Part shown: piece by piece, positions 1-64,000 of the stretch
Numbering within the stretch: position 1 is the first letter of the stretch
How the letters are laid out: each line of letters starts with the position of its first letter
NCBI GenBank assembly: GCA_018062825.1
Contig: JAGORL010000003.1
Span: 1,058-65,057 of the forward strand
Direction of reading: 5' to 3'
Length of the DNA: 64,000 nucleotides
Source of the DNA: Patescibacteria group bacterium
Lineage (GTDB): Bacteria > Patescibacteriota > Patescibacteriia > UBA9934
The notes under the pieces: model-generated
What the model was told of the DNA's origin: nothing
Seen by the model: only the letters and a program-made list of their open reading frames with translations
Database searches by the model: none
Translations under genes and position numbers: made by a program

Positions 1-3000
1 TAGTGGAGTTGTAGCGATACATTCGATCACGAATGAAGTCGATTGCGTACATACCCGTACCTGACGACCCGTTTGTACCAACGTAGACAACGCCATTAAA
101 CGCTGCAACGCCTGATGGATCATTGTTTGTGTTTGCACCAAGAGCGTAGGTGCCATCTTGCGTAAAGCGCATCCAGAGCTCGTGTGAGTTTGCGTCGATA
201 ATGTATAGCTCGGAATCGGTGGTTGCGATAATGGCAATTTGTGGGAATTGACTCTTTCCACAGCGATCATCAGTTAAAACACAGTCATCATCATCGCCGT
301 CATCTTTTGCTTCTGTGTACCAGCTGGTAACTTGCGCCTTTGATGATTTTGTCCAATCTCCCGCGTCACTATCTTTTGTCGTGTCGTAAATAATAATATC
401 GTTGATGCCTGTAATTCCCTTTTCGATCACGTATCCCTTCAAGTCAATGTCGCCATGGACATTGATATTGCCACGATCGGTCTCACTTCCGACCTCAAGT
501 AAATCCGTTGGTGCTGCATTATTGATACCGACACTTCCTCCGGAGAAAAGGGCTGCATACTCAGTACCTGATCCAGAGCCAGCCTCGACCTTCAAACCAA
601 CGCTCGTGACATTACTTAATGATCCGGTGCCACCAGAAACATTTAAGCCATTCCAAGTACAGGCACCTGTTGTACAGGCGGTGAGCGTAGGGGTATCGAT
701 ATTGATACCGTTGATGGTCTTTGTACCGGCTCCTGAGGTGTTAATGGTCGACTCGATATCAAGACCACTAGTAACGCCATCATTGTTGGCATTTGTGGAG
801 GCATCGGTGAAGGTGATCTTCATGGCCTGGCCAACTTCACTAGCTGCGGTATGCACAAACGTTGCACCGCCAACCTGCATGATCGTTCCGGAGGTCATAG
901 CCGTGCCGCCGGTTACCGAAAGACCGGTTGTTGAAGTAATCGTTGACCAATCAAGGCTCTGCACCGTGGCGCCCATGGCAATTGCCCCGTTTCCTGATGG
1001 ATCGTTAATCGTATCCCAAGCAGCTGAACCACCGGAGATATCTGAGAGGAAGGCGACCGTACCGGAAGCATTCTGGAAGGTGATAGTGCGGTCAGCGGTT
1101 GGGTCTGTGATTGCGAAGGTGGTTTCATTCGCATCAGAAGTCACACCTTCGAATACGAATGGTGAAGCGCCTTGAATGCCGGCGTTGAGGGTGAAGGTAT
1201 CGGTAGCTGTATCGTTACCAAGGATAGTGCTGCCGTCGGTTGTCACTGAACCAAGACCCGTGACGTCGCCCGTGACTGAGATGTCCCAATCTGAAGAATC
1301 GATAGCAATCGTGTCACCATTGTCACCAAGCACTATCTGGCCATTGGCAGTAAGCGTCGAACCGTTCGCGATCGTCGTACTACCGTTCAAAGAAATCGCT
1401 CCGGTACCGGTTGAAAATGCTGCGGATCCCGTTTGTGTAAACGTGCCATCCATCGTTAAGGATCCGATGCCGGTTACATCACCGATCGCTGAGATGTCCC
1501 AGTCTGAAGAATTGATCGCAACGGTGTCGCCATTGTCACCGAGAGTTACGGTGCCGTTCGCTACGAATGCTGAACCGCTTGCAACGGTAGTTGCGCCGTT
1601 AAGCGAGATCGCTCCGGTACCGGTTGAGAAGGTAGTAGCGCCGGACTGGGTGAGGTTACCGTCCATGGTAATTGCACCGATACCGGTCAAGGCACCTGAT
1701 AGGGAGATATCCCAATCAGCGGTATTGATCGACGCAGTATCCGAGCCGTCACCAAGGGTAAAGTTATCTTGCACTGTAACGTTTCCAATGAATGTGAAAT
1801 CTGGAGTTGTGGCCGCAGTACCAAAGACTATAGCCTCTGCGCCATTGGTGGTATTGATGTTAATATAGTTATTTGTTCCCTCTTGGATATCTAGGGCATT
1901 CGTAACATTGTCTGTCAGGTTAGGAGAGATGGTGTCCGTAAGGAAGGCAACGGTGCCGCTGGCGTTCTGGAAGGTGATGGTATTGTCGGCGGTCGGGTCT
2001 GTAATAGCGAAAGCTGTTTCGTTGGCATCGACGCTGGCACCCTCAAAGGTGAGCGGAGAGGCACCAAGGAATGTAGCGTTGATCGCAATCGTATCCGCGC
2101 TATTGCTACCGAGCACTGTATTGCCATCAACCGCGAGATCAGCGGTTGTGTAGATAGTTCCTCCACTTGAGATTTCCCAAGCTGGGGAAATAATCTCAAT
2201 CGCAGCAGTTGAACCATCAAGCGTTATGCTGCCGACTGCGTCAAAGCTACCACTCGCTGTTAACAAGCCGGTAACAGTGGTGGCTCCGGTACCCAAGAAT
2301 GTGTAGGTAGGGTTGGTTGTGGCATTACCGAAAGAGATGTTCTCTGAACTATTTGTAGTATTAATGTTGAAGTAATTATTTGTTCCCTCCTGGATATCTA
2401 GGGCGTTTGCGGTGTTATCGGTAAGCGTTGACGACAGGGTGTCTGTTAAGAAAGCTACCGTACCAGACGCATTCTGGAAGGTGATGGTGCGGTCAGCTGT
2501 CGGATCCGTGATTGCGAAGGTGGTCTCCGACGTGTCGGCCGTAGCACCCTCAAATACGAAAGGTGAGGCACCCTGAATACCGGCATTGAGGGTGAAGGTG
2601 TCAGTTGCGGAGTCGTTACCGAGCGTCGTGTTGCCGTCGGTCGTGACTGAACCGAGACCCGTTGCATCACCGGTAGCCGAAATGTCCCAATCGCTTGAGT
2701 TGATAGCCACCGTATCACCGTTGTCACCAAGCGTTACCTGGCCGTTCGCGACAAGAGCACCGTTTGTGGTCGTCGTACCAGTGACCGTCAAAGCACCAGC
2801 GAATGAGGTTGCGCCGGTACCAAGGAATGCAAATGTTGGGTTTGTCGTGGCGTTACCAAAGGAGATGTTCTCAGAAGCATTCGTCGTGTTGATGTTCAAG
2901 TAGTTGTTTGTTCCCTCTTGCAAGTCGTAGGCGTCAGCTGTGTTGTCGGTGAGGGATGAAGCGAGAATATCTGCCAAGAATGCCACCGTACCAGACGCAT

Positions 3001-6000
3001 TCTGGAAGGTGATGGTGCGGTCAGCTGTCGGATCCGTGATTGCGAAGGTGGTCTCCGACGTGTCGGCCGTAGCACCCTCAAATACGAAAGGTGAAGCACC
3101 CTGAATACCGGCATTGAGGGTGAAGGTGTCAGTTGCGGAGTCGTTACCGAGCGTCGTGTTGCCGTCGGTCGTGACTGAACCGAGACCCGTTGCATCACCG
3201 GTAGCCGAAATGTCCCAATCGCTTGAGTTGATAGCTACCGTGTCACCGTTGTCGCCGAGCGTTACCTGACCGTTCGCAACAAGAGCGCCATTAGTCGTGG
3301 TGGTACCCGTAACAGTTACCGTGCTGCCAGCGGTTACTGCGCCGTTAAGCGATACTGCACCCGTGCCGGTAGCGAATGTGGTAGCACCTGACTGGGTGAA
3401 GTTACCATCGAGGGCGATAGAACCGAGACCAGTAGCGTCGCCAGTTGCTGAAATGTCCCAGTCTGACGAGTTGATAGCGACCGTCGAAGAACCGTTGCCA
3501 AGCGTTGTCGCTCCGGTTGAGCTTAGGGTTGTGAAAGCACCGGTTGAAGCAGAGCTTGCGCCGATTGCCGTGCCGTCGATATTTCCTCCGTTGATATCAA
3601 CTGTTGTTGCAGTAAGAGTTCCGGAGTCGGTGAGTTCACCGAGTGTGATTCCGCCATCGAGAACGTTGAGCTCTGCTCCTGAAATGAGAATGCCCTGATT
3701 TTCAATAATGTTAACAAACGTACCCCCTGCGTCAATAATTCTGATAGCTGTGCCAACGGCGTCATCGGTGTCAGAATTATCTAACGTAAGCAAGGAATCA
3801 ACACCTTCGGTAGAAGCAGCGTTATCGACATACAATGCAGACTGCTGTGTGGTTGCACTACCGGTATCACTACCCACTGCCTCGATATGTACACCTCTTT
3901 CTGCAACGCCATTTGTCATGGTGCGAGCAAAAGTAATCGTTCTACCAGCAGCACCCGTCACCGTGAAAACCCCATCCAACGTGCCGCTGTCTGTAATCTT
4001 GTCAAAATTTATTGTGTCATTTGTTAGATCGGCGTTATCAATGTTGGTAATTGAATTACCGCTTCCGTTGGCATCAAAGGCTACACCGGTGATCGTGCCG
4101 GTAGCATCAATATCCCAATCACTGGAGTTGATAGCCACCGTGTCACCATTGTCCCCGAGCGTTACCTGACCGTTCGCGACAAGAGCACCATTAGTCGTAG
4201 TGGTACCTGTAACAGTTACCGTGCTACCAGCGGTTACTGCACCGTTAAGTGATACTGCACCCGTGCCGGTAGCAAATGTCGTTGCGCCAGACTGGGTGAA
4301 GTTACCATCAAGCGCGATAGAACCAAGACCAGAGGCATCACCGGTAGCAGAGATGTCCCAGTCTGACGAGTTGATAGCAACAGTATCGCCACCGTCACCA
4401 AGCGTGACCTGACCGTTAGCAGCAAGAGCGCCATTGGTGGTGGTCGTGCCAGTGACTGTTAACGCACCAGCGAATGAGGTTGCGCCGGTACCAAGGAAGG
4501 CGAAAGTAGGATTCGTGGTTGCGTTACCAAACGAGATGTTCTCCGAGGCATTGGTCGTATTAATGTTCAAGTAGTTGTTTGTTCCCTCTTGAAGATCGTA
4601 GGCGTCAGCTGTGTTGTCGGTGAGTGATGAAGCAAGGATGTCGGCCAAGAAAGCGACCGTACCAGAAGCATTTTGGAAGGTGATCGTGCGGTCAGCTGTC
4701 GGGTCTGTGATAGCGAAGGTGGCCTCCGACGTGTCGGCCGTAGCACCCTCAAATACGAAAGGTGAGGCACCTTGAATGCCGGCGTTGAGGGTGAAGGTGT
4801 CAGTTGCGGAGTCGTTACCAAGGGTGGTGTTACCATCCGTTGTTACTGCGCCGAGGCCAGTGACGTCGCCGGTAGCGGAGATGTCCCAATCTGAGGAGTT
4901 GATAGCAACCGTATCTCCATTGTCACCAAGTGTCACAGCGCCATTAGCGACAAGAGCGCCGTTCGTGGTCGTCGTACCGGTCACCGTTACTGTGCTACCA
5001 GCTGTTACCGCACCGTTCAAGGAAACTGCACCGGTACCGGTAGCAAAAGTGGTGGCACCTGACTGAGTGAAGTTGCCATCAAGGGCGATCGAGCCGAGAC
5101 CAGAAGCGTCGCCAGTTGCTGAAATGTCCCAGTCTGACGAGTTGATAGCAACCGTATCGCCGCCATCGCCGAGGGTAACCTGACCGTTTGCGGCAAGAGC
5201 ACCATTGGTGGTGGTCGTGCCGGTGACTGTTAACGCACCAGCGAATGAGGTTGCGCCGGTACCGAGGAAGGCGAAACTTGGGTTCGTGGTGGCGTTACCA
5301 AAGGAGATGTTCTCACTGGCGTTTGTCGTGTTGATGTTCAAGTAGTTGTTTGTTCCCTCTTGAAGATCATAGGCATCTGTCGTGTTGTCGGTTAAATCTG
5401 TACCAGCAATGTCAGTAAGGAAAGCGACGGTTCCGCTCGCGTCCTGGAAGGTAATCGTACGGTCAGCGGTTGGATCTGTGATGGCAAAGGTGGTCTCCGA
5501 CGTGTCGGCTGTTGCGCCCTCAAACGTGAATGGCGAAGCGCCCTGAACGGTGGCGTCCAAGGTGAAAGTATCTGTAGCTGCATCACCGATTGTAGCGTTG
5601 CCATCGGTTGTGATAGCACCAATACCTGTAACATCACCTGTTGCGGAAATGTCCCAGTCGCTGGAGTTGATTGCTACCGTGTCACCGTTGTCGCCGAGCG
5701 TTACCTGACCGTTTGCGGCAAGAGCACCGTTCGTGGTCGTGGTACCGGTGACAGTTACCGTGCTGCCAGCGGTTACTGCGCCGTTAAGCGACACCGCTCC
5801 CGTGCCGGTAGCGAATGTGGTAGCACCTGACTGGGTGAAGTTACCATCGAGGGCGATAGAACCGAGACCAGTAGCGTCGCCAGTTGCTGAAATGTCCCAG
5901 TCTGACGAGTTGATAGCAACCGTCGAAGAACCGTTGCCAAGCGTTGTCGCTCCGGTTGAGCTTAGGGTTGTGAAAGCACCGGTTGAAGCAGAGCTTGCGC

Positions 6001-9000
6001 CGATTGCCGTGCCGTCGATATTTCCTCCGTTGATATCAACTGTTGTTGCAGTCAGCGTTCCGGAGTCGGTGAGTTCACCGAGTGTGATTCCGCCATCGAG
6101 AACGTTGAGCTCTGCTCCTGAAATGAGAATGCCAGCGTTATCAAAGATGTTCACGAGTGTTCCACCGGCATCCACGATTTTGATAGCAGCTCCAACTGAA
6201 TCATCAGTGTCTGAGTTATCAAGTACCACAAAGGCATCCAAGCCTTCCGTAGAGGCTACGTTATCGATATAGAGACCGAATTGGTTGGTGGTTCCTGATC
6301 CTGTATCACTTGCGGTTACACCAAGAGTAAAACCATTCTCAGTGGTGTTGTTGGTGAGCAACCTATTGATGGTGATCGTTTCACCCGCGGTACCAATCAG
6401 GCTCAAAGCACTATCCAGCGCCATTGCATCAGCAAATTCAGTAAAATCGAATTCGTCATTTGCTATATCTGATGCTTGAATGGTGCCAGCAGCGATATCT
6501 GCACTAACGATTGTGCTATTCACAATGTCCGCACTTTCGATGTTCGTAATTGAGTTGCCAGCGCCATTAGCATCAAAGGCTACTCCTGTTATCGCGCCCG
6601 TAGCATCAATATCCCAATCACTTGAGTTGATTGCAACAGTATCTCCATTGTCGCCGAGAGTGACTGCGCCGTTTGCGACAAATGCAGAACCGTTTGCAAC
6701 GGTCGTTGCACCGTTAAGTGATACTGCACCCGTGCCGGTTGCAAATGTCGTTGCGCCAGACTGAGTGAAGTTACCGTCGAGAGCAATGGAACCAAGGCCA
6801 GAGGCGTCACCAGTTGCGGAGATGTCCCAATCCGAGGAATTGATGGCAACCGTGTCGCCACCGTCACCAAGCGTGACCTGACCGTTAGCAGCAAGAGCGC
6901 CATTGGTGGTGGTCGTGCCTGTGACCGTCAAAGCACCAGCGAATGAAGTGGCGCCGGTACCAAGGAATGCGAAGGTTGGATTGGTCGTGGCGTTACCGAA
7001 TGAGATGTTCTCAGAAGCATTCGTCGTGTTGATGTTCAAGTAGTTATTGCTTCCCTCTTGAAGATCGTAAGCGTCAGCTGTGTTATCGGTGAGGGATGAA
7101 GCAAGAATATCTGCCAAGAAAGCGACGGTGCCAGAAGCATTCTGGAAAGTGATTGTACGGTCAGCTGTCGGGTCTGTGATGGCAAATGTCGTTTCTGAGG
7201 TGTCGGCAGTTGCACCCTCAAATACGAAAGGTGAGGCACCTTGAATGCCGGCGTTGAGGGTGAAGGTGTCGGTGGCTGTGTCGTTACCAAGAGTCGTATT
7301 ACCGTCGGTTGTGACTGCGCCAAGACCTGTAACATCACCTGTTGCTGAGATGTCCCAATCTGAAGAGTTGATTGCAACAGTATCTCCGTTGTCGCCGAGT
7401 GTGACGGTGCCGTTTGCGACAAATGCAGAACCATTCGCAACGGTTGTTGCGCCGTTAAGTGACACCGCGCCTGTACCAGTTGATAGATCTACAGCCCCCA
7501 GTTGAATGATATCGCCAGCAATTGAAGCTGGCCCTTGCAGATCTAGCTCTTGAAGATCGAATATTCCCGAACTTGAATAATTTACTCCTGAGCCCAAAAT
7601 TTCTATTGCAGCTGATGGGTTGCCGATAAATATGTCGCCAGTCGATGTGCCGGCACCGATGAAAACACTCGCGCTACCGTCATTATTAATGTTGACGTCA
7701 CTACCTGAAATCGTTGCCCCGGCGGTAGCTGTCAACAGACCGTTCATGGAAATAGTACCGATTCCGGTCAAGTCACCTGTTGCTGAAATGTCCCAATCTG
7801 ATGAGTTGATAGCCACCGTATCGCCACCGTCACCAAGAGTTACGGCGCCGTTGGCAACGAATGCTGAACCGTTCGCAACCGTAGTTGGACCATTAAGTGA
7901 TACCGTGCCAGTACCAGTCGAGAATGTCGTAGCACCAGACTGGGTGAAATTACCATCAAGCGCGATCGAGCCGAGACCAGAAGCATCACCGGTTGCGGAG
8001 ATGTCCCAATCGCTGGAGTTAATAGCGACTGTATCGCCACCGTCACCAAGCGTGACCTGACCGTTAGCAGCAAGAGCGCCATTGGTGGTCGTAGTGCCGG
8101 TGACCGTCAACGCACCAGCGAATGAAGTTGCGCCGGTACCAAGGAATGCGAAAGTAGGATTCGTGGTGGCGTTACCAAAGGAGATGTTCTCAGAAGCATT
8201 CGTCGTGTTGATGTTGAGGTAATTATTGCTTCCCTCTTGCAAGTCGTAAGCGTTGGCCGTGTTGTCGGTGAGGGATGAAGCGAGGATGTCGGCCAAGAAA
8301 GCGACGGTGCCAGAAGCGTTCTGGAAGGTGATGGTGCGATCTGCGGTAGGATCCGTGATCGCGAAGGTGGTCTCTGACGTGTCGGCTGTTGCACCTTCGA
8401 ATACGAAAGGTGAAGCACCTTGAATGCCGGCATTGAGGGTGAAGGTGTCGGTAGCTGCGTCGTTACCAAGGGTGGTGTTACCGTCGGTTGTGACTGCACC
8501 AAGACCGGTTACATCACCTGTTGCTGAGATGTCCCAATCGCTTGAGTTGATAGCGACCGTGTCACCGTTGTCGCCGAGCGTTACTTGGCCGTTTGCTGCA
8601 AGAGCGCCGTTTGTGGTCGTCGTACCAGTGACTGTTACTGTGCTACCAGCTGTTACCGCACCGTTCAAGGAAACCGCGCCAGTACCGGTAGCGAAGGTGG
8701 TTGCACCGGACTGGGTGAAGTTACCATCAAGCGCGATCGAACCAAGACCGGAAGCGTCACCTGTTGCTGAAATATCCCAGTCTGAAGAATTGATGGCAAC
8801 CGTATCGCCGCCGTCACCGAGCGTGACCTGGCCATTTGCCGCAAGAGCACCGTTCGTAGTCGTGGTACCCGTGACCGTCAAAGCACCAGCGAATGAGGTT
8901 GCGCCGGTACCAAGGAATGCGAAAGTAGGATTCGTGGTGGCGTTACCAAAGGAGATGTTCTCAGAAGCATTCGTCGTGTTGATGTTGAGGTAATTATTGC

Positions 9001-12000
9001 TTCCCTCTTGCAAGTCGTAAGCGTTGGCCGTGTTGTCGGTGAGGGATGAAGCGAGGATGTCGGCCAAGAAAGCGACGGTGCCAGAAGCGTTCTGGAAGGT
9101 GATGGTGCGATCTGCGGTAGGATCCGTGATTGCGAAGGTGGTTTCTGAGGTGTCGGCAGTTGCACCCTCAAATACGAAAGGTGAGGCACCTTGAATGCCG
9201 GCGTTTAACGTGAAGGTGTCAGTTGCGGAGTCGTTACCGAGCGTGGTGTTGCCATCCGTTGTTAGTGCACCGAGGCCAGTGACGTCGCCGGTAGCGGAGA
9301 TGTCCCAATCTGAAGAGTTGATAGCAACTGTATCTCCGTTGTCACCGAGGGTGACAGTGCCGTTCGCGACAAGAGCGCCATTAGTCGTGGTGGTACCTGT
9401 AACAGTTACCGTGCTGCCAGCGGTTACTGCACCGTTAAGTGATACTGCACCCGTACCGGTTGCAAATGTCGTTGCGCCAGACTGAGTGAAGTTGCCATCG
9501 AGTGCGATCGAACCAAGACCAGAGGCGTCACCAGTTGCGGAGATGTCCCAATCCGAGGAATTGATGGCAACCGTGTCGCCACCGTCACCCAAAGTAACGG
9601 TGCCATTAGCAGTAAGAGCACCGTTCGTGGTCGTGGTACCAGTGACCGTCAAAGCACCAGCAAACGAAGTTGCACCGGTACCGAGGAAGGCGAAACTTGG
9701 GTTCGTGGTGGCGTTACCAAAGGAGATGTTCTCAGAAGCATTCGTCGTGTTGATGTTCAAGTAGTTATTGCTTCCCTCTTGAAGATCGTAGGCGTTAGCT
9801 GTGTTGTCGGTGAGGGATGAAGCAAGGATGTCTGCCAAGAAAGCGACGGTGCCGCTGGCGTTCTGGAAGGTGATGGTGCGGTCAGCTGTCGGATCCGTGA
9901 TGGCGAAGGTGGTCTCTGACGTGTCGGCCGTAGCACCCTCAAATACAAAAGGTGAAGCACCTTGAATACCGGCGTTTAACGTGAAGGTGTCAGTTGCAGA
10001 ATCGTTACCAAGGGTGGTGTTGCCGTCGGTTGTGACTGAACCGAGACCCGTTGCATCACCGGTAGCCGAAATGTCCCAATCGCTCGAGTTAACTGCGACC
10101 GTGTCACCGTTGTCGCCAAGTGTCACAGCACCATTAGTGACAAGAGCGCCGTTTGTGGTCGTCGTACCAGTGACTGTTACCGTGCTGCCAGCGGTTACCG
10201 CACCGTTAAGTGATACTGCGCCAGTACCAGTCGAGAATGTCGTAGCACCAGACTGGGTGAAGTTGCCATCGAGGGCGATGGAACCAAGACCGGAAGCGTC
10301 GCCGGTTGCTGAAATGTCCCAATCGCTGGAGTTGATAGCAACTGTGTCACCACCGTCACCAAGCGTGACCTGACCGTTAGCAGCAAGAGCACCATTTGTT
10401 GTTGTGGTGCCGGTGACTGTTAGCGCACCTGCCATCGACGTCAAACCGGAACCTAAGAATGCAAACGTTGGGTTTGTCGTGGCGTTACCAAAAGAGATGT
10501 TCTCGGAAGCATCGGTTGTGTTGATGTTCAAGTAGTTATTACTTCCCTCTTGCAAGTCGTAAGCGTTGGCCGTGTTGTCGGTGAGTGATGAAGCGAGGAT
10601 GTCTGCCAAGAATGCCACCGTACCAGAAGCGTTCTGGAAGGTGATGGTGCGATCTGCAGTTGGATCTGTGATTGCGAAGGTGGTTTCTGAGGTGTCGGCA
10701 GTTGCACCCTCAAATACGAAAGGTGAGGCACCTTGAATGCCGGCGTTGAGGGTGAAGGTGTCGGTTGCGGAGTCGTTACCGAGCGTGGTGTTGCCGTCCG
10801 TGGTGACTGCGCCAAGACCTGTGACGTCGCCGGTTGCGGAGATGTCCCAGTCGGAAGAGTTGATAGCAACCGTATCTCCATTGTCACCAAGTGTCACAGC
10901 GCCATTAGCGACAAGAGCACCGTTCGTGGTCGTCGTACCAGTGACCGTTACTGTGCTGCCAGCGGTTACGGCACCGTTAAGCGATACTGCACCAGTACCG
11001 GTAGCGAATGTGGTGGCACCTGACTGAGTGAAGTTGCCATCAAGGGCGATAGAGCCGAGACCAGAGGCGTCACCTGTTGCTGAAATATCCCAGTCTGAAG
11101 AATTGATAGCGACCGTATCGCCGCCGTCACCGAGAGTGACCTGACCGTTTGCCGCAAGAGCACCGTTCGTGGTTGTGGTGCCGGTGACGGTTAAGGTAGT
11201 AAGCGCACTTAATGCACCACTTACTGCGAGGGTTCCTGAGATTGTTTGATTGCCGGTTAATGTGAGTTCTGCTGCAGTGACATCTAAGTTACCGGATGCG
11301 TCAGCGGCGAGCGTGACATCTGTACCGCCGGAAGAGTAGAGGGTAACAAGACCATTTGCTGCCGCATCTGTACCAACGTACAGAGCAGCTGCTGACTCGT
11401 CGAAGTAGAGTGAAGCGCCAGCAATCGTGGTGTCGCCGATGACGAAATCGTCAGTTGTTGAGGTGAGGTAGGTGAAAGCACCGGCGTCTGTCCACTTGGA
11501 AGAACCAGCGGCAAGGCCAGTGATAACGGTATCTAAGTCATCTAAGACATCCTGAACATTGCCACTGCTGGAGTTGTCGAACTCGTCGAAGGTGCCAACA
11601 AGTGAAGCACCAGAGTCCGCGTTACTTGTTCCAACGTCTGAGAGGTCGATTGCGCCAATGGTAAGGGATGTAACGGTAGCGTCACCACCAGAGGTAATTC
11701 CCCAGTCGGTCGAGTCGATAACAACAGCATTGGAACCGCTACCAATCGTTACCGTTCCGTTAGAGGTGCCGGTATTGATGTTAGTTGCGAAGTTGCTGCT
11801 AGCGTTCAAGTTGATGGCAGCACCAGAAAGCGCTGCACCAGCAGTGCCGGTCAACAAACCATCCATGGTGATCGTTCCAATACCAGAAGCGTTACCGGTT
11901 GCGGAGATGTCCCAGTCTGAAGAGTTGATAGCAACCGTATCGCCACCATCACCAAGCGTGACCTGACCGTTTGCGGCAAGAGCACCGTTCGTAGTCGTGG

Positions 12001-15000
12001 TACCCGTGACCGTCAAAGCACCAGCGAATGAGGTTGCGCCGGTACCAAGGAAGGCGAAACTTGGGTTCGTGGTTGAGTTACCAAAGGAGATGTTCTCACT
12101 CGCATTGGTCGTATTAATGTTCAAGTAGTTATTACTTCCCTCTTGAAGATCGTAGGCGTCAGCTGTGTTGTCGGTGAGGGATGAGGCGAGGATGTCAGCA
12201 AGGAAGGCAACGGTGCCGCTGGCGTTCTGGAAGGTGATGGTGCGGTCTGCGGTTGGGTCTGTAATGGCAAAGGTCGTTTCTGAGGTGTCGGCGGTTGCAC
12301 CTTCAAACGTGAATGGTGAAGCACCCTGAACAGTGGAGTTCAAGGTAAAGGTATCCGTAGCTGCGTCACCGATCGTAGCGTTGCCATCGGTTGTTACTGC
12401 GCCGAGGCCAGTGACGTCGCCGGTAGCGGAGATGTCCCAATCTGAGGAGTTGATAGCCACCGTGTCACCGTTGTCGCCGAGCGTTACCTGACCGTTCGCG
12501 ACAAGAGTACCGTTTGTGGTCGTCGTACCGGTCACTGTTACTGTGCTGCCAGCAGTTACGGCACCGTTCAAGGAGACTGCGCCAGTACCAGTAGCAAAAG
12601 TGGTAGCACCTGACTGAGTGAAGTTACCGTCAAGCGCGATCGAGCCGAGACCAGAAGCGTCGCCAGTTGCGGAGATGTCCCAATCCGAGGAATTGATGGC
12701 AACCGTGTCGCCACCGTCACCCAAAGTAACGGTGCCATTAGCAGTAAGAGCACCGTTCGTGGTCGTGGTACCAGTGACCGTCAAAGCACCAGCGAACGAG
12801 GTTGCGCCGGTACCGAGGAATGCGAAGGTTGGATTGGTCGTGGCGTTACCAAAGGAGATGTTCTCGGAAGCATCAGTTGTGTTGATGTTCAAGTAGTTGT
12901 TGCTTCCCTCTTGAAGATCGTAGGCATCTGCTGTGTTGTCAGTGAGAGATGAGGCGAGGATGTCGGCCAAGAAAGCGACCGTACCAGAAGCGTTCTGGAA
13001 GGTGATCGTGCGGTCAGCTGTTGGATCTGTGATTGCGAAGGTGGTCTCTGAGGTGTCGGCCGTGGCACCCTCAAATACGAAAGGTGAGGCACCTTGAATG
13101 CCGGCATTGAGCGCGAAGGTATCAGTTGCAGAATCGTTACCAAGGGTGGTGTTACCGTCGGTCGTGACTGAACCGAGGCCAGTCACATCACCTGTTGCTG
13201 AGATGTCCCAATCTGAAGAGTTGATAGCTACCGTGCCAGAACCGCCACCAATAGAGACCGCTCCGTTAGAGGTGCCGGTATTGATGTTTGTCGCAAAGTT
13301 GCTGCTTGCATTCAAGTTGATAGCAGCACCAGAGAGTGTTGCGCCAGCCGTGCCGGTCAAAAGGCCGTCCATCGTAACTGCTCCAAGGCCGGTTGCGTCA
13401 CCCGTGGTCGAAATATCCCAATCTGAGGAGTTGATTGCAACCGTTTCTCCGTTGTCACCAAGCGCTACCTGACCATTTGCCGTTAGCGTACCCGCCAAAG
13501 TCAATCCACCACCGGAAGTGAAATCGGTTCCAGCGTCGCCAATGTTAACAATGAGGTTACTCAAGGCATCGATTGTGCCAGTGTCGCTAATTGTTAAACG
13601 AGTTACGCTATCGGTTTCAAAAGATAGTGCAAATGCATCATTAGTTCCAAGTACCGCCTCTGCTCCAAACGTATTTCCGTCCTGGATGAAAGCGGTTGCG
13701 CCCGTTACGCAGGTTGCACATGAGATGTCGCCTGCTGCGGAAAGGGAGATTGGTCCAGAAGCTGAAACTGCAAAGGTTCCGGAGGCGTTAGGAATGTTGA
13801 TTGTGCGATCAGCTGTCGGATCAACAACGGAAAGCGTTGTTTCATTCGTATCTGCCGTAGCGCCCTCAAAAGTGAACGGTGAAGCACCCTGAACGGTGGC
13901 GTTCAAGGTGAAAGTATCTGTAGCTGCGTCACCAATTGTAGCGTTGCCGTCGGTCGTGATAGCGCCGATACCTGTGACGTCGCCTGTTGCTGAGATGTCC
14001 CAATCTGAGGAGTTGATAGCAACCGTATCTCCATTGTCACCCAGTGTCACAGCGCCATTAGCGACAAGAGCGCCGTTTGTGGTCGTCGTACCGGTCACCG
14101 TTACTGTGCTGCCAGCTGTTACCGCGCCGTTAAGCGATACTGCACCGGTACCGGTAGCGAATGTGGTGGCTCCGGACTGAGTGAAGTTGCCATCAAGGGC
14201 GATAGAACCGAGACCGGAAGCATCACCGGTTGCGGAGATGTCCCAATCTGAAGAGTTGATCGCGACTGTATCGCCACCGTCACCAAGCGTGACCTGGCCA
14301 TTTGCGGCAAGAGAACCGTTTGTGGTCGTGGTACCAGTGACTGTTAGCGCACCCGCCATTGAGGTCAAACCGGAACCTAAGAACGCAAACGTTGGGTTTG
14401 TGGTGGCATTACCAAAGGAGATGTTCTCAGACGCATTCGTCGTGTTGATGTTCAAGTAGTTGTTTGTTCCCTCTTGGAGATCGTAGGCATCTGTCGTGTT
14501 GTCGGTGAGTGATGAGGCGAGGATGTCGGCCAAGAAAGCGACCGTACCAGAAGCGTTCTGGAAGGTGATCGTGCGGTCTGCGGTAGGATCCGTGATCGCG
14601 AAGGTGGTCTCTGAAGTGTCGGCCGTAGCGCCCTCAAACGTGAATGGCGAAGCACCCTGAACAGTGGAGTTCAAGGTGAAAGTATCCGTAGCTGCGTCAC
14701 CGATCGTAGCGTTGCCGTCCGTTGTTACTGCACCAAGACCTGTGACGTCGCCGGTAGCGGAGATGTCCCAATCTGAGGAGTTGATAGCCACGGTATCACC
14801 GTTGTCACCAAGTGTTACCTGACCGTTCGCGACAAGAGCGCCATTTGTGGTCGTCGTACCGGTCACCGTTACTGTGCTACCAGCTGTTACCGCACCGTTC
14901 AAGGAAACTGCACCGGTACCGGTAGCAAACGTGGTGGCACCTGACTGAGTAAAGTTACCATCGAGTGCGATTGAACCGAGACCGGAAGCGTCGCCAGTTG

Positions 15001-18000
15001 CTGAAATGTCCCAGTCGGAAGAATTGATAGCAACAGTATCACCGCCATCACCGAGAGTGACCTGGCCATTAGCAGCAAGGGTGCCATTCGTGGTCGTCGT
15101 ACCAGTGACTGTTAACGCACCAGCAAACGAGGTCGCACCGGTACCGAGGAAGGCGAAACTTGGGTTTGTGGTGGCGTTTCCAAAGGAGATGTTCTCGGAA
15201 GCATCGGTTGTGTTGATGTTCAAGTAGTTATTACTTCCCTCTTGCAAGTCGTAGGCGTCAGCTGTGTTATCGGTGAGTGATGAGGCGAGGATGTCAGCCA
15301 AGAATGCGACCGTACCAGAAGCGTTCTGGAAGGTGATCGTGCGATCTGCAGTTGGATCTGTGATGGCAAAAGTTGTTTCTGAGCCATCAGCGGTTGCACC
15401 CTCAAACGTGAATGGTGAAGCACCCTGAACGGTGGAGTTCAAGGTGAAAGTATCCGTAGCTGCGTCACCGATTGTAGCGTTGCCGTCGGTCGTGATAGCG
15501 CCGAGGCCAGTGACGTCGCCGGTAGCGGAGATGTCCCAATCTGAGGAGTTGATAGCCACCGTGTCACCATTGTCACCAAGTGTGACTGTGCCGTTCGCGA
15601 CAAGAGCACCATTAGTCGTAGTGGTACCTGTAACAGTTACCGTGCTACCAGCGGTTACTGCACCATTAAGTGATACCGCACCGGTACCGGTAGCGAACGT
15701 GGTAGCACCTGACTGGGTGAAGTTACCGTCAAGCGCGATAGAACCAAGACCAGAGGCGTCGCCGGTAGCGGAGATGTCCCAATCTGAGGAGTTGATCGCG
15801 ACTGTGTCGCCACCGTCACCGAGAGTAACCTGACCGTTAGCAGCAAGAGCACCATTGGTCGTGGTCGTACCGGTAACGGTTAAGGTAGTAAGCGCACTTA
15901 ATGCACCACTTACTGCGAGGGTTCCTGAGATTGTTTGATTGCCGGTTAATGTGAGTTCAGCTGCGGTGACATCTAAGTTACCGGTGGCGTCAGATGCAAG
16001 GGTGACATCTGTACCACCGGAAGAGTAGAGGGTAACAAGACCGTTTGCAGCGCTATCCGTACCTACATATAAAGCTGCCGCAGATTCATCGAAGTACAAG
16101 GAAGCGCCAGCGATCGTAGTGTCACCGATGACGAAGTCGTCAGTTGTTGAGGTGAGGTATGTAAAGGCTCCAGCATCCGTCCACTTGGAAGAACCAGACG
16201 CGAGGCCGGTAATAACAGTATCAAGATCGTCTAAGACATCCTGAACATTGCCGCTATTTGAGTTGTCGAACTCGTCGAAGGTGCCAACAAGAGAAGCGCC
16301 GGAATCAGCATTACTCGTTCCAACGTCTGAGAGGTCGATAGCACCAATGGTAAGGGATGTAACGGTAGCGTCACCACCTGCAGTCACTCCCCAATCCGTT
16401 GAGTCGATAACAACAGCATTTGAACCGCTACCAATCGTTACCGTTCCGTTAGAGGTGCCAGTATTGATGTTAGTTGCGAAGTTGCTGCTAGCGTTCAAGT
16501 TAATGGCAGCACCAGAAAGCGCTGCACCAGCAGTGCCGGTCAACAAACCATCCATGGTGATCGTTCCAATACCAGAGGCATTACCGGTAGCAGAGATATC
16601 CCAGTCTGACGAGTTGATAGCAACAGTATCGCCACCATCACCAAGCGTGACCTGACCGTTAGCAGCAAGGGCGCCATTGGTGGTGGTCGTACCTGTGACT
16701 GTTAACGCACCAGCAAACGAGGTCGCACCGGTACCGAGGAAGGCGAAACTTGGGTTTGTGGTGGCGTTTCCAAAGGAGATGTTCTCCGAGGCGTCTGTAG
16801 TATTAACGTTAATGTAATTATTTGTTCCCTCTTGGAGGTCGTAGGCGTCAGTGACGTTATCGGTTAAATCTGTACCAGCAATGTCAGTAAGGAAAGCGAC
16901 GGTTCCACTCGCGTCCTGGAATGTAATCGTACGGTCAGATGTTGGGTCAGTAATTGAGAACGTTGTTTCCGAGCCATCAGCGGTACCGCCCTCAAACGTG
17001 AATGGCGAAGCACCCTGAACGGTAGCATTCAAGGTGAAGGTATCTGCAGCTGCGTCACCAATTGTAGCGTTGCCATCGGTTGTGACTGAGCCAAGACCTG
17101 TAACATCACCTGTTGCTGAGATGTCCCAATCTGAGGAGTTGATAGCCACGGTATCACCGTTGTCACCAAGTGTTACCTGACCGTTCGCGACAAGAGCGCC
17201 GTTTGTGGTCGTCGTACCGGTGACCGTTACTGTACTGCCAGCGGTTACTGCGCCGTTAAGCGACACCGCTCCCGTGCCGGTAGCGAATGTGGTAGCACCT
17301 GACTGAGTGAAGTTACCATCAAGTGCGATTGAACCAAGGCCAGTAGCATCACCTGTTGCTGAAATGTCCCAGTCGGAAGAATTGATAGCGACCGTGTCGC
17401 CGCCGTCACCGAGGGTAACCTGACCGTTAGCAGCAAGAGCGCCATTGGTGGTGGTCGTGCCGGTGACTGTGAGTGCCCCTGCCATTGAGGTCAAACCTGA
17501 ACCTAAGAATGCAAACGTTGGGTTTGTCGTGGCGTTACCAAAGGAGATGTTCTCCGAGGCGTTTGTCGTGTTGATGTTCAAGTAGTTATTGCTTCCCTCT
17601 TGAAGATCGTAAGCGTCAGTCGTGTTGTCGGTGAGTGATGAAGCAAGGATGTCGGCCAAGAAAGCGACCGTACCAGAAGCATTTTGGAAAGTGATTGTGC
17701 GGTCAGCTGTCGGGTCTGTGATGGCAAAAGTTGTCTCCGACGTGTCGGCCGTAGCACCCTCAAATACGAAAGGTGAAGCACCTTGGATGCCGGCGTTAAG
17801 CGTGAAGGTGTCGGTAGCTGCGTCGTTACCAAGGGTAGTGTTGCCGTCCGTTGTGACTGCGCCGAGGCCAGTGACGTCGCCGGTAGCGGAGATGTCCCAA
17901 TCGCTCGAGTTGACCGCGACGGTATCGCCACCGTCACCAAGAGTTACGGCGCCGTTTGCGACAAATGCAGAGCCGTTCGCAACCGTAGTTGCACCATTAA

Positions 18001-21000
18001 GTGATACCGCGCCAGTACCAGTCGAGAATGTAGTAGCACCGGACTGGGTGAAATTACCATCAAGCGCGATAGAACCAAGACCAGAAGCATCACCGGTTGC
18101 GGAGATGTCCCAGTCTGAAGAATTGATGGCAACCGTGTCGCCATTGTCACCGAGCGTTACTTGGCCGTTTGCCGCAAGAGCACCGTTTGTCGTGGTCGTA
18201 CCGGTAACCGTCAAAGCACCAGCGAATGAGGTTGCGCCGGTACCAAGGAAGGCGAAACTTGGGTTCGTGGTGGCGTTACCAAAGGAGATGTTTTCGCTCG
18301 CATTCGTCGTGTTGATGTTCAAGTAGTTGTTTGTTCCCTCTTGAAGATCGTAAGCGTCAGTCGTGTTGTCGGTGAGTGATGAAGCAAGGATGTCGGCCAA
18401 GAAAGCGACCGTACCAGAAGCATTTTGGAAAGTGATTGTGCGGTCAGCTGTCGGGTCTGTGATGGCAAAAGTTGTCTCCGACGTGTCGGCCGTAGCACCC
18501 TCAAATACGAAAGGTGAAGCACCTTGGATGCCGGCGTTAAGCGTGAAGGTGTCAGTTGCGGAGTCGTTACCAAGGGTGGTGTTGCCATCGGTCGTGATAG
18601 CGCCGACACCTGTGATGTCACCAGTTGCGGAAATATCCCAATCGCTTGAGTTGATAACTACCGTGTCACCATTGTCACCAAGTGTGACTGTGCCGTTTGC
18701 GACAAGAGCGCCGTTTGTGGTCGTCGTACCAGTGACCGTTACTGTGCTGCCAGCTGTTACCGCGCCGTTAAGCGATACTGCACCGGTACCGGTAGCGAAT
18801 GTGGTGGCTCCGGACTGAGTGAAGTTGCCATCAAGCGCGATTGAACCAAGACCGGAAGCGTCGCCGGTTGCGGAGATGTCCCAATCCGAGGAATTGATGG
18901 CAACCGTGTCGCCGCCGTCACCTAGCGTGACCTGGCCATTAGCGGCAAGGGCGCCATTGGTGGTCGTCGTACCAGTGACGGTTAAGGTAGTAAGCGCACT
19001 TAATGCACCACTTACTGCGAGGGTTCCTGAAATCGTCTGACTGCCCGTTAATGTAAGTTCTGCTGCGGTGACATCTAAGTTACCGGAGGCGTCAGATGCA
19101 AGGGTGACATCTGTACCACCGGAAGAGTAGAGGGTAACAAGACCGTTTGCAGCACTGTCGGTACCTACATATAAAGCTGCCGCAGATTCATCGAAGTACA
19201 AGGAAGCGCCAGCGATCGTAGTGTCACCGATGACGAAGTCGTCAGTTGTTGAGGTGAGGTATGTAAAGGCTCCAGCATCCGTCCACTTGGAAGAACCAGA
19301 CGCGAGGCCGGTAATAACAGTATCAAGATCGTCTAAGACATCCTGAACATTGCCGCTATTTGAGTTGTCGAACTCGTCGAAGGTGCCAACAAGAGAAGCG
19401 CCGGAATCGGCATTGCTCGTTCCGACATCTGACAAATCAATCGCACCGATCGTGAGAGACGTGACTGTGGCGTCACCACCAGAGGTAATTCCCCAGTCAG
19501 TCGAGTCGATAACAACGGAGTTTGAACCACTACCAATCGTCACCGTGCCGTTAGAGGTGCCGGTATTGATGTTGGTTGCGAAGTTGCTGCTAGCGTTCAA
19601 GTTGATGGCCGCACCGGAAAGTGTTGCACCAGCAGTGCCGGTCAACAAACCATCCATGGTGATCGTTCCAATACCAGAAGCGTTACCGGTTGCTGAAATG
19701 TCCCAGTCTGACGAGTTGATCGCGACTGTGTCTCCACCATCACCAAGCGTGACCTGACCGTTTGCCGCAAGAGCACCATTTGTGGTGGTCGTACCGGTAA
19801 CCGTCAAAGCACCAGCGAACGAGGTTGCGCCGGTACCGAGGAATGCGAAGGTTGGATTGGTCGTGGCGTTACCAAAGGAGATGCTCTCAGAAGCATTCGT
19901 CGTGTTGATGTTCAAGTAGTTATTGCTTCCCTCTTGAAGATCGTAGGCGTCTGCTGTGTTGTCCGTTAAATCTGTACCAGCAATGTCAGTAAGGAAAGCG
20001 ACGGTTCCACTCGCGTCCTGGAATGTAATCGTACGGTCAGATGTTGGGTCAGTAATTGAGAACGTTGTTTCCGAACCATCAGCGGTTGCGCCCTCAAACG
20101 TGAATGGCGAAGCACCCTGAACAGTGGAGTTCAAGGTGAAGGTATCTGCAGCTGCGTCACCGATCGTAGCGTTGCCATCGGTTGTGATAGCACCAATGCC
20201 TGTGACGTCGCCTGTTGCGGAAATATCCCAATCGCTTGAGTTAACCGCGACGGTATCGCCACCGTCACCAAGAGTTACGGTGCCGTTTGCTACGAAGGCA
20301 GAGCCGTTAGCAACGGTTGTTGCACCGTTAAGTGATACTGCACCGGTACCGGTAGCAAACGTAGTAGCACCTGACTGAGTAAAGTTACCGTCGAGTGCGA
20401 TAGAACCAAGACCAGAGACATCGCCGGTTGCTGAAATGTCCCAGTCTGAAGAATTGATGGCAACCGTATCGCCGCCGTCACCGAGAGTGACCTGACCGTT
20501 TGCCGTAAGAGCACCATTTGTGGTCGTCGTACCAGTGACCGTCAAAGCACCAGCGAATGAAGTTGCGCCGGTACCAAGGAATGCAAATGTTGGGTTCGTG
20601 GTGGCGTTACCGAAGGAGATGTTCTCAGATGCATCGGTTGTGTTGATGTTCAAGTAGTTGTTTGTTCCCTCTTGCAAGTCGTAGGCGTCAGCTGTGTTAT
20701 CTGTTAACACCGAACTTGCCAGATCAGACAAGAAAGCGACCGTACCAGAAGCGTTCTGGAAGGTGATGGTGCGGTCTGCGGTAGGATCCGTGATCGCGAA
20801 GGTGGTTTCTGAAGTGTCGGCAGTGCTGCCCTCAAACGTGAATGGCGAAGCACCCTGAATGGTGGCGTTCAAGGTGAAAGTGTCTGTCGCGGAATCGTTA
20901 CCAAGGGTGGTGTTACCGTCGGTCGTGATTGAACCGAGGCCCGTTGCATCACCGGTAGCCGAAATGTCCCAATCGCTCGAGTTAACTGTGACAGTATCGC

Positions 21001-22318
21001 CGCCATCGCCGAGAGTGACGGCGCCGTTTGCTACGAAGGCAGAGCCGTTTGCGACCGTGGTTGCGCCGTTAAGCGACACTGCGCCTGTACCGGTTGAAAA
21101 GGAAGTAGCACCGGACTGCGTAAAATTACCATTCATTGAGATGGCACCAAGACCAGTGGCGTCACCGGTTGCGGAAATGTCCCAGTCACTTGAATTGATT
21201 GCGACTGTGTCGCCATTGTCGCCGAGAGTTACCTGGCCATTGGCAGCAAAAACTCCGTTTGCGGTGGTTGTACCAGTGATATTCAATGCAGCAAGAGCAT
21301 TCAATGCACCGCTCACCGCAAGCGATCCAGAAATGGTTTGATTACCAGATAATGTGAGTTCAGCTGCGCTTACATCAAGATTTCCCGAGGCGTCCGCACC
21401 GAGAGTGACGTCATTGCCACCTGAGGAGTACAGCGTCAAAAGACCGTCGGCAGAACTATCTGTACCAAGATAGAGCGTTGAGGCGGATTCATCAAAGTAC
21501 AAGGAGGCTCCAGCGATTGTGGTGTCACCAAGGACAAGATCATCGGTCGCAGAAGTGAGGTATGTAAACGTGCCATCATCGGTCCATTTTGAACCGCCAG
21601 CACCGATCGCTGAATCAAGATCGTCTAGGATGTCTTGCAGGTTTGTGCTGCTAGAATTGGTAAATTCATCAAATACTCCAATGAGTGCTGCACCTGAGGT
21701 AACAGAACTTACACCAACTGCATCAAGCAAAATGCCATCGATCTCCACGGATCCAACATCTACCCCGCCAGACATGACTAGATTGCCACCGGTTAGGACT
21801 GGGATATCGGATCCGGTAGGTGTTTGTGACGGCGTGAAGCCGCCAAGGGTGTTGGCGTTGATTGCGTAACCGGAGGATGTGATGCGCTGACGCGGGGAAA
21901 GGGTTTCAAAAGTGACGCCAACACAAGAGCCTGCAACTTGAGCAGCGATTTCGGTATTGAGGTAAATCTCATCCGTAGATTCGAAATCGAAATCGAGTAC
22001 ATCTCCCCCAGCTCCAGTATCACCGATGCCGATATTGAAGACGCCGTACACGACCTCAGCGGTCATGGTGCTTGGAGAACCAGCTGGCCAGACTTTTACA
22101 TCGCCACCACCCGGAGCTGCGTCATCGTAGAAAGAGAAACGGAAACAGTAATCTGTACCCGATCCGCCAAGCAAATTATTTGAGGCATCGAGTAGGCGGC
22201 CTTGGTGTTCAATAATAGTCGGAGCACCTGTTGCGGCAACAGCAAACGGAACACCTTGAAAAAAGGGTCCTCCGATAGTCGACATGAACACGAAAATTGC
22301 AATGATGCGCCGCAGCAT
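1..22318 (-). CDS. giant tandem-repeat cell-surface protein (partial; at least 7,439 aa in window; C-terminus lies beyond the window start)
   Basis: The ATG at 22318 is directly preceded by an in-frame TAA at 22319-22321. The translation begins [31 protein letters not shown], a signal peptide or TM anchor, followed by an N-terminal domain [11 protein letters not shown]...[18 protein letters not shown]. The reading frame (first codon base at position congruent to 1 mod 3) was checked and is the same at 22318, 20230, 15535, 8533 and 1285. No in-frame minus-strand stops occur in 1-400. Typical repeat translations are [47 protein letters not shown] and [42 protein letters not shown]. Every minus-strand ORF the track lists here is in frame 0, none in frame 1, which fits a single open frame running off the edge. 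The ORF is absent from the track, presumably because there is no stop in the window. Confidence 0.8.
1200..21600 (-). repeat. nested in-frame tandem coding repeats: a ~768-bp (~256-aa) unit in at least 18 copies, some expanded to 1.56-1.7 kb by an extra ~0.8-kb module; each unit contains 2-3 sub-repeats of ~80 aa built around ..[16 protein letters not shown]..
   Basis: The plus-strand marker ttccctcttg (antisense of ..QEGTNNY..) recurs at about 1876, 2921, 4582, 5353, 7061, 8231, 9001, 9772, 10543, 12137, 12905, 14468, 15235, 16827, 17593, 18333, 19926 and 20664, plus a variant at about 2391. The intervals are about 770 bp or about 1,590 bp. The motif gatgtcccaatc recurs roughly every 240-270 bp. 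Copies are imperfect, about 85-95% identical by eye. Confidence 0.85.
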
Positions 22319-22354
22319 TTACTGGGGTTTTGCGTATTTTTAACAAGAACACTG

Positions 22355-22368
22355 CAATTATATCACCC
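22355..22368 (-). promoter_or_regulatory. candidate extended -10 promoter (TGaTATAAT) for the giant gene
   Basis: The minus strand reads ggTGaTATAATtgcagtg about 35 nt upstream of the ATG at 22318. There is no clear -35 element and no obvious Shine-Dalgarno sequence. Confidence 0.4.
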
Positions 22369-22400
22369 GCGCAACACCATGAGTAACTTTTGGTCTCAGG

Positions 22401-22889
22401 TTATCCCCCTATTCTTCCCATGCCTGCAAGAGCGATAGCAACGGCATCAGCGGCGTCATCTGGTGAGGGTGGATGAGGTAATTTTAGGGTGAGCGCAACC
22501 ATATCTTGCATCTGTTTTTTGTCAGCCTTGCCGTACCCTGTGAGAGCTACTTTTACCTCGATCGGCTTGATGTTAAAAACGGGTAAACCGAAGTCAGCAG
22601 CGATGAGCTGTAGCACTCCCCTGACCTCCGCAACCTTGAGAGCCGTTGTGACGCTTTTTGCAAAAAAGAGATCCTCCAGCATTACGACATCTGGCTTCTC
22701 TTTTTCGATAATAGCTCGAACGTCGGTTGCGATTTCACGCAGACGCTCTTCTTGTGCCATGTCTTTACTCGTAGTAATCACGCCACAGCGCACGAGCGTT
22801 GGCTCAAAGCGAGCTGAAACAGCAATGACACCAAAGCCCAGGCGGCCATAGCCAGGATCAAAACCAATGATACGATGCGGACCTTTCAT
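22401..22889 (-). CDS. ruvC: crossover junction endodeoxyribonuclease RuvC (Holliday junction resolvase)
   Basis: The 162-aa product begins MKGPHRIIGFDPGYGRLGFGV, an N-terminal motif typical of RuvC. Its size fits RuvC, and acidic catalytic residues are present. Confidence 0.9.
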   Translation of the reverse strand: MKGPHRIIGFDPGYGRLGFGVIAVSARFEPTLVRCGVITTSKDMAQEERLREIATDVRAIIEKEKPDVVMLEDLFFAKSVTTALKVAEVRGVLQLIAADFGLPVFNIKPIEVKVALTGYGKADKKQMQDMVALTLKLPHPPSPDDAADAVAIALAGMGRIGG

Positions 22890-22960
22890 AGTTCCCCTAT
22901 TCTAAGGGCGATGCGACAAAAGCAAAACTCGTCATCCCACAGGTGATTCGTTTTATTCTT

Positions 22961-23014
22961 ATTTTTTCTAATAAAAAGATCCCCTTTGCTTATTCAGCTG
23001 AGGGGATCTTCTTT
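22961..23014 (-). terminator. rho-independent terminator downstream of rpoC
   Basis: An inverted repeat aagatcccc (about 22976-22984) and ggggatctt (about 23002-23010) has a 17-nt loop. On the minus strand it is followed by a TTTTATT run, immediately after the rpoC TAA at 23015-23017. The plus side also carries a T-run, so it may act in both directions. Confidence 0.6.
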
Positions 23015-26000
23015 TTACTCTTCAGTTTTTGCACTCGCTTCTTCAGCGATAACGTTTCCTGTTTGTGGACCTACGGAACGAATCTCTTCTTCAAGTGCCG
23101 ACAAGGCGCTTGGAGCAGACTCCTTAGCCGGAGCCAAGTGGAGCTCGTTACCTGGGAAACCGGTACCGGCCGGGATTAAGCGACCGATAATAACGTTTTC
23201 CTTCAAACCGTCCAAAAGATCGATCTTACCCGTAACAGCGGCGTTAATAAGCACGCGAGCCGTTTCCTGGAAAGAAGCGCTTGAGAGCCAGCTTTCTGTT
23301 GAGAGCGAAACCTTGGTGACACCAAGGAGCAACTGCTCAAAGGTCGGACCTTTACCGTTAACTGCTGCAACAGCATCGATCTCATCAAGTAAACTAGCCT
23401 TTTCAACAACTTCACCTGGTAAGAGGTTGGAATCACCTGGATCAAGAACGCGGATGCGGCTAAACATCTGACGAATCATGACCTCAATGTGCTTGTTGTT
23501 CAACTTCTGACCCTGTGATGAGTAGATGAACTGCATTTCCTTTGAAAGGTAGAGCTGAACGGCGTACTGACCCTTAGCTTTGAAGAGTGACTGAAGGTCC
23601 AAGTGACCATCGGTCAACGCATCACCAGCCTGCACCTCTGTATTCTCCTTTACGAGCATGGTGTAGCCGTGCGGGATGATGTACTCACGTACCTTTTCAG
23701 CCTCATGAACCACGGTAACAACGCCCTTTGAAAGCTTAGCGGTACCACTGACATCGCTTACTACCTTGTCACCGGAAGACTTCTCACCAACTACATCACC
23801 TTCACGAACCTTTTCACCCTCAGCGACCGTGGCATTACCACCACGACCAAGGATAAAGGCCTTCTCCTCAACTGCTGCGTGGCGAATCTTGACGATCTTT
23901 TGGCCTGGAGTGGTATCGATGATCTCCTTACCTGTACCAGCTTGCACCACGGTACGAGAGGCTTTCTCGATTTCAACCTTACCAGAAACCTCAGTCATGA
24001 TTGCTTTACGCTTTGGTAAACGGGCTTCGAAAAGCTCTTCAACGCGAGGGAGACCTTGCGTAATATCTTTTCCAGCCACACCACCAGTGTGGAAGGTACG
24101 CATGGTGAGCTGAGTACCCGGCTCACCGATTGACTGCGCAGCGATAATACCAACAGCTGTACCAAGCTTTACCAGCTTGTTATGAGACAAGTCATAGCCG
24201 TAGCACTTCTGACATACACCACGACGGATGTGGCAGGTCATAACAGAGCGCACATGCGCCTCCTCAAGCTCCTTATCAGTGTCACGAAGAGCACGAATGT
24301 GCGTTTCCGTGATGAGTTCATCCGCCTTGATAAAGGCTTTCTTTTCACCTGGAAGCTTTACGTCGGAAAGTGTGTAACGACCAAGGATACGAACAAGAAG
24401 TGGCTCACCGATTTCATCAGATTCGGCCTTTGTCAGTACCACGCCCTTATCGTCTCCACAGTCTTCTTCACGAACCACTACGTCTTGCGCAACGTCAACG
24501 AGACGACGGGTCAAGTAACCAGCGTTGGCAGTCTTAAGTGCGGTATCGGTCAAACCTTTACGTACACCGTGAGAGGAGATGAAGAACTCAAGCACCGATA
24601 CACCATCTTTAAATGATGATTTTACCGGGAGCTCGATAACGTCTCCGGAAGGTGAGGTCTTCAAACCGATCATACCGATCGTCTGGGTCATCTGACCCCA
24701 GGCACCACGAGCACCGGACTCAATCATGGTGTATGCAGAGTTGTCTTGTGCAAGAGAATTCTTGGAAAGATCTGCGATACGGTCCTTGATCTCAGTCCAA
24801 ACCTTGATGATTTGGGTGTGACGCTCACTTTGGGTGAGCAAGCCCTGTGCGTAGTACTCCTCAATCTCAAGCACGCGGCGATCACCTTCGGCGATAATCT
24901 CCCCCTTACCCTTTACTTCAGGCAAGCCGTCGATACCGTAGGAGTAACCGGAACGGGTAGCGTACTCAAAGCCGAGGTTCTTGAAATCATCAAGTACCTG
25001 AGCGGTAAATTCTTGACCGTAGTATTCCAAGCTGTCGCGGATGATGGCGGCAAGCTCTTTCTTTCCAAGAATCTTGTTCTGGAAGCCGATCTTTTCTGGA
25101 ATACGACTGTTTACAATCAAACGACCAGCGGTTGTGACAACGCGCTCTCCGTTCATACGCACGCGAATCCACTCCTGGAAGATGATGGCTCCTTGAGAGA
25201 GGGCGTAAAGCGCAGATTGTTCATCTGGGAATGACTTCATGGTCTTCTCATCAGGCTCAGTGAGCGTCATGGTGAGATAGTACGAAGCCCAAGCGATATC
25301 TTTACTTGGCGTAGCAACCGGACCACCAAAAGATGGCTTCAAAAGGTTACGGATGGAGAGCATGGTGTGCTCAGCCTCATAACGAGCCTCAGCGGTAAGC
25401 GGAACGTGAACGGCCATCTGGTCACCGTCGAAGTCAGCGTTATACGCTTCACATACGAGTGGGTGAATCTGGAGCGCCTTACCTTCAATAAGCTTTGGAC
25501 GGAACGCCTGAATACCCAAACGGTGCAGGGTTGGAGCACGGTTCAAGAGGACGTAGCTGTCACGAGTTACCTCTTCCAAGATATCCCATACTTCAGGGCG
25601 ATCACTTTCAATGAAGCGATTGGCTGAACGGATGTTGTGCACGTATTCACGACCGATCAACTTAGCAATAACGAATGGGCGGAAAAGTTCCAACGCCATT
25701 TTCTTTGGAATACCACACTCTGAAAGCTTCAAGTGAGGACCAACAACGATAACGGAACGACCGGAGTAGTCGATACGCTTACCAAGCAAGTTCTGACGGA
25801 AGCGACCCTGCTTACCCTTCAAGATGTCAGCCAAACTCTTCAGCTGGCGCTTCTTACCGGTAGCAGCAATGACGGTTTTTGACTGACGAGCGGAGTTATC
25901 AATAAGAGCATCAACAGCCTCCTGCAACATGCGCTTCTCGTTGCGGGTGATAACCTCAGGGGCGTTCAATGCGAACAAGCGACGCAAACGGTTATTGCGG

Positions 26001-27061
26001 TTAATAACGCGACGGTAAAGATCGTTCAAGTCTGAGGTAGCAAAGCGACCACCATCAAGCGGTACCATTGGACGCAAGTCTGGTGGGATCACTGGGATAA
26101 CACGGGTGATCATCCAGCCTGGAGCAACGTTATTCTTTTCAAGAGCCTTGAAAAGCTTCAAACGACGCATGATGCGATCATACTTTGCTTTTGACGAAGT
26201 GCTCTCTAGTTCCTCAGTGAGCACTTTGACCGTTTCCTGCATGTTCACACGCTCAAGGAGCTTGGCGATCGCTTCTGCACCAATGCCAGCATCAAAGATG
26301 TGGCCGTAGCGCATGGACCACTCGTGGTATGCGGTTTCTGAAATAACCTTCAAAGGAACAAGGTCCTTCAAATCGCGGTCAACCTGAATGAAATCTTTTT
26401 CAAGTTCATCAAGTTTCTCGGCAGCTGCTGATTCAATACGGGCAAGTTCAGCCTTGAGGCCAGACTTGTCGTCAGCGAGCTTCTCTTCAGCGCGCGTAAC
26501 GTCACGCTTCTTTTCGCCTTCAATTGTACGCTTCTTAGCCTTGTACTCTTCCTTTACCTGCTCGATGGTCATCTGACGAGCCTCTTCATTAACATCTGTA
26601 ATGATAAACGCACCGAAGTAGACAACCTTTTCAATGGACTGTACGCCAAGATCAAGTACGGTACCGATCTTTGATGGTACGCCACGCAAGAACCAAATGT
26701 GGGTTACTGGAGCGGCAAGCTCAATGTGACCCATGCGTTCACGACGAACGGAGGTCTGCGTCACTTCAACGCCACATTTGTCACAAACTATGCCCTTGTA
26801 GCGGATCTTTTTATATTTACCACAGTAACACTCCCAGTCCTTGGAAGGTCCGAAGATTTCTTCAGCAAAGAGACCCTGCTTTTCAGGCTTCTGGGTGCGG
26901 TAGTTGATCGTTTCTGGCTTGGTGACTTCACCGTAGGACCAGCTGCGAACAACTTCTGGAGAGGCGACTTTCAAGCGGATGCTGTCGAAGTCGGTCGACT
27001 TAAGCGTTTCGAATTTAATAGCCATATATTCTCGCTTACGAGCGACGTGGCGCACCGCCAT
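23015..27061 (-). CDS. rpoC: DNA-directed RNA polymerase subunit beta-prime
   Basis: Hallmark beta-prime motifs are present: [12 protein letters not shown] (the catalytic Asp triad), the zinc-binding Cys cluster, and the trigger loop [10 protein letters not shown]. The track start at 27061 is probably over-extended. The likely true start is Met13 ([14 protein letters not shown]) at the ATG at 27025, which removes the apparent 26-nt overlap with rpoB. The protein is about 1,336-1,348 aa. Confidence 0.97.
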
Positions 27062-30000
27062 CGCCTAACTCTACTTTTTTGTTGTTCTTCAAAAGCTCAA
27101 CATCAAGGCCAAGACCCTTCAACTCACGAATGAGCACATTGAAGGATTCTGGGATGTTCACCTTAGTGATTGACTCACCCTTAATGATAGCCTCGTACGC
27201 CTTCGCGCGTCCTGGCACGTCATCAGACTTAATCGTGAGAATTTCCTGAAGGGTGTGAGCGGCGCCGTAGGCTTCAAGAGCCCAGACTTCCATTTCACCG
27301 AAACGCTGACCACCAAACTGCGCCTTACCACCAAGCGGCTGCTGGGTAATGAGCGAGTATGGACCAATGGAGCGCTGGTGCATCTTGTCTTCCACCATGT
27401 GGTTCAACTTGAGCATGTACATCACGCCAACCGTCACTGGGTTTTCAAATGCTTCACCTGTACGACCATCAAGAAGCGTAAGCTGACCGCTTTGTGGGAA
27501 ACCAGCGGCAGCGAGTTCATCCTTGATTGCTTCAACTGGAGCACCGGCAAAAACTGGGGTTGCTACCTTAAAGCCCATTTTATCTGCGGCTAGACCAAGG
27601 TGTACCTCAAGAATCTGACCAAGGTTCATACGAGAAACAACACCAAGCGGGGTAAGAACTACGTCCACTGGGCGACCTTCTGAGGTGAATGGCATGTCTT
27701 CAATCGGAACAACGATAGATACGACACCCTTGTTACCGTGACGACCAGCGACCTTGTCTCCAGCCTGCAACTTACGCAAATCAGCGATCGTTACCTGGAT
27801 AGACTTCATGACGCCTGGCGGCAAGTTATCACCCTCTTCACGAGAGAAGACCTTAACGTCAACAACCTTACCCTTGCGGCCATGCTCTAGGTATAGGGAT
27901 GAATCACGTACTTCACGAGCCTTTTCACCGAAGATAGCGCGAAGCAACTTTTCCTCAGCGGAAAGTTCGGTTTCGCCCTTTGGTGTGATCTTACCTACCA
28001 AGATATCACCGCTCTTTACCTCAGCACCGATACGAATAACGCCTTCTGGATCAAGGTTCTTCAACTTCTCTTCTGAGACGTTTGGAATATCTGAAGTAAC
28101 TACCTCAGGACCAAGCTTGGTATCACGAACGTCAAGTGTAAGGTGCTCCAAGTGAATGGTGGTGAAACGATCATCACGAACAACGCGCTCGGAAACGATA
28201 ACAGCGTCCTCGTAGTTATAACCGCGCCAACTCATGAAGGCGACGAGCATGTTCTGACCAAGCGCAAGTTCACCGTTGTCAACGGATGGACCGTCAGCAA
28301 GAACGTCACCGGCCTTTACCTTTACGCCTGGATCAATAACGGCGCGCTGGGTGATAGCAGTGGAGTTGTTTGAACGAAGATACTTGTTCAACTTGTAAGT
28401 AACCTGACCCTTCTTTTTGTAATCAACGGTAATCTTTACGCCGTCAGCTTGTGTGACTTCACCCTCCTCTTCAGCGATAAGCACGTGACCAGAGTCACGA
28501 GCGGCGCGACCTTCAAGACCGGTTCCGATAATCGGAGCCTGCGGGCGGATACATGGCACAGCTTGGCGCTGCATGTTCGTTCCCATGAGGGCGCGGGTGG
28601 CGTCGTCATGCTCCAAGAACGGAATCAAACCGGTACCAATGGAAACGATCTGACTCGTTGAGACGTCCATGTACTCAACCTCGGTAGCTGCGACTAAACG
28701 AGGTTCGCCATGACGACGAGCTTCAACGTAGTCGTCAACGATAAAACTCTTATCATCAACGTTGATGGTAGCTGGACAGGTAACGCTCTTCTCTTCTGTG
28801 AAGGCGTTTAAGTACACGGTATCCATGGAAACCTTCATCTTGTTTCCTTCCTTCACTACCTTGCGGTATGGGGTTTCAATGAAGCCAAACTCGTTGACAC
28901 GAGCGTAGGAAGCCAAGTGACCAACAAGACCGATGTTTGGACCTTCTGGAGTAGCAATCGGACAGATACGACCGTAGTGGGTGGTGTGTACGTCGCGGAC
29001 TTCAAAGCCAGCGCGTTCACGAGAAAGACCACCAGGACCCATGGCGGACAAGCGGCGCTTGTGCTCAAGCTCAGCAAGTGGGTTTGTTTGGTCCATGAAC
29101 TGGGAGAGCTGTGAGGACATGAAGAACTCACGCACTGTTCCAATAACTGGACGAGCGTTAATCAGTTTTCCAGGGGTAAGCGCATCAATATCCTGGGTGC
29201 TCATACGGTCCTTCACGATGCGCTCCATACGAGCAAGACCGATGCGGAAACGTGACTGCAACAATTCACCTACCGAACGAATACGGCGGTTGCCCAAGTG
29301 GTCAACGTCGTCGGCTTCACCTTGCGTGATGTTCAAGCGGATAATCTCACGCACGATGGCGACAAGATCCTCCTTAGTCAAAATGCGACGAGCTTCATCA
29401 TGGACATCGGCCTCGGCGTCAGCGACACCAAAGCGAAGATTGAACTTGTAACGACCAACTGGACCGAGGTCGTAACGATCGAAGTTGAAGAACATCGCAT
29501 GAATGAGGGAGCGAGCGTTATCTGCGGTCGCAAGATCACCTGGACGAATACGCTTATATACCTCACGCAAACCTTCCTCTTCATTGGTAGCCGCATCTTT
29601 TTGCAAGGTGGACTCAATGTAGCGAACCGTTGGGTGGTTATCGATATCGGTGAAGAGCTTTTCGATCTCCTCATTGGTGGTGTAACCAAAAGCGCGCAAA
29701 AGCGACGTGACGGCCACTTTACGCTTACGATCGATCTTTACCCAGATAACATTCTTAGCGTCTGTTTCAAGCTCTAACCAAGCACCACGGTTAGGGATGA
29801 TTTTAGCGCCATAGGCGCGGCGACCACGCACGACTTCTGCGGTGAAGAACGCACCAGCAGAGCGAACAAGCTGTGAAACAACGACACGCTCAACGCCGTT
29901 AATGATGAACGTACCGCGTGGGGTCATGACCGGAAGATCGCCAAGATAGATTTCCTGTTCCTTGGAGTCACCGGTGCGGAGGTTCTTCAAGCGAGCCTTC

Positions 30001-30332
30001 ACGCGAAGTGGGGCTTCAAAAGTAACGTTTTTAGCACGGCTCACTACCTCATCAAACTTAGCATCATCGAGATAGTAATCACCGAGCGAAAGCTCAAGAT
30101 CACGGCCAATAAAGTCCTTGATTGGGGAGATTTCATCAAATAACTCTCGGATACCCTCTTTGAGGAACCAGTCGTAGGAGTTCTTCTGTACCTCAATGAG
30201 GTCTGGAAGGTCCATTGCGGTGTTCACCGGCGCAAATGAGCGGCGATGTCCGAGTGTAGCGATCTTGGTCTTTTTGGACATAGAAAAAAGGATGATGGTG
30301 CCCCAAAACGCAAAACGCACCTTGGAAGGCAA
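27036..30332 (-). CDS. rpoB: DNA-directed RNA polymerase subunit beta
   Basis: The conserved beta-subunit core is present (the rifampicin region [27 protein letters not shown], and others). The track start at 30332 is a TTG. The probable true start is the ATG at 30281 ([16 protein letters not shown]), which I checked codon by codon. Confidence 0.97.
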
Positions 30333-30684
30333 GGTGGGTTCGTTAGCGCTCGTTTTTTCCCATCCCCGCGGCAGCGGCTAAGCCAACTGCGGCAGTGGAC
30401 GTGTGGCGATCCAGCATGCCAAACGAGTGAAAATAGTAAACGCTGTCCTGCGGACCGACTCCGCATGAAGCGCGCGTGCGCGAGAGGATACCAGCTAAAC
30501 TAAGGAACGTCAACCGCGCCAAAAACGGCAGGAGGAGAACCCAACTAGCTCATCGCTACGCAAGGAAACGCACGAGAAATCGTTTGAGACGCGGCTCAAA
30601 AGAAAAACGCTTCTTTGCCGAGGAGCCACAAGTCTTCTCCCGCACTCTTTGGCGCCGTACGGATCTATCATAATCCAGAAATAA
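30333..30684 (-). promoter_or_regulatory. long GC-rich 5' leader and promoter region of rpoB
   Basis: About 350-400 nt of non-coding sequence lie between the upstream terminator and the rpoB start. The only ORFs here are a spurious Arg-rich one (30476..30673 +) and an antisense one. A candidate -35/-10 pair (TTGCTC / TATGAT) sits at about 30660-30700 on the minus strand. rplKAJL is absent upstream. Confidence 0.35.
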
Positions 30685-30718
30685 AAAAGAGCAAGTGGGT
30701 TAATACTTGCTCTTTTTC
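30685..30718. terminator. bidirectional rho-independent terminator downstream of the 627-aa gene
   Basis: A 9-bp stem of agagcaagt (about 30688-30696) and acttgctct (about 30705-30713) has an 8-nt loop. T-runs flank it on both strands (plus ..ctcTTTTTcac; minus ..ctcTTTTTTATTTct). Confidence 0.65.
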
Positions 30719-30725
30719 ACTGTTT

Positions 30726-32609
30726 TTAGCGAATTACGCCACCCCACTCGGTAACGGTGAAACCGTTACGCTTGAAGGACGGGATCTGACTTGGGGCGTT
30801 TTCAGCTACCGGCTCCTGGAGCTCTGAGTAATCCATAAGGACACGCAAAATGGAGTCTGGAGCTGGTGAAACGTTCATTGGAGCAATTTGGTCCATGACG
30901 TTTGTGCCGTGGAAGCCAATTTTGTACCAAGGAGCCGCTTCCATACGTGGGAGCCAGAATTCGTTGAAATCCGCGATTTCCTGGGCATTGAAGCCAAAGG
31001 CGCCTAACTTTTCAACGAGGAAGCCCTCGACGTCGGCCTTGGCGACAACCCAGAATTTCTCTGGTTCGCTATACAAACCACCACGACCTTCCCAGAAAAG
31101 GTATGGGTAGGTGAGGCCATCAGCCTTATTTACGAGCTGACCACTTGGTTCTGCCACCACGTTCCAGCCGGTGTTGTAAGCCGGCTCAGTAACCGTGAAG
31201 CCACCTTGAGGATCTAACTGCACTGAGACGTCGGTAGTTTGCTCTGGGTAAAGGTAGATGACCGGTTTACCGCACTCTCCTGGAGCGACAATGTCGATAC
31301 TATCAAATTGCAACCAACGGCCAAGCGCATCTTTATAGTAGAAGATCGGTACTGCATTGATAAAATCTTCACGCGTTGGGCTCTCTAAACTTTGACGTGA
31401 CCAATTTTGGAACTCGTCATCAAAGGATTCGTCAGCAAAGTTGGCAAGATAGATTTTTTCTGTAGGAGACCCGGTAACAAATCCTGCCTCATATAAACCC
31501 GGAACGCTCTCGCGATCAACCTGACGCATGTACCGACTAAAGCCACAGCCGCCTACCATGGTCTTTGTGTACTGGTCGGTTACTGGGGTGTTATTTACCG
31601 TTATTTGTGGTGTCAAAATATGCTCACTAACTTGTTCTTCTGAGAAAATCGGGAGGCGAAGCTCGTAATATAATATGGTTCCGTTCTTTTTTTGCACAAA
31701 GAACATATCTGCATCTTGATATGACTGTATATCCGGGTAAGAATCGGTCCGTCTGTAAACCTTATAACCATCTTCCGTATCACCAAAATAGGTTACGTTT
31801 GATGCTGAACTATAGTCATCTGCACCCTCGCCACGTAGGGTGGAAGATGTAAAGTAATAAAATGTATTTCCATTTACAACTATATCGTCGTCTCCCCAAG
31901 CTGCTTCTGGAATTTCCAGTTCAGCACTAGCAATCCAACCATATACATTCTTCTTCGCAATCTCTAACAATTCAATTTCGCTAAAAAATTCCTTCTTCTC
32001 GCCAGGATTTCCTGCCAATCCTGTAGGTATGAATTGACTACCAAGAATGTACACCTCTTCTAGTGCGTACTCGTTTTCAATGTTTTTTAATGTATAAAAA
32101 CCAGCGATCGGACTATCGCCCAGTCCGTACCCCATGATCAGCTGTTCGCGAAGCTCATAACCTGCAAACTCACCACTCTCAACAATTCCGAGCCTTGTCG
32201 TTTGTAGACCTAGGCCATACGTTGCGCCCCAGTTTCCTACCAACGCATTGCCTGCCGTTGTTAAAAATATAGGGTCAAGCCAATTGTTTTCTGGATCCTG
32301 TTTAACTAACAACTGTTCATCTAACGGATACCAGCCAATACCATCAACAACGATACGCTCGGAGGCTGGTACTGGTTTTGGATCTTCGTCATCTTTACCT
32401 GGCTTGCCATCCTGAACCACCGGCGTCTCCACGATTGGATCTGGAGTGGTGTCTTGTGCCACATTACTTGGCTCACTTTGCCCAAGGTAGTCGCTCAGGA
32501 GATAGCCGCCGATGAAGGCTGCCGGGATAAGCGCCGCAATTGCGAGCATGATAATTAATCCCGAGATTGAGGCTTTGCCTTGAGGCAAGATAGGTGATTC
32601 GTCAGACAT
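30726..32609 (-). CDS. hypothetical membrane-anchored protein (627 aa) with a large extracytoplasmic domain
   Basis: An N-terminal TM anchor (ISGLIIMLAIAALIPAAFIGGYLL) is followed by an acidic Pro-rich linker and a large domain of unknown function. The ATG at 32609 was checked. Confidence 0.7.
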   Translation of the reverse strand: MSDESPILPQGKASISGLIIMLAIAALIPAAFIGGYLLSDYLGQSEPSNVAQDTTPDPIVETPVVQDGKPGKDDEDPKPVPASERIVVDGIGWYPLDEQLLVKQDPENNWLDPIFLTTAGNALVGNWGATYGLGLQTTRLGIVESGEFAGYELREQLIMGYGLGDSPIAGFYTLKNIENEYALEEVYILGSQFIPTGLAGNPGEKKEFFSEIELLEIAKKNVYGWIASAELEIPEAAWGDDDIVVNGNTFYYFTSSTLRGEGADDYSSASNVTYFGDTEDGYKVYRRTDSYPDIQSYQDADMFFVQKKNGTILYYELRLPIFSEEQVSEHILTPQITVNNTPVTDQYTKTMVGGCGFSRYMRQVDRESVPGLYEAGFVTGSPTEKIYLANFADESFDDEFQNWSRQSLESPTREDFINAVPIFYYKDALGRWLQFDSIDIVAPGECGKPVIYLYPEQTTDVSVQLDPQGGFTVTEPAYNTGWNVVAEPSGQLVNKADGLTYPYLFWEGRGGLYSEPEKFWVVAKADVEGFLVEKLGAFGFNAQEIADFNEFWLPRMEAAPWYKIGFHGTNVMDQIAPMNVSPAPDSILRVLMDYSELQEPVAENAPSQIPSFKRNGFTVTEWGGVIR

Positions 32610-32618
32610 ATTGTTTGG

Positions 32619-32627
32619 AGTATAGCA
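32619..32627 (-). promoter_or_regulatory. extended -10 element TGCTATACT, only 9 nt upstream of the start codon (possible leaderless transcript)
   Basis: The minus strand reads ..cctactccc TGCTATACT ccaaacaat ATG. The identical 9-mer occurs upstream of rmuC at 58725-58733. Confidence 0.4.
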
Positions 32628-32628
32628 G

Positions 32629-32656
32629 GGAGTAGGAAGTAGGAAGTAGGAAGTAG
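32629..32656. repeat. pyrimidine-rich heptamer repeat (CCTACTT)x3-4 on the minus strand, directly upstream of the -10 element
   Basis: The plus strand reads agtaggaagtaggaagtaggaagtag. A related CCTACTCCCTACTTAC motif lies upstream of efp at 38490-38526. Confidence 0.5.
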
Positions 32657-32658
32657 TT

Positions 32659-33606
32659 CTAGTAAAACCAACCGAGGATGTGACTGACGTTATCGATAAC
32701 AGGAGCAGAAGGGATAATTTCTAACGATGTGCCGTGATAGGCGTTCTTGAAGTCGCTCGCTCCCTTGGCTTTAGCGTACGCGTAAATGGCGATCAGTGAA
32801 GCGTTTGAGTCGATGCGATAACGCTCTATACACGAAGCGTCTTCACAGTCCGGGAAATCTCGCAGCTCTGAAAGGATCCGGCGGTCTTCAATTTCCGTGC
32901 TTTCAGGATCCTCGCCATGAACCATGTCGATACTAGCGATGACAACGGTATCCTCTAAGGTTGCAAGGTATTCACCAAGCGCCCAGGCATCTTGTGGCGA
33001 GAGTGATTCATCAAGTGCAATGGGGAGGAAGGCGACGTCAGGGAAATAATGTGCAATGAATGGTGTTAGTGACGCGATGCCGTGCTCTTTTTCAAAGGTG
33101 AGGTCACCGATTGTGGTCAGGCGAACATTTTTACGCAGCTCAGCAACAGCATCAATGTCGACGAAGACGTCGCCAAATGGCGTGGTGAACTTGCCAGGGG
33201 TTGTTTGAATAGCTGAAGGACCAAGAGAGAAATGATTTGGACTGATGAGAACAATTCTTTTTGGTGATGATTGTTCAAACGCCTTAAAAATACGACCGAC
33301 TTGGTCTGCAATGATTAGATGATGGGCGGCAATCGCGGCGATCGGCGGCTCTGAGGAGGTTGGCAGATCGTCTGCGATAGCTATTGAGCGCTTGTAGTAA
33401 TCCTCGGTGAGGTAGCCGTGCTCAAAAGCTGGGGTGTCGGTATGGGTGAAGGGAGTAGGAGGTAGTGAGTAGGGAGTAGGAGAGGGCGATGAGATGTGAC
33501 GAGAGGCGAGGTTAGCGAAGAGCATGAGGCACACAACGAACACGACAGCCGCGAGGATCGTGGCTGTCGTGCTTAGTTTTTGCGTGAGAGATACCGAACG
33601 CTTCAT
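32659..33606 (-). CDS. hypothetical membrane-anchored protein (315 aa) with His-containing motifs; possible metal-dependent enzyme
   Basis: An N-terminal TM segment is followed by the motifs AAHHLIIAD, LISPNHF and IDMVHGED. A Memo-like or metallo-hydrolase fold is possible but not established. The gene is tightly linked downstream of recA. Confidence 0.55.
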   Translation of the reverse strand: MKRSVSLTQKLSTTATILAAVVFVVCLMLFANLASRHISSPSPTPYSLPPTPFTHTDTPAFEHGYLTEDYYKRSIAIADDLPTSSEPPIAAIAAHHLIIADQVGRIFKAFEQSSPKRIVLISPNHFSLGPSAIQTTPGKFTTPFGDVFVDIDAVAELRKNVRLTTIGDLTFEKEHGIASLTPFIAHYFPDVAFLPIALDESLSPQDAWALGEYLATLEDTVVIASIDMVHGEDPESTEIEDRRILSELRDFPDCEDASCIERYRIDSNASLIAIYAYAKAKGASDFKNAYHGTSLEIIPSAPVIDNVSHILGWFY

Positions 33607-33608
33607 GC

Positions 33609-34706
33609 TTATTCGTCAGCTGAGACTTCATCGTCAGCTGGCTTGTCAGATGGAACAAAGCCACCTTCGCGCTCAAGAGCTGCTTTCTTAGTAAGCTCGC
33701 GGATTTTGGCGAGTGTTTCTGGGTGTTCGCGCAAGTACTGCTTAGCCGCTTCACGGCCAAGGCCGAGCTTTTCTTCTCCAAAGGCGTAGGAGTTACCACG
33801 CTTTTGAATGCTGCCGAGCTCCGAACCAAGATCGATCATGTCGCCAGCAATTGAGATGCCTTCATTGTACATGATATCGAACTCAGCAACGCGGAACGGA
33901 GGCGCAACCTTGTTCTTCACGATCTTGACCTTTACCCGGTTACCAAGAATTTTATCGCCTTGCTTAATTTGGGCGTTGCGACGAATTTCAATACGTACCG
34001 AAGCGTAAAACTTCAAAGCGTTACCACCAGGGGTTGTTTCTGGGTTACCAAACATCACACCGATCTTCATACGGATCTGGTTGATGAAGATAACAACCGT
34101 ACCGCTTTTCGCAACGATACCGGTGAGCTTACGAAGTGCTTGGCTCATCAAACGTGCTTGCAGACCCATGTGCTGATCGCCCATTTCACCTTCAATTTCA
34201 GCCTTAGGGGTAAGAGCGGCGACGGAGTCGATAACAATGACGTCCATGGCGTTTGAACGAACGAGCGTTTCTACAATTTCAAGCGCTTGTTCACCCGTAT
34301 CTGGCTGCGAGATAAAGAGTTCATCGATATTTACACCGATCTTACGAGCGTATTGCGGATCTAGAGCATGCTCAGCATCAATGTAGGCAGCGATGCCACC
34401 GATTTTCTGCACCTCAGCCACAATGTGCTGGGCCAGAGTCGTTTTACCGGAAGATTCAGGGCCGTAGATCTCGATGATACGACCGCGAGGAACGCCGAGT
34501 GCACCCAGGGCAAGATCGAGGGAAAGACACCCGGTTGGAATGGCATCTACGTTTGTTGCTTTGGCGTCGCCGAGGCGCATGATGCTACCGTCGCCGAAAC
34601 GCTCTCTAATTTGATCGATTGCTTGCGAAGCCGCTGCTAATCGAGGATTTGTTTGTGCTTTTGCCATAAAGTGATGAAAGAATTGATACGAACAAAAACC
34701 GTACAA
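33609..34706 (-). CDS. recA: recombinase RecA
   Basis: The Walker A motif GPESSGKTT is present, with strong RecA-wide conservation ([17 protein letters not shown]). The track start looks over-extended. The probable true start is the internal Met ([18 protein letters not shown]) at about 34667. Confidence 0.95.
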
Positions 34707-34806
34707 GCAGTGTACACCACCTGTTTTTTGATGCGATGAAGTTATCCCCTTTAGGAGTGATTAAAGATGAAAGATTAAAGTTAGAAAGCGCATGCGTGAG
34801 ACCGAA

Positions 34807-35493
34807 CTACTGACCTTCAACACGTGGTGTGAAGATGACGCGACGGAAAATAGTAGCTGGGCGTGAGTAACGACGCTTGGCTTCAATGGTAATAATATTC
34901 AACCCACGAATAAGATCGACTTCGGTAGTGAAGCTACCACCCTCTTGGAGCGCAATCGGCTTTTCGTTCACTGTCACCGTAATATCGTTACCATCAACTG
35001 CGCCCTCAACAACCAGTAAAGCGCTTTGCACCGTGGCATCCTCTCCTGGTCGATTAATCGCAAGCTTTGGCGGCTGAAGGAGTAAGTGAATTTGCCAACC
35101 AAGATATCCAACGATAAGTAAAACACCACACAAAATAGCCCCGATACTCATGAGGTTTGAAGTCACAAAGAAACGACCGCGACGCACGCGTAGACGTGGC
35201 AAACGATGCGGCGCCAGAAAGTCAGCCCGACCGACTTCTTCTTCGTACAGCTCAATGAAGTATGTTTCGTCGCCTTGGAGAAAGCGTACGTACGATTTTA
35301 TGAAATTACGAGTGTACAGTGGCTCCGGTAGCTCCTCGTATCTCCCCCATTCAAGGGCTTCAAGATACTTTCTTTGCACACGCGTTTGGCGCTCGAGCAT
35401 ATCGAGGCTAATGGCCTGTGAACGACGAAGCGCCCGGAGTTGTTCTCCGAGCGGCTTCCCCGCGCTCTCCACGCGACGCATGACAAACACCAT
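34807..35493 (-). CDS. rodZ: RodZ-like cytoskeleton-associated protein (N-terminal HTH, single TM segment, C-terminal domain)
   Basis: The N-terminus LGEQLRALRRSQAISLDMLERQTRVQRKYLEALE forms a helix-turn-helix. It is followed by ..PLYTRNFIKSYVRFL, which resembles the RodZ N-terminal motif, then a TM helix (IGAILCGVLLIVGYLGW) and a C-terminal domain. Confidence 0.55.
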   Translation of the reverse strand: MVFVMRRVESAGKPLGEQLRALRRSQAISLDMLERQTRVQRKYLEALEWGRYEELPEPLYTRNFIKSYVRFLQGDETYFIELYEEEVGRADFLAPHRLPRLRVRRGRFFVTSNLMSIGAILCGVLLIVGYLGWQIHLLLQPPKLAINRPGEDATVQSALLVVEGAVDGNDITVTVNEKPIALQEGGSFTTEVDLIRGLNIITIEAKRRYSRPATIFRRVIFTPRVEGQ

Positions 35494-35504
35494 AGATTCC
35501 TACC

Positions 35505-37889
35505 CTACTTTTTCTCTTCGTCTTCGTCGAGGACTTCTTCCTCATCCTCTTCTGGAAGATCCGCATCTTCCATTTCTGCATCAACATCTTCCTCGGCTAC
35601 TTCTTCCTCTTCATCTCCTTCTTCGATCATCTCTTCTTCCTCTTCTGGTTCAAGATCCATTTCTTCCTGTTCAGCCTCTTCCATATCACTAGCTGGCGGC
35701 CATTCGCTGACCAAAACTTCACGTGGCTTGGCGCCATCAGCGCCGCCGATGATGCCAAGCTGCTCCATGAGATCCATAATACGGGCAGCGCGCGAGTAAC
35801 CGATCTTCATGCGACGCTGGAGGAATGAAGTTGAGACACGCTCAGCCTCAAGGGCGATCTGGACGGCGTCATCAAGGAGTGGGTCTGAGTCACCGGAATT
35901 AAAGGCTGTTCCTCCAGAATTTGAAGAGCCTTCAGTGACTTGATAGTTATAGTCTGGTTCACTTTGCCCCTTGAGGAAGGCGACGACACGCTCGATCTCA
36001 CCATCGCCAACGAAAGCTCCCTGTACGCGACGCGGCTTGCTTAACTCTGGCGTACTCATGAGCATATCACCACGACCAAGGAGCTTTTCCGCGCCACCGA
36101 TATCAAGAATGGTCTTGGAATCAACCTGTGAAGCAACCGCGAAAGCTAAGCGGGTTGGGATATTGGCTTTAATGGTACCGGTAATAACATCGACTGATGG
36201 ACGCTGCGTAGCAAGGATGAGGTGGATACCGGCGGCACGCGCCATTTGAGCAATACGCACGACCGTCGCTTCGACTTCACGCTTATTTTGAATCATCAAA
36301 TCAGCCAACTCATCAATGATAATGATGATACGTGGCATGCGCTCCTTAGCTTTTGCGTTATAGGAATCGATATCGCGAGCACCGAACTTAGCGAGGTAAT
36401 CCAAACGGCGTTCCATTTCTCGAACCGCCCACTTCAAAGCATTAACTGCTTCATCTGCCTTTACAATCGGTGGTACGAGAAGATGCGGAATGCCGGCATA
36501 CACGCCAAGCTCAACGCGCTTTGGATCCACCATGATGAGCTTTAAATCATCTGGTCCATTTTGGTAGAGCAGTGAAACGATAATTCCATTCAAACAAACG
36601 GACTTACCGGAGCCGGTCGCACCGGCAACAAGCATGTGCGGAGCTCGTTCAATCTGTAACAACGGCACCCCACCTGAAATATCGCGACCAAGTGGAACGG
36701 TGGTTGCTGTTTTGCGCTTATCAAAATCCTTGGACTCCATGATTTCACGCAACGAAACGCGCGCGACCGTGAGGTTTGGCACTTCAATACCAACGAGCGC
36801 CTTCCCTGGAATTGGTGCCTCAATACGAATTGGGTGAGCGGCAAGTGCGAGAGCAAGATCATTCTGCAACGCAACGACTTTCGAAAGTTTTACGCCAACG
36901 GCTGGACGGAAGGAATACTGCGTCACCGTCGGACCAACGCGGACATCGCCCATTTCAACATCAATGCCGAATTGCTCCAATGTTTTAATAATTACCTCTT
37001 GATTGCGGTTGATATCGCCAGACTTTGCTTCAGAGCGCTTGTTCTCCAAGAGATCCATTGGCACATCGATCTTCCGGCGCTCGCCACTTGAGGTCATTAC
37101 TAGTTCGGCTTTTTGGCCATAATTAATAACAGCGCCCTTCTTCTTTGGCTTTGGCTCTACTTCATCTTCTACCTCCTCATCTTCTACAACTTCTTCAGTC
37201 GCCTCCTCCTCTACTTCTTCCACTTCCTCCACGTCTTCTCCGATAACTTCATCTTCTGAAGCGTCGTCACCGTATTGATGTGTCTTTGGCTCTTTTTGAC
37301 GAGCAAGCTGCGCTAAAATTGGCGTTAAGAGAACCTGGAGCGATGTGTTGAGTAGTAATAAAACGCCAGCAAGTAGGATTGCACCCGCGATAACTCCAGC
37401 AGCTAATCCGCTCATGGCATCTGCTACGAGTGTTGAGATTAATTGACCGACAAGGCCGCCGGCACGACGCACTTCTTCACCTGCTTGTGGCGCAAAGAGT
37501 AGATTCAAAATGCCGTTTAACCCAACAATACAAGCCGTTATTGCCAACAGGGAGCGCATTGCTAAGAAACGACGCGTGCGCATGATGAGCTCAGCACCTA
37601 GCACGAAGAACGAAATAGGAACAATGATGCGTGTGATACCGAATATCTGAGCAATGATGCCATCTACTGACTGACCGAGATCACCGGCCCAACCAAAAAT
37701 TGCTAATAAAATTATCGCTCCGACAGCAATTGCGACGAGTGCCAAAATACTCTGGCCAACACCGCCTTCAATAGCTGATTCATCTTCAAAGTATTCTTCT
37801 TCTTTTTTGCTTCTGCGCTTTTTTGCCATAGCGTATGCATTGTAGCAGGGTGTAGACCCCTGAGGTATAGGGCATTGATTATAAAACAA
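35505..37889 (-). CDS. ftsK: DNA translocase FtsK
   Basis: N-terminal TM helices are followed by an acidic linker and a C-terminal motor domain with Walker A (GATGSGKS) and the gamma domain. The track start overlaps the efp terminator. The probable true start is the ATG at 37829 (MAKKRRSKKEEEYFED), which I checked. Confidence 0.9.
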   Translation of the reverse strand: MFYNQCPIPQGSTPCYNAYAMAKKRRSKKEEEYFEDESAIEGGVGQSILALVAIAVGAIILLAIFGWAGDLGQSVDGIIAQIFGITRIIVPISFFVLGAELIMRTRRFLAMRSLLAITACIVGLNGILNLLFAPQAGEEVRRAGGLVGQLISTLVADAMSGLAAGVIAGAILLAGVLLLLNTSLQVLLTPILAQLARQKEPKTHQYGDDASEDEVIGEDVEEVEEVEEEATEEVVEDEEVEDEVEPKPKKKGAVINYGQKAELVMTSSGERRKIDVPMDLLENKRSEAKSGDINRNQEVIIKTLEQFGIDVEMGDVRVGPTVTQYSFRPAVGVKLSKVVALQNDLALALAAHPIRIEAPIPGKALVGIEVPNLTVARVSLREIMESKDFDKRKTATTVPLGRDISGGVPLLQIERAPHMLVAGATGSGKSVCLNGIIVSLLYQNGPDDLKLIMVDPKRVELGVYAGIPHLLVPPIVKADEAVNALKWAVREMERRLDYLAKFGARDIDSYNAKAKERMPRIIIIIDELADLMIQNKREVEATVVRIAQMARAAGIHLILATQRPSVDVITGTIKANIPTRLAFAVASQVDSKTILDIGGAEKLLGRGDMLMSTPELSKPRRVQGAFVGDGEIERVVAFLKGQSEPDYNYQVTEGSSNSGGTAFNSGDSDPLLDDAVQIALEAERVSTSFLQRRMKIGYSRAARIMDLMEQLGIIGGADGAKPREVLVSEWPPASDMEEAEQEEMDLEPEEEEEMIEEGDEEEEVAEEDVDAEMEDADLPEEDEEEVLDEDEEKK

Positions 37890-37920
37890 AAACGACGAGG
37901 TTTGCTCGTCGTTTTTTTAA
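37888..37920 (-). terminator. rho-independent terminator downstream of efp
   Basis: A stem of acgacgag and ctcgtcgt (about 37892-37912) with a 5-nt loop is flanked by T-runs on both strands. It lies between the efp stop at 37923 and the probable ftsK start at 37829. Confidence 0.65.
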
Positions 37921-37922
37921 CC

Positions 37923-38489
37923 CTACTTATTCACGCGCTCGACGTAGTCGCCAGCTTCGGTGTTAATCATCACAGCGTCACCCTCTTTGATGAAAATTGG
38001 AACGCGGATGGAAAGACCGTTATCACAGATCGCTTCCTTAGTGACGTTACCGGAAGCGGTATCACCACGCACGGCCGGATCGGTCTGCTTGATGGTGTAT
38101 TCAATCTTTAATGGCAACTCCATTGCAATAGCCTTTTCACCATGCATGAGGATGGTGACTTCCAGGCCTTCCTTGAGGTACTTAAAGTCATCGCCGACAA
38201 CGTCACGACCAAGAGCAACCTGCTCAAAGGTGTGGCCATCCATGAAGGTCAGGGTGTTTTCATCACCGAAGATGTAGGACATCTTCTTGAACTGTACCTG
38301 CTCGAAGGTAAGCGTTTCAGCAGACTTGAAGTTTACTTCTTGCATTTTGCCGCTTGAAAGTGACTTCATGCGGGAACGAACAAATGAACTGCCCTTACCT
38401 GGAGAAACACGCTGGAAAGTAATAACAACCCAGAGATCGCCGTCGTAGTTAATGACTGTACCTTTCTTAATGTCGTTTGGGGAGGCCAT
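37923..38489 (-). CDS. efp: translation elongation factor P
   Basis: The 188-aa product has the canonical EF-P fold sequence. The modification-loop lysine is present (VSPGKGSSF). Confidence 0.9.
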   Translation of the reverse strand: MASPNDIKKGTVINYDGDLWVVITFQRVSPGKGSSFVRSRMKSLSSGKMQEVNFKSAETLTFEQVQFKKMSYIFGDENTLTFMDGHTFEQVALGRDVVGDDFKYLKEGLEVTILMHGEKAIAMELPLKIEYTIKQTDPAVRGDTASGNVTKEAICDNGLSIRVPIFIKEGDAVMINTEAGDYVERVNK

Positions 38490-38534
38490 AGTTTAGTAAG
38501 TATGGATAGTAAGTAGGGAGTAGGCGACCTGTCA

Positions 38535-39506
38535 CTAAAATCGCTGCGATGGAGGAAAAGGATGAATGGCGTCGATATCGTTGACGCCGGCCAGGAGCAT
38601 GACCAGACGGTCAACGCCGAGCGCATTTCCAAACGTGGGATTTTGCACGGAGGATAGCCGAGTTAGCAACTCTTCGTCAATCGGAAAGACTTCTTTACCG
38701 GCGTTTTTTCGCTCAATAGCCTCAAGTTCAAAGCGTTTTCGTTGTTCTTTGCCGTCGGTAAGCTCTGTGAATCCGTTGCAGATTTCGAGACCTTGCACGT
38801 ATGCCTCAAAGCGCTCGGCAAAATGGCCATCGCCACCGACTTTTGCTAACGAAGCGCAGCACACAGGGTACTCGCAAAGGAAAAAACGGTCGTGCTGCTT
38901 TTCAAGTAGCGGCATAACGATCGACGCAAAGAGACGATCAACGAGCTCATGGCGCAGCTCCCCCGGCTCCATTGAGACGTGATACTTACTACCGAGCTCA
39001 TGAAGCTTTGCTATTTCGATACTGTCCGGATGAGCGCTGAAAGTATTTGTGAATTCGTCTACGTAACTTACTCGCGACCAGGGTTTAGCTCCGAGAATTG
39101 CATCAACGAGTTCGCCGGTTTGTTTCATGCCGTGATTGTAATCCGCGCCTTGCTCGTACCATTCGAGCATGGTGAATTCAATACTCCAACGTTCGCCGAG
39201 TTTCTCGATGTTGCGAAAGACCGGCGTAATGGTGAAGATCTTTTCAAGGCCAGCGCCAAGTAGCTTCTTCATGGCGTACTCAGGGCTTGTGATAAGTCCG
39301 CCTCGATGGGATTCGATGCCACGACCCGCTGTTATTTTTTTTATTTCGACGGCAACCGGATCTAAATTCGGCTCCATGCCGGGAGACGCAACAAGTAACG
39401 GAGTTCGTACTTCACGATACTTTTGATCGACAAAAAACTGGCGTATTGATTTTTCAACGCGCTCCCAGAGATCTAATCGATACTTTATGTCGTCGCGACT
39501 TAACAT
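38535..39506 (-). CDS. epmA: EF-P lysine aminoacylase EpmA (GenX/PoxA), a paralogue of class-II lysyl-tRNA synthetase
   Basis: The 323-aa product contains only the LysRS catalytic core (class II motifs ..FRNE.., ..GLGxDR..) and lacks an anticodon-binding domain. It lies directly next to efp. Confidence 0.8.
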   Translation of the reverse strand: MLSRDDIKYRLDLWERVEKSIRQFFVDQKYREVRTPLLVASPGMEPNLDPVAVEIKKITAGRGIESHRGGLITSPEYAMKKLLGAGLEKIFTITPVFRNIEKLGERWSIEFTMLEWYEQGADYNHGMKQTGELVDAILGAKPWSRVSYVDEFTNTFSAHPDSIEIAKLHELGSKYHVSMEPGELRHELVDRLFASIVMPLLEKQHDRFFLCEYPVCCASLAKVGGDGHFAERFEAYVQGLEICNGFTELTDGKEQRKRFELEAIERKNAGKEVFPIDEELLTRLSSVQNPTFGNALGVDRLVMLLAGVNDIDAIHPFPPSQRF

Positions 39507-39567
39507 AGAACAATAAATCCCCCATCGCCCGCACTTTCGTTTTGGGCTGTGGGGGATTTTTTGTAGT

Positions 39568-39792
39568 TTACTTGTTTACGAACGGAAGCAAACCGATGAA
39601 ACGTGCACGCTTGATCTCTGCAGCTACTGTACGCTGACAGGAAGCACAGAGGCCGTTACGCTTGCGCGAAACGATCTTACCGAAGGAAGAAACAAAGCGG
39701 CGGAGGAACTCGGTGTTCTTGTAGTTGATGGTGTCTTTGGTGCGGGCCTTACAAATCGGGCAACCGCCTTCAGGACGTGTGTTCTTATTCAT
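39568..39792 (-). CDS. rpsR: 30S ribosomal protein S18
   Basis: The 74-aa product reads ..CPICKARTKDTINYKNTEFLRRFVSSFGKIVSRKRNGLCASCQR.., which is typical of S18. Confidence 0.9.
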   Translation of the reverse strand: MNKNTRPEGGCPICKARTKDTINYKNTEFLRRFVSSFGKIVSRKRNGLCASCQRTVAAEIKRARFIGLLPFVNK

Positions 39793-39798
39793 AGCATT

Positions 39799-40248
39799 TT
39801 AGAAGGGAATATCTTCGATCTTGATCTCACTGTCAGCAGGGGCAACAGGTTCATCAACGGCGTCAGCAAATGGCTGACTGGTAGCTGGACGAGGCGAACC
39901 GCCAGTAGGAGCACCGGCACGATCAAGCATGATCATGTTCTCGGCAACAACTTCCGTGCGGTAACGCTTTTGGCCATCTGTTCCTTCCCATTCACGGGTT
40001 TGGATACGACCATCGATGTACACCTTTTTTCCCTTATTGAGATACTGGCCACAGATCTCTGCCAATTTCCCCCACGCCACAATGTTGTGATAGTCGGCGT
40101 TCTCTTTCTTTTGACCAGCAGCATCTACGTAGACGCGGTTGGTCGCAAGTGAGAATGAACAGACTGACTGCCCGGACGGCGTCTTTCGCAACTCTGGGTC
40201 GCGAGTAAGATTACCGATGAGCATGGCTTTATTGAGCGAGCCGGCCAT
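39799..40248 (-). CDS. ssb: single-stranded DNA-binding protein
   Basis: An OB-fold N-terminus is followed by a Gly/Pro-rich tail that ends in the conserved acidic tip ..IKIEDIPF. Confidence 0.9.
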   Translation of the reverse strand: MAGSLNKAMLIGNLTRDPELRKTPSGQSVCSFSLATNRVYVDAAGQKKENADYHNIVAWGKLAEICGQYLNKGKKVYIDGRIQTREWEGTDGQKRYRTEVVAENMIMLDRAGAPTGGSPRPATSQPFADAVDEPVAPADSEIKIEDIPF

Positions 40249-40254
40249 ATATCT

Positions 40255-40719
40255 TTAGAGGTTCTCGGTTACATCAGCCTCGACGAGTTCACCAGCCTTA
40301 GCGGCGGCTTCCTCAGCTGACACAGCCTTCTCAGCCAACTTCTCAGCACGAGCGCGATCGTACTCTGGAGCACGGCGACCCTCGGTGGTGATTGGCTGGA
40401 CGTATGAGGTGACCTTGAATTCCTTCTCTGGAATGCCTGCGGGGCAAGCAAGGATGAGGTGGCGGAGCACTTCATCTGAGAGACGCAAGTTCAAATCGAG
40501 CTTCATCATCTTCTCGGTATCGGCCTCTACATAGAAGAGGACGTAGGTGCCATGGCGCTGGTGCTTAATTGGGTAAGCGATCTTCAGTTTGCCAAGGTTC
40601 TGGGACTTTTTGACGGTGCCGCCGGCGGCTTCCATCTGCTTCCCAATCTCTGCGATCACACCATCAACCTCGGAGTCCGAGAACTGGGATGGGACGATCG
40701 TCATGATTTCGTAGATCAT
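40255..40719 (-). CDS. rpsF: 30S ribosomal protein S6
   Basis: MIYEIMTIV.. is an S6 N-terminus. The order rpsF-ssb-rpsR is the conserved operon arrangement. The protein has an acidic C-terminal tail. Confidence 0.9.
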   Translation of the reverse strand: MIYEIMTIVPSQFSDSEVDGVIAEIGKQMEAAGGTVKKSQNLGKLKIAYPIKHQRHGTYVLFYVEADTEKMMKLDLNLRLSDEVLRHLILACPAGIPEKEFKVTSYVQPITTEGRRAPEYDRARAEKLAEKAVSAEEAAAKAGELVEADVTENL

Positions 40720-40896
40720 AGGTGCTTGGTCCTTGGTCTAAACAAGGACATTGAGATGTGACTCTCAATACGGACAAGAATTAGTGGGCGAAGTGTAGTA
40801 CATTAGCCAAAAAAGGTCAATCTTTGAGCCATTTTGCGTGCCGTTCGTTATTTTACTTGAAAAAGTCGCGAACTTCTGCTAAAAAGTAGCCTATCT

Positions 40897-42129
40897 ATGC
40901 AAACCTTTGCCCTCCTTGGCGCACACCCTGAGCTTTCACTTGCTGAAATTAAAGCCGTAACAAACGACAGCGCGAACGCACGCTTTGGCAATGTGGCGGT
41001 TTTTGACGATGTTTCTTGGGGTGATTTGCCAACCTTGCAAGAAAAGCTTGGTGGTACGCAAAAGCTTGGAGCGATCATTGCGACCTTTGAAACGGTTGAT
41101 GTACCGATGCTTGCCACACTCATGGCAGAAGACCTTGCTAACCGACAACTTGATAAGAAGATTCCGTTTGGCATCTCGGTTTATGGCGGCAACGAGGCGC
41201 ACAAACTTCGTGAAGCGACACGTAAACTTGGCTTTGAAGTTAAAGGTATCCTTAAAGAGCGTGGAATCTCTGCGCGCTTTGTTGTCTCAAAGGACCCGAC
41301 GCTTTCGAGTGTTGTCTTGAAGAAGAACGGACTCCTTTCTGGTGGCGCTGAATTTGTTCTGCTTCCACAAGGCACAGGTTACGTGCTCGGCGTTACTGAG
41401 GCGGCGCAAGATGTTGATTCTTGGAGCTTGCGTGACTTTGGTCGACCACGACGTAATGCCAAGCAAGGCATGTTCCCACCGAAACTTGCACGCATGCTTT
41501 TGAACCTAACTGGTAAGCGTATTGCTGGCGCGAGCGTTTTTGATCCGTTCTGTGGATCAGGAACCGTACTTATGGAAGCGGCAGTGCTTGGAGCAACGCG
41601 ACTTGTTGGAGCTGACATTAATGACACCGCTGTAGAAGACACCAAGAAGAACTTGGCGTGGCTTGCCGCAACCGTACCGATGAGCACACCGGAACTTCAT
41701 GTGAGCGATGCACGCGACGTAGCTTCGCTTGTAAAAACACCGGTCGACATTATCGTTACCGAAACGTATCTTGGTCGACCTCGTAAGGGCGTTGAGACGC
41801 GCGCGGAACTCCAGGAGACGATTAGCTACGTAGAGCGACTGTATCGTGACTGCTTCACCAAGCTTCGTGATGTCCTTACCGAAGACGGCGTCATCGTCCT
41901 CACTTCACCGAAGCATTTTCTTGCAAACGGCGAATCATTCGAGCTTCCAACGGTGCAGATCATGGAGGAGCTCGGCTATTATCATGCGCCTGTTGTTATC
42001 GAGGAACTTTTGTACAAGCATAAAGAGCAGATGGTTGGACGTCAGATTTTCCGCTTCTTGAAGCATGCGCCAAAGCAAGGCGGCCCGGCATCTATCAGCA
42101 TTTGGAAGACGATGATGGGGAAGGTGTAG
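40897..42129 (+). CDS. THUMP-domain RNA (guanine-N2) methyltransferase-like protein (Trm11/RlmL-like)
   Basis: The SAM-binding motif I DPFCGSGT is present. The motif FPPKLARMLLNLT resembles the LARxxxNLA motif of Trm11/m2G methyltransferases. The N-terminal half is THUMP-like. Confidence 0.65.
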   Translation: MQTFALLGAHPELSLAEIKAVTNDSANARFGNVAVFDDVSWGDLPTLQEKLGGTQKLGAIIATFETVDVPMLATLMAEDLANRQLDKKIPFGISVYGGNEAHKLREATRKLGFEVKGILKERGISARFVVSKDPTLSSVVLKKNGLLSGGAEFVLLPQGTGYVLGVTEAAQDVDSWSLRDFGRPRRNAKQGMFPPKLARMLLNLTGKRIAGASVFDPFCGSGTVLMEAAVLGATRLVGADINDTAVEDTKKNLAWLAATVPMSTPELHVSDARDVASLVKTPVDIIVTETYLGRPRKGVETRAELQETISYVERLYRDCFTKLRDVLTEDGVIVLTSPKHFLANGESFELPTVQIMEELGYYHAPVVIEELLYKHKEQMVGRQIFRFLKHAPKQGGPASISIWKTMMGKV

Positions 42130-42149
42130 GGAGTGAGATTAAAGTTGAA

Positions 42150-42183
42150 AGAGCATACGGCGATGAACCTATGCTCTTTTTTG
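42150..42183 (+). terminator. rho-independent terminator after the methyltransferase gene
   Basis: A stem of agagcata and tatgctct with a 12-nt loop is followed by TTTTTT. Confidence 0.55.
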
Positions 42184-42188
42184 TTGGC

Positions 42189-42217
42189 TTTACAGAAAGT
42201 CTCGTATTTGCTAGAGT
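42189..42217 (+). promoter_or_regulatory. sigma70-type promoter TTTACA-N17-(TGC)TAGAGT
   Basis: The sequence reads tttaca gaaagtctcgtatttgc tagagt. An AGGAGG ribosome-binding site lies about 6 nt before the ATG at 42245. Confidence 0.5.
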
Positions 42218-42244
42218 TTCTGGTTCCACCGCAGGAGGATATGT

Positions 42245-42616
42245 ATGGAACACGAGAAGGTCACGCCGCTCATTCCCCCGTTTACGATCATCGATCACCT
42301 GGTCGACCCCGCCGAGACCGTGCGGCTCATCGCTGCCGCTCAGGAACCGATCGCAAGCCTCCCCGGCTTTGCGATCATGTCGAGTTTCTTCGAGCACGAG
42401 GGTATTCGTACCGTGCTCGATCTCGTCACGTCGGACGACGCCCGTCTTTGCCACGTCGTCATCATGAACAAGTCCGCCGACTCGTTCGTCGATGCCGTAC
42501 TTGCGGAACGCGGACTGCGACGCGTCAACCCCGATACGACCATGCGCGCTCTGATCTACGACCTCGCTCGACGCAGTCGCCCGCCGCGTCTGAGCACCTG
42601 GCAGCAGTCGCCGTAG
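42245..42616 (+). CDS. hypothetical cytoplasmic protein (123 aa)
   Basis: It has its own promoter and an AGGAGG ribosome-binding site. The sequence looks protein-like (..IIDHLVDPAETVRLIAAAQEPIASLPGFAIMSSFFEHEGIRTVLDLV..). The competing antisense 218-aa ORF and the Arg-rich 194-aa ORF are judged spurious, as artefacts of high GC. Confidence 0.5.
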   Translation: MEHEKVTPLIPPFTIIDHLVDPAETVRLIAAAQEPIASLPGFAIMSSFFEHEGIRTVLDLVTSDDARLCHVVIMNKSADSFVDAVLAERGLRRVNPDTTMRALIYDLARRSRPPRLSTWQQSP

Positions 42617-42682
42617 TACCACGCCCGCCAATCTTGCCGCTTCTTGGTCGCCCGACCTTGATGAGCGCGCTCGATTGGCGGG

Positions 42683-42711
42683 TTGATTTTTTTGCAAATT
42701 TCTGCTATAAT
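42683..42711 (+). promoter_or_regulatory. sigma70-type promoter TTGATT-N17-(TGC)TATAAT
   Basis: The sequence reads ttgatt tttttgcaaatttctgc tataat, a perfect -10 hexamer with a 17-nt spacer. It lies about 40 nt upstream of the ATG at 42751, and a GGAG ribosome-binding site is present. Confidence 0.7.
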
Positions 42712-42750
42712 GATTAGTTAGGTTGCCCTTTCCCACCGGAGATTTCCTCA

Positions 42751-43461
42751 ATGTCTACCTCTCTCGCCCGCGTCAGCGCCAAGCTGAGCCTCGCCCTTCT
42801 TGTTCTGACCTTCATGCTGTGGTGCCTTGTGCGCATTATGCCGGCGCAGGCTGAGATGCGCGCGCCGGAGATCGTGCGTACTGCGACGGACACGGCGCCG
42901 CCGATCAGCGACCCCGTGCTTGCGCGCATCAACGACAAGCTCGCGACCGAGATCGAAAACGGTCTGCCCGCACAGGTGCGGGAGTGCCTGGCGCGCTATA
43001 AGAGTGTTTTTCGAGCGATCGAGAAGCGCAGTGGCGTGCCGATGGAACTGCTTGTTGGCGTCGCTACGATCGAGAGCGGCGGTTGTTCCCTGCCGAAGAA
43101 CGGCCCCGGGAACATCACGCACATCACGCTTGTTGACGATCGGCACCGTTTGAAGGCTGCCGAATTCGCGAAGACGACGCCCCAAGAGCTCAATGAGCTC
43201 GAATCGAGCTTCGATGCAGTAGCTATCACGGCGGCTGTATTGCGTGATTACAAGCGCCGCACCGACACTGGTCTTACCGGCATCATGGCGTACGAACGTG
43301 GCCCAGGGAACCTCCCTGACGACACTACGACACCGAACCGCTATGCCCGACGGGTACTAACGGCGGCAGCGTTTGCTCGCCGTATCCTGAACAAGGAACC
43401 GATCGTAGACAGCGATGGCATTGTCATCCACGTTACCGCCGACGAACTTCCGGAGTTCTAG
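42751..43461 (+). CDS. secreted SLT-domain (lytic transglycosylase-like) protein, 236 aa
   Basis: It has a Sec signal peptide with an AQA-EM cleavage site. An SLT-like catalytic motif is present (..LLVGVATIESGGCS..). The size is typical of small transglycosylase/lysozyme-like domains. Confidence 0.6.
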   Translation: MSTSLARVSAKLSLALLVLTFMLWCLVRIMPAQAEMRAPEIVRTATDTAPPISDPVLARINDKLATEIENGLPAQVRECLARYKSVFRAIEKRSGVPMELLVGVATIESGGCSLPKNGPGNITHITLVDDRHRLKAAEFAKTTPQELNELESSFDAVAITAAVLRDYKRRTDTGLTGIMAYERGPGNLPDDTTTPNRYARRVLTAAAFARRILNKEPIVDSDGIVIHVTADELPEF

Positions 43462-43508
43462 GCTCGTGCCCCGCCTTGCAGTAATGCTTGGTGGGGCTTT
43501 GTTATTTA

Positions 43509-43537
43509 TTGACTTTTTGGCTAATTTTTGCTATATT
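43509..43537 (+). promoter_or_regulatory. sigma70-type promoter TTGACT-N17-(TGC)TATATT
   Basis: The sequence reads ttgact ttttggctaatttttgc tatatt. It is about 83% identical over 29 nt to the promoter at 42683-42711. A GGAGG ribosome-binding site lies 4-5 nt before the ATG at 43563. Confidence 0.7.
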
Positions 43538-43562
43538 TCTTCTTGTCACTTTTGGAGGAACC

Positions 43563-43994
43563 ATGCGAAAGATCGCAACGCTGTTTGGTGCCTGGTTGGC
43601 CACGGCCGCGATTCTCATTTGTATCGATTGGCTGTACGTCAGCCCTTGGATGCAGGCGGGAAATGCGGCGACGAGCGCTGATGTGGACCTTATGCTTTCC
43701 GCCAGGTTGTGGTGCATGGAGGCTGACTATTGCAAGGTCCGGGTCCGTGACTCCACGGTTCAGGTACTCTCGATCTACAACAAGCGGGAGCATGTCCTCG
43801 AGGCCGAGCTCCCCCGAGGCTCACAGGTCTTGAGTATTCTCGCGTCACTCTGCGACCACAAGGACTGTGAGATCGAGGGTGACGACCAAAGTGCCATCAT
43901 TCGCCAGGATGGCCGGGATGCGGCCATGCTCTTGCACAACGACGATGGTCGAATCTCGACCCACATCCTCGCTCCGGCCATGGCCCGCGAGTAA
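43563..43994 (+). CDS. hypothetical small membrane-anchored Cys-containing protein (about 144 aa)
   Basis: The product begins MRKIATLFGAWLATAAILICIDWLYV, an N-terminal TM helix. The remainder probably faces outward and contains 4 Cys. The track extends the ORF back to a TTG at 43488, but the promoter and ribosome-binding site support 43563. Confidence 0.55.
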   Translation: MRKIATLFGAWLATAAILICIDWLYVSPWMQAGNAATSADVDLMLSARLWCMEADYCKVRVRDSTVQVLSIYNKREHVLEAELPRGSQVLSILASLCDHKDCEIEGDDQSAIIRQDGRDAAMLLHNDDGRISTHILAPAMARE

Positions 43995-44000
43995 CCGAAA

Positions 44001-44040
44001 GCCCCGGCTCCACACTTGGAGACCGGGGCGTCATTTTTTT
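44001..44040 (+). terminator. rho-independent terminator closing the island; it overlaps the ychF stop
   Basis: A stem of gccccggctcc and ggagaccggggc with a 6-nt loop is followed by TTTTTTT. Confidence 0.6.
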
Positions 44041-45154
44041 ATTGGTTGATGCGGAAGTGACAGACGTCACCATCTTGCACAATGTATTCCTTGCCTTCAA
44101 TGCGGAGCTTGCCGTTATCACGCGCACCGCTCTCGCCGTCAAAAGCCACGAAATCATTATAGGAGACCACTTCTGCGCGAATAAAGTTCTTTTCAAAATC
44201 AGTGTGAATGACCGCCGCTGCTTGCGGCGCCTTCATGCCACGCTCGATCGTCCAGGCACGCGATTCTTTTTCACCGGTGGTGAAATAGGTCACGAGATTG
44301 AGAAGTTCGTAACACTTTTTGATCACCTTATCGAGACCGGATTCGTTCATGCCGAGTGCTGAAAGCATCTCTGCCGCTTCCTCTACTGACAAACTCGCGA
44401 GTTCAGCCTCAATCTTTACGGAAATTGGTACTGCAAGACGATTTGGGCCAAGCGGTGAAACCCATGCCGGATTTTTTGCGGCCTCTTCATCAACGTTTAC
44501 CACGTAAAGAATTGGCTTGTTGGTGAGGAGCTGAATGGTCTTGACCGCTTCACGCTCTTCATTGGTAAGTTCAACGGAACGAGCGAGGTGACCTTGCTGC
44601 AGTGCAGTGTTCCACTTTTCAAGTGCTGAAGCTTGGGCGGCCATTTCTGGCGTTTTGCCAGCTTTCATTTTGCCGGTAATCGCATCGAGCATCTTTTCCA
44701 CGGTAGCAGCATCGGCCATTGCTAACTCAAGCTCGATAACCTCAACGTCACGGGCTGGATCAATCGAGCCGTCGACGTGGACGATGTCGTTGTTTTCAAA
44801 GGAGCGAACGACGTGCGCGATCATGTCGACCTCACGAATGTTGGCCAGGAATTTATTACCAAGACCCTCGCCTTTATGAGCACCCTTTACAAGACCGGCG
44901 ATATCAACGAATTCAATCGCGGTTGGAATGATCTTGGTGGAGTTCGACATCTTTGAGAGGGTTGCAAGGCGCGCATCTGGCACCTCAACAACACCAACGT
45001 TTGGCTCAATAGTACAAAAAGGGAAGTTTGCGCAATCAACCTGTTTTTTGGTGAGCGCAGTAAAGAGAGTGGACTTTCCGACGTTTGGAAGCCCAACGAT
45101 GCCAACATTCAACATAGATTTGCGCAGTGTAGTCGAAAGATCCTTACTGTGCAA
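44039..45154 (-). CDS. ychF: ribosome-binding ATPase YchF (Obg-like GTPase family)
   Basis: A G1 motif GLPNVGKST, a TGS domain and overall YchF conservation are present. The probable true start is the internal Met ([15 protein letters not shown]) at about 45115. Confidence 0.9.
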
Positions 45155-47444
45155 CGGTTTCAGTCTCCACAGGAGCAGGCGCGTTTAGCCGCTCCAGGCG
45201 CTGCTTAGCGGCGGCGTTTTGTGGGTCATCCGCGAGAATGAGCTCGACTTCTTTGATTGCTCCTGCAATATCCCCTGCCTCTTCTGCGATAATCGAAAGG
45301 TACCAGCGGGCGTTTGCGAAGGTTGGAGCGATCTCAAGTGCCTTTTCTAGTTCAATTTTTGCTAAGTCGCTGCGTTCTTGGCGCATGTAGAGCAAAGCGA
45401 GATTCAAGCGTACGCCAATATCAGTTGGGGCGGCATCGCGTACCTTTTCCATGGCAACAACGGCTTCATTCACGAGGCCGCGGGCATCGAGGGTGACGGC
45501 CTGGAAATAGAGGGCCGGAATGTAGTCAGCTTTTAATTTGATCGCTTGAGAGAATGCGACATCAGCCGCCTCTAGGGCCTCAGCGCGCAGCGTAATGAAC
45601 TGCTCACCGCCCGGCGCTTCTGATTTCTGACGCAGCGATTCAGCGATAGCTAATTGAGCGCGCCCGATGCCGACGCGATACTTTGGATTGACTGGTGAGA
45701 ATTTGATCGCCTCCTCATAGCTGACGAGGGAAAATGGCGCGCCATCGGTCACAACGCCGGCGATATCGCGATATAAATCACCACGCTCAGCCCAGCGCAC
45801 AGCACTTGTTGGAGCAAGATCAGTAGCTTTGACGGCGGCATTAATAGAGGAACCAAGTAGTGATTGTACGACTTGTGGATCTGATAGTGGATCACGCGCT
45901 ATGACATCGGCTTTGGTCAGAAGGACACGAGACAGCGCGGCATAGTATGCATCGTTCCAGCGATTGCGACTGGCGGCTTTATCTAGAAGCAGGATTGCTT
46001 CATCATAGGAAGCCTCACCTTCACGCGTTAGTGCTTTTGCATACAGCATCTCTGCGCTATAGCGAGAGAGCGTGAAAACTGAAAGAAACAGCACGGCAAT
46101 GATCGCAACTGAGCCACCAACAAGTGAAGCGGCGCCGACCGCGGCCGTATCTTTCATCTCTTTTTCTTGCGCAGAGCCTGGAGCAAGCGCCGTACCAAGT
46201 CCAGCGAACACGATCATGGTTGCCGCGAGCGTAAGAGTTTGCGGATAGAGACAGGCGGCGATTACTGAGCCGAGAAAGGCGATAAGGGCGGGTGTTGCTG
46301 GAAAGGAACCGTCTTTACCACGATGCAAATGAGCGAGCACGATACAAATAACAAAGATGCCCCAAGCAATGGTGCCGAGTATGCCGAGCGTGGTTAGTAG
46401 GGTGGCGACGTGTGAAAAACCGCGATCAAAACGGGCGTCCCAAAAATCTGTTTGATTAAGGCCAGCATTGTGGTGCAGGTCAAAAGCCAGAGCAAATGTT
46501 CCTGGACCTGAGCCAAACAACAAACGCCCGTCTGCCCAGGTGGCTTTGGCGATATTGAAACTAGCAGCGGCATTTGGACCAACCTCGAGCGGCAAGGCGG
46601 CAAAGAAGCGAGGTGACGCTACGAGCATGCTCACGCTCATTAATATAAGGAGCGCGATTGGAATAAAGCGTACTGACAGGCTACGAATGCTTTGCGATTT
46701 GAACCCGGCGGCAAGAATGCCAATGGAACACAAGAGCGCCACAACCCACACGACAGTGGCATCGAGTGCTAAATAAAATGGAATTGCGATAACAAATGAT
46801 GCAACACCAGCAAGTGTTATGAGGCGACGATCTGCCTGTTCAAGTACTGGCGCAAATGACGTGCCCTGCAGGGCAATATACGAAAGCGTGAATAGATGCG
46901 TGAGTATAAGAAAGATACCGGTGACAGTTGGTGTTCCGGTTGGTAAGCCCTGGATGCCAATACCCACCCCAAGAATACTGAGCGTTGCTAGTAAACTTAC
47001 GAGCCCTGAACTTACAATGATCGACCACATGATAGCGCGGCGACCAACGATAGTTTTAGCGGCAACGGTGATGGCAGAAAAAAAGAGGAAGAAGACCACG
47101 GCGCCAATGACGCTTGTGTACTCTTGCGTGCTGTAGCCTAGAAAACTTGCAGGTATGCTCCACGAACTTATTGCCGAAATAGTTAGTGCTGAGATCCAAA
47201 TGCCAAAGCCAAGGAGTGCGAGTGGTGTTGGAAGGAAAAGCTTTTTACCAAGAAGAACACGAATCGCTAAACAACAGGTAGCGACAAGCACCCAGCCTGT
47301 AAGCCAGACGAATTTATTCAGCTCAAGCGGCTCTGCTGTCCACGGTGCAATAATAAACGGCAATCCCAGGATTGCGATAGCAACAGCGAGCCCTGCACCG
47401 ACAATAAGAGCATTTGCCAATCCCGTAGCCTTTTGGTGCGTCAT
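45144..47444 (-). CDS. polytopic membrane protein with an O-antigen ligase/Wzy-like core and C-terminal TPR repeats (766 aa)
   Basis: About 12 TM helices are followed by a periplasmic-loop motif of Wzy_C type (..GSGPGTFALAFDLHHNAG..). The C-terminal ~300 aa carry TPR-like repeats. The gene sits immediately downstream (9 nt) of the 2,049-aa surface-protein gene. Confidence 0.6.
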   Translation of the reverse strand: MTHQKATGLANALIVGAGLAVAIAILGLPFIIAPWTAEPLELNKFVWLTGWVLVATCCLAIRVLLGKKLFLPTPLALLGFGIWISALTISAISSWSIPASFLGYSTQEYTSVIGAVVFFLFFSAITVAAKTIVGRRAIMWSIIVSSGLVSLLATLSILGVGIGIQGLPTGTPTVTGIFLILTHLFTLSYIALQGTSFAPVLEQADRRLITLAGVASFVIAIPFYLALDATVVWVVALLCSIGILAAGFKSQSIRSLSVRFIPIALLILMSVSMLVASPRFFAALPLEVGPNAAASFNIAKATWADGRLLFGSGPGTFALAFDLHHNAGLNQTDFWDARFDRGFSHVATLLTTLGILGTIAWGIFVICIVLAHLHRGKDGSFPATPALIAFLGSVIAACLYPQTLTLAATMIVFAGLGTALAPGSAQEKEMKDTAAVGAASLVGGSVAIIAVLFLSVFTLSRYSAEMLYAKALTREGEASYDEAILLLDKAASRNRWNDAYYAALSRVLLTKADVIARDPLSDPQVVQSLLGSSINAAVKATDLAPTSAVRWAERGDLYRDIAGVVTDGAPFSLVSYEEAIKFSPVNPKYRVGIGRAQLAIAESLRQKSEAPGGEQFITLRAEALEAADVAFSQAIKLKADYIPALYFQAVTLDARGLVNEAVVAMEKVRDAAPTDIGVRLNLALLYMRQERSDLAKIELEKALEIAPTFANARWYLSIIAEEAGDIAGAIKEVELILADDPQNAAAKQRLERLNAPAPVETETVAQ

Positions 47445-47453
47445 AGCACCGTA

Positions 47454-50400
47454 TTATGGCGTTACTTCAAGAACTTCATCAATCAGCTCTTCCCCACCCT
47501 CGATATTTTCTTCTTCGACTACAGGCGCAACATCCTCTACCACCGGCTCATCTTCCGTTTCAATCTCATCAACAACGACCTCTTCTGAATCGCTTGATTC
47601 ATCAACTGGAGTCTCGTCTACGACCTCTTCATCTTCAACGACTACCTCCTCATCTGACTGATCTTCAGATTCATTCAGCACCTCTTCATCTTCTGGAAGA
47701 TTGTCTTCAGGGACTTCAGGTGGCTCTGGCTCTGTTACTACCGGCGCTACAGTTTGCGCGTAGTCTTTATGGGTACCAACAACCAACCAATCTACGAGAA
47801 TGCCGTCTGATCCGGAGGAGTCACGGATAACAAAGCTGGCTTGATCACGATTTGTGACCGAGATCTGACCGGTGGCGCCATTTGGCGTGACGAAAACGCG
47901 GTACGGAACCTCGTTACTTATGATGTCGTTGAACTTTGGATCAATGCTCTCGAGATTAACAAGTGCCGTACCGTTTTGCAGCGTTGCTGTGCCTGAGAGC
48001 TGAATGGTCATTTCGCGACTTGTGGCGGCGTAGGTTTCAACGTCCTCGTTCTGATATGAACGAACGAGTTGCACAAGACGACCTTCGGTTTCAATATCGC
48101 CGTTACCGGAAATACTCCAAGCGCCCCCAACGCCCTCTATTGATCCAACTGAGAAGATGCCGCCGCCATTCATGTTGAGCGTGCCGGTGATATCAAGGGT
48201 TGCGACCGTTGATGACGCTAGGCCGCTGATTGCTGTATCGGCTGCTGGGGCAACATTTGTGCTAGCGCCGTCATAGTAGGAAGCACGAACAAACACGATG
48301 ATTGAGCCATCACCCGAAGCATGATCCTCCATGGCATAACCAACAATTGGTCCTGGCTGGGTGGCCTTCATGGCGTAGCCTGGCTTTGAACTCGTAGTAA
48401 GCGGATCACCAACCTTAATCGCACCATTTTCTGAAGAAACGAAGGTTGGTACGCGACCGGCAAGCGCTACTGGATACTCGCCATCGCGCCACTCACCTGC
48501 CAAGAAACCAGGGCGTGTTGAAACAATGCCAGCAATGCGGTCATCGTACTTCTTACCTGTTGAACGGGTCATTTGCTCGCGACCTGTTCCGAAAACGACA
48601 ACTTCACCTGGCACAAGTGCGTCAGGCGATGGGAACATTTCCGCAAAATCATACGAACCAGTGCTCCAACCGGCGGCATTGGTACGCATGTAACCAAGAC
48701 CGGAGCTGTCGTAATAAATGTAAGCAGAATTCTGCATGGCACCGCTATCCGATGGGTAGAAACGACCAGCGAGCGATAGATCACCGTTTTGATTGATAGA
48801 TGCTACCTCTGTGCCGGCGGTATTTGTTACAGCTAATCGGTACGCTGAGACGCTATCAACCATGGTTTCAAGACCCATAGCTACTGATTGGGCTGATGAA
48901 CCGTTCCAAGCAGAGCCACGGAAGCTGAGAAGCTCCGAGCCGTAGTTTGCTGAACTATTTGCGGTGGCGAGTGAGGCGAGCGCGAAGGTTTCTCGCATAA
49001 CGATAGCTGAGCCATCGCTTGTAATTGTGCCTTCGGCTGACCAGGTTGGCTGCACCATGACCTTAATAACGCCGGAACCTGCTGCAAGTGGCTCAAGCGC
49101 ATAGCCGAGCACGCGTGACGGACCGCCAGCTTTGCCGACAGCGCCAGCAACTGATGAAGAAGTAGTAACAAGATCGCCAACTGCAATCGCGCCATCTGCT
49201 GCAGAAGCTGAAACATCAATCTGACCGATCAAACCGACAAGACGATAGTTTGCCGGGATGCCGTAATCAAAAGACTCTTGGTAGTTGCCAATGAAACCTG
49301 GATTTGTTGAGATCGCACCAATGATCGAAGTCTCTCCTGGAGCGCACTCTTTTACGCCGTTGAGCGTTGATTCATCACGACAAACAACATCGTTGCCGCC
49401 AAGGCTACCATCTGAAGAGATCATCCACTCCGCTAAGTCGGCTCCACCACCAGTAAAGGAACCGTCGGCAAACGCATCGCCATCTGCCTCAAAACGGAAC
49501 TCGATATCCGGGGTGCCGTCCGCGTCTGAGCGGAAGACAACGAGTTCATCATTACTTGCCGTTTCATTAGTATCAACAAGCAATGCAAAGTTGGTGGTAG
49601 TTGAACTATCGCTCACCGTGTTTTGCTCAATACGCATGGCTGACGAGTTTGTTTGCGTGCTGTCGTTTCTGACATGGAAAACGTGGTTATCAAATGAGGT
49701 GTTGTCCGAGAAGATATAAGCGAGAGGCGATGTAGATGTACCGCCGTTTGTATAAACAGTGAGTCCGTAGTCATCGTTACCAGTGTTGCCGACATGCAGC
49801 GCACCGCCCACCTCATTTGTTACCGTCGTGCTGGTTGATTCATCTTGCTGTATGTTTACACCGCTTCCCGTACCATCATTTTCTACCTGAATTACCGCTC
49901 CAGTTGCGCCAGCATTGCCCTGCGCAACAGAAATTACGTGCGCGCTGTCTGTAAGCGTGCCTGACGTATTAGCGTTATTACTTATAAGCTGCAGCAAGTC
50001 TCCGGTTACCGAAAGCGCACCACCGCTATTGTTTGTGAGTGCTCTCGTTACAGAAATGCCGTTACCAGATACCGTGGCGGGTGCAATATATGTCGCAGTG
50101 TGCGATAAACGAGATAAGTCACCGCTAGTTAGCCCGGTAGAGTTAGAGCTTACTTGTAATCCAACTCCGGATAGCAACCCGTTTACCGTCACGTCCAGGG
50201 CTGCGGCCGTTGTAATCGTGCCGCCATCGATGTCTATAAAGTCAACGCCACCGCTGTTTGAAGAAAAATCAATCGTGGCTCCGTCGTTAAAAACAGCGAA
50301 CGGTGTACCACCGGTTTGAATAATATGATCTCCGGTACCGGTCATCGCAATATAAAAATTTCCCGTGTCATCAAGTTCAACGTTGAACTGATTGGTGCCG

Positions 50401-53400
50401 AGAGCAATATCCGTTGATTCGTCAAGATTGAGCTGGAACTCTAGCGAGTCAAAATCTAAACAATTTGGACAGTCTAGGGCAGTAAACGTTGCGGCGCCCG
50501 TTGCATCAATACTCCAATCATCTCCACCCGTGAGATCTAGCAGAAATGATGCGTTGCTGTGACCTAAGGTCAGAGTATCGGTTCCAGCTGGGGCAATGAT
50601 CATGTCTGTTCCCGCCTCGATCGTGAGTGCATTTAATGAGTTTGAAGAAATGTTCAAGTCGCCGTTTGACGCCAGTGCGTCAGCGTACACTGTTGGGATA
50701 TCAAGATATGCTGAACTTGTAATAACTCCAGCGTTGTCGACATCGAAGTAGGTAAAATCAATCGCCGCTGCGGTTCCGATGATGTCGTTTGCGCCAAGGT
50801 CGATACCTGTTCCGATTGAAGTATCACTTAAGCTAATACCTGTTCCGTAGCCACCGGTACCAACAAGATCTAAACCGATGCCAACTGATTCGTTGGAATC
50901 GTTATTAGCAAGACGAATAAAAGCATCAAACGTACCAGTCGCGCCGCCGTCATCATTGTTTGCCAAGAACATGAGGTAATTTGCAGCAGTGCTTGCCGCG
51001 GCAGTGTTCGTAACTCTGAGATCAAATGGATTGATCGAGGTGTCAGTTGTATGTGCAACGTCGATATCGGTAAATTCGCCATCAACAGTGTTTTGGTTGA
51101 TATCTAGCGTGTCGCTAAAAATTGCTGCTCCAGATGTTGCATCAATAGCAAAAACCTGTGATCCGAGATCTTGGATCTCGAAGTTCCCTACCGAAGTTAA
51201 GTTCCAAACTACGTCATTTGCGGCCGAAATTGTTAGGCTGCCATCAGTCGTCATGCTGTCTGCGAACTCTGTAAAATCGAGACTATCAGCAGCAATAGTT
51301 CCGCCGTCTTCCCATGACAAGATTCCCAAACCATCCGTTGATAAGAATTGACCGCTTGATCCGTCGGTTGCCGGTAACGTCCAGACCGTGTCGGACGCAA
51401 TGGCATCAGGAGCCTTGAAACCGACATAGTTACTACCAGCGAGCTCGACAAACGCAGCGAATCCTGTCTCACCTGGAAGGACGCCGACCGCCATCAGGGA
51501 TATCTCAGGTGATCTTAGGCTTTGCAGGTCAACGGTATGAAATTCGGCATCACCGTCTGCGCGAATCTGCCAATCGTCACCACCATTAATCGCAACCGCT
51601 GTTCCGACGTTGTCGTTGCCGATGTTAATTACATCTCCGGAGGTAACGTTTGTCGCGATGTTGATCACGTTTGCAATATCACTTGTAACACCACCAATAT
51701 CAATATTTGTTGTACTACCTCCGCCATCGAGGAAATTAAGCGTGGTGCCGTTTGAAGTAATGTCTCCACCATTTAGTGCTACATCCAAAAAGTTACCGAG
51801 CTCAGCAATGACTGTGACAAATTCAGCTTCGCCAAATTGATCAATATACCAATCATCACCACCGGTTATATCGACGATCGTATCGGTATTACTGTTACCG
51901 AAAAAGAGAATGTCGCCGGTAGTGTCATCAGTTGCCATGAAAATAGTATTTGCCTGATCTACTGTTACGCCGCCAAAGTTTATGTTCGGCGCACTGAGTG
52001 CGTCGTTCATGAAGTCAAGATCATTCGTTGAGATAAAATCACCACCGGCGATTGAGAGATCGCCATCGGTTGTAATATTTCCACTAGTATCAATGATTAT
52101 TTGGTTAGCGGTGAGATCTAAATTTCCCGACGCATCAGATCCGATGTTGATGCTTGAAGATCCACCGCGAAGAAGAATCGTTCCTGGTTCAGAATCACTA
52201 CCGACGTAAAGTGTTTCAGTAGACGTATCGAAGTATAACGGCGCTGTAGTTGTCAGGGTGCTACCAACGACTAAATCGTCCGAGGTGCCAGTTAGGTACG
52301 TAAAAGCGCCGGCATCAGTCCATTTTGAGGAGCCGGCAGCTAGCGCATCTATTGCCGTATCAAAATCCGTGAGCACACCTTGCACATCCACCTCAGAGGA
52401 TTGCGTAAACAAGGCAGAGTCTACACCAACAAGCGTAGCGCCGGCGGTTCCTGAGCTTTGACTTAGCCCGACACTGTTGATAACGAGATCACCGGTATCG
52501 ATATTCAAATCACTCGTTAAATTGACTGACGGGGCGTTTATATCGAGGCCTCCAGAAGCTGCGCTCAATGTAACTGACCCGCTAAAGCCGTCATATAGCA
52601 CAATCGATCCACTCTGAACGGTATCGATGCCTAGTAATAACTGCGCTTCGGCTTCATCAAAATAGAAGGTCGCACTACTAATCTCATCACCACCTATCAA
52701 AAGCCCGTCGTCTAAATCGGTGAGATATGTAAACGCTCCATCGTCAGTCCATTTTGATGAACTGACGGCTAAGGCATCGATTGCCGTATCGAAATCGGCT
52801 AGAACCCCTTGAACTTCTGTACCGATTGACTGAGTAAAGGCTGACGTATCAACGCCAACAAGGGTGGCGCCGGCGGTTCCGGAACTTGCATTTAGAGCAA
52901 CGCCGCCAATGATCACATCGCCTTCACCGTCGATTCGGAAGAGATCGGTGCCGCCAACTGCAACGCCAAAAATGGTATCGCTCGCGTTTACATCAAGGGC
53001 AGCTGGGTTGATATACATTGAACCTTGAGAAACGCCTGAACCCGTTGGATTACCGGTAACGACAAGAGCACCGTTGGCATTAAAAGCTGGAAGTGCGGAT
53101 TGAGTAGAGCCAACAAGCGTCGTGTCCAATCCGTCGACCAGGCTGCTATTTATAGCGTAAGCAGCCGACATGACACGCTTTCTTGGAGTTAGCGTTTCGC
53201 CGTTAATTGTGACTTGGAGAAAGACGTTGGCGTTATCGCCGAAGACTGATTCAGGAATAGCGGCGTATGGATCACCAAGCGTGGTATTTCCGAGTGGCTC
53301 GGAAAAGAGACCGTCCGTAAGCGTTACCGTGCGAGCAGTGGCACTTACACAAGTACTCGAAGTGTTTGACCACAAACACGTTCCTCCGGAAACAGCGGTG

Positions 53401-53603
53401 TAAAACTCAAAGATAACGCTTGCGGAAGCTGCAGAGACAGGAACACCATTGGCGTTTAATAAGCGACCTTGATACTGAACGATGTTTGCAGGAGTTGCAG
53501 CAACGACTGACTGTACATTTAACGCTACCGACTGAAATGCCAAAATCGCTAGTATGCAAATACTGGCGAAACGCTTAAGCAAGTTATGCGGTCGGTGATT
53601 CAT
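47454..53603 (-). CDS. giant exported repeat protein (2,049 aa), paralogue of the >7,400-aa protein
   Basis: The signal peptide MNHRPHNLLKRFASICILAILAFQSVALNV is followed by an N-domain (..QYQGRLLNANG..PRKRVMSAAYAINSSLVDGL) that is homologous to the N-domain of the gene at 22318. A shared module SSKWTDDGAFTYLT..LYFD occurs twice. A ~130-aa C-proximal module is duplicated (..GFIGNYQESFDYGIPANYRLVGL.. and ..GFLAGEWRDGEYPVALAGRV..). The protein ends in a very acidic ~90-aa tail. Confidence 0.85.
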   Translation of the reverse strand: MNHRPHNLLKRFASICILAILAFQSVALNVQSVVAATPANIVQYQGRLLNANGVPVSAASASVIFEFYTAVSGGTCLWSNTSSTCVSATARTVTLTDGLFSEPLGNTTLGDPYAAIPESVFGDNANVFLQVTINGETLTPRKRVMSAAYAINSSLVDGLDTTLVGSTQSALPAFNANGALVVTGNPTGSGVSQGSMYINPAALDVNASDTIFGVAVGGTDLFRIDGEGDVIIGGVALNASSGTAGATLVGVDTSAFTQSIGTEVQGVLADFDTAIDALAVSSSKWTDDGAFTYLTDLDDGLLIGGDEISSATFYFDEAEAQLLLGIDTVQSGSIVLYDGFSGSVTLSAASGGLDINAPSVNLTSDLNIDTGDLVINSVGLSQSSGTAGATLVGVDSALFTQSSEVDVQGVLTDFDTAIDALAAGSSKWTDAGAFTYLTGTSDDLVVGSTLTTTAPLYFDTSTETLYVGSDSEPGTILLRGGSSSINIGSDASGNLDLTANQIIIDTSGNITTDGDLSIAGGDFISTNDLDFMNDALSAPNINFGGVTVDQANTIFMATDDTTGDILFFGNSNTDTIVDITGGDDWYIDQFGEAEFVTVIAELGNFLDVALNGGDITSNGTTLNFLDGGGSTTNIDIGGVTSDIANVINIATNVTSGDVINIGNDNVGTAVAINGGDDWQIRADGDAEFHTVDLQSLRSPEISLMAVGVLPGETGFAAFVELAGSNYVGFKAPDAIASDTVWTLPATDGSSGQFLSTDGLGILSWEDGGTIAADSLDFTEFADSMTTDGSLTISAANDVVWNLTSVGNFEIQDLGSQVFAIDATSGAAIFSDTLDINQNTVDGEFTDIDVAHTTDTSINPFDLRVTNTAAASTAANYLMFLANNDDGGATGTFDAFIRLANNDSNESVGIGLDLVGTGGYGTGISLSDTSIGTGIDLGANDIIGTAAAIDFTYFDVDNAGVITSSAYLDIPTVYADALASNGDLNISSNSLNALTIEAGTDMIIAPAGTDTLTLGHSNASFLLDLTGGDDWSIDATGAATFTALDCPNCLDFDSLEFQLNLDESTDIALGTNQFNVELDDTGNFYIAMTGTGDHIIQTGGTPFAVFNDGATIDFSSNSGGVDFIDIDGGTITTAAALDVTVNGLLSGVGLQVSSNSTGLTSGDLSRLSHTATYIAPATVSGNGISVTRALTNNSGGALSVTGDLLQLISNNANTSGTLTDSAHVISVAQGNAGATGAVIQVENDGTGSGVNIQQDESTSTTVTNEVGGALHVGNTGNDDYGLTVYTNGGTSTSPLAYIFSDNTSFDNHVFHVRNDSTQTNSSAMRIEQNTVSDSSTTTNFALLVDTNETASNDELVVFRSDADGTPDIEFRFEADGDAFADGSFTGGGADLAEWMISSDGSLGGNDVVCRDESTLNGVKECAPGETSIIGAISTNPGFIGNYQESFDYGIPANYRLVGLIGQIDVSASAADGAIAVGDLVTTSSSVAGAVGKAGGPSRVLGYALEPLAAGSGVIKVMVQPTWSAEGTITSDGSAIVMRETFALASLATANSSANYGSELLSFRGSAWNGSSAQSVAMGLETMVDSVSAYRLAVTNTAGTEVASINQNGDLSLAGRFYPSDSGAMQNSAYIYYDSSGLGYMRTNAAGWSTGSYDFAEMFPSPDALVPGEVVVFGTGREQMTRSTGKKYDDRIAGIVSTRPGFLAGEWRDGEYPVALAGRVPTFVSSENGAIKVGDPLTTSSKPGYAMKATQPGPIVGYAMEDHASGDGSIIVFVRASYYDGASTNVAPAADTAISGLASSTVATLDITGTLNMNGGGIFSVGSIEGVGGAWSISGNGDIETEGRLVQLVRSYQNEDVETYAATSREMTIQLSGTATLQNGTALVNLESIDPKFNDIISNEVPYRVFVTPNGATGQISVTNRDQASFVIRDSSGSDGILVDWLVVGTHKDYAQTVAPVVTEPEPPEVPEDNLPEDEEVLNESEDQSDEEVVVEDEEVVDETPVDESSDSEEVVVDEIETEDEPVVEDVAPVVEEENIEGGEELIDEVLEVTP

Positions 53604-56151
53604 GTTCCTCCGATGTGTGGTCGAGATCTACGTTACGAGCAAATGTTTCCGGTTCTTTCTTTTGAGAATAATCAACCGGCCGAATTTCAAATGGTGCGTA
53701 TCCGGGCTTTGCGAACATGACGTAGTACTCGTTAGGACCGAGAAAGAACGCGTATCGTCCACGGCTATCGGTAAGCGTGGATTCAACAAGTTTATTATAC
53801 TTTGGTTCAAACAACCGAATGATGACATTACCCACAGGCTGCTTGGATTTTTTATCACGCACAATACCCCAACCAGTCACCTTCTTTGGCTTTGAAAGTC
53901 GAGATGAGATTCCGTACATCGCAACCTGAGCGCTTGCAAGCACAATTGAGAATGTTGTTGGCGAAATAATTGCGGCAGCAATTGCGAGCAGCACACCAAT
54001 TGGAGCAACAATACGAACAAATACGCGCAAGAAGCGCTTTAAGGCGAGCGCTCGAGGTTCGTTATATTCTTTAGCATCTGATGGATCGAGCGGGATGCTT
54101 GCACTTAGATTCGTGTCTGGATCTGTCACTTCAATGATCTGACCCGCGTAAACATCGACGTACTTTCCATCATCAGCACGATTTGCCACGTACTTAGAAG
54201 GGAAGACGAAGCCCGGTTTCACAACCTGCAGTATGTACGCACCAACTCTTGGCACAAAGAGGAAATATTGTCCCTTGGCGTTAGACACAACTGACTTAAC
54301 GATGCGCTTTGTTTTTGCATCGACAAGACGAACAGTGGCAAGCTCGATCGGAACTTTTGTCACGCCGTTATAGACAATGCCGAATTTTTGCCGGCGCTTC
54401 TTGGAGAAGATCAAGAGCGGCGACGTGAAGCCGTACTGCAGTAATGACAATAGGTTGAAGCTATTTGCAAGCACGGCGGTTGTAGTACCGACAGCTACGA
54501 TCGAGACTGGAAGCGCGATATCAGCGGCTACCTTCGCCTCTTCTGAGTCAAGGACCTCGTTGATTTCGGTAATTGGTAGCGCTTCAAAAAACTCAATAAT
54601 TTCAGGAGCTACCTGAATTGGTACGTTAAAAATTGGAACATTTACTTCCGTTGGCTCTTCAACTACGGGTTCACCTGGCTCCTCTACCGGTAGCTCAACG
54701 ATTGGCAGGCGGGTTATTTCTAAAACGCCGCTCAGCTGATTGTCACGAACCGTTACCACTGTTGAGACTTCTTCATAGCCGGCCTTGGTGACAACGATAC
54801 GGTATGCACCGTTTGGTACAAGAAATGCGAATCCCCCGCCTTCACCAGTTATAACCGGATTGCGCTGACTATAGACGCCTGCATCCCAAGCAACGCCTGA
54901 CCCACGACTTAAATCGTAGACGGTTACAATTGCGCCAGGAATTCTTACAGTAGCTGTGCCGATTGTTTCGTATACGTAGCCACCGGCAAGTGGCGCGAGC
55001 ACGACACTTTGCTCAAATCGATCTCGATCATTCTCTATTACAACAACCTGCGCCGTTGTCTGAGCGATAACCGCCGGAACTTCAGCGGTATAAACACCGT
55101 CCCCCAGGCTTTGTGCCGGATACTGCGTGCCGTCGATCACCACAAACACCTCAGCTACGCCTAGATCATCACCAACATCCACCACAACGCCAACAACGGT
55201 TCCCGCGGCAACAGGAATCGTGAGTGTGGTGTCATTAAAAGCAATTCCTCCTGAAACAACATCAACATCGACATCCCGGCGATCAATAGCATCACCGTCG
55301 TCACCGTCTTCTGGATCATCTGATCCATCGTTCTCGTCATCATCCGGGTCGCCGTCACCTGGCTCTGGATCTGGTTCCGGGTCTGGGTCAGGTTCAGGGT
55401 CTGGATCAGGTTCTGGATCTGGATCTGGTTCCGGGTCTGGGTCAGGTTCAGGGTCTGGATCAGGTTCTGGATCTGGATCTGGTTCCGGGTCTGGGTCAGG
55501 TTCAGGGTCTGGATCAGGTGGTGGGTCGCCTCCGCCACCGTCATCATCTTCCTCGCCATCGTCAGCACCAGTAACTACCACTGACACACTTGAATCACTT
55601 GCGGTAATGATTGGTACCGGAATTGAGCCTTCATCTCCCGAAGTTGCCTGTAAATCAATAAAGTACGTTGCTGGTACCGCCGGATTCACGATGCGATTTG
55701 TTCCAAATCCGGAAGCGGCGGCGTTTGTTCCGATCTCGATCGTAACAACGCTACCTGAGGCGATCGCTCCACCGTCACCACTACAAATAGATAGCGTTAC
55801 TATATCGCTACTCACGAGAACTCCAACCTGCTCAACTCCTGCGCAGTTAGCCGCTGTTGTCAGATCAACGCCATCATCAGCAATATCAAGATCATCCTCG
55901 GTGATCGTGGACGTATCAAAGTCTGCCGGGAAAACAAGCGTCAATTCTCCTGACTCGGTAAGTGTTCCGCTTAGTGTAAAGGTGAAACGCTGATTACTCT
56001 CGGCACCTATCGCTAGACTACTGGGTTGCGAGGTTAGACTGCCGACAGTATCAGCGCGAACGATGTTTGGTAATAAAACAAAAGATTGCGCAATCGCAAG
56101 ACTAGCGAGCGCACTCCAGGTGCTAAAAATTCTTACCCATGACTTTCTCAT
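53584..56151 (-). CDS. exported, membrane-spanning protein (855 aa) with a (DPDPEP)n linker and three carboxypeptidase-regulatory-like beta-sandwich domains
   Basis: It has a signal peptide, an acidic low-complexity linker (DDDGGGGDPPPDPDPEPDPDPEP...), 2 internal TM helices (..VAPIGVLLAIAAAIISPTTFSIVLASAQVAMYGI..) and CarbopepD_reg-like segments (e.g. ATVRLVDAKTKRIVKSVVSNAKGQYFLFVPRVGAYILQVVKPGF). Confidence 0.8.
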   Translation of the reverse strand: MRKSWVRIFSTWSALASLAIAQSFVLLPNIVRADTVGSLTSQPSSLAIGAESNQRFTFTLSGTLTESGELTLVFPADFDTSTITEDDLDIADDGVDLTTAANCAGVEQVGVLVSSDIVTLSICSGDGGAIASGSVVTIEIGTNAAASGFGTNRIVNPAVPATYFIDLQATSGDEGSIPVPIITASDSSVSVVVTGADDGEEDDDGGGGDPPPDPDPEPDPDPEPDPDPEPDPDPEPDPDPEPDPDPEPDPDPEPDPDPEPDPEPGDGDPDDDENDGSDDPEDGDDGDAIDRRDVDVDVVSGGIAFNDTTLTIPVAAGTVVGVVVDVGDDLGVAEVFVVIDGTQYPAQSLGDGVYTAEVPAVIAQTTAQVVVIENDRDRFEQSVVLAPLAGGYVYETIGTATVRIPGAIVTVYDLSRGSGVAWDAGVYSQRNPVITGEGGGFAFLVPNGAYRIVVTKAGYEEVSTVVTVRDNQLSGVLEITRLPIVELPVEEPGEPVVEEPTEVNVPIFNVPIQVAPEIIEFFEALPITEINEVLDSEEAKVAADIALPVSIVAVGTTTAVLANSFNLLSLLQYGFTSPLLIFSKKRRQKFGIVYNGVTKVPIELATVRLVDAKTKRIVKSVVSNAKGQYFLFVPRVGAYILQVVKPGFVFPSKYVANRADDGKYVDVYAGQIIEVTDPDTNLSASIPLDPSDAKEYNEPRALALKRFLRVFVRIVAPIGVLLAIAAAIISPTTFSIVLASAQVAMYGISSRLSKPKKVTGWGIVRDKKSKQPVGNVIIRLFEPKYNKLVESTLTDSRGRYAFFLGPNEYYVMFAKPGYAPFEIRPVDYSQKKEPETFARNVDLDHTSEEHESPTA
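55361..55527. repeat. 54-bp tandem repeat (about 3 copies), itself built from 6-bp (ctggat/ctgggt/caggtt) sub-repeats, encoding (DPEP/DPDP)n
   Basis: The sequence ctggatctggatctggttccgggtctgggtcaggttcagggtctggatcaggtt is repeated. The antisense ORF 55161..55568 shows an 18-aa period repeated 3 times. Confidence 0.85.
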
Positions 56152-57071
56152 GCGGTCGCCCGCTTGTGTAACGCGCGTGCCAAAAGTATACCAAAGATAA
56201 GGAGCGAAATAAGCGCAGCGCCTATCACCATGAGGTGCATCGGGATGACTGTGAAGCGGATAGCTGGATTTGCTGAATCAACAAGATCGCCTTGTGCATC
56301 AACGATTACAGCTTCAAAGGAACCGTATGGAGTACTTAATGCGTTTCCTAAGGATCTCCAACTAATCACATCTGTTTCATCTCCCCAGTTCGAAAGAAAA
56401 ATACGACTCGTCTGAACTGGTAAACGTTGACCGTAGGCATTTAAAGGTATTTCCTCGATGACCTGCGTTTTTCCGGGTCGACGGATCTGAATCGTGGCAG
56501 TTGGGGCAACTGCGCGGTCGCCAACATTCTTCAGCACAGCGCCCAACTGTACTGGCAGTGAAGTAACGACGGACTTTGGCGTCTCTAGCTGCACAATCTG
56601 GTATGCCTGCGTTCCTTCGGTTCCAATTTGCGCAAATAACATAACGGCATACCCAGCGCCAACTGATACGCCCGCATTTGCGGACATGCGCTCGACAAAT
56701 AGCGCAGCGACTGTGTATTCAGCCGACTCCGCCTGCGGGGGTGCCGCAAAACGCAGCGTTACATCTAGGGTATCGCTTGGTCTTAGGGTCATTGAGGCTG
56801 GATCGGCGCTAAACATTGCCGCTACATCACCTGCCAATGGTGAGAACGCTGGTGCACCAGTTGTACTATCAAAGGTTACTTGCACGAACTGCACTTCATA
56901 CTCACGGTCGACCGAAGTCTCGTTCTCAAGTGAAATGATCGCCTCTCCAATGCCGCCAGACAGCACAGAGTAATCTGCTGAGGTTGGCGAAATAGTTAAA
57001 GCGTGACTCACTTGTGCTGCTCCAAAAAATGCAACGAGTAGCGTGAATAGTCCAAAGAGCAAGCGACGCAT
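56148..57071 (-). CDS. hypothetical exported protein (307 aa) with a signal peptide and a C-terminal TM anchor
   Basis: The product begins MRRLLFGLFTLLVAFFGAAQVSHA and ends with the C-terminal TM segment MHLMVIGAALISLLIFGILLARALHKR. It overlaps the next gene by 4 nt, so the two are co-transcribed. Confidence 0.7.
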   Translation of the reverse strand: MRRLLFGLFTLLVAFFGAAQVSHALTISPTSADYSVLSGGIGEAIISLENETSVDREYEVQFVQVTFDSTTGAPAFSPLAGDVAAMFSADPASMTLRPSDTLDVTLRFAAPPQAESAEYTVAALFVERMSANAGVSVGAGYAVMLFAQIGTEGTQAYQIVQLETPKSVVTSLPVQLGAVLKNVGDRAVAPTATIQIRRPGKTQVIEEIPLNAYGQRLPVQTSRIFLSNWGDETDVISWRSLGNALSTPYGSFEAVIVDAQGDLVDSANPAIRFTVIPMHLMVIGAALISLLIFGILLARALHKRATA

Positions 57072-57073
57072 AT

Positions 57074-57994
57074 TTAGTAGTTACCTACAAAAATAAACGT
57101 TAAGTTGTGATCATAGCTCCCATCAAGAGCAGTATCTGACACCGCTGCCTTCAAAGTAACGAAGTCGCGACTTTCAAAGCTTGATGAGGCTCGACTCCCT
57201 ACTTCTTGCAAACTACTTGTGATGGCAGTGTCTTGTGTATCAAACGTTGAACTTGCTAGCGATGTATCTGATGACCTAGCGCCATATTCTGTTTCACCAA
57301 GGGTAACTGCCCCATCACTTACATCCGTAATAGCATCACCATCACCATTTTTCAGATCGTCGTCTTCAAATATGTACACGGAGTACCCGCCCGTGACGTC
57401 AACGTTCACTTCCCAAGCAACAATGCCGGTTGTTAGTGTACTTGGCGTTAAGGACGCGAGCGGCACCGTTGTTCCCGATAGCGCATAAACGAAATCATTA
57501 TTGCCGTCGATCGTAATCGCGCCACCGGTAAACTCATCGATATTGAGCGTATTTACTGAAACTGAAGTAATCCGGCCGATTGCTGTGATTTGTGAAGCTC
57601 CTTCGTTTTGCACAACAGCAATAAGGTCACCAGCTGCGTAGCTTGAAGCATCTGTGACGTCGACAGAGCTACTCGTAGCTGAGACCGCCGCAACTTGCGA
57701 AGCCGTATCTTGAGCGTAAACAGCAAAAGCTACGACTGGATCATAGATCTGCGAGCGGTAACCGAGCATTCCTTGATAGGAGGCTGAATCACCGAGACCT
57801 GACGCGTCGTTACCAAAGCTGTCGCGCAGCTGATAACTCGCCGAGCTACTCGTGTCATCGCCACTAGCGCCGACGGTATCGCTCAAAATCTGGTATGAGG
57901 TTGACGACATATTGGCGTCAACCTTTTTTGTAGCTAGCATTAGCGAAAAAATGGCCAATGTTCCGATTAATGCTGCTGAGGATATTTGTTTCAT
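57074..57994 (-). CDS. hypothetical secreted Ser/Thr/Asp-rich protein (306 aa)
   Basis: A signal peptide MKQISSAALIGTLAIFSLMLATKKVDA is present. The protein is of low complexity and acidic. It is the first gene of the surface-protein operon, 2 nt from the next gene. Confidence 0.7.
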   Translation of the reverse strand: MKQISSAALIGTLAIFSLMLATKKVDANMSSTSYQILSDTVGASGDDTSSSASYQLRDSFGNDASGLGDSASYQGMLGYRSQIYDPVVAFAVYAQDTASQVAAVSATSSSVDVTDASSYAAGDLIAVVQNEGASQITAIGRITSVSVNTLNIDEFTGGAITIDGNNDFVYALSGTTVPLASLTPSTLTTGIVAWEVNVDVTGGYSVYIFEDDDLKNGDGDAITDVSDGAVTLGETEYGARSSDTSLASSTFDTQDTAITSSLQEVGSRASSSFESRDFVTLKAAVSDTALDGSYDHNLTFIFVGNY

Positions 57995-58039
57995 AACGCT
58001 TCATGAACACAATATGTCGTCATGACCATGTTTCACAAG

Positions 58040-58440
58040 GTGTTTTACACACAGTTGTGTGGATAACCTCTCTAAAATCTGTGGATATGTTTCATATCCA
58101 GAAGGCTAGCCTAGCGTGGACAAAACTGTTTCATACTCTGCTACCACAGTGTCTTATCCACATGACATGAACAGGTGTTAACTCTTGGTCCTGTCGGCTA
58201 CTTAAAAGTTTTTTTTGATGCCGTGATCCTCAAGCTAACCCAGGCTTATCCCCAAAGTAATACACAGCTGTAGATAACCTGTTTCATACGTGACAAAAAA
58301 ACCGCCTTTAGTTGCATAAATGGCAGTTTCACATGGAATGAGGTATCGATTTTCTGGTTTTCTTATCTGATTTGGCCGTACTATTTGTAATTTGTGGTTA
58401 ATAAAATAAAATCTCCTGCAATCTGATCTGGTTTATTACC
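58040..58440. promoter_or_regulatory. candidate chromosomal replication origin (oriC): a DnaA-box cluster with an AT-rich DNA-unwinding element
   Basis: DnaA boxes are TGTGGATAA (about 58058-58066, perfect, reverse orientation), TGTGGATAT (about 58080-58088), TTATCCACA (about 58154-58162, perfect), TTATCCCCA (about 58246-58254), TGTAGATAA (about 58269-58277) and TGTGGTTAA (about 58393-58401). An AT-rich stretch lies at about 58345-58425. Six copies of TGTTTCA(T/C)A are interspersed. No ORF of 60 aa or more spans 57995-58609. Confidence 0.45.
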
Positions 58441-58609
58441 GGACGGAGTGCGTAATGTACTTATTCATACATCTACAATCCCGTACACGATCTGACCAGC
58501 ACAAATACTAGGAGACTTTTTTTACCGAACTAGCTACTGAATCGAACCTTGTCTTTGGGTACTATTATCAAGAGTATATGCCAAAATTTGTTTAATATTA
58601 GCCAAATTA

Positions 58610-58685
58610 TGGTGCCCCCACCTGGAGTTGAACCAGGATCCCAGGCTTAGGACGCCCGTGTTCTATCCAATTGAACTATAGGGAC
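58610..58685 (-). tRNA. tRNA-Arg (anticodon CCU) with a genomically encoded CCA
   Basis: Folded by hand. The acceptor stem is GTCCCTA/TGGGGGC, with 2 G-U pairs. The D-stem is GTTC/GAAC with G18 and G19 in the loop. The anticodon stem is CGGGC/GCCTG with loop GTCCTAA (U33, A37). The variable loop is 4 nt. The T-arm is CCTGG-TTCAACT-CCAGG, with G53-C61. The discriminator is A and CCA is encoded. Total length is 76 nt. Confidence 0.7.
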
Positions 58686-58724
58686 GCAATGTGCTTAAGC
58701 GTCGCAAAATAATATACATCTGCG

Positions 58725-58733
58725 TGCTATACT
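58725..58733 (+). promoter_or_regulatory. extended -10 promoter element TGCTATACT for rmuC
   Basis: The same 9-mer as at 32619-32627, about 50 nt upstream of the rmuC ATG. Confidence 0.4.
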
Positions 58734-58783
58734 GCGTAGGCAAAACAGCAAAAGTATAAGTCACGCCTATTGCATGGTCAACT

Positions 58784-59923
58784 ATGGACGCAACGATCTT
58801 CATCACTGTCATTCTCGCACTTATCATTCTTGGCCTCCTGGCATACGTCATTTTGAAAATAAACGATTTAAATGCCTCCAAGCATAATTCTTCAATGGAT
58901 ACGGCGCTTGCCATCATTCAAAAGGAGCTTGAGAACGTTAAGGCAACTCAGTCGCAACAGCGAACCGATATTCAAGACAACCTACACCAACTCAATGACC
59001 GACTCTTTAAGAGCCAGTCGGAGCTCCGCCAAGCGTCTGAAACGCAATTTAGCACCATGCATCAGCAAAGCAATGCCATGGGCAAGACTCTCCAAGAGGT
59101 CTCGGCACTGCTTTCACATAATCAGTCGACTATTACACAGGTACTCGACTATTCAAAGCAATTGCAGGACTTGCAGAGTATTTTAAAGAACCCGAAGCAA
59201 CGCGGTGTTCTTGGTGAGTACTTCTTGGAAACTGCACTCAAGAACGTCTTAGCACCAGCAAACTATGAAATGCAGTACAAATTTCCAAATGGAGACATCG
59301 TCGACGCTGTTATCAAGATTAAAGATCGCGTGATTCCGATTGATGCTAAGTTTAGCTTAGAAAACTACAACAGACTGGTTGATGCACCGGATGAACAAGA
59401 GCGTGAACGCGTTGGAAAACTCCTGACCACTGACCTTAAGAATCGTATTCTTGAGACTTCAAAGTATGTTCGACCAGAGGAGGGAACACTCGACTTTGCA
59501 TTTATGTTTATTCCTCACGAGGCGCTGTATTACGATCTCTTGGTCAACAAGGTGGGGGCGCTCCAAGAGGATACTGAGTCATTGATTGCGCGCGCTGCTG
59601 CCAAGTATCGCGTTATCGTTGTATCACCAACGTCGTTCTTTGCGTATTTACAGACGGTTCTGCAAGGATTGAACGCCATGCGCATCGAGGAATCGGCGCT
59701 TGAAATCAAGAAGCATGTAGAGAACATGAAGCGACATGTGGCAACATATAGTCGCCACCAAGAATCCGTACAGAAGGCTCTTAGCACAACCGTGAATCAG
59801 TTTAACGGATCAACCAAGGCTTTTGAGCAGATCGTCAAAGACGTGAGTAAGATCACTGAGCAGCCAGTTGATGGAATCGTTGACGTCGAAGCTGTGGCAC
59901 GACCGATGATCGAAGGGGAGTAA
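58784..59923 (+). CDS. rmuC: DNA recombination protein RmuC
   Basis: An N-terminal TM helix is followed by a coiled-coil region and a C-terminal RmuC nuclease-like domain (..RGVLGEYFLETALKNVLAPANYEMQYKF..DAVIKIKDRVIPIDAKF..). Confidence 0.85.
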   Translation: MDATIFITVILALIILGLLAYVILKINDLNASKHNSSMDTALAIIQKELENVKATQSQQRTDIQDNLHQLNDRLFKSQSELRQASETQFSTMHQQSNAMGKTLQEVSALLSHNQSTITQVLDYSKQLQDLQSILKNPKQRGVLGEYFLETALKNVLAPANYEMQYKFPNGDIVDAVIKIKDRVIPIDAKFSLENYNRLVDAPDEQERERVGKLLTTDLKNRILETSKYVRPEEGTLDFAFMFIPHEALYYDLLVNKVGALQEDTESLIARAAAKYRVIVVSPTSFFAYLQTVLQGLNAMRIEESALEIKKHVENMKRHVATYSRHQESVQKALSTTVNQFNGSTKAFEQIVKDVSKITEQPVDGIVDVEAVARPMIEGE

Positions 59924-59925
59924 AC

Positions 59926-59958
59926 AAAAAACCATCCGGCAAAACCGGATGGTTTTTT
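59926..59958. terminator. bidirectional rho-independent terminator between the convergent rmuC and rpsT genes
   Basis: The sequence is aaaaaaccatccgg-caaaa-ccggatggtttttt, with A-runs and T-runs on both sides. Confidence 0.7.
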
Positions 59959-59959
59959 A

Positions 59960-60229
59960 TTACTTAGCGGACACCTTATTGATACGCAGGGTGGCGCGGC
60001 TCTTCAAGCGAGAAGCAGTGTTACGCTTCAAGACGCCCTTAGCTACTGCCTTATCCAAGGCCTGGTTCATGTCCTTGAGAAGCTTAGCGGCTTCATCAAC
60101 TTTCTTATCATCAAGCAATTTGCGGAATGAACGGCGCATGAAGTCCAAAGTTCCTTTGGCTTGCATGTTGCGCTCAGCGCGGCGCTCGCTCTGGCGCAAG
60201 GCTTTTTTAGCGTTTTTGAGATTTGGCAT
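59960..60229 (-). CDS. rpsT: 30S ribosomal protein S20
   Basis: The 89-aa product reads MPNLKNAKKALRQSERRAERN.., which is typical of S20. Confidence 0.9.
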   Translation of the reverse strand: MPNLKNAKKALRQSERRAERNMQAKGTLDFMRRSFRKLLDDKKVDEAAKLLKDMNQALDKAVAKGVLKRNTASRLKSRATLRINKVSAK

Positions 60230-60266
60230 AATCGTGGCAGATAATAGCGGAATTATAGGCTATCGG

Positions 60267-61226
60267 TCAAGAGGGGGTGACAAAATCAGCAATTGTTTGA
60301 TCTACGGCTAGTTCTGGCGCTAAGCCAGATTTCATCGCCAGATCGCGCTTTCCTAAGCGATCGTGCCAAGAGAGCAGACGAGCGAGTGTGTGGCGTTTAG
60401 CCGCAGCCTGTGACTTCTGGAGGGCATACGGGTGTAAACCGAAGCGCTTGGGTGCCCCGGCATCGTCTGCCTTCAGTAGCTTACTCGCCACCATGAGGCG
60501 CAGGTGCCGAGCCAGCATACCAAAGAGTTGAAACGATTCGGAGCCTGAGGCGCGTTCGCTATGCAATTTATGCAGTGCGGCCTTAGGAGTTGTTGAAAGG
60601 GCGTCTAAAAACGCAAAAACGTCTGACTGCGGGGAAGGGCGTACCAGAAGCTCTAAAGCCTCGAGTGATACGGACTGACCAGCGCAATAGGCAACCAGCT
60701 TGCGCAGCTCGGCGTCCACCGCGGTTGGGTCGTCACCCGTGCGACGTACGAGCTCAGTCATTAGCGACGGTGAGATCGCTACACCTATCTCTTGAGCTCG
60801 CTTCATGGCCCAGGCTTGAAAGTCTGCTCCTCGTAATGATGGGATGAGATACACCTTGGTGTCGGTGGCCGTTGAAAAGTGGCTAAAGATAGCGTGTTTC
60901 TTAAGCGACTCTTCCTTCATGACATCTGCGAAGATAACGACGCTGCTTTCCGGGATTGCGGCGAGTGCCGCTAACCAGGGCTTGCCCGTAGTTTTGTTTG
61001 TGGCATCCAGAAGGCCACGAATGATTACAAGGCGCTTTTCTGACAAGAAAGGGGAACCACGAACTAAGCCGCCGATACGACCGGGCTCTTCATCGGCAAG
61101 AGCAATAATGCGTACTTCGTCGATATTTGACCCGGTTGGATCGTATTTTTCTTCAAATTTTTGCTTGAGATCAGTAACTCGCTCACGCACGAGCAGACTG
61201 TCTTCGCCAGCAATAAAGATGACCAT
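60267..61226 (-). CDS. holA: DNA polymerase III delta subunit
   Basis: The 319-aa product has a HolA-like N-terminal region (MVIFIAGEDSLLVRERV..) and a C-terminal helical domain. Its position between rpsT and polA is consistent. Confidence 0.7.
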   Translation of the reverse strand: MVIFIAGEDSLLVRERVTDLKQKFEEKYDPTGSNIDEVRIIALADEEPGRIGGLVRGSPFLSEKRLVIIRGLLDATNKTTGKPWLAALAAIPESSVVIFADVMKEESLKKHAIFSHFSTATDTKVYLIPSLRGADFQAWAMKRAQEIGVAISPSLMTELVRRTGDDPTAVDAELRKLVAYCAGQSVSLEALELLVRPSPQSDVFAFLDALSTTPKAALHKLHSERASGSESFQLFGMLARHLRLMVASKLLKADDAGAPKRFGLHPYALQKSQAAAKRHTLARLLSWHDRLGKRDLAMKSGLAPELAVDQTIADFVTPS

Positions 61227-61411
61227 ATGGGTGATTGTAGGCGGAAAGTGGGAATGGCGGAAGGGCGGAAAGGTGAGGAGGGAAGGTATCGCTACGATGG
61301 CAACACAAAAACGAGCCCATGATGGTAGAGCGTGGACGCAGGTGGTGCCGCAGCCTAACTCGCATCATGAACTCGCTTGTTACCAATGTATGCAGGCACT
61401 CTATGTATAGA

Positions 61412-64000
61412 CTACTCCATTTCTCCCCAGCTTTTTGCAACTGCGACGTCGGTTACGAGCGGCACGGTAAGATCGACAACTTCGGCCATGAGCTTAGGAA
61501 TTTCCATGGCTATGGTATCGATTTCTGCTTGCGGAGCTTCGAATACCAGTTCGTCATGCACTTGCAGCACCATTTTTGTTTTTAAATTCTTTTCACGTAA
61601 ATAGGCATCGATGGTGATCATCGATTTCTTGATGATATCCGCCTGAGTCCCTTGAATTGGCATATTGATCGCCATGCGCTCAGCTGAAGCAATGAGTTGC
61701 GGCATTCCGGAGTGGATGTCTGGCAAGTAACGGCGACGGCCAAACATGGTTTCAACATAGCCATCGGTGCGAGCCTTGAGCTTCATAGCATCCATGTACT
61801 GCGCAATGCCCGGATGCACCTCAAAGTATTTAGCGATAAACTTTTTAGCTTCATCAAAGGTGAGGCCAGTGGCACGTGCGAGCGAACGAGCACCAACACC
61901 ATAAAGGATACTGAAGTTGATCGCTTTCGCAGCTGCGCGCTGATCTTTGGTTACTTCTTCCTCAGGAACTTCGTAAATTTCAGCGGCGGTACGTTTGTGA
62001 ATATCGGCGCCGTCAGCGAAGGCTTTGATAAATGGCGCATCATTAGCCATGATTGCGGCAAGACGCAATTCAATCTGCGAATAGTCGGCGGAAATGAGTT
62101 GACTCCCTTCTGGCGCAATAAAGGCGCAACGAATCTCACGACCTAATGCGGAGCGAATTGGAATGTTCTGTAGGTTTGGATTTGAGCTTGATAAGCGACC
62201 CGTGGCAGCAACGGTTTGATTAAGCGTGGTGTGCACGCGACCGTCTGACGCGATCTGCTCAGGAAGTGCATCAGCGTAGGTTGATTTCAACTTAGCGATT
62301 TCGCGATATTCTGAGATGAGGGGAATAATATCGTGCTCATCCTCAAGCTTTTCAAGTTCTGGTGCCGCAGTTGAGAAGCCAGTCTTTGTCTTTTTGATGC
62401 CTTTTGTTGGCAAACCAAGATCGATAAAGAGTACGTCCGCTAATTGGCTTGGGGAATTTACGTTGAATTCACGCTTAGCAAATTTGAAAATCTTTTTCTC
62501 TAAGCCTTTAATAGCTTCTTCGAATTCATTTGAAAGATCTTTGAGTTTTACTTTGTCGACCAGAAGTCCGTTACGCTCCATTGAGAACAGTACTGGAATA
62601 AGGGGCGCCTCAGTGTCTCGGTAAAGAGCTGCCATGCCATCTTCGGCTAATTTACGAATCTGCCAATCCGCTAACGCGACTTGATGCGCAACGCAGTCTG
62701 CAATTGGTGTCTCAAGTGAAAGTGTGAGACTAAGTGCATCATTAGCGACTTCTGCAAACGTCAGTCCGCGACCACTTGATGAGAGTAGGTATGCAATCAC
62801 CATGGTATCGATGAACTCTTTGTCACGGATATGCTTCACGAGGTCAGCGCCGGCATCATGGAAGGCGTGCATCATGCCTTTCACGTCATGCGCGATGATT
62901 GTCTGCGCTTGAGAGCATTTCAGAGCGATGAGTTTAAGGTGCGTGCTATCTGGGTTTTCAATGAGATGCGCGCCGTTATCGCCAACAAGCGCAACGGCAG
63001 ACATGGCTCCACCAAAAAGGTCGGTCGGCTTTTTTGAAATAATGAGCGCGAGTCGCTCGCCAGTTAGATCATCGAGCGCAATTGACGCTCGAGCGCTTGG
63101 TTTCTTTGCTACCGTTTTCTTAGCTTTTGGCTTGATAACTGGTGCTGTTTCATTTTTTTCAATATGGATCTTTGGCGTTAATGGCGCAGACTCAAGGCTT
63201 TCATACTTAGCAACGAGCTTCTTAAACTCAAAATCACGGAGGAGCGGGAGTAGACGCGCAACTTCTACCGGCTTTATTTCCGAAGCTTCATATGAAAAAT
63301 CAGGGAGTGGTACGTCGCGCACAATTGTAACCAAGCGGCGCATCAATTTGATAACACGCTCTTGTTTGTGCAATTTTTTAGCAAACTTCTCGGGAAGCGT
63401 GGCGTCATTTAAGGAAATGAGAGCGTTATCAAGAGTTCCGTACTCCTGCAACAGCGCAACCGCTGTTTTTTCACCGATTCCCGCTACACCAGGAAGATTG
63501 TCTGACGTATCACCGATGAGCGTCTTGTAATCAATAAGTTGCGCTGGCGTTAAACCGTAACGAGCGCGCACTGCCTGTTCGTCATAATGCTTCACCTCTG
63601 ACAGCCCTTTTACGAAAACGACGATGTTTGTTTGGTCATCGACGAGCTGCAGCGCATCAAGATCGCCAGTAATAATAAGCGTTCGTAGTGAACCCTGTAC
63701 CTTGTTCATCTCCGACACGGTGCCGAGAATATCGTCCGCTTCAAATCCCTCAGCAGACAGCGATGGAATTCCGTATCCCTTGAGCAGATCCTGAATCATG
63801 GGGATTTGGGCGTACAGCTCATCTGCCTTCTTTTCACGCTGCGCTTTGTATTCTACGTATTCTTCGTGGCGAAAAGTGCCGCCGGGAAGATCCCAGGCAA
63901 CTGACATGTAATTTGGCTTATAGGTGGCGAGCATCTTTTCAATAACATTCGCAAAGCCGTATACAGCGTTTACGATGCGGCCATCTTTAGTTGCTAGTGG
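61412..64000 (-). CDS. polA: DNA polymerase I (partial; N-terminus beyond the window end)
   Basis: The C-terminal polymerase domain motifs are present (..RRAAKAINFSILYG.., ..QVHDELVFE..). The track ORF starts at the internal Met at 63934, but the frame stays open to 64000 (..GRIVNAVYGFANVIEKMLATYKP.. of the 5'-3' exonuclease domain). Confidence 0.95.
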   Translation of the reverse strand, partial: PLATKDGRIVNAVYGFANVIEKMLATYKPNYMSVAWDLPGGTFRHEEYVEYKAQREKKADELYAQIPMIQDLLKGYGIPSLSAEGFEADDILGTVSEMNKVQGSLRTLIITGDLDALQLVDDQTNIVVFVKGLSEVKHYDEQAVRARYGLTPAQLIDYKTLIGDTSDNLPGVAGIGEKTAVALLQEYGTLDNALISLNDATLPEKFAKKLHKQERVIKLMRRLVTIVRDVPLPDFSYEASEIKPVEVARLLPLLRDFEFKKLVAKYESLESAPLTPKIHIEKNETAPVIKPKAKKTVAKKPSARASIALDDLTGERLALIISKKPTDLFGGAMSAVALVGDNGAHLIENPDSTHLKLIALKCSQAQTIIAHDVKGMMHAFHDAGADLVKHIRDKEFIDTMVIAYLLSSSGRGLTFAEVANDALSLTLSLETPIADCVAHQVALADWQIRKLAEDGMAALYRDTEAPLIPVLFSMERNGLLVDKVKLKDLSNEFEEAIKGLEKKIFKFAKREFNVNSPSQLADVLFIDLGLPTKGIKKTKTGFSTAAPELEKLEDEHDIIPLISEYREIAKLKSTYADALPEQIASDGRVHTTLNQTVAATGRLSSSNPNLQNIPIRSALGREIRCAFIAPEGSQLISADYSQIELRLAAIMANDAPFIKAFADGADIHKRTAAEIYEVPEEEVTKDQRAAAKAINFSILYGVGARSLARATGLTFDEAKKFIAKYFEVHPGIAQYMDAMKLKARTDGYVETMFGRRRYLPDIHSGMPQLIASAERMAINMPIQGTQADIIKKSMITIDAYLREKNLKTKMVLQVHDELVFEAPQAEIDTIAMEIPKLMAEVVDLTVPLVTDVAVAKSWGEME

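Follow-up and report, generated by a model that had tools for sequence, protein, structure and literature searches.

On the minus strand of a 64,000-nt stretch of a Patescibacteria chromosome (hereafter the window), a frame of more than 22 kb is one real, native, very large protein-coding gene, and we put a probability of roughly 0.6 on its product being a secreted cell-surface adhesion fibre built in the manner of Bdellovibrio's mosaic adhesive trimer (MAT) fibres, with trimerisation, surface location and ligand all presumptive. The combination of a MAT-like start with phage-fibre-like repeats most likely makes a very long fibre that catches or holds a host cell.

The reading frame and its upstream signals

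The first-pass annotation described a single stop-free minus-strand frame across positions 1-22318, and this proved correct: no stop interrupts the 7,439 codons between ATG 22318 and the left edge of the window, compared with 125-637 in the remaining five frames over the same span, and the probability of a stop-free run this long, by base composition, is ~1e-153. An in-frame TAA lies immediately 5' of the ATG. The gene is indeed unlisted in the ORF track, as had been noted, but for the simple reason that ORFs leaving the window are not listed there. The encoded part of the protein amounts to ~731 kDa with a pI of ~4.05; it contains 775 Asp+Glu versus 55 Lys+Arg (net charge ~-720), is rich in T, G, A, S, D and N, and is depleted in Lys, Arg and Cys. 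Its full-length product is at least 7,439 aa and probably ~7,900-8,700 aa. The gene sits directly downstream of rpoB-rpoC-ruvC in a window that also carries the housekeeping genes recA, ftsK and efp.

A promoter-like site ~40 nt 5' of the ATG can be read from the sequence as TTACTC (22386-22381), an 18-nt spacer and an extended -10, TGATATAAT (22365-22357). It is missing from the consensus promoter scan because its -35 is weak, and no clear Shine-Dalgarno precedes ATG 22318. Transcription would probably proceed from this extended -10 promoter of the gene's own. The N-terminal signal or anchor sequence proposed earlier corresponds to the sole strongly hydrophobic 19-aa stretch of the whole product (aa 5-23), which is consistent with a signal peptide comprising MLRR, a hydrophobic core and AVA followed by ATGAP, as predicted from hydrophobicity and homologue layout: 52 homologues share a hydrophobic N-terminus, approximately A-x-A / A-[TA]-G-[VA]-P, and then the conserved domain. 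The product would be exported via Sec and cleaved following AVA(28).

Table 1. Features of the giant gene and its product, in window coordinates.
Feature	Residues (aa)	Position (nt)	Strand	Remarks
Promoter-like site		22357..22386	-	inferred from sequence
Giant protein, partial CDS	1-7439	2..22318	-	ATG 22318; 3' end past left window edge
Signal peptide (predicted)	1-28	22235..22318	-	
Conserved head domain	~31-190	21749..22228	-	motifs QGRLLD..LLGG.GT.YCF.FS.YD, ..LWP, ..GDT.AGGD
Neck segment	~205-354	21257..21706	-	contains LYFDES; recurs as second half of each 274-aa module
Repeat stalk	355-7090	1049..21256	-	~6,700 aa; alternating A and B modules and inserts
274-aa module, copy 1	848-1121	18956..19777	-	one arm of 248-nt exact repeat, at ~19160
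274-aa module, copy 2	1882-2155	15854..16675	-	other arm of 248-nt exact repeat
194-aa module	2749-2942	13493..14074	-	single-copy; truncated B module and unique tail
274-aa module, copy 3	3445-3718	11165..11986	-	
146-aa module	4818-4963	7430..7867	-	single-copy
239-aa module	5211-5449	5972..6688	-	related to 219-aa module
219-aa module	6044-6262	3533..4189	-	paralogue of 239-aa module
396-aa composite module	6520-6915	1574..2761	-	two diverged B-type cores
Start of conserved C-terminal module	~7091-7439	2..1048	-	non-repeat; cut by window edge

A modular stalk between conserved ends

The stalk alternates A modules of 71 or 81 aa with B modules of 175/176 aa, every stalk module opening with a ~45-aa box, so that the tandem units of ~256 aa described in the first pass are A+B pairs of ~247-257 aa (16 clean pairs, and 21 B-type cores). 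The recurring motifs reported there are also present (NSSDWDIS n=44, SDWD n=47, DLQEG[TS]NNY n=19). Added to these are a 274-aa module in three copies and five inserts found once or twice each, in the assembled order a B a B 274 A B a B A B 274 A B A B A 194 a B A B 274 and then A B A B A B A B a 146 B a 239 A B A B A 219 A B 396 a, the final 'a' being followed by one last B-like core. The extra insert of ~270 aa noted previously is the 274-aa module, whose copies begin at aa 848, 1882 and 3445. The second half of this module is a duplicate of the N-terminal neck, and the claimed hierarchy is therefore real, as was the general picture of a secreted protein with hierarchical repeats. The motif FDEF[TD]NS marks the neck and its three duplicates, at aa 216, 980, 2014 and 3577. 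An AlphaFold2 model of two repeat units had a pLDDT of 43, and the beta-helix, Ig-like and beta-propeller folds suggested in the first pass are conjectural.

The original estimate of 85-95% identity between repeats at the DNA level overshoots. In pairwise DNA comparisons, B modules are 72-89% identical (median 81%) and 81-aa A modules 73-96% (median 83%), against 86-98% and 85-100%, respectively, in protein. With dN of 0.03-0.05 and dS of 0.85-0.9 (dN/dS 0.02-0.08), the repeats are old paralogues under strong purifying selection: modules near-identical in protein yet diverged at synonymous sites must each be individually constrained. At sites of identical residue the same codon is used at a frequency of 0.56-0.62, versus 0.36-0.39 after codon shuffling.

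The last ~350 aa in the window are non-repeat and have homologues elsewhere, in agreement with the switch to a different sequence seen near the window edge in the first pass. Seven homologous fragments of the start of this C-terminal module were found, and relatives are present in 14 metagenome loci at 50-64% identity; in loci where the ORF meets a stop, the module runs 1,270-1,410 aa further. Laminin_G_3 falls within it in nine of ten relatives scanned (best E=4.6e-19). Judging from these relatives, the giant's own LamG domain and C-terminus would lie beyond the window. The family as a whole is mosaic: heads and C-terminal modules are conserved, but the A/B stalk is present in only two of 94 related loci.

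The head, ~120-160 aa and beginning right behind the hydrophobic signal sequence, is the most conserved part of the protein family, and we are confident that its fold is a beta-sandwich. Its family is large, with N-terminal placement of the head in proteins of up to 5,948 aa and members in Patescibacteria lineages. A second member, a 2,049-aa paralogue, is encoded in the window itself; the two share the head and differ at the C-terminus.

Comparison with known fibres and adhesins

The first-pass annotation held that no function could be assigned from sequence; function can nevertheless be narrowed by way of the MAT-like head, the phage-fibre B core and LamG in relatives. MATs have been described in Bdellovibrio bacteriovorus as well as in other predators (Caulton et al. 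2024, Nat Microbiol; PMC10769870). Their signal peptide is followed by a conserved N-domain, beta-rich and ~130 aa long, and then by a trimeric stalk of the phage type with exchangeable adhesive tips. The NCBIfam model of their N-domain, Bdello_MAT_N (NF053851), matches 34 of 52 members of the head family (best E=9.7e-10), the 2,049-aa paralogue at E=9e-5 and the giant's own head at E=0.017, and these matches are colinear, beginning immediately past the signal peptide. All scores are far below the curated cut-off of 60 bits, which places the head family outside the Bdellovibrio subfamily; given this and the E-value of the giant head, homology to Bdello_MAT_N can be proposed only as weak, remote and transitive.

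Beyond this weak but recurrent similarity, the resemblance extends to the overall plan. In both, the signal peptide leads straight into a conserved, beta-rich N-domain (~130 aa, no specific PDB homologue), behind which comes a long phage-tail-fibre-like stalk, one end being conserved and the remainder mosaic or swappable; adhesive or lectin-type domains lie in the C-terminal part (here LamG, from relatives), several family members occur per genome (two in this window alone), and the organisms that make these proteins live on other bacteria. The two also differ. MATs are ~400-1,900 aa long rather than at least 7,439 aa, and the regular A/B module array of the giant's stalk is not seen in them; neither S74 nor TNF-like nor C-type-lectin tips were seen here, relatives instead carrying the ~1,300-aa LamG-bearing module; and the giant is made by a member of the Patescibacteria, which are expected to be without an outer membrane. 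The MAT taxa of Supplementary Table S3 (PMC10769870) do not include Patescibacteria.

A likeness to phage fibres is seen in the B core (unit positions ~140-186): over 1,000 proteins with lengths of ~400-450 aa carry repeats 70-80% identical to it, and these proteins match PHROG tail-fibre and baseplate families. The 21 B cores are 40-80% identical to this ~45-aa repeat (..FEGATAD..ETT...), whose families include PHROG 38058 'tail fiber protein', 8215 'baseplate wedge initiator' and 692, and which is carried by Pelagibacter phages (such as HTVC008M, Kolga and Mosig) in genes annotated as tail fibre and baseplate, and by a hypothetical protein of cyanophage SS120-1. The 194-aa module weakly matches phrog_8215 (E=0.0016), and the end motif of the 239-aa module recurs in phage-like fibre proteins such as P0107. 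In phages, however, the repeats stand head to tail in 400-450-aa proteins, whereas in the giant they occur once per 176-aa module between lineage-specific flanks, in a cellular gene with a signal peptide and housekeeping surroundings.

Other giant adhesins, whether RTX/T1SS (LapA, SiiE, MpIBP) or Gram-positive Ebh/Bap-type, are likewise very large, acidic and extracellular, with a tandem-repeat stalk, terminal binding domains and often broken assemblies. The present protein differs in its N-terminal Sec signal, and no RTX repeats, BIg, cadherin, FIVAR, T1SS signal or LPXTG were found in it. Repeats of such adhesins are usually near-identical in DNA, while those of the giant are ~81% identical in DNA yet ~93-97% in protein. 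Closer in taxonomy are the large signal-peptide- or TM-bearing proteins of Patescibacteria, of up to 4,163 aa in Vampirococcus lugosii (PMC8080830) and above 1,500 aa in Strigamonas methylophilicida (PMC13059738), for which a fibrous surface and host attachment were proposed; those Absconditabacteria proteins are described by generic FN3, integrin, PKD and ConA domains, and neither the present family, with its MAT-like head and phage-fibre repeats, nor such a size was found described in the literature searched.

A proposed adhesion fibre and its alternatives

By analogy with MATs, the head would be the cell-proximal end, docking the fibre onto a component of the producer's own envelope, and the A/B stalk would form a long beta-rich shaft, plausibly trimeric as in phage fibres and MATs since its B modules share the ~45-aa repeat with phage tail fibres. 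Phage fibres and tandem-domain adhesins measure roughly 0.04 nm per residue, a ratio at which the shaft might extend over a few hundred nm, comparable to the cell itself. The C-terminal module would then be the distal tip, binding a host or partner surface, probably glycan, through a LamG/ConA-like lectin domain. Of the guesses offered in the first pass, adhesion is the best-supported reading, and an S-layer role has no supporting domain.

It is unlikely that the protein is instead a general envelope or matrix component (an S-layer-like coat, sheath or matrix fibre) that is structural or protective without specific host recognition. Extreme acidity with depletion of Lys, Arg and Cys is common in extracellular structural proteins, the repeats are highly uniform in protein sequence, and no specific ligand-binding domain was found inside the window. 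Against this, no SLH, other S-layer or wall-binding domains were found, a single ~8,000-aa chain is improbable as a lattice subunit, and a conserved MAT-like head with a variable stalk and a lectin-bearing C-terminal module describes a tip-presenting fibre, not a lattice.

Quite improbable, too, is the opposite polarity, with the C-terminal module wall-anchored and the head distal, or another purpose such as a sibling-cell tether or a phage or predator decoy. The one complete relative examined (in locus L017) ends in a Pro-rich tail resembling the wall-spanning regions of monoderm surface proteins; the tail of the 2,049-aa paralogue is acidic and rich in Glu, Asp, Pro and Val, and the strong conservation of the head is also compatible with a conserved ligand. 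On the other hand, neither a TM helix nor an LPXTG or sortase signal was found at the C-terminus of the L017 relative, the lectin domains are located in the C-terminal module, and for MATs, the one related system that has been characterised, the conserved N-domain was proposed to lie beside the cell surface and the variable C-terminal tips to bind prey (PMC10769870).

We consider it very unlikely that the frame is partly an assembly artefact, with units over-extended or mis-ordered, or a decaying pseudogene, the actual gene being shorter or without function. Contigs assembled from short reads of the same organism do end 1.3-1.5 kb inside the gene, 51 of 80 related genes in species-representative genomes extend past the end of their contig, and exact DNA repeats reach 248 nt. 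Still, repeats at ~81% DNA identity with 97.7% of positions unique at k=151 (2.3% within repeated 151-mers) make assembly feasible, random mis-joins of units differing in length and phase should break the frame somewhere in 7,439 codons, and the dN/dS values indicate selection on the protein. A sister strain that was assembled independently (JGI Ga0558118_07065; rpoC dS 0.068) has the same gene in the same synteny. The unique inserts of the gene keep their order there at 99-100% identity (the 194-aa module served as anchor), and the only difference in length is 153 nt, at position ~21.1 kb. The arrangement of units between the inserts is different, which suggests reshuffling between fixed unique inserts with total length kept. 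Five frame changes across ~3 kb within that gene could be sequencing or assembly errors, or decay in some strains. The risk of recombination and collapse raised in the first pass was overstated for repeats of this divergence, although the contig-end run-off and the mosaic sister strain bear part of it out; taken as a whole, its observation was partly confirmed and its interpretation partly supported.

It is scarcely credible that the gene derives from a phage and encodes, for example, the tail fibre of a prophage or tailocin instead of a surface protein of the cell: the B core and several insert motifs are common to phage tail-fibre and baseplate proteins, but no phage genes lie near the gene and housekeeping genes make up the remainder of the window, synteny is kept in the sister strain, GC3 (0.516) matches that of rpoC (0.52), the head has no relative among 2.9 million viral contigs, and a signal sequence is not expected on a virion tail fibre.

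The reading as a giant adhesion fibre fits with proposals that very large CPR surface proteins are host-attachment factors (PMC8080830, PMC13059738). In this case a tiny symbiotic Patescibacteria bacterium devotes more than 22 kb of its chromosome to one secreted, highly repetitive protein.

The giant gene and its neighbourhood

Translation of the minus strand gives 7,439 sense codons and not one stop from the ATG at 22318 down to nucleotide 2, bearing out the first-pass annotation in its reading of 1-22318 as a single open frame. The remaining five frames hold 125-637 stops over the same span, and the chance of 7,439 codons staying free of stops, estimated from base composition, is ~1e-153. 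An in-frame TAA lies directly before this ATG, so that 22318 is the first possible start. The same annotation described the gene as missed by the ORF track; it is indeed unlisted there, but the sole reason is that the ORF listing omits frames running off the source. Antisense ORFs of 100-257 aa within 1-22318 were considered and rejected as a side effect of the gene's length and its scarcity of stop codons. GC3 is the same as in rpoC (0.516 against 0.52), and the gene is therefore native. The encoded part of the product amounts to 731 kDa with a pI of ~4 (775 Asp+Glu against 55 Lys+Arg; Thr 18%, Gly 13%, Ala 13%), and its sole strongly hydrophobic segment is aa 5-23. No Shine-Dalgarno sequence is visible before the ATG; a candidate promoter is included in the table.

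rpoB, rpoC and ruvC precede the gene on its own strand, and recA, ftsK, efp, a gene of the class II aminoacyl-tRNA synthetase family, ssb, rpsF, ychF, rmuC, holA and polA are found further along. RuvC (MBP9828134.1), RpoC (MBP9828135.1) and EF-P (MBP9828142.1) from the window are NCBI entries of a 'Patescibacteria group bacterium', located on a 197.6-kb contig. A 36-kb JGI contig (Ga0558118_07065) represents a sister strain in which the rpoC-ruvC-giant synteny is kept, with rpoC at dN 0.001 and dS 0.068.

Features of the window other than the giant gene
Feature	Position	Strand	Remarks
Promoter-like TTACTC-18 nt-TGATATAAT (candidate, extended -10)	22357-22386	-	~40 nt upstream of giant ATG, in the 82-nt gap after ruvC
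ORF of 627 aa	30726-32609	-	N-terminal TM helix; between rpoB and Memo-like genes; no Pfam match
Three ORFs of 168-236 aa	42133-43994	+	No Pfam match
Predicted secreted/membrane cluster, first part	45144-47444	-	
Second head-family gene, 2,049 aa	47454-53603	-	Signal peptide and head; 29% identity to giant head, E=1e-11
Predicted secreted/membrane cluster, second part	53584-57994	-	

The conserved head and the comparison with MAT fibres

The giant product begins with a hydrophobic N-terminus (aa 5-28), followed from aa ~31 by a conserved domain, here called the head, that AlphaFold2 models as a beta-sandwich (pLDDT 87-97 over aa 31-150). All 52 aligned homologues have the same arrangement of a signal-like N-terminus and then the conserved domain. 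A word-seeded protein search recovered residues ~31-190 in 51 proteins, nearly all 'partial' and from Patescibacteria, yet no match longer than ~600 aa, though the sister strain's 2,945- and 4,146-aa proteins should score best. The impression that all homologues are partial fragments is thus partly a search bias, in that very long proteins seem to be missed by word-seeded searching. An exhaustive profile search with the head returned 647 representatives of 50%-identity clusters at E<=1e-30 and 3,398 at E<=1e-10, always with an N-terminal match and with proteins of up to 5,948 aa among the best 150. Species-representative genomes hold 188 head relatives, the best 80 of which come from Uhr-, Magasanik-, Nomura-, Pace-, Doudna-, Nealson- and Yanofsky-bacteria and similar lineages; head relatives were absent from the viral contigs searched.

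Mosaic adhesive trimer (MAT) fibres of Bdellovibrio are defined by a signal peptide, a conserved beta-rich N-domain of ~130 aa without a homologue in the PDB, a trimeric phage-like stalk and swappable adhesive tips (PMC10769870). The NCBIfam model of the MAT N-domain (NF053851 Bdello_MAT_N, 'mosaic adhesive trimer family chimeric fiber protein'; curated cut-off 60 bits) detects 34 of 52 aligned members of the family (E<=0.1; best E=9.7e-10), and in every case the match is colinear and begins immediately behind the signal peptide. For the giant head the score is 14.9 bits (E=0.017; aa 134-162 align with model positions 122-153); for the 2,049-aa paralogue it is 22.3 bits (E=9e-5; aa 30-109 align with positions 6-77). 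The giant, the paralogue and all 52 family members fall below the 60-bit cut-off, and the similarity is therefore remote only, placing them outside the Bdellovibrio subfamily; at this distance, homology of the head to the MAT N-domain is suggested. Two features of organization are shared with MATs: the signal peptide stands immediately before a conserved beta-rich N-domain of ~130 aa, and the build is mosaic, with a conserved N-end and exchangeable stalk and C-terminal adhesive domains. Thus the head occurs in at least 647 cluster representatives, while the HMM of the stalk's repeat unit matches just 2 of 94 other family loci and the two head-bearing genes of the window have unrelated C-termini.

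The paralogue ends in an acidic tail rich in Glu, Asp, Pro and Val that has no similarity to the giant's C-terminal region. With two head-bearing genes in the window, the organism therefore has at least two head-bearing fibres that differ in their distal parts. The paralogue is flanked, on the same strand, by predicted secreted and membrane proteins: one of 855 aa with CarboxypepD_reg/PEGA/SdrD_B-like domains, one of 307 aa with a signal peptide and a C-terminal TM helix, a Ser/Ala/Thr/Asp-rich secreted protein of 306 aa, and a multi-TM protein of 766 aa with C-terminal TPR repeats. This cluster may be a surface-structure operon.

Stalk modules, C-terminal module and assembly

We mapped the repeats of the stalk by motif anchoring, their period of ~740-770 nt being above the 500-nt limit of Tandem Repeats Finder. 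An SDWD motif (n=47) marks the start of every module. The dominant modules, A (81 aa; variant a, 71 aa) and B (175/176 aa), alternate as units of 247-257 aa; with the other modules named by their length in residues, the assembled sequence reads a B a B 274 A B a B A B 274 A B A B A 194 a B A B 274 A B A B A B A B a 146 B a 239 A B A B A 219 A B 396 a, after which come a last B-like core and the non-repeat C-terminal region. The giant contains 16 clean A-B pairs, 21 copies of the core DPT[AS]D[RN]TI and 19 of the motif DLQEG. The second half of the 274-aa module (n=3) copies aa ~205-354 of the N-terminal part, as marked by the motif FDEFxNS at aa 216, 980, 2014 and 3577, and the array is therefore truly hierarchical.

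The first-pass annotation put the repeats at 85-95% identity in DNA, which is too high: median pairwise identity is 81% for B (72-89%) and 83% for A (73-96%). At the protein level the medians are 93% for B and 97.5% for A. Nei-Gojobori estimates for paralogous modules are dN 0.03-0.05 and dS 0.85-0.9, with dN/dS of 0.02-0.08. Where two modules share a residue, the codon is the same in 56-62% of pairs, as against 36-39% after shuffling of synonymous codons; synonymous sites are therefore heavily diverged without being fully randomised. The longest exact repeat is 248 nt, and repeated 151-mers cover just 2.3% of positions. The modules are old copies, each individually constrained under strong purifying selection. 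Near-identical DNA repeats are usual in giant adhesins, and the repeats of the giant are unlike that.

In Pfam, PHROGs and NCBIfam, weak matches excepted, neither the head nor the A-B unit had a significant match, nor did the C-terminal 340 aa or modules 274, 146 and 239; PDB sequence searches with the A-B unit and a phage-like relative found nothing meaningful. An AlphaFold2 model of an A-B-A-B monomer is all-beta in secondary structure without a reliable fold (pLDDT 43). Unit positions ~140-186 are the only part with relatives outside the lineage: 3-5 such repeats, at 70-80% identity, occur in each of more than 1,000 proteins measuring ~400-450 aa. The remainder of the A and B modules is lineage-specific. 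The phage-like relatives match PHROG tail-fibre, baseplate and virion families (PHROG 38058, 8215, 692). Among cultured phages the B core is present at 12 places in the 'baseplate wedge initiator' of HTVC008M, and also in the 'tail fiber' of Kolga, the 'putative peptidase S74' of Mosig and a hypothetical protein of cyanophage SS120-1. The giant therefore resembles phage tail fibres in carrying sequence repeats of Pelagibacter phage tail-fibre/baseplate genes, which would speak for a phage gene; unlike those, it has ruvC, rpoC, rpoB, recA, ftsK and efp for neighbours and does not belong to a phage or prophage structural module, leaving a phage origin of the gene as a whole less well supported than a cellular fibre. 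One phage-like relative has an Mtd_N domain, for which reason a diversity-generating retroelement target was considered; the window contains no reverse transcriptase, and the likely target region lies beyond its edge.

The last ~350 aa in the window are non-repeat, with seven fragmentary homologues; fourteen loci in metagenomes, Hainich groundwater among their sources, encode relatives of this C-terminal module at 50-64% identity. In the loci whose ORF closes, the protein extends 1,270-1,410 aa past the counterpart of window aa ~7,304. Exact 50-mers from the window's left edge have no match in genome or metagenome contigs. Gauged by these relatives, the full-length giant would be ~8,700 aa; the last called ORF of the sister strain would end at ~7,920 aa. 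Nine of ten relatives' C-terminal modules contain Laminin_G_3, a ConA-like lectin domain (best E=4.6e-19), and one contains a Kelch motif. One complete relative of 3,459 aa (L017) combines the same head with a different stalk, the C-terminal module and a Pro-rich tail.

That the frame is an assembly artefact or a pseudogene has some observations in its favour. Logan short-read contigs from this organism match the window at 100% identity and end 1.3-1.5 kb into the giant gene. The sister-strain gene undergoes five frame changes within ~3 kb (contig ~14,200-17,300; frames 2, 0, 1, 0, 1, 2, net zero), which split it into ORFs of 2,945, 256, 180, 358 and 4,146 aa and reflect real decay or else local errors of sequencing or assembly within the repeats. 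Its module grammar is the same as that of the window, its single-copy and two-copy inserts (194, 146, 239 and 219 aa) follow in the same order at 99-100% identity, and at position ~21.1 kb the length difference between the two genes amounts to just 153 nt. Many A/B tiles between those anchors are just 85-92% identical, often with a non-syntenic best match, a pattern suggestive of shuffled units or gene conversion, or of one of the two contigs being an assembly chimera. Given the intact frame, the signal of selection and the agreement of the sister strain, a gross artefact is unlikely, and this explanation is less well supported than a genuine gene. The family as a whole systematically breaks metagenome assemblies and is therefore under-annotated. 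Of the best 80 among the 188 head relatives, 51 are cut by a true contig end; 24 reach a stop after 232-3,448 aa, and 5 are still open beyond 3,470 aa. One such gene (P0008; GCA_004297215.1, SCUM01000001.1, locus 10001-11743) runs off a Patescibacteria contig of 842,311 nt, so that this 842-kb contig terminates, at that end, inside a head-family gene.

A probable MAT-type surface fibre

In the best-supported model the giant is a Sec-exported cell-surface fibre of MAT type. The head would sit at the producer's envelope, just as Caulton et al. 2024 (PMC10769870) propose that the MAT N-domain binds the surface of the predator itself; a very long beta-rich A/B stalk, plausibly trimeric, would carry a distal lectin-bearing module that binds a host or partner cell, and one MAT has been shown to bind prey glycans (PMC10769870). 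Export, trimerisation, polarity and ligand are what we infer for the giant; a stalk of the MAT superfamily is a trimeric, intertwined beta-prism or beta-helix, and monomer prediction gives A-B-A-B of the giant an all-beta secondary structure. The model fits published proposals that very large surface proteins serve host attachment in epibionts of the Patescibacteria (CPR) (PMC8080830, PMC13059738).

A structural coat protein is less well supported: a weak PDB sequence match (4qvs, an 'S-layer domain-containing protein'; E=0.0028) lies within the lectin region of relatives, and no SLH, S-layer anchoring or lattice domain was matched in the giant by Pfam or NCBIfam. A fibre of reversed polarity, head outward, is likewise less well supported. 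Sortase-anchored surface proteins of monoderm bacteria end in LPXTG, a hydrophobic helix and a charged tail; in L017, the one complete relative examined, the Pro-rich tail has neither LPXTG nor a TM helix, the giant's own C-terminus being off-window. Compared with RTX/type-1-secreted giant adhesins, the giant differs in its N-terminal Sec-type signal, and no RTX nonapeptide repeats, T1SS signal or BIg-type repeats were matched by Pfam or NCBIfam in the giant or in complete C-terminal modules of relatives.

As a kind of protein, the giant repetitive MAT-type adhesion fibre is already known. The MATs listed outside Bdellovibrio measure 417-1,915 aa and include none from Patescibacteria (PMC10769870); the literature searched for the term holds no use of it concerning CPR bacteria. 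Relative to that literature, what appears new is a large Patescibacteria branch of MAT-type fibres, a member exceeding described MATs seven- to eightfold in length, a stalk formed as a regular array around a phage tail-fibre repeat, and repeats near-identical in protein yet ~19% diverged in DNA. It is tempting to go further and propose that the MAT superfamily has a large undescribed branch which serves the Patescibacteria, as a group, for host recognition, the giant being an extreme form of ~8,000 aa and several hundred nm that would be 'fishing' for hosts, its length set by an array of modules borrowed from phage fibres, and its repeats, identical in protein but different in codons, resisting recombinational collapse yet allowing occasional unit shuffling between strains. 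We would give this wider proposal roughly three chances in ten.

What has been learned of the ways in which the ultra-small, host-dependent Patescibacteria locate and grip a host goes little further than type IV pili and some adhesins in cultured Saccharibacteria. The locus offers a concrete and widespread candidate for host finding (647 cluster representatives at E<=1e-30, 188 relatives among species-representative genomes), with a head resembling the cell-proximal domain of Bdellovibrio prey-recognition fibres and a remainder built of phage tail-fibre parts. Its repeats show that long arrays can stay near-identical in protein while diverging in DNA, a point of importance to assembly, to the study of repeat evolution and to repeat-protein design. 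If the candidate is true, docking of the head to the envelope and binding of host glycans by the C-terminal lectin would be testable targets, and two unrelated groups living on other bacteria would share one cell-recognition fibre system.

Follow-up and report, generated by a model that had tools for sequence, protein, structure and literature searches.

A GC-rich block at positions 42130-44040 of the Patescibacteria DNA analyzed here (the window, a stretch of 64,000 nucleotides) is best explained as an old slot between housekeeping genes. We consider it likely that this slot carries three separate expression units, that the middle gene encodes a vertically inherited, exported GH23-like enzyme, that its two neighbors encode orphan proteins, and that the bias toward G and C at their third codon positions (GC3) has been maintained. 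All three proteins are labeled 'hypothetical protein' in GenBank.

Gene layout, expression signals and composition

The block lies between the convergent 3' ends of a methyltransferase gene (40897-42129, plus strand) and ychF (44039-45115, minus strand). Three small open reading frames are found on the plus strand: gene 1 (42245-42616, 123 aa), gene 2 (42751-43461, 236 aa), and gene 3 (43563-43994, 143 aa). A first-pass annotation of the same letters had described this arrangement, with a promoter for each gene and terminators bracketing the block, and each of these elements was recovered. Its sizes for the first two proteins also hold, and only the third, given there as 144 aa, had to be changed to 143 aa. 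Gene 3 is deposited in GenBank as a 161-aa version with the start placed upstream.

Promoter-like sites on the plus strand precede all three genes: P1 at 42189-42217 (TTTACA-N17-(TGC)TAGAGT), P2 at 42683-42711 (TTGATT-N17-(TGC)TATAAT), and P3 at 43509-43537 (TTGACT-N17-(TGC)TATATT). They are of the sigma-70 type, with a 17-nt spacer and an extended -10 element of the TGCTA type. The pattern occurs at only 7 sites on both strands of the 64 kb, and P1-P3 are the three best among them. P2 and P3 share 24 of 29 positions, the 83% identity that had been estimated earlier. The same promoter type also precedes the slot genes of related genomes, and a match of P1-P3 to the host promoter consensus, as proposed earlier, would be consistent with this.

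The terminator hairpins were read from the sequence, and an automatic scan flagged only parts of two. The probable methyltransferase terminator (42150-42182, plus strand) is formed by AGAGCATA / TATGCTCT with a 12-nt loop, followed by a T run. Hairpin and T run stand at the same place in two related loci, L004 and L005, with different stem bases; the scan missed this hairpin, possibly because the loop exceeds its range of 3-8 nt. The probable gene 1 terminator (42624-42693, plus strand) is a long-loop hairpin, CCCGCCAATC ... GATTGGCGGG, followed by TTGATTTTTTT. Its T run overlaps the -35 element of P2, both arms are largely kept in L004 and L005, and the scan flagged positions 42669-42683. The probable gene 2 terminator (43468-43509, plus strand) pairs GCCCCGCC with GGTGGGGC ahead of a T-rich tail, and is kept in L004 with changes in stem and loop. 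The gene 3 terminator (44001-44040, assigned to neither strand) is a GC-rich hairpin, GCCCCGGCTCC / GGAGACCGGGGC, followed by a T run. It lies in the gap where gene 3 and ychF converge and is possibly bidirectional; the scan flagged positions 44015-44027 of it.

The promoters are well conserved. The TTTACA element of P1 and its TATTTGCTA are kept in L004 and L005. Every base of P2 is the same in L004, with 2 substitutions in L005, and the 16-nt leader block CCCTTTCCCACCGGAG that follows is identical in the window, L004, and L005. P3 is 100% identical in L004, yet the gene 3 protein downstream is only 30% identical. P2 and P3 do not differ between the window and L004, even though only 33-56% of the four-fold sites in their coding DNA agree, which indicates that the expression units are under selection. 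Genes 1-3 are predicted to be three independent transcription units, each with promoter, gene, and terminator, and to be expressed from P1-P3.

The GC content of the block, 0.578, is the highest among all 1,911-nt segments of the 64 kb. Segments outside the block have a mean of 0.507 and a maximum of 0.552, which gives the block a z of 2.9, or 4.6 when it is compared with the 22-64 kb part only. Segments of 400 nt have GC values of 0.59-0.62 inside the block versus 0.47-0.52 in the flanks. A GC-rich island of about 60% between flanks of about 48-50% had been noted earlier, and the windowed values (0.578 against about 0.49-0.51) support that observation. The excess is almost wholly located at third codon positions; GC1 and GC2 are near-equal to those of the flanks. 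GC3 is 0.774 in gene 1 (versus a GC2 of 0.444, which supports its reading frame), 0.717 in gene 2, and 0.736 in gene 3, compared with 0.496 in the methyltransferase gene and 0.524 in ychF. These are the three top values among about 45 open reading frames of the window, and rpsF follows at 0.665. The spacers inside the block are AT-rich to average, with a GC of 0.43-0.51.

Codon usage, for which statistics had been suggested earlier, is likewise anomalous (GC3 0.72-0.77 versus about 0.50), as codons that end in G or C (GCG, CCG, ACG, CGG, CTG) are favored throughout. The host genes rpsF, rpsR, efp, and ssb avoid these five codons. The codon preference of the block is not that of highly expressed host genes: the two correlate at only 0.35, and GCG, CCG, ACG, and CGG are oppositely directed.

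A divergent GH23-like protein between two orphans

The first-pass annotation called the middle protein SLT-domain transglycosylase-like. Rather than lacking the SLT fold, the AlphaFold2 (AF2) model of gene 2 (mean pLDDT 88.8, nine helices) is GH23-like. Every top Foldseek match in PDB and BFVD is a GH23 or LT_GEWL protein with a probability of 1.0, including a Ralstonia GH23 chitinase, Slt, MltE, and g-type lysozymes, at weak E-values (6e-3 or worse) and TM-scores of about 0.5-0.6 versus the targets. The profile of the gene 2 family matched goose-type lysozymes in PDB at E=7e-6 and Slt/Slt70 at 2e-4; the lysozymes of ostrich, black swan, and goose span E=7e-6 to 1.5e-4. Gene 2 itself scores 17.1 bits (E=0.004) against Pfam SLT (PF01464), under the gathering cut-off of 21.3 bits. 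It is linked to its family members at E=1e-21 to 1e-7, and 13 of the 19 members match Pfam SLT at E<=0.01 (best E=3.4e-12).

Gene 2 starts with an N-terminal signal sequence, judged by eye to be of the Sec type and ending in AQA with E as the next residue. The family alignment of 19 sequences shows E108-S109 to be nearly invariant and C79 and C112 to be invariant, and E108-S109 aligns with the ES of goose lysozyme. The third SLT motif (A-Y-N-x-G) is present as AYERGPGN, in which Y181 is nearly invariant. The second motif (G-L/I-M-Q) is GNITHI in the window lineage and GNVMHI in one sub-branch; other family members retain G-I/L/F-M-Q. The activity of gene 2 could be altered or lost by this replacement. 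The protein is probably disulfide-stabilized, and its dN/dS is 0.17 between the window and L004. By its modeled fold gene 2 is a divergent GH23 (SLT / goose-lysozyme-like) protein, and it is predicted to be secreted and to act as an enzyme. The family is rare: a search of 1.84 billion representatives gave only 16 clusters at E<=1e-3 and no homologue outside this small family. The branch appears to be CPR-restricted, as far as sampled.

Compared with the family 1 SLT transglycosylases (PF01464, GH23; E. coli Slt70 and MltE, P. aeruginosa Slt), gene 2 shares the all-helical lysozyme-like fold, the Glu-Ser at a helix end (ATIESGG), the C-terminal A-Y-x-x-G-P-G, and a putative N-terminal export signal. 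However, it is only 13-20% identical to them in structural alignments, falls below the Pfam cut-off, has GNITHI for G-L-M-Q together with the two invariant cysteines, and is a single-domain protein without a superhelical, lipoprotein, or outer-membrane context. The cellular setting is different too, given that Patescibacteria have been described as monoderm-like (PMC12102498). Goose-type lysozymes (GEWL, GH23), the best PDB profile match, are covered over the AYNxGxG / RYxxxV region and the E-S helix and are similar in size to the gene 2 protein, with about 185 residues. They are animal hydrolases, and SLT enzymes give 1,6-anhydro products. VirB1-type transglycosylases of type IV secretion systems are reported in Patescibacteria (PMC12102498). 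Like these, gene 2 is a small, presumably secreted SLT enzyme in a CPR genome that could, by analogy, open the wall locally; unlike them, no type IV secretion or pilus genes stand beside it in the window or in the relatives examined.

Phage tail and lysis proteins often contain SLT or LT_GEWL domains. The gene 2 model structurally matches such viral proteins, which would suit the phage-remnant origin raised earlier, in which a leftover endolysin-type gene and accessory genes persist from a phage or mobile element. However, cellular GH23 enzymes are matched at least as well. PHROG gave no hit, no relative was found in 2.9 million viral contigs, phage and plasmid searches gave no match for genes 1 and 3, and the block has only housekeeping neighbors and no border repeats. 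A phage or mobile-element remnant is therefore extremely improbable.

The gene 1 protein shows no signal peptide or transmembrane segment on inspection and is apparently cytoplasmic. A search of 5.8 billion proteins and the fetched loci gave matches from this one lineage only; the orthologues in L004 and L005 are 39-41% identical, and dN/dS is 0.58 (window versus L004). It has no match in Pfam, NCBIfam, PHROG, PADLOC, PDB, phages, or plasmids. A helix-hairpin-helix resemblance (RAD51D_N, E=0.059; hhalign probability 6%) is a weak lead only.

The gene 3 protein has an N-terminal hydrophobic anchor or signal and an ectodomain with four conserved cysteines (C51, C57, C97, C102), mostly beta in a weak AF2 model (pLDDT 62) of a transmembrane helix, a second helix, and seven strands. 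It is modeled as a membrane-anchored protein with a cysteine-bearing ectodomain. The only homologues, at 30-71% identity, are P0022, P0023, and that of L004, and dN/dS is 0.48 (window versus L004). The fold search with the pLDDT 62 model gave no meaningful match (best TM-scores 0.3 or lower), and the family, PHROG, phage, and plasmid searches gave none. Genes 1 and 3 appear to be orphans, present in the window's narrow lineage only, that evolve fast (dN/dS about 0.5) behind strictly conserved promoters.

A secreted hydrolase next to a membrane-anchored protein had suggested an effector/immunity or lysin/anti-lysin pair, in which gene 3 would be an inhibitor that shields the producer from the gene 2 enzyme. 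Genes 2 and 3 are adjacent on the same strand, the gene 3 anchor and beta cysteine ectodomain would place it on the enzyme's side of the membrane, and the fast evolution of both would fit co-evolution. However, gene 3 does not accompany the SLT-like gene beyond the narrow lineage of the window; there, the SLT-like gene is followed by an unrelated gene (L010, L011) or by none (L009, L024). A terminator and a promoter split the two genes into separate units, the gene 3 model, at its low pLDDT, has no match to PliG, PliC/MliC, Ivy, or another inhibitor fold, and no secretion or delivery system adjoins the block. We regard such a pair as improbable.

Age of the block in its slot

The first-pass annotation took the anomalous composition as a sign of horizontal acquisition. 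A foreign three-gene island from a GC-rich donor, not yet ameliorated, would account for the highest GC3 values of the window, for the shift to codons that host genes avoid, and for the lack of relatives of genes 1 and 3 beyond one narrow lineage; genomic islands are also reported to be common in Patescibacteria (PMC12455944). The presence of the same genes at the same junction in relatives had been named in advance as evidence against it, and this is largely what was found. Of the two close relatives, L004 carries all three genes between the methyltransferase gene and ychF with the same GC rise, and L005 carries genes 1 and 2 at the same junction with the same rise, where its contig ends. The other loci with the SLT-like gene at this junction belong to far more distant relatives. 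The gene 2 family is found in the same slot in L004, L005, L009, L010, L011, L024, L025, L027/L028, and L029/L030, and elsewhere only in L026 and L031. It occupies the slot in 8 of 10 lineages of related Patescibacteria, even in those with only 41-51% methyltransferase identity. The slot differs in content between genomes: where the SLT-like gene is missing, it can be occupied by genes for other small secreted proteins, for a sigma-70 factor, or for a protein kinase, or it can be empty.

The divergence of the block follows that of its flanks. The identity of the SLT-like protein correlates with that of ychF (r=0.86) and of the methyltransferase (r=0.81), and the same two locus pairs are closest in all three comparisons; this congruence test covers six loci, among which just two close pairs are informative. 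When the window is compared with L004, the dS values of the island genes (0.74-1.46) match those of the flanks (0.57-2.7), and dN/dS is 0.17-0.58 for the block genes versus 0.01-0.07 for the flanks. No donor is visible among the 1.84 billion representatives. Only short, chance-level repeats were found in the search for att-like or flanking repeats at the borders, integrase and mobility genes are absent there, the adjoining genes are all housekeeping, and the closest tRNA, the only one, is 14.6 kb from the block. The presence across lineages and the flank-tracking divergence leave a recent acquisition unsupported, and we consider it very unlikely. A cassette exchange between close relatives by homologous recombination would mimic the signal of vertical descent. 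On the sequence comparison, the block is best read as an old inherited resident of the slot and not as a recent insertion.

Like compositional genomic islands, the block differs abruptly from its surroundings in composition and codon usage, contains genes restricted to one lineage, and lies between core genes in a slot of variable content. Unlike them, it is GC-rich and not AT-rich, lacks mobility genes, tRNA, and repeats, and carries in gene 2 a gene that appears old at the site and congruent with the flanks, with a bias maintained over deep divergence. The gene transfer agent clusters of Alphaproteobacteria are a vertically inherited set with deviant GC for which selection was proposed (bioRxiv 10.1101/2020.05.06.081315). 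They resemble the block in this compositional respect alone; neither the genes nor their function nor the organisms are related.

Persistence of the GC3 bias and possible role of the block

The GC3 of the SLT-like gene is higher than that of its neighbors in all 12 of 12 loci (0.58-0.96 versus 0.40-0.72). These include the two other genomic contexts, L026 (0.82 versus 0.43-0.45) and L031 (0.58 versus 0.43-0.50). Since relatives near synonymous saturation (dS 0.7-1.5) have the same GC3, the bias is maintained and not decaying. The GC excess is read from these comparisons as a long-maintained third-codon-position bias that carries no scar of recent foreign origin.

One tentative explanation is sustained selection on synonymous sites, acting on mRNA stability or structure or on translation tuned via host-rare codons. 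The bias follows the gene family into other contexts, it stops sharply at the gene borders, with no gradient in ychF and spacers that are not GC-rich, and gene transfer agents offer the precedent of an inherited set with raised GC. On the other side, the favored codons differ from those of the host's highly expressed genes, and a range of 0.58-0.96 between lineages would mean a loose optimum.

GC-biased gene conversion at a recombination hot spot, or repeated allele replacement from GC-richer Patescibacteria, is a further possibility that we hold to be rather unlikely. The slot content is variable, and adjoining variable slots also hold GC3-rich genes. Biased conversion predicts that the fastest-evolving genes are the most GC3-rich, in line with the dN/dS values given above, and the 3' end of the methyltransferase gene is slightly GC3-richer (0.58 versus 0.53), notably in its last fifth in the window (0.62) and in L004 (0.54). 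Most detected gene transfer of Patescibacteria is within Patescibacteria (PMC12455944). However, ychF has no gradient and that of the methyltransferase gene is weak, and the divergence is congruent with the flanks. The dS of the island genes is not below that of the flanks, which indicates that the lineages of the window and of L004 have not recently imported alleles from each other. To our knowledge, the effects reported for biased conversion in bacteria are far smaller than a rise from about 0.5 to 0.96.

A more speculative idea, which we consider unlikely, is that the clade keeps individually promoted accessory genes, this rare lysozyme-like family among them, strongly GC3-rich over the long term by a dedicated process, with values of up to 0.96 where the remaining genes of the genome lie near 0.5; the enzyme and the orphans would then be host-interaction factors. 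This process may consist of poorly read codons that allow translation only in a certain state, e.g. host contact, or it may be an exceptionally strong local GC-biased conversion.

Under our preferred reading of an old inherited slot, the gene 2 enzyme would be exported via Sec, and its signal peptide would be cleaved. Outside the membrane it would cut the glycan strands of peptidoglycan in the manner of either a lytic transglycosylase or a muramidase, and Glu108 would serve as the catalytic acid. The gene would have been inherited vertically in the slot since before the lineages split, evolving several times faster than its neighbors, and would have been lost or replaced in some lineages. Such loss or replacement points to an accessory wall-cutting enzyme and not to an essential one. 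We lean slightly toward an outward role on the wall of a host or neighbor, as in episymbiosis, over remodeling of the cell's own wall.

These results have two implications for composition. A clean compositional island with its own promoters appears not to be a recent import here, and composition-based island callers would mislabel it. A vertically inherited family keeps GC-rich synonymous sites despite turnover in genomes of about 50% GC, and this persistence of GC3 bears on the debate over whether bacterial GC content reflects mutation, selection, or biased conversion. For the enzymes, gene 2 adds a small, previously unnamed branch to the GH23 lysozyme-like superfamily that is confined, as far as sampled, to a single group of ultra-small bacteria that probably depend on a host. 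To breach or remodel a wall, such cells would have an obvious candidate tool in an enzyme that is secreted and cuts walls.

Composition and expression signals of the gene block

The block at 42130-44040 has a GC content of 0.578, the highest among all 1.9-kb windows in the 64 kb (z = 2.9 overall; z = 4.6 against the 22-64 kb part), where the GC of the whole window is about 51%. In 400-nt windows, GC was 0.59-0.62 in the block versus 0.47-0.52 alongside it. Three ORFs were found: gene 1 (42245-42616, 123 aa), gene 2 (42751-43461, 236 aa) and gene 3 (43563-43994, 143 aa). Their GC at third codon positions (GC3) was 0.77, 0.72 and 0.74, respectively, versus 0.50 for the adjacent methyltransferase gene and 0.52 for the convergent ychF gene. 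The GC excess is restricted to third codon positions. GC1 and GC2 are nearly unchanged, the intergenic spacers inside the block reach just 0.43-0.51, and no other ORF in the window has a GC3 above 0.67. The island is a real, sharply bounded feature. The GC maximum, the ORFs and the promoter sites described below bear out the first-pass annotation of a GC-rich island with three small genes, each under its own promoter. Long antisense ORFs over the island, such as 42095-42751, were taken as by-products of high GC3 and not as genes.

The products of the three island genes and of the genes beside them match, without a difference, proteins of a metagenome-assembled Patescibacteria group bacterium (KBC55_03245-03255 / MBP9828147-MBP9828151). 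In the public record, each island protein is listed as "hypothetical". The window also contains rpoB/rpoC-sized genes, efp, an EpmA-like gene, rpsR-ssb-rpsF, ychF and several giant genes. One stop-free frame on the minus strand (2-22318, GC3 0.52) runs from near 22318 off the left end of the window and encodes at least 7,439 aa; the giant product is internally repetitive and begins with a signal-like sequence. Another giant gene, at 47454-53603, encodes 2,049 aa. The mechanical ORF of ychF (44039-45154, 371 aa) starts at TTG; the public calls and all relatives begin instead with the ATG at 45115, for a product of 358 aa.

At 25-40 nt 5' of the three start codons lie three sigma-70-type sites (P1, 42189-42217; P2, 42683-42711; P3, 43509-43537), in which the spacer is 17 nt long and the extended -10 is of the TGCTA type. 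This pattern fits just seven sites on the two strands of the window, and the island sites are the three best; P2 and P3 have 24 of 29 bases in common. A hairpin with a T run was read from the sequence 3' of the methyltransferase gene and of each island gene, partly flagged by an automatic scan as well. Since each gene is surrounded by its own promoter and terminator, each is predicted to be a separate promoter-gene-terminator unit.

P2 and P3 are base-for-base the same in the window and in L004 (loci from related genomes and metagenomes carry L handles; L004 and L005 are the close relatives). In the same comparison, four-fold sites in coding DNA were only 33-56% identical. A 16-nt leader block, CCCTTTCCCACCGGAG (42728-42743), lies just 5' of gene 2 and is unchanged in the window, L004 and L005; it may serve as a common element for translation initiation or regulation. 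Stretches resembling this leader, C-rich and then GGAG, were also seen before the slot genes of L010, L011, L016, L017 and L025, where the slot is the site between the methyltransferase gene and ychF. The promoters and leaders of the island genes are strictly constrained. Purifying selection on these expression signals is unusually strong beside the fast-evolving coding sequence, in which the gene 3 proteins are 30% identical.

A divergent GH23 enzyme and two orphan genes

The gene 2 protein scored 17.1 bits against Pfam SLT, where the cut-off is 21.3. Just four close relatives were returned by a word-indexed search of 5.8 billion proteins, and an exhaustive HMMER search, with the alignment of the close relatives against 1.84 billion cluster representatives, gave 16 clusters at E<=1e-3. 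The family is a real one, though rare. In the 19-sequence family alignment, C79, G111 and C112 are invariant, and G103, E108, S109 and Y181 are nearly so. The gene 2 motifs are ATIESGGC ... GNITHI ... AYERGPGN; other family members keep the classical G-I/L/F-M-Q, whereas the gene 2 protein has GNITHI. Pfam SLT is matched by 13 of the 19 members (best E=3.4e-12), and the PDB matches of the family profile are goose-type lysozymes (7e-6) and Slt/Slt70.

The AlphaFold model of gene 2 (mean pLDDT 88.8) consists of an N-terminal helix, a disordered linker (residues 35-50) and a helical domain that starts at residue 55. Its best Foldseek matches among PDB and viral proteins were all GH23 / LT_GEWL, with probability 1.0; the E-values were weak, and target-based TM-scores were 0.5-0.6. 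By sequence and predicted structure, gene 2 therefore probably encodes a divergent GH23 (SLT / goose-lysozyme-like) enzyme, and the earlier SLT call for the middle protein holds on the family profile, the predicted fold and Foldseek. The N-terminus reads by inspection as a Sec signal (MSTSLARVSAK, a hydrophobic stretch, PAQA|EM), and the AQAEMR segment is kept among close relatives. The product would be exported outside the cell, would form a C79-C112 disulfide and would use Glu108 to cut the glycan strands of peptidoglycan. Anhydro-muropeptide formation and hydrolysis are both compatible with the sequence.

Genes 1 and 3 were found only in the narrow lineage of the window. Identity was 39-41% for gene 1 and 30% for gene 3 between genomes whose methyltransferase and YchF are 92% and 96% identical. 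The dN/dS values were 0.58 for gene 1, 0.48 for gene 3, 0.17 for gene 2 and 0.01-0.07 for the neighbours. Both are real genes: frames and lengths are preserved, with a strong signal from codon positions. By inspection, gene 1 lacks a signal sequence and a TM segment; no family was detected, and the PDB profile search gave no match. For gene 1, a helix-hairpin-helix / RNA polymerase alpha C-terminal-like domain was considered by eye, and hhalign against an approximate E. coli RpoA sequence gave the same register at a probability of only 6%. Given this and the lack of a PDB match, the resemblance counts as no more than a weak lead.

Gene 3 has an N-terminal hydrophobic helix, a mostly beta ectodomain and four conserved cysteines. 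Its weak model (pLDDT 62) gave no meaningful fold match, known lysozyme inhibitors included, so that a role as a lysozyme inhibitor has no support from this model. A gene 3-like protein in loci L006/L014 (E=0.15) was not significant. Genes 2 and 3 had been likened to an effector/immunity pair. Gene 3 is not conserved as a partner of the SLT-like gene and its predicted transcription unit is separate, so this pairing has no positive support and is at most an unlikely reading for the lineage of the window.

Residence and turnover at the slot

Genomic context was retrieved for gene 2 family members and methyltransferase homologues from genome and metagenome collections. L004 and L005 (methyltransferase identity 92% and 85%) repeat the gene content, gene order and GC rise of the island. 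The SLT-like gene also lies in the slot in L009, L010, L011, L024, L025, L027/L028 and L029/L030, where it follows the methyltransferase gene and faces ychF in convergent orientation. In these distant relatives, methyltransferase identity is 41-51% where comparable, and ychF identity is 74-79%. Only L026 and L031 carry the SLT-like gene elsewhere. In pairwise comparisons, SLT-like protein identity correlates with ychF identity (r=0.86) and with methyltransferase identity (r=0.81), and the two closest pairs, window/L004 and L009/L024, are common to all three proteins. Between the window and L004, dS was 0.74-1.46 for the island genes and 0.57-2.7 for the flanking genes.

No meaningful direct or inverted repeats were found at the island borders, and mobile-element borders were rejected on this ground; no integrase and no nearby tRNA were found at the island. 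No island relatives were found in PHROGs, 2.9 million viral contigs, phage genomes or plasmids, and a phage origin was rejected for want of a PHROG, viral-contig or phage-genome match. PADLOC gave no match to a defence system. Gene 2 appears to be old and long resident at its site. The anomalous composition had been read as a sign of horizontal acquisition; slot synteny, congruent divergence, similar dS and the lack of mobility traces essentially refute this for gene 2, and for the trio among close relatives.

Other lineages have other content in the slot. Unrelated small secreted proteins occupy it in L008, L016 and L019, a sigma-70 factor plus an unknown gene in L018, a protein kinase in L021, other unknowns in L006, L012 and L013, and an ASCH-domain gene with nothing more in L007 and L017. 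Gene 2 is therefore dispensable, with repeated loss or replacement. The L018 sigma-70 family factor is complete with regions 2, 3 and 4 (slot genes at L018 3402-4238 and 4360-4896). The 178-aa protein next after it is 39% identical to the 186-aa protein after the SLT-like gene of L010 (983-1543). The proteins at L008 9278-9817, L016 6625-7329 and L019 4762-5355 belong to one small secreted cysteine-containing family with 36-51% mutual identity. A by-eye impression of a 3D / double-psi-barrel wall-binding protein had no Pfam match and was rejected. At L008 10224-12500, masked bases (X in translation) just 5' of ychF produce an artificially long ORF.

Persistence and candidate causes of the GC3 bias

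The GC3 of the SLT-like gene is above that of its neighbours (0.40-0.72) in 12 of 12 loci, including the two with another context, L026 (0.82) and L031 (0.58). The values were 0.72 in the window, 0.74 in L004, 0.70 in L005, 0.96 in L009, 0.72 in L010, 0.70 in L011, 0.85 in L024, 0.75 in L025, 0.77 in L027 and 0.78 in L029. In L009, the SLT-like gene (765-1484) reaches 0.963 next to a methyltransferase gene at 0.55 and ychF at 0.51; a 323-aa antisense ORF over this whole gene was taken as a by-product of high GC3 and not as a gene.

High GC3, up to 0.93, is also seen in other variable, singly placed genes near these core genes. Relatives have extra lineage-variable genes at two places, one flanked by rpsF and the methyltransferase gene, the other by ychF and the gene for a TPR-containing membrane protein (L007 3936-5738; L008 5926-7917 and 11334-12479; L012 3955-5247; L016 8853-10175; L017 7794-8984; L019 1699-3399; L027 5462-6706; L029 7192-10457). 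Every one of them is encoded opposite to the core genes around it, with GC3 of 0.60-0.93, so the GC3 phenomenon reaches beyond the reported island. The window is without such extra genes, and ychF adjoins the next gene at 45144-45154.

Because lineages differ at most synonymous sites, the bias must, judging from these comparisons, be continuously maintained. A foreign gene drifting to host composition would not look like a persistent GC3 bias. Translational selection was rejected as the cause: rpsF, rpsR, efp and ssb of the host favour GCT, CGT, CCA, ACC and GGT, and the island, unlike them, favours GCG, CCG, ACG, CGG and CTG and leaves AAA unused. Another form of selection on the synonymous sites of the island genes remains a candidate. 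A published precedent is that of gene transfer agents, where selection was given as the reason for the deviant GC of a vertically inherited gene set (bioRxiv 10.1101/2020.05.06.081315).

GC-biased conversion at a recombination-prone slot also remains, and it would fit the raised dN/dS of the island genes as well. The GC3 shift ends sharply at the gene borders. The regional gradient expected of conversion tracts is absent from ychF, and only the 3' fifth of the methyltransferase gene is slightly raised. Recurrent replacement by alleles from GC-richer relatives is the third remaining candidate. In Patescibacteria, both islands and gene transfer within the phylum are reportedly frequent (PMC12455944).

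Gene 2 belongs to a rare branch, restricted to Patescibacteria (CPR), of a well-known enzyme superfamily, and it is accompanied in the lineage of the window by two fast-evolving orphan genes. The three island genes share a persistently GC-rich codon dialect, and this compositional persistence is the sole aspect that may be surprising to a specialist.

Follow-up and report, generated by a model that had tools for sequence, protein, structure and literature searches.

A conserved Uhrbacteria operon that may build a cell-surface attachment apparatus from a pilin-like subunit, a membrane-anchored chaperone and a phage-tail-fibre-like protein

Five consecutive genes, g1 to g5, in the genome of a Patescibacteria (CPR) bacterium close to Candidatus Uhrbacteria probably build a structure that the cells use to hold other cells. 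With somewhat better than even confidence, we read them as one conserved Uhrbacteria operon that builds a cell-surface attachment apparatus. The system is a variant combining three described kinds, the Pam pilus, the WxL/WxLIP complexes and the MAT fibres: g1 resembles Pam pilins, g2 the WxLIP/PapD fold and the g4 base the MAT N-domain, which supersedes the statement of the initial annotation that this is not a described system. Candidatus Uhrbacteria are CPR bacteria of the Parcubacteria group, ultra-small and with single-membrane cells; like most other CPR bacteria, they have not been brought into culture.

Results

The operon lies on the minus strand of the window, by which we mean the whole 64-kb stretch of DNA that was analysed. 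Its first gene, g1 (57994..57074, 306 aa), is followed on the same strand by g2 (57071..56148, 307 aa), g3 (56151..53584, 855 aa), g4 (53603..47454, 2,049 aa) and g5 (47444..45144, 766 aa), with intergenic spacings of 2, -4, -20 and 9 nt; these coordinates confirm the run of four close or overlapping genes first noticed by the initial annotation. The called genes of relatives are packed just as tightly: g3 and g4 overlap by 20 nt both here and in the related locus L085, and in L001 they are separated by 1 nt. Within the cluster, terminator-like signals do not exceed chance, and a natural g2-g3 fusion protein (P0188) has a consistent membrane topology. The order g1-g2-g3-g4-g5 recurs in essentially all of the 80 related species loci long enough to show it, a recurrence that had been named beforehand as a check and that now holds for about 80 related species. 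g1 is present in all loci (84/84) and g3 in 77, g5 lies directly 3' of g4 wherever the locus is long enough to show it (28/28), and flank length is the only limit on how many loci show g4 and g5. The signal peptides claimed earlier for the first four proteins are seen as N-terminal hydrophobic, signal-peptide-like segments in g1 to g4, with AlphaFold N-terminal helices in g1 and g2. The data thus support a conserved, tightly packed operon of exported proteins.

The operon adjoins core replication genes. An AT-rich non-coding region 5' of g1 (57995..58609, minus strand) contains a DnaA-box cluster, and in many relatives a near-consensus sigma-70 promoter (TTGAC-17-TATAAT) lies directly before the g1 start. 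Housekeeping genes on the flanks (polA, holA and rmuC) are equally syntenic, and gene order alone is therefore no proof of functional coupling.

g1 (57074..57994, minus strand) matches the NCBIfam model CPR_pilus_PamT (NF058579) with E 2e-8 and 33.9 bits, below the 240-bit cut-off. The same model is matched by 75 of 76 members of the g1 family (best 9e-16), and CPR_Pam_pilin_C (NF058581) by 35/76. Judged from these profile matches, g1 is a distant member of the Pam pilin family, homologous to PamT but not an equivalog. Its 295 homologues (45-80% identity) are all from Patescibacteria/Uhrbacteria, and it is the most conserved protein of the cluster, its properties being those of a structural subunit rather than a helper. 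It is the only pilin-like gene of the cluster, with PamT as its closest model; a g1 family HMM detected no second copy within the window, and the protein is not a single Ig-like pilin domain. Residues 29-86 (57737..57910, minus strand) form an N-terminal extension with three S-x-S-Y-Q-[IL]-like repeats, which starts at the predicted mature N-terminus and is a candidate donor-strand segment. In the AlphaFold model, pLDDT is <50 at residues 27-46 and 48-82 and >90 at residues 88-306, and the conservation of the 58-residue extension matches that of the folded body (major-residue frequency 0.65 vs 0.60 and 0.66). The NCBI annotation starts g1 at Met29, removing the signal peptide; because every orthologue examined keeps an in-frame stretch that resembles a signal peptide, comparison of these sequences favours the long form.

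g2 (56148..57071, minus strand) consists of a signal peptide, two beta-sandwich domains and a C-terminal TM helix at residues 278-306, where a C-terminal anchor had indeed been noted. Its predicted fold is that of a PapD-like two-domain chaperone plus the TM anchor, and the g2 family is sequence-homologous to enterococcal WxLIP (WxLIP structures, PDB 9i1y and 9i25); g2 alone reaches no Pfam WxLIP threshold. We predict that g2 is a membrane-anchored PapD-like/WxLIP-like chaperone or tether for pilin-type subunits. The earlier view that the small genes merely make and display the giant protein is not supported, since g1 itself belongs to the structural subunits of the pilin family and g2 would serve these as chaperone or tether.

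The two proteins could also be read as a WxL-type non-filamentous complex, in which g2 would tether monomeric g1 and perhaps other partners at the cell surface, along the lines put forward for the WxL clusters of Firmicutes, no pilus would form and g4 would be a separate adhesin on the same complex. A small subunit, a WxLIP and a large host-binding protein mirror the commonest WxL cluster (PMC10599100), and the single pilin-like gene fits such a complex as well. However, g1 has no W-x-L motifs and no Pfam WxL match, its single Trp being W194 in the sequence WEV, and its sequence relatives are Pam pilins. Moreover, g1 and g4 have no common domain, whereas in WxL clusters the WxL domain is common to the small and the large protein, and a simple tether does not explain a conserved, unfolded 58-aa N-terminal extension. 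We consider this complex unlikely.

In the attachment apparatus that we favour, g3 (53584..56151, minus strand) is proposed to be a membrane anchor and wall-spanning stalk that carries a conserved domain outside. A conservation profile built over 41 orthologues, together with hydropathy and repeat analysis, delineates a signal peptide, an N-domain, a stalk, beta-sandwich domains and two hydrophobic regions. The conserved N-domain (residues ~34-195), whose profile gave no PDB match and no similarity to g1, precedes an acidic/proline stalk (196-295) with (DP/EP)n at 213-264. The hydrophobic regions (539-583 and 704-748, about 40 aa each) are each followed by a K/R cluster and CarboxypepD_reg, a Pfam family matched at E 2e-23 over 3 stretches. 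Of the previous description of this protein, the (DP/EP)n linker and the three CarboxypepD_reg stretches stand, and the two TM helices are ambiguous, as each hydrophobic region is possibly one helix or two.

g4 (47454..53603, minus strand) has the features of a MAT-type, phage-tail-fibre-like surface fibre. Its base domain (residues about 37-165; 53109..53495, minus strand), taken in isolation, matches NCBIfam Bdello_MAT_N (NF053851) with E 5.7e-7 and 29.5 bits (cut-off 60); 19/20 orthologous g4 domains also match the model (best 1.2e-10), all of them below the 60-bit cut-off. Sequence comparison thus indicates that this domain is homologous to the N-domain of the Bdellovibrio MAT fibre. It is common to the giant paralogue (2..22318, minus strand), a protein of at least 7,439 aa with a MAT_N-like base that runs off the window edge. 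In BLASTP, the g4 N-domain and the giant N-terminus are 33% identical over 390 aa (E 4e-28), and this formal alignment bears out both the common N-domain and the family of giant surface proteins built on it that the initial annotation had described. The SKWTD module, likewise claimed for both proteins, is duplicated within g4 (residues 228-339 vs 371-481, 57% identity); the g4 SKWTD/FTYLT module matches the giant at three further places (42-43% identity), and the giant carries four SKWTD modules, at residues 243, 1010, 2044 and 3607.

Towards its C-terminus, g4 contains two Peptidase_G2-like modules of the intramolecular-chaperone type, at residues 1376-1521 (49041..49478, minus strand; D-L-A-E at residue 1389) and 1640-1779 (48267..48686, minus strand; D-F-A-E at residue 1652). 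The duplication suspected here is genuine (1386-1521 vs 1649-1776: 35% identity, E about 1e-13), and two copies are present in 35/43 orthologous proteins carrying the module. The first module matches Pfam Peptidase_G2 (PF11962) with E 1.4e-4 and 21.8 bits (gathering threshold 25). In the PDB, the module profile found the chaperone domain D4 of the tailspike Dpo31 (28nb, E 6e-5) and the C-terminal domain of phi29 gp12 (3gqh, E 1.8e-4), both alignments being collinear and in two segments. Since the 3gqh alignment starts at the first residue of that chain, the candidate cleavage sites of g4 would lie before D1389 and D1652. The acidic tail, also seen earlier, comprises the last 94 residues (1956-2049; 47457..47738, minus strand; 46% D/E, no K/R), and the L003 orthologue ends in an acidic tail as well. 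g4 orthologues range from 984 to 3,487 aa, with conserved ends and a variable middle. The same mosaic appears against the closest relative, where identity is 72% at the N-terminus, drops to 24-48% over the central part and reaches 90-99% towards the C-terminus, with 94-99% in the second-module region. In searches of the PDB, g4 weakly matched HylP, a triple-strand fibre of phage (E 0.055); g4 has no S74 and no WxL match, there were no PHROG matches, and the viral contigs of IMG/VR yielded no relatives of either g1 or the g4 base.

Another reading is that of two unrelated systems, neighbours only through Uhrbacteria collinearity: a Pam/WxL-like module (g1-g2, perhaps g3) and an independent MAT-like fibre with an accessory membrane protein (g4-g5). 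The equally conserved order of the housekeeping neighbours is in line with this, as is the giant, which has the same base and sits 25 kb from the operon with no g1-g3-like partners. Furthermore, no domain common to g1 and g3 or g4, or to g3 and g4, is detectable, and hence there is no direct sign of docking. The overlap or near-contact of g3 and g4 and the lack of terminator-like signals inside the cluster argue the other way. So does the tail-fibre-like gene reported beside the pam operons of other CPR classes (10.64898/2026.03.03.709456), where the pairing recurs independently. We therefore regard two separate systems as quite unlikely.

The last gene of the single operon that we prefer, g5 (45144..47444, minus strand), encodes ~12-13 hydrophobic segments in residues 1-470 and C-terminal TPR repeats at ~520-755. 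Family searches returned TPR families only, and the homologues of g5 have only TPR domains, none with Wzy_C. In g5 itself Wzy_C (PF04932) gave no match even at E<=10, and a profile of the membrane part gave no match in the PDB. g5 had been described as an O-antigen-ligase/Wzy-like polytopic protein with TPR repeats placed 9 nt downstream of g4; the gap, the topology and the repeats hold, and the ligase label is not confirmed by the above searches. As the Wzy-like identity of g5 is unsupported, so is the idea of glycosylation. g5 does carry a conserved loop motif, FGSGPGTF...FDR..SS..LT.L.T.G..GT, which we take to resemble ligase-type loops and treat as a lead only. A dedicated export, display and glycosylation module for giants, with the small proteins as secretion or assembly helpers and g5 as a Wzy/O-antigen-ligase-like enzyme, is very improbable: it would suit the constant position of g5 after g4, the loop motif and the unexplained modification borne by PamA Ser356 (10.64898/2026.03.03.709456), but no Wzy_C or glycosyltransferase family turns up in g5 or in its homologues, whichever threshold was applied, the structural-type g1 is the most conserved protein of the cluster and g2 is a pilin-type chaperone.

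Discussion

From the homologies, folds, gene order and conservation patterns we infer how the components of the attachment apparatus may interact, polymerise, trimerise, be cleaved and bind a host. All operon products would be exported by Sec. g2 would stay tethered to the membrane by its C-terminal helix and hold g1 by beta-strand complementation, and g1 would polymerise into a filament or form a surface platform, its N-terminal extension, unfolded alone, acting as donor strand. g3, as anchor or base, may sit in the membrane and push its N-terminal domain outwards on the proline/acidic stalk. g4 would form a MAT-type, phage-tail-fibre-like fibre, the C-terminal Peptidase_G2-like modules aiding trimerisation as intramolecular chaperones and probably being removed by cleavage at D1389 and/or D1652. 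The conserved base at the N-terminus of g4, which the giant also has, would dock the fibre on the g1/g3 structure, its fast-evolving middle would bind the host or partner cell, and the TPR membrane protein g5 may be an accessory factor. Several points tell against this reading: (i) all family matches are below the curated cut-offs (33.9 of 240 bits for PamT, 29.5 of 60 for MAT_N and 21.8 of 25 for Peptidase_G2) and (ii) the single pilin-like gene is nearest PamT, with no PamA/B-type pilin and no PamR-like anchor. A more far-reaching version, to which we give little credence, is a hybrid appendage of a kind not described before: a membrane-tethered PapD/WxLIP-type chaperone would load a Pam-family subunit, and the subunit and the g3 stalk would be the docking base for MAT fibres including the giant. 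g1/g3 would then be the surface element sought by MAT N-domains, and the Pam pili of CPR bacteria, the WxL clusters of Firmicutes and the MAT fibres of predatory bacteria would belong to one ancient toolkit with which bacteria living on other cells attach to them.

The operon is a leading candidate for the machinery of attachment and host recognition in Uhrbacteria because it is lineage-wide, lies beside core replication genes, is preceded in many relatives by a near-consensus promoter and encodes the fastest-evolving giant surface protein of the lineage. It links three separately described systems, offers a concrete candidate for the cell anchor of MAT-type fibres and broadens the Pam-type chaperone/subunit principle to include a CPR group absent from the main text of its first description. 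The g4 modules, for their part, give defined constructs for autochaperone cleavage in a cellular, non-phage fibre.

Among known systems, classical chaperone-usher pili (Pap, Fim, CFA/I, Csu) differ from the present one: here there is no outer membrane, no usher-like gene in the cluster or window, the chaperone is membrane-anchored and g1 is not a single Ig-like domain. In the WxL clusters of Firmicutes, WxLIP has a DUF916-DUF3324-TM architecture with a strand predicted to complete the WxL sandwich, and the commonest cluster pairs a WxLIP with a single small subunit and a single large protein for host binding (Hassan et al. 2023, PMC10599100). g2 shares this three-part architecture, and its family is detectably homologous to WxLIP; the operon likewise combines a small subunit with an Ig-like partner tethered to the membrane and a large protein that would bind the host, with beta-strand complementation proposed. 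In contrast, WxL clusters need at least two WxL-domain proteins and the operon has no WxL domains or motifs, its large protein is of the MAT/phage-fibre type and its organism is a CPR bacterium.

The Pam pilus was described in Candidatus Mycosynbacter amalyticus by Troman et al., whose main text does not include Uhrbacteria (bioRxiv 10.64898/2026.03.03.709456). [quoted passage not shown] The present system is likewise CPR-restricted, with all components predicted to be Sec-exported and neither usher nor trans-envelope machine; g1 is homologous to the pilin subunits, g2 is, like PamC/PamD, a PapD-like chaperone with a C-terminal TM helix, and a tail-fibre-like gene is in the neighbourhood. It differs in its lineage (Uhrbacteria, Parcubacteria group), in having a single pilin-like gene where the Pam system has PamA, B, E and T and a single chaperone where it has two, and in the absence from this cluster of a PamA/PamB-type two-domain pilin with an inter-domain donor linker. 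In place of such a linker strand g1 carries an N-terminal extension, and it scores far below the PamT equivalog cut-off. There are no ATP-synthase genes near this operon and no RbmA-like PamR (two FnIII domains and a C-terminal TM helix), in whose place stand the large multi-pass CarboxypepD_reg protein g3 and the TPR membrane protein g5.

The MAT fibres of Bdellovibrio bacteriovorus have an N-domain that, according to Caulton et al. 2024 (PMC10769870), 'would presumably tightly bind' some surface element. Unlike them, g4 ends in a duplicated Peptidase_G2-like chaperone, not S74, and in an acidic tail; the proteins here are far larger (2,049 and >7,439 aa), and g4, a putative fibre, lies in an operon with a pilin and a chaperone. 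The likenesses are a conserved, beta-rich base domain of about 130 aa behind a signal peptide, a long, mosaic, variable part, a phage-type C-terminal chaperone, several paralogues per genome with a common base and an organism that lives on other cells. As for the phage autochaperones (phi29 gp12, PDB 3gqh and 6qz9; Dpo31 D4, 28nb; PF11962), g4 differs in being a cellular gene with a duplicated module followed by about 270 more residues, whereas the D-[FLY]-A-E-[YWM]-[FM] start motif and the (I/V)G(V/I)xS and LxGQ(V/I) segments align collinearly with the g4 modules.

A conserved five-gene cluster

Five genes on the minus strand follow one another almost without gaps: g1 (57994..57074, 306 aa), which encodes a Pam-pilin-like subunit, g2 (57071..56148, 307 aa), a putative PapD/WxLIP-like chaperone, g3 (56151..53584, 855 aa), a membrane protein with CarboxypepD_reg stretches, g4 (53603..47454, 2,049 aa), a putative MAT-like fibre, and g5 (47444..45144, 766 aa), a TPR membrane protein. 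The tight spacing noticed in the initial annotation was measured as 2, -4, -20 and 9 nt, and the signal-peptide-like segments at the N-termini of g1, g2, g3 and g4 were found again, as was the strongly hydrophobic helix that forms the C-terminus of g2. The NCBI entries for g1 (KBC55_03285), g2 (KBC55_03280) and g5 (KBC55_03265) are all hypothetical proteins of "Patescibacteria group bacterium". A YchF gene comes next after g5, and the surroundings in the window are of housekeeping type (polA, holA, rmuC, ychF, recA, ftsK, efp, ruvC), together with ORFs of 1,348 and 1,098 aa at 23015-30332 that we presume to be rpoC and rpoB. No Pfam or NCBIfam family was matched by the ORFs of 627 aa (30726-32609, -; it starts with a hydrophobic segment), 236 aa (42751-43461, +) and 168 aa (43488-43994, +), nor any NCBIfam family by a 120-aa ORF (59949-60311, +). 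A sub-threshold Rfam match to the CPEB3 ribozyme in g4 was set aside as chance.

Homologues of g1 number 295, at 45-80% identity, and all belong to Patescibacteria or Candidatus Uhrbacteria. Scanning one genome per GTDB species with a 14-sequence g1 alignment as query revealed a g1 relative in 102 species, from which 80 loci were fetched. The cluster had been read as a single operon, and its gene order does recur: polA-holA-(S20)-rmuC, a tRNA and g1-g2-g3-g4-g5 are kept in the fetched loci wherever the contig is long enough, while lengths range among relatives from 984 to 3,487 aa for g4 and from 683 to 1,364 aa for g3. Synteny alone is no proof of functional coupling because the housekeeping flanks are equally collinear. 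Four further points nevertheless argue for g1-g5 being one unit: (i), the tight spacing and the overlaps are conserved, (ii), a natural g2-g3 fusion (P0188) has a sensible topology, (iii), many relatives have a near-consensus sigma-70 promoter immediately before g1 and, (iv), a tail-fibre-like gene has independently been reported to adjoin pam operons in other CPR classes (bioRxiv 10.64898/2026.03.03.709456). A scan for promoters and terminators within the cluster itself gave no signal above chance.

P0188, a metagenomic protein of 1,146 aa, joins a g2-like chaperone, TM anchor included, to a g3-like protein, so that the second membrane pass would be supplied by the g3 signal peptide; the fusion may be genuine, or else an artefact of gene calling where stop and start overlap. 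Many operon-bearing contigs (L010, L016-L018, L022, L025-L028 and many others among the loci compared) carry the title "uncultured Gammaproteobacteria bacterium", and "Methylococcaceae" or "Candidatus Kapaibacterium" appears on single ones. Since the gene content is that of Uhrbacteria, the taxonomy given in these public MAG records is evidently wrong. A literature search for surface structures of Uhrbacteria found nothing.

A Pam-related subunit and its putative chaperone

The NCBIfam family nearest to g1 is "CPR-type pilus protein PamT" (E 2e-8), with a score that falls far short of the equivalog cut-off. Among 76 members of the g1 family, 75 matched PamT and 35 the Pam pilin C-terminal model. 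In the AlphaFold model, residues 88-306 form a very confident beta-rich body and residues 27-46 and 48-82 are unfolded. The unfolded segment, which opens the predicted mature protein, contains three S-x-S-Y-Q-[IL]-like repeats and equals the body in conservation; a strand that needs a partner to fold against would be expected to look like this. At the other end, Y306 is invariant and G292, 14 residues upstream, nearly so, a pattern that may resemble the C-terminal motif of chaperone-usher pilins. The g1 family profile had no match in the PDB, so that Pam pilin structures are either missing from the PDB copy searched or too distant; neither BLASTP nor hhalign found a domain common to g1 and g3 or g4. 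In the NCBI entry g1 starts at Met29 (P0003, 278 aa) and would lose its signal peptide, and several orthologues are called likewise. The longer form, with residues 1-28 (57911-57994), is more likely because in-frame n-, h- and c-region features are conserved in all orthologues examined.

A word-indexed search returned 2 homologues of g2 whereas a full HMMER search returned 364 cluster representatives, of the same length and architecture as g2. In the model (pLDDT 93), a membrane helix comes after two beta-sandwich domains; PamC and PamD have been described as built in the same way (bioRxiv 10.64898/2026.03.03.709456). When g2 was compared with known proteins, CfaA came first (13.2), followed by EfmWxLIP1 (12.2), EcpB (12.1), CsuC (12.0), SafB (11.9), FimC (11.7) and PapD (10.7). 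The g2 family profile also matched EfmWxLIP1 at the sequence level (E 3.8e-6), and 13 of 60 family members matched Pfam WxLIP_PGBD. PDB searches with g1, g2 or g4 as single sequences gave nothing useful.

The putative fibre protein and its giant paralogue

Elsewhere in the window, a stop-free frame of at least 7,439 aa runs from 22318 to the left window edge. The proposal that g4 and this giant protein are built on a common N-terminal base was borne out by alignment (33% identity over 390 aa, E 4e-28). The SKWTD/FTYLT module, also said to be shared, occurs twice within g4 (57% identity between copies) and has three further matches in the giant (42-43% identity). Two other features pointed out in g4 are present as well, namely the duplicated C-proximal module (residues 1386-1521 versus 1649-1776, E ~1e-13) and the acidic tail (46% acidic over the last 94 residues, without a basic one). 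The giant also gave Pfam matches to AraC_binding_2 (E 1.7e-19 and 1e-10), without any single stretch passing, and to ORF_12_N (E 2e-6), the latter again faint in the 3,487-aa g4 orthologue of locus L001; such hits probably arise from weak repeat matches being added together.

The N-terminal model of the Bdellovibrio MAT fibres was matched by 19 of 20 orthologous g4 N-domains (best E 1.2e-10) and by the isolated g4 N-domain (E 5.7e-7). MAT proteins form adhesive fibres that are trimeric and phage-like, with a conserved N-domain that presumably binds an unidentified element of the surface (PMC10769870). A profile of the g4 C-proximal module matched, with collinear motifs, the chaperone domain D4 of tailspike Dpo31 (E 6e-5) and the C-terminal domain of the phi29 pre-neck appendage gp12 (3gqh, E 1.8e-4), the latter alignment beginning at the first residue of the 3gqh chain. 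Pfam Peptidase_G2 fell just under threshold in g4, and D-x-A-E motifs are found at residues 1389 and 1652. Compared with the closest relative (L085), g4 is a mosaic: identity is about 72% over residues 1-300, 24-48% over 300-700, about 76% over 800-1000, about 50% over 1100-1300 and 90-99% over 1300-1900. Such a pattern would fit a fibre whose base and assembly module stay fixed while its binding region diversifies.

The idea of a prophage, or of recent descent from a phage, was rejected: neither the g4 base domain nor g1 had relatives in the viral contigs scanned, a BFVD fold search with g1 gave weak sub-domain matches only (TM about 0.2), and PHROGs had no match to g1-g5 besides one TPR family, for g5. 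The absence of viral-contig relatives and of other PHROG matches argues that the genes are cellular.

The membrane proteins g3 and g5

The (DP/EP)n run of g3 (residues 213-264) and its three CarboxypepD_reg stretches are present as initially described. Its two proposed TM helices stood in part, as two hydrophobic regions, each of about 40 residues and followed by a K/R cluster. The conserved parts of g3 are an N-terminal domain (~34-195), which contains two invariant cysteines, and the membrane/CarboxypepD_reg units at the C-terminus; its middle and its acidic proline stalk vary. A profile of the N-domain found no solved relative in the PDB, and the domain has no similarity to g1. We infer that g3 is a membrane anchor presenting its N-domain beyond the wall. 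The TPR repeats of g5 were recovered, but the Wzy-like label had to be dropped: searches of Pfam (E<=10) and NCBIfam, a profile search of the PDB with the membrane part, and the homologue search all gave TPR only, without Wzy_C or any other glycosyl-transfer family.

The region upstream of g1

A consensus of the upstream region was built over 70 loci. Between the end of the conserved promoter (TTGAC-17-TATAAT) and the start codon of g1 lie about 8-20 nt (L003, L014, L033, L043, L062, L073, L082 and other loci), and some of these spacings would imply a leaderless or very short-leader g1 mRNA; the window and its closest relatives have a degenerate -10 element. A palindrome, TTTGTCTAC..GTAGACAAA, and GCTAA..TTAGC are also conserved. 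A tRNA-Arg(CCT) (58610-58685, -), preceded by a promoter-like site (58781-58753, 10/12 matches), lies between rmuC and g1 and is kept there in 68 of 70 loci; tRNA-Ala(CGC) is likewise present in 40 loci. Six of the ten DnaA-box-like sites of the window (TTATCCACA, <=1 mismatch), including both perfect ones, fall within 344 bp (58058-58401; ~0.06 expected) of the non-coding stretch 57995-58609. Cumulative GC skew is lowest at about 58-60 kb, and 65 related loci have 2.1 boxes per kb in the same intergenic region versus 0.17 elsewhere. The segment 58058-58401, directly upstream of the operon, is a candidate replication origin or DnaA-controlled region.

Proposed mechanism and comparison with known systems

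From the homologies, folds and conservation described here, we infer each contact and processing step of the following model. After Sec export, the membrane-tethered g2 would keep g1 folded through strand complementation, and g1 would join other g1 copies, or g3, via its N-terminal extension, g3 anchoring the assembly; g1 may accordingly polymerise, or else serve as an adaptor or platform. The Peptidase_G2-like modules may aid g4 trimerisation and would afterwards probably be removed. Both g4 and the giant could then dock on the g1/g3 structure via their MAT-type base, leaving the variable g4 region to contact a partner cell.

The cluster falls outside the Pam system as this has been defined, because PamA/B-type pilins and PamR are missing and scores stay under the cut-offs; its CPR lineage, Uhrbacteria, goes unmentioned in the main text of the Pam preprint (bioRxiv 10.64898/2026.03.03.709456). 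Nor is it a WxL cluster, since WxL domains are absent, or a classical chaperone-usher system, since there is no usher. By analogy, it may work like all three, and would join them to a MAT-type fibre.
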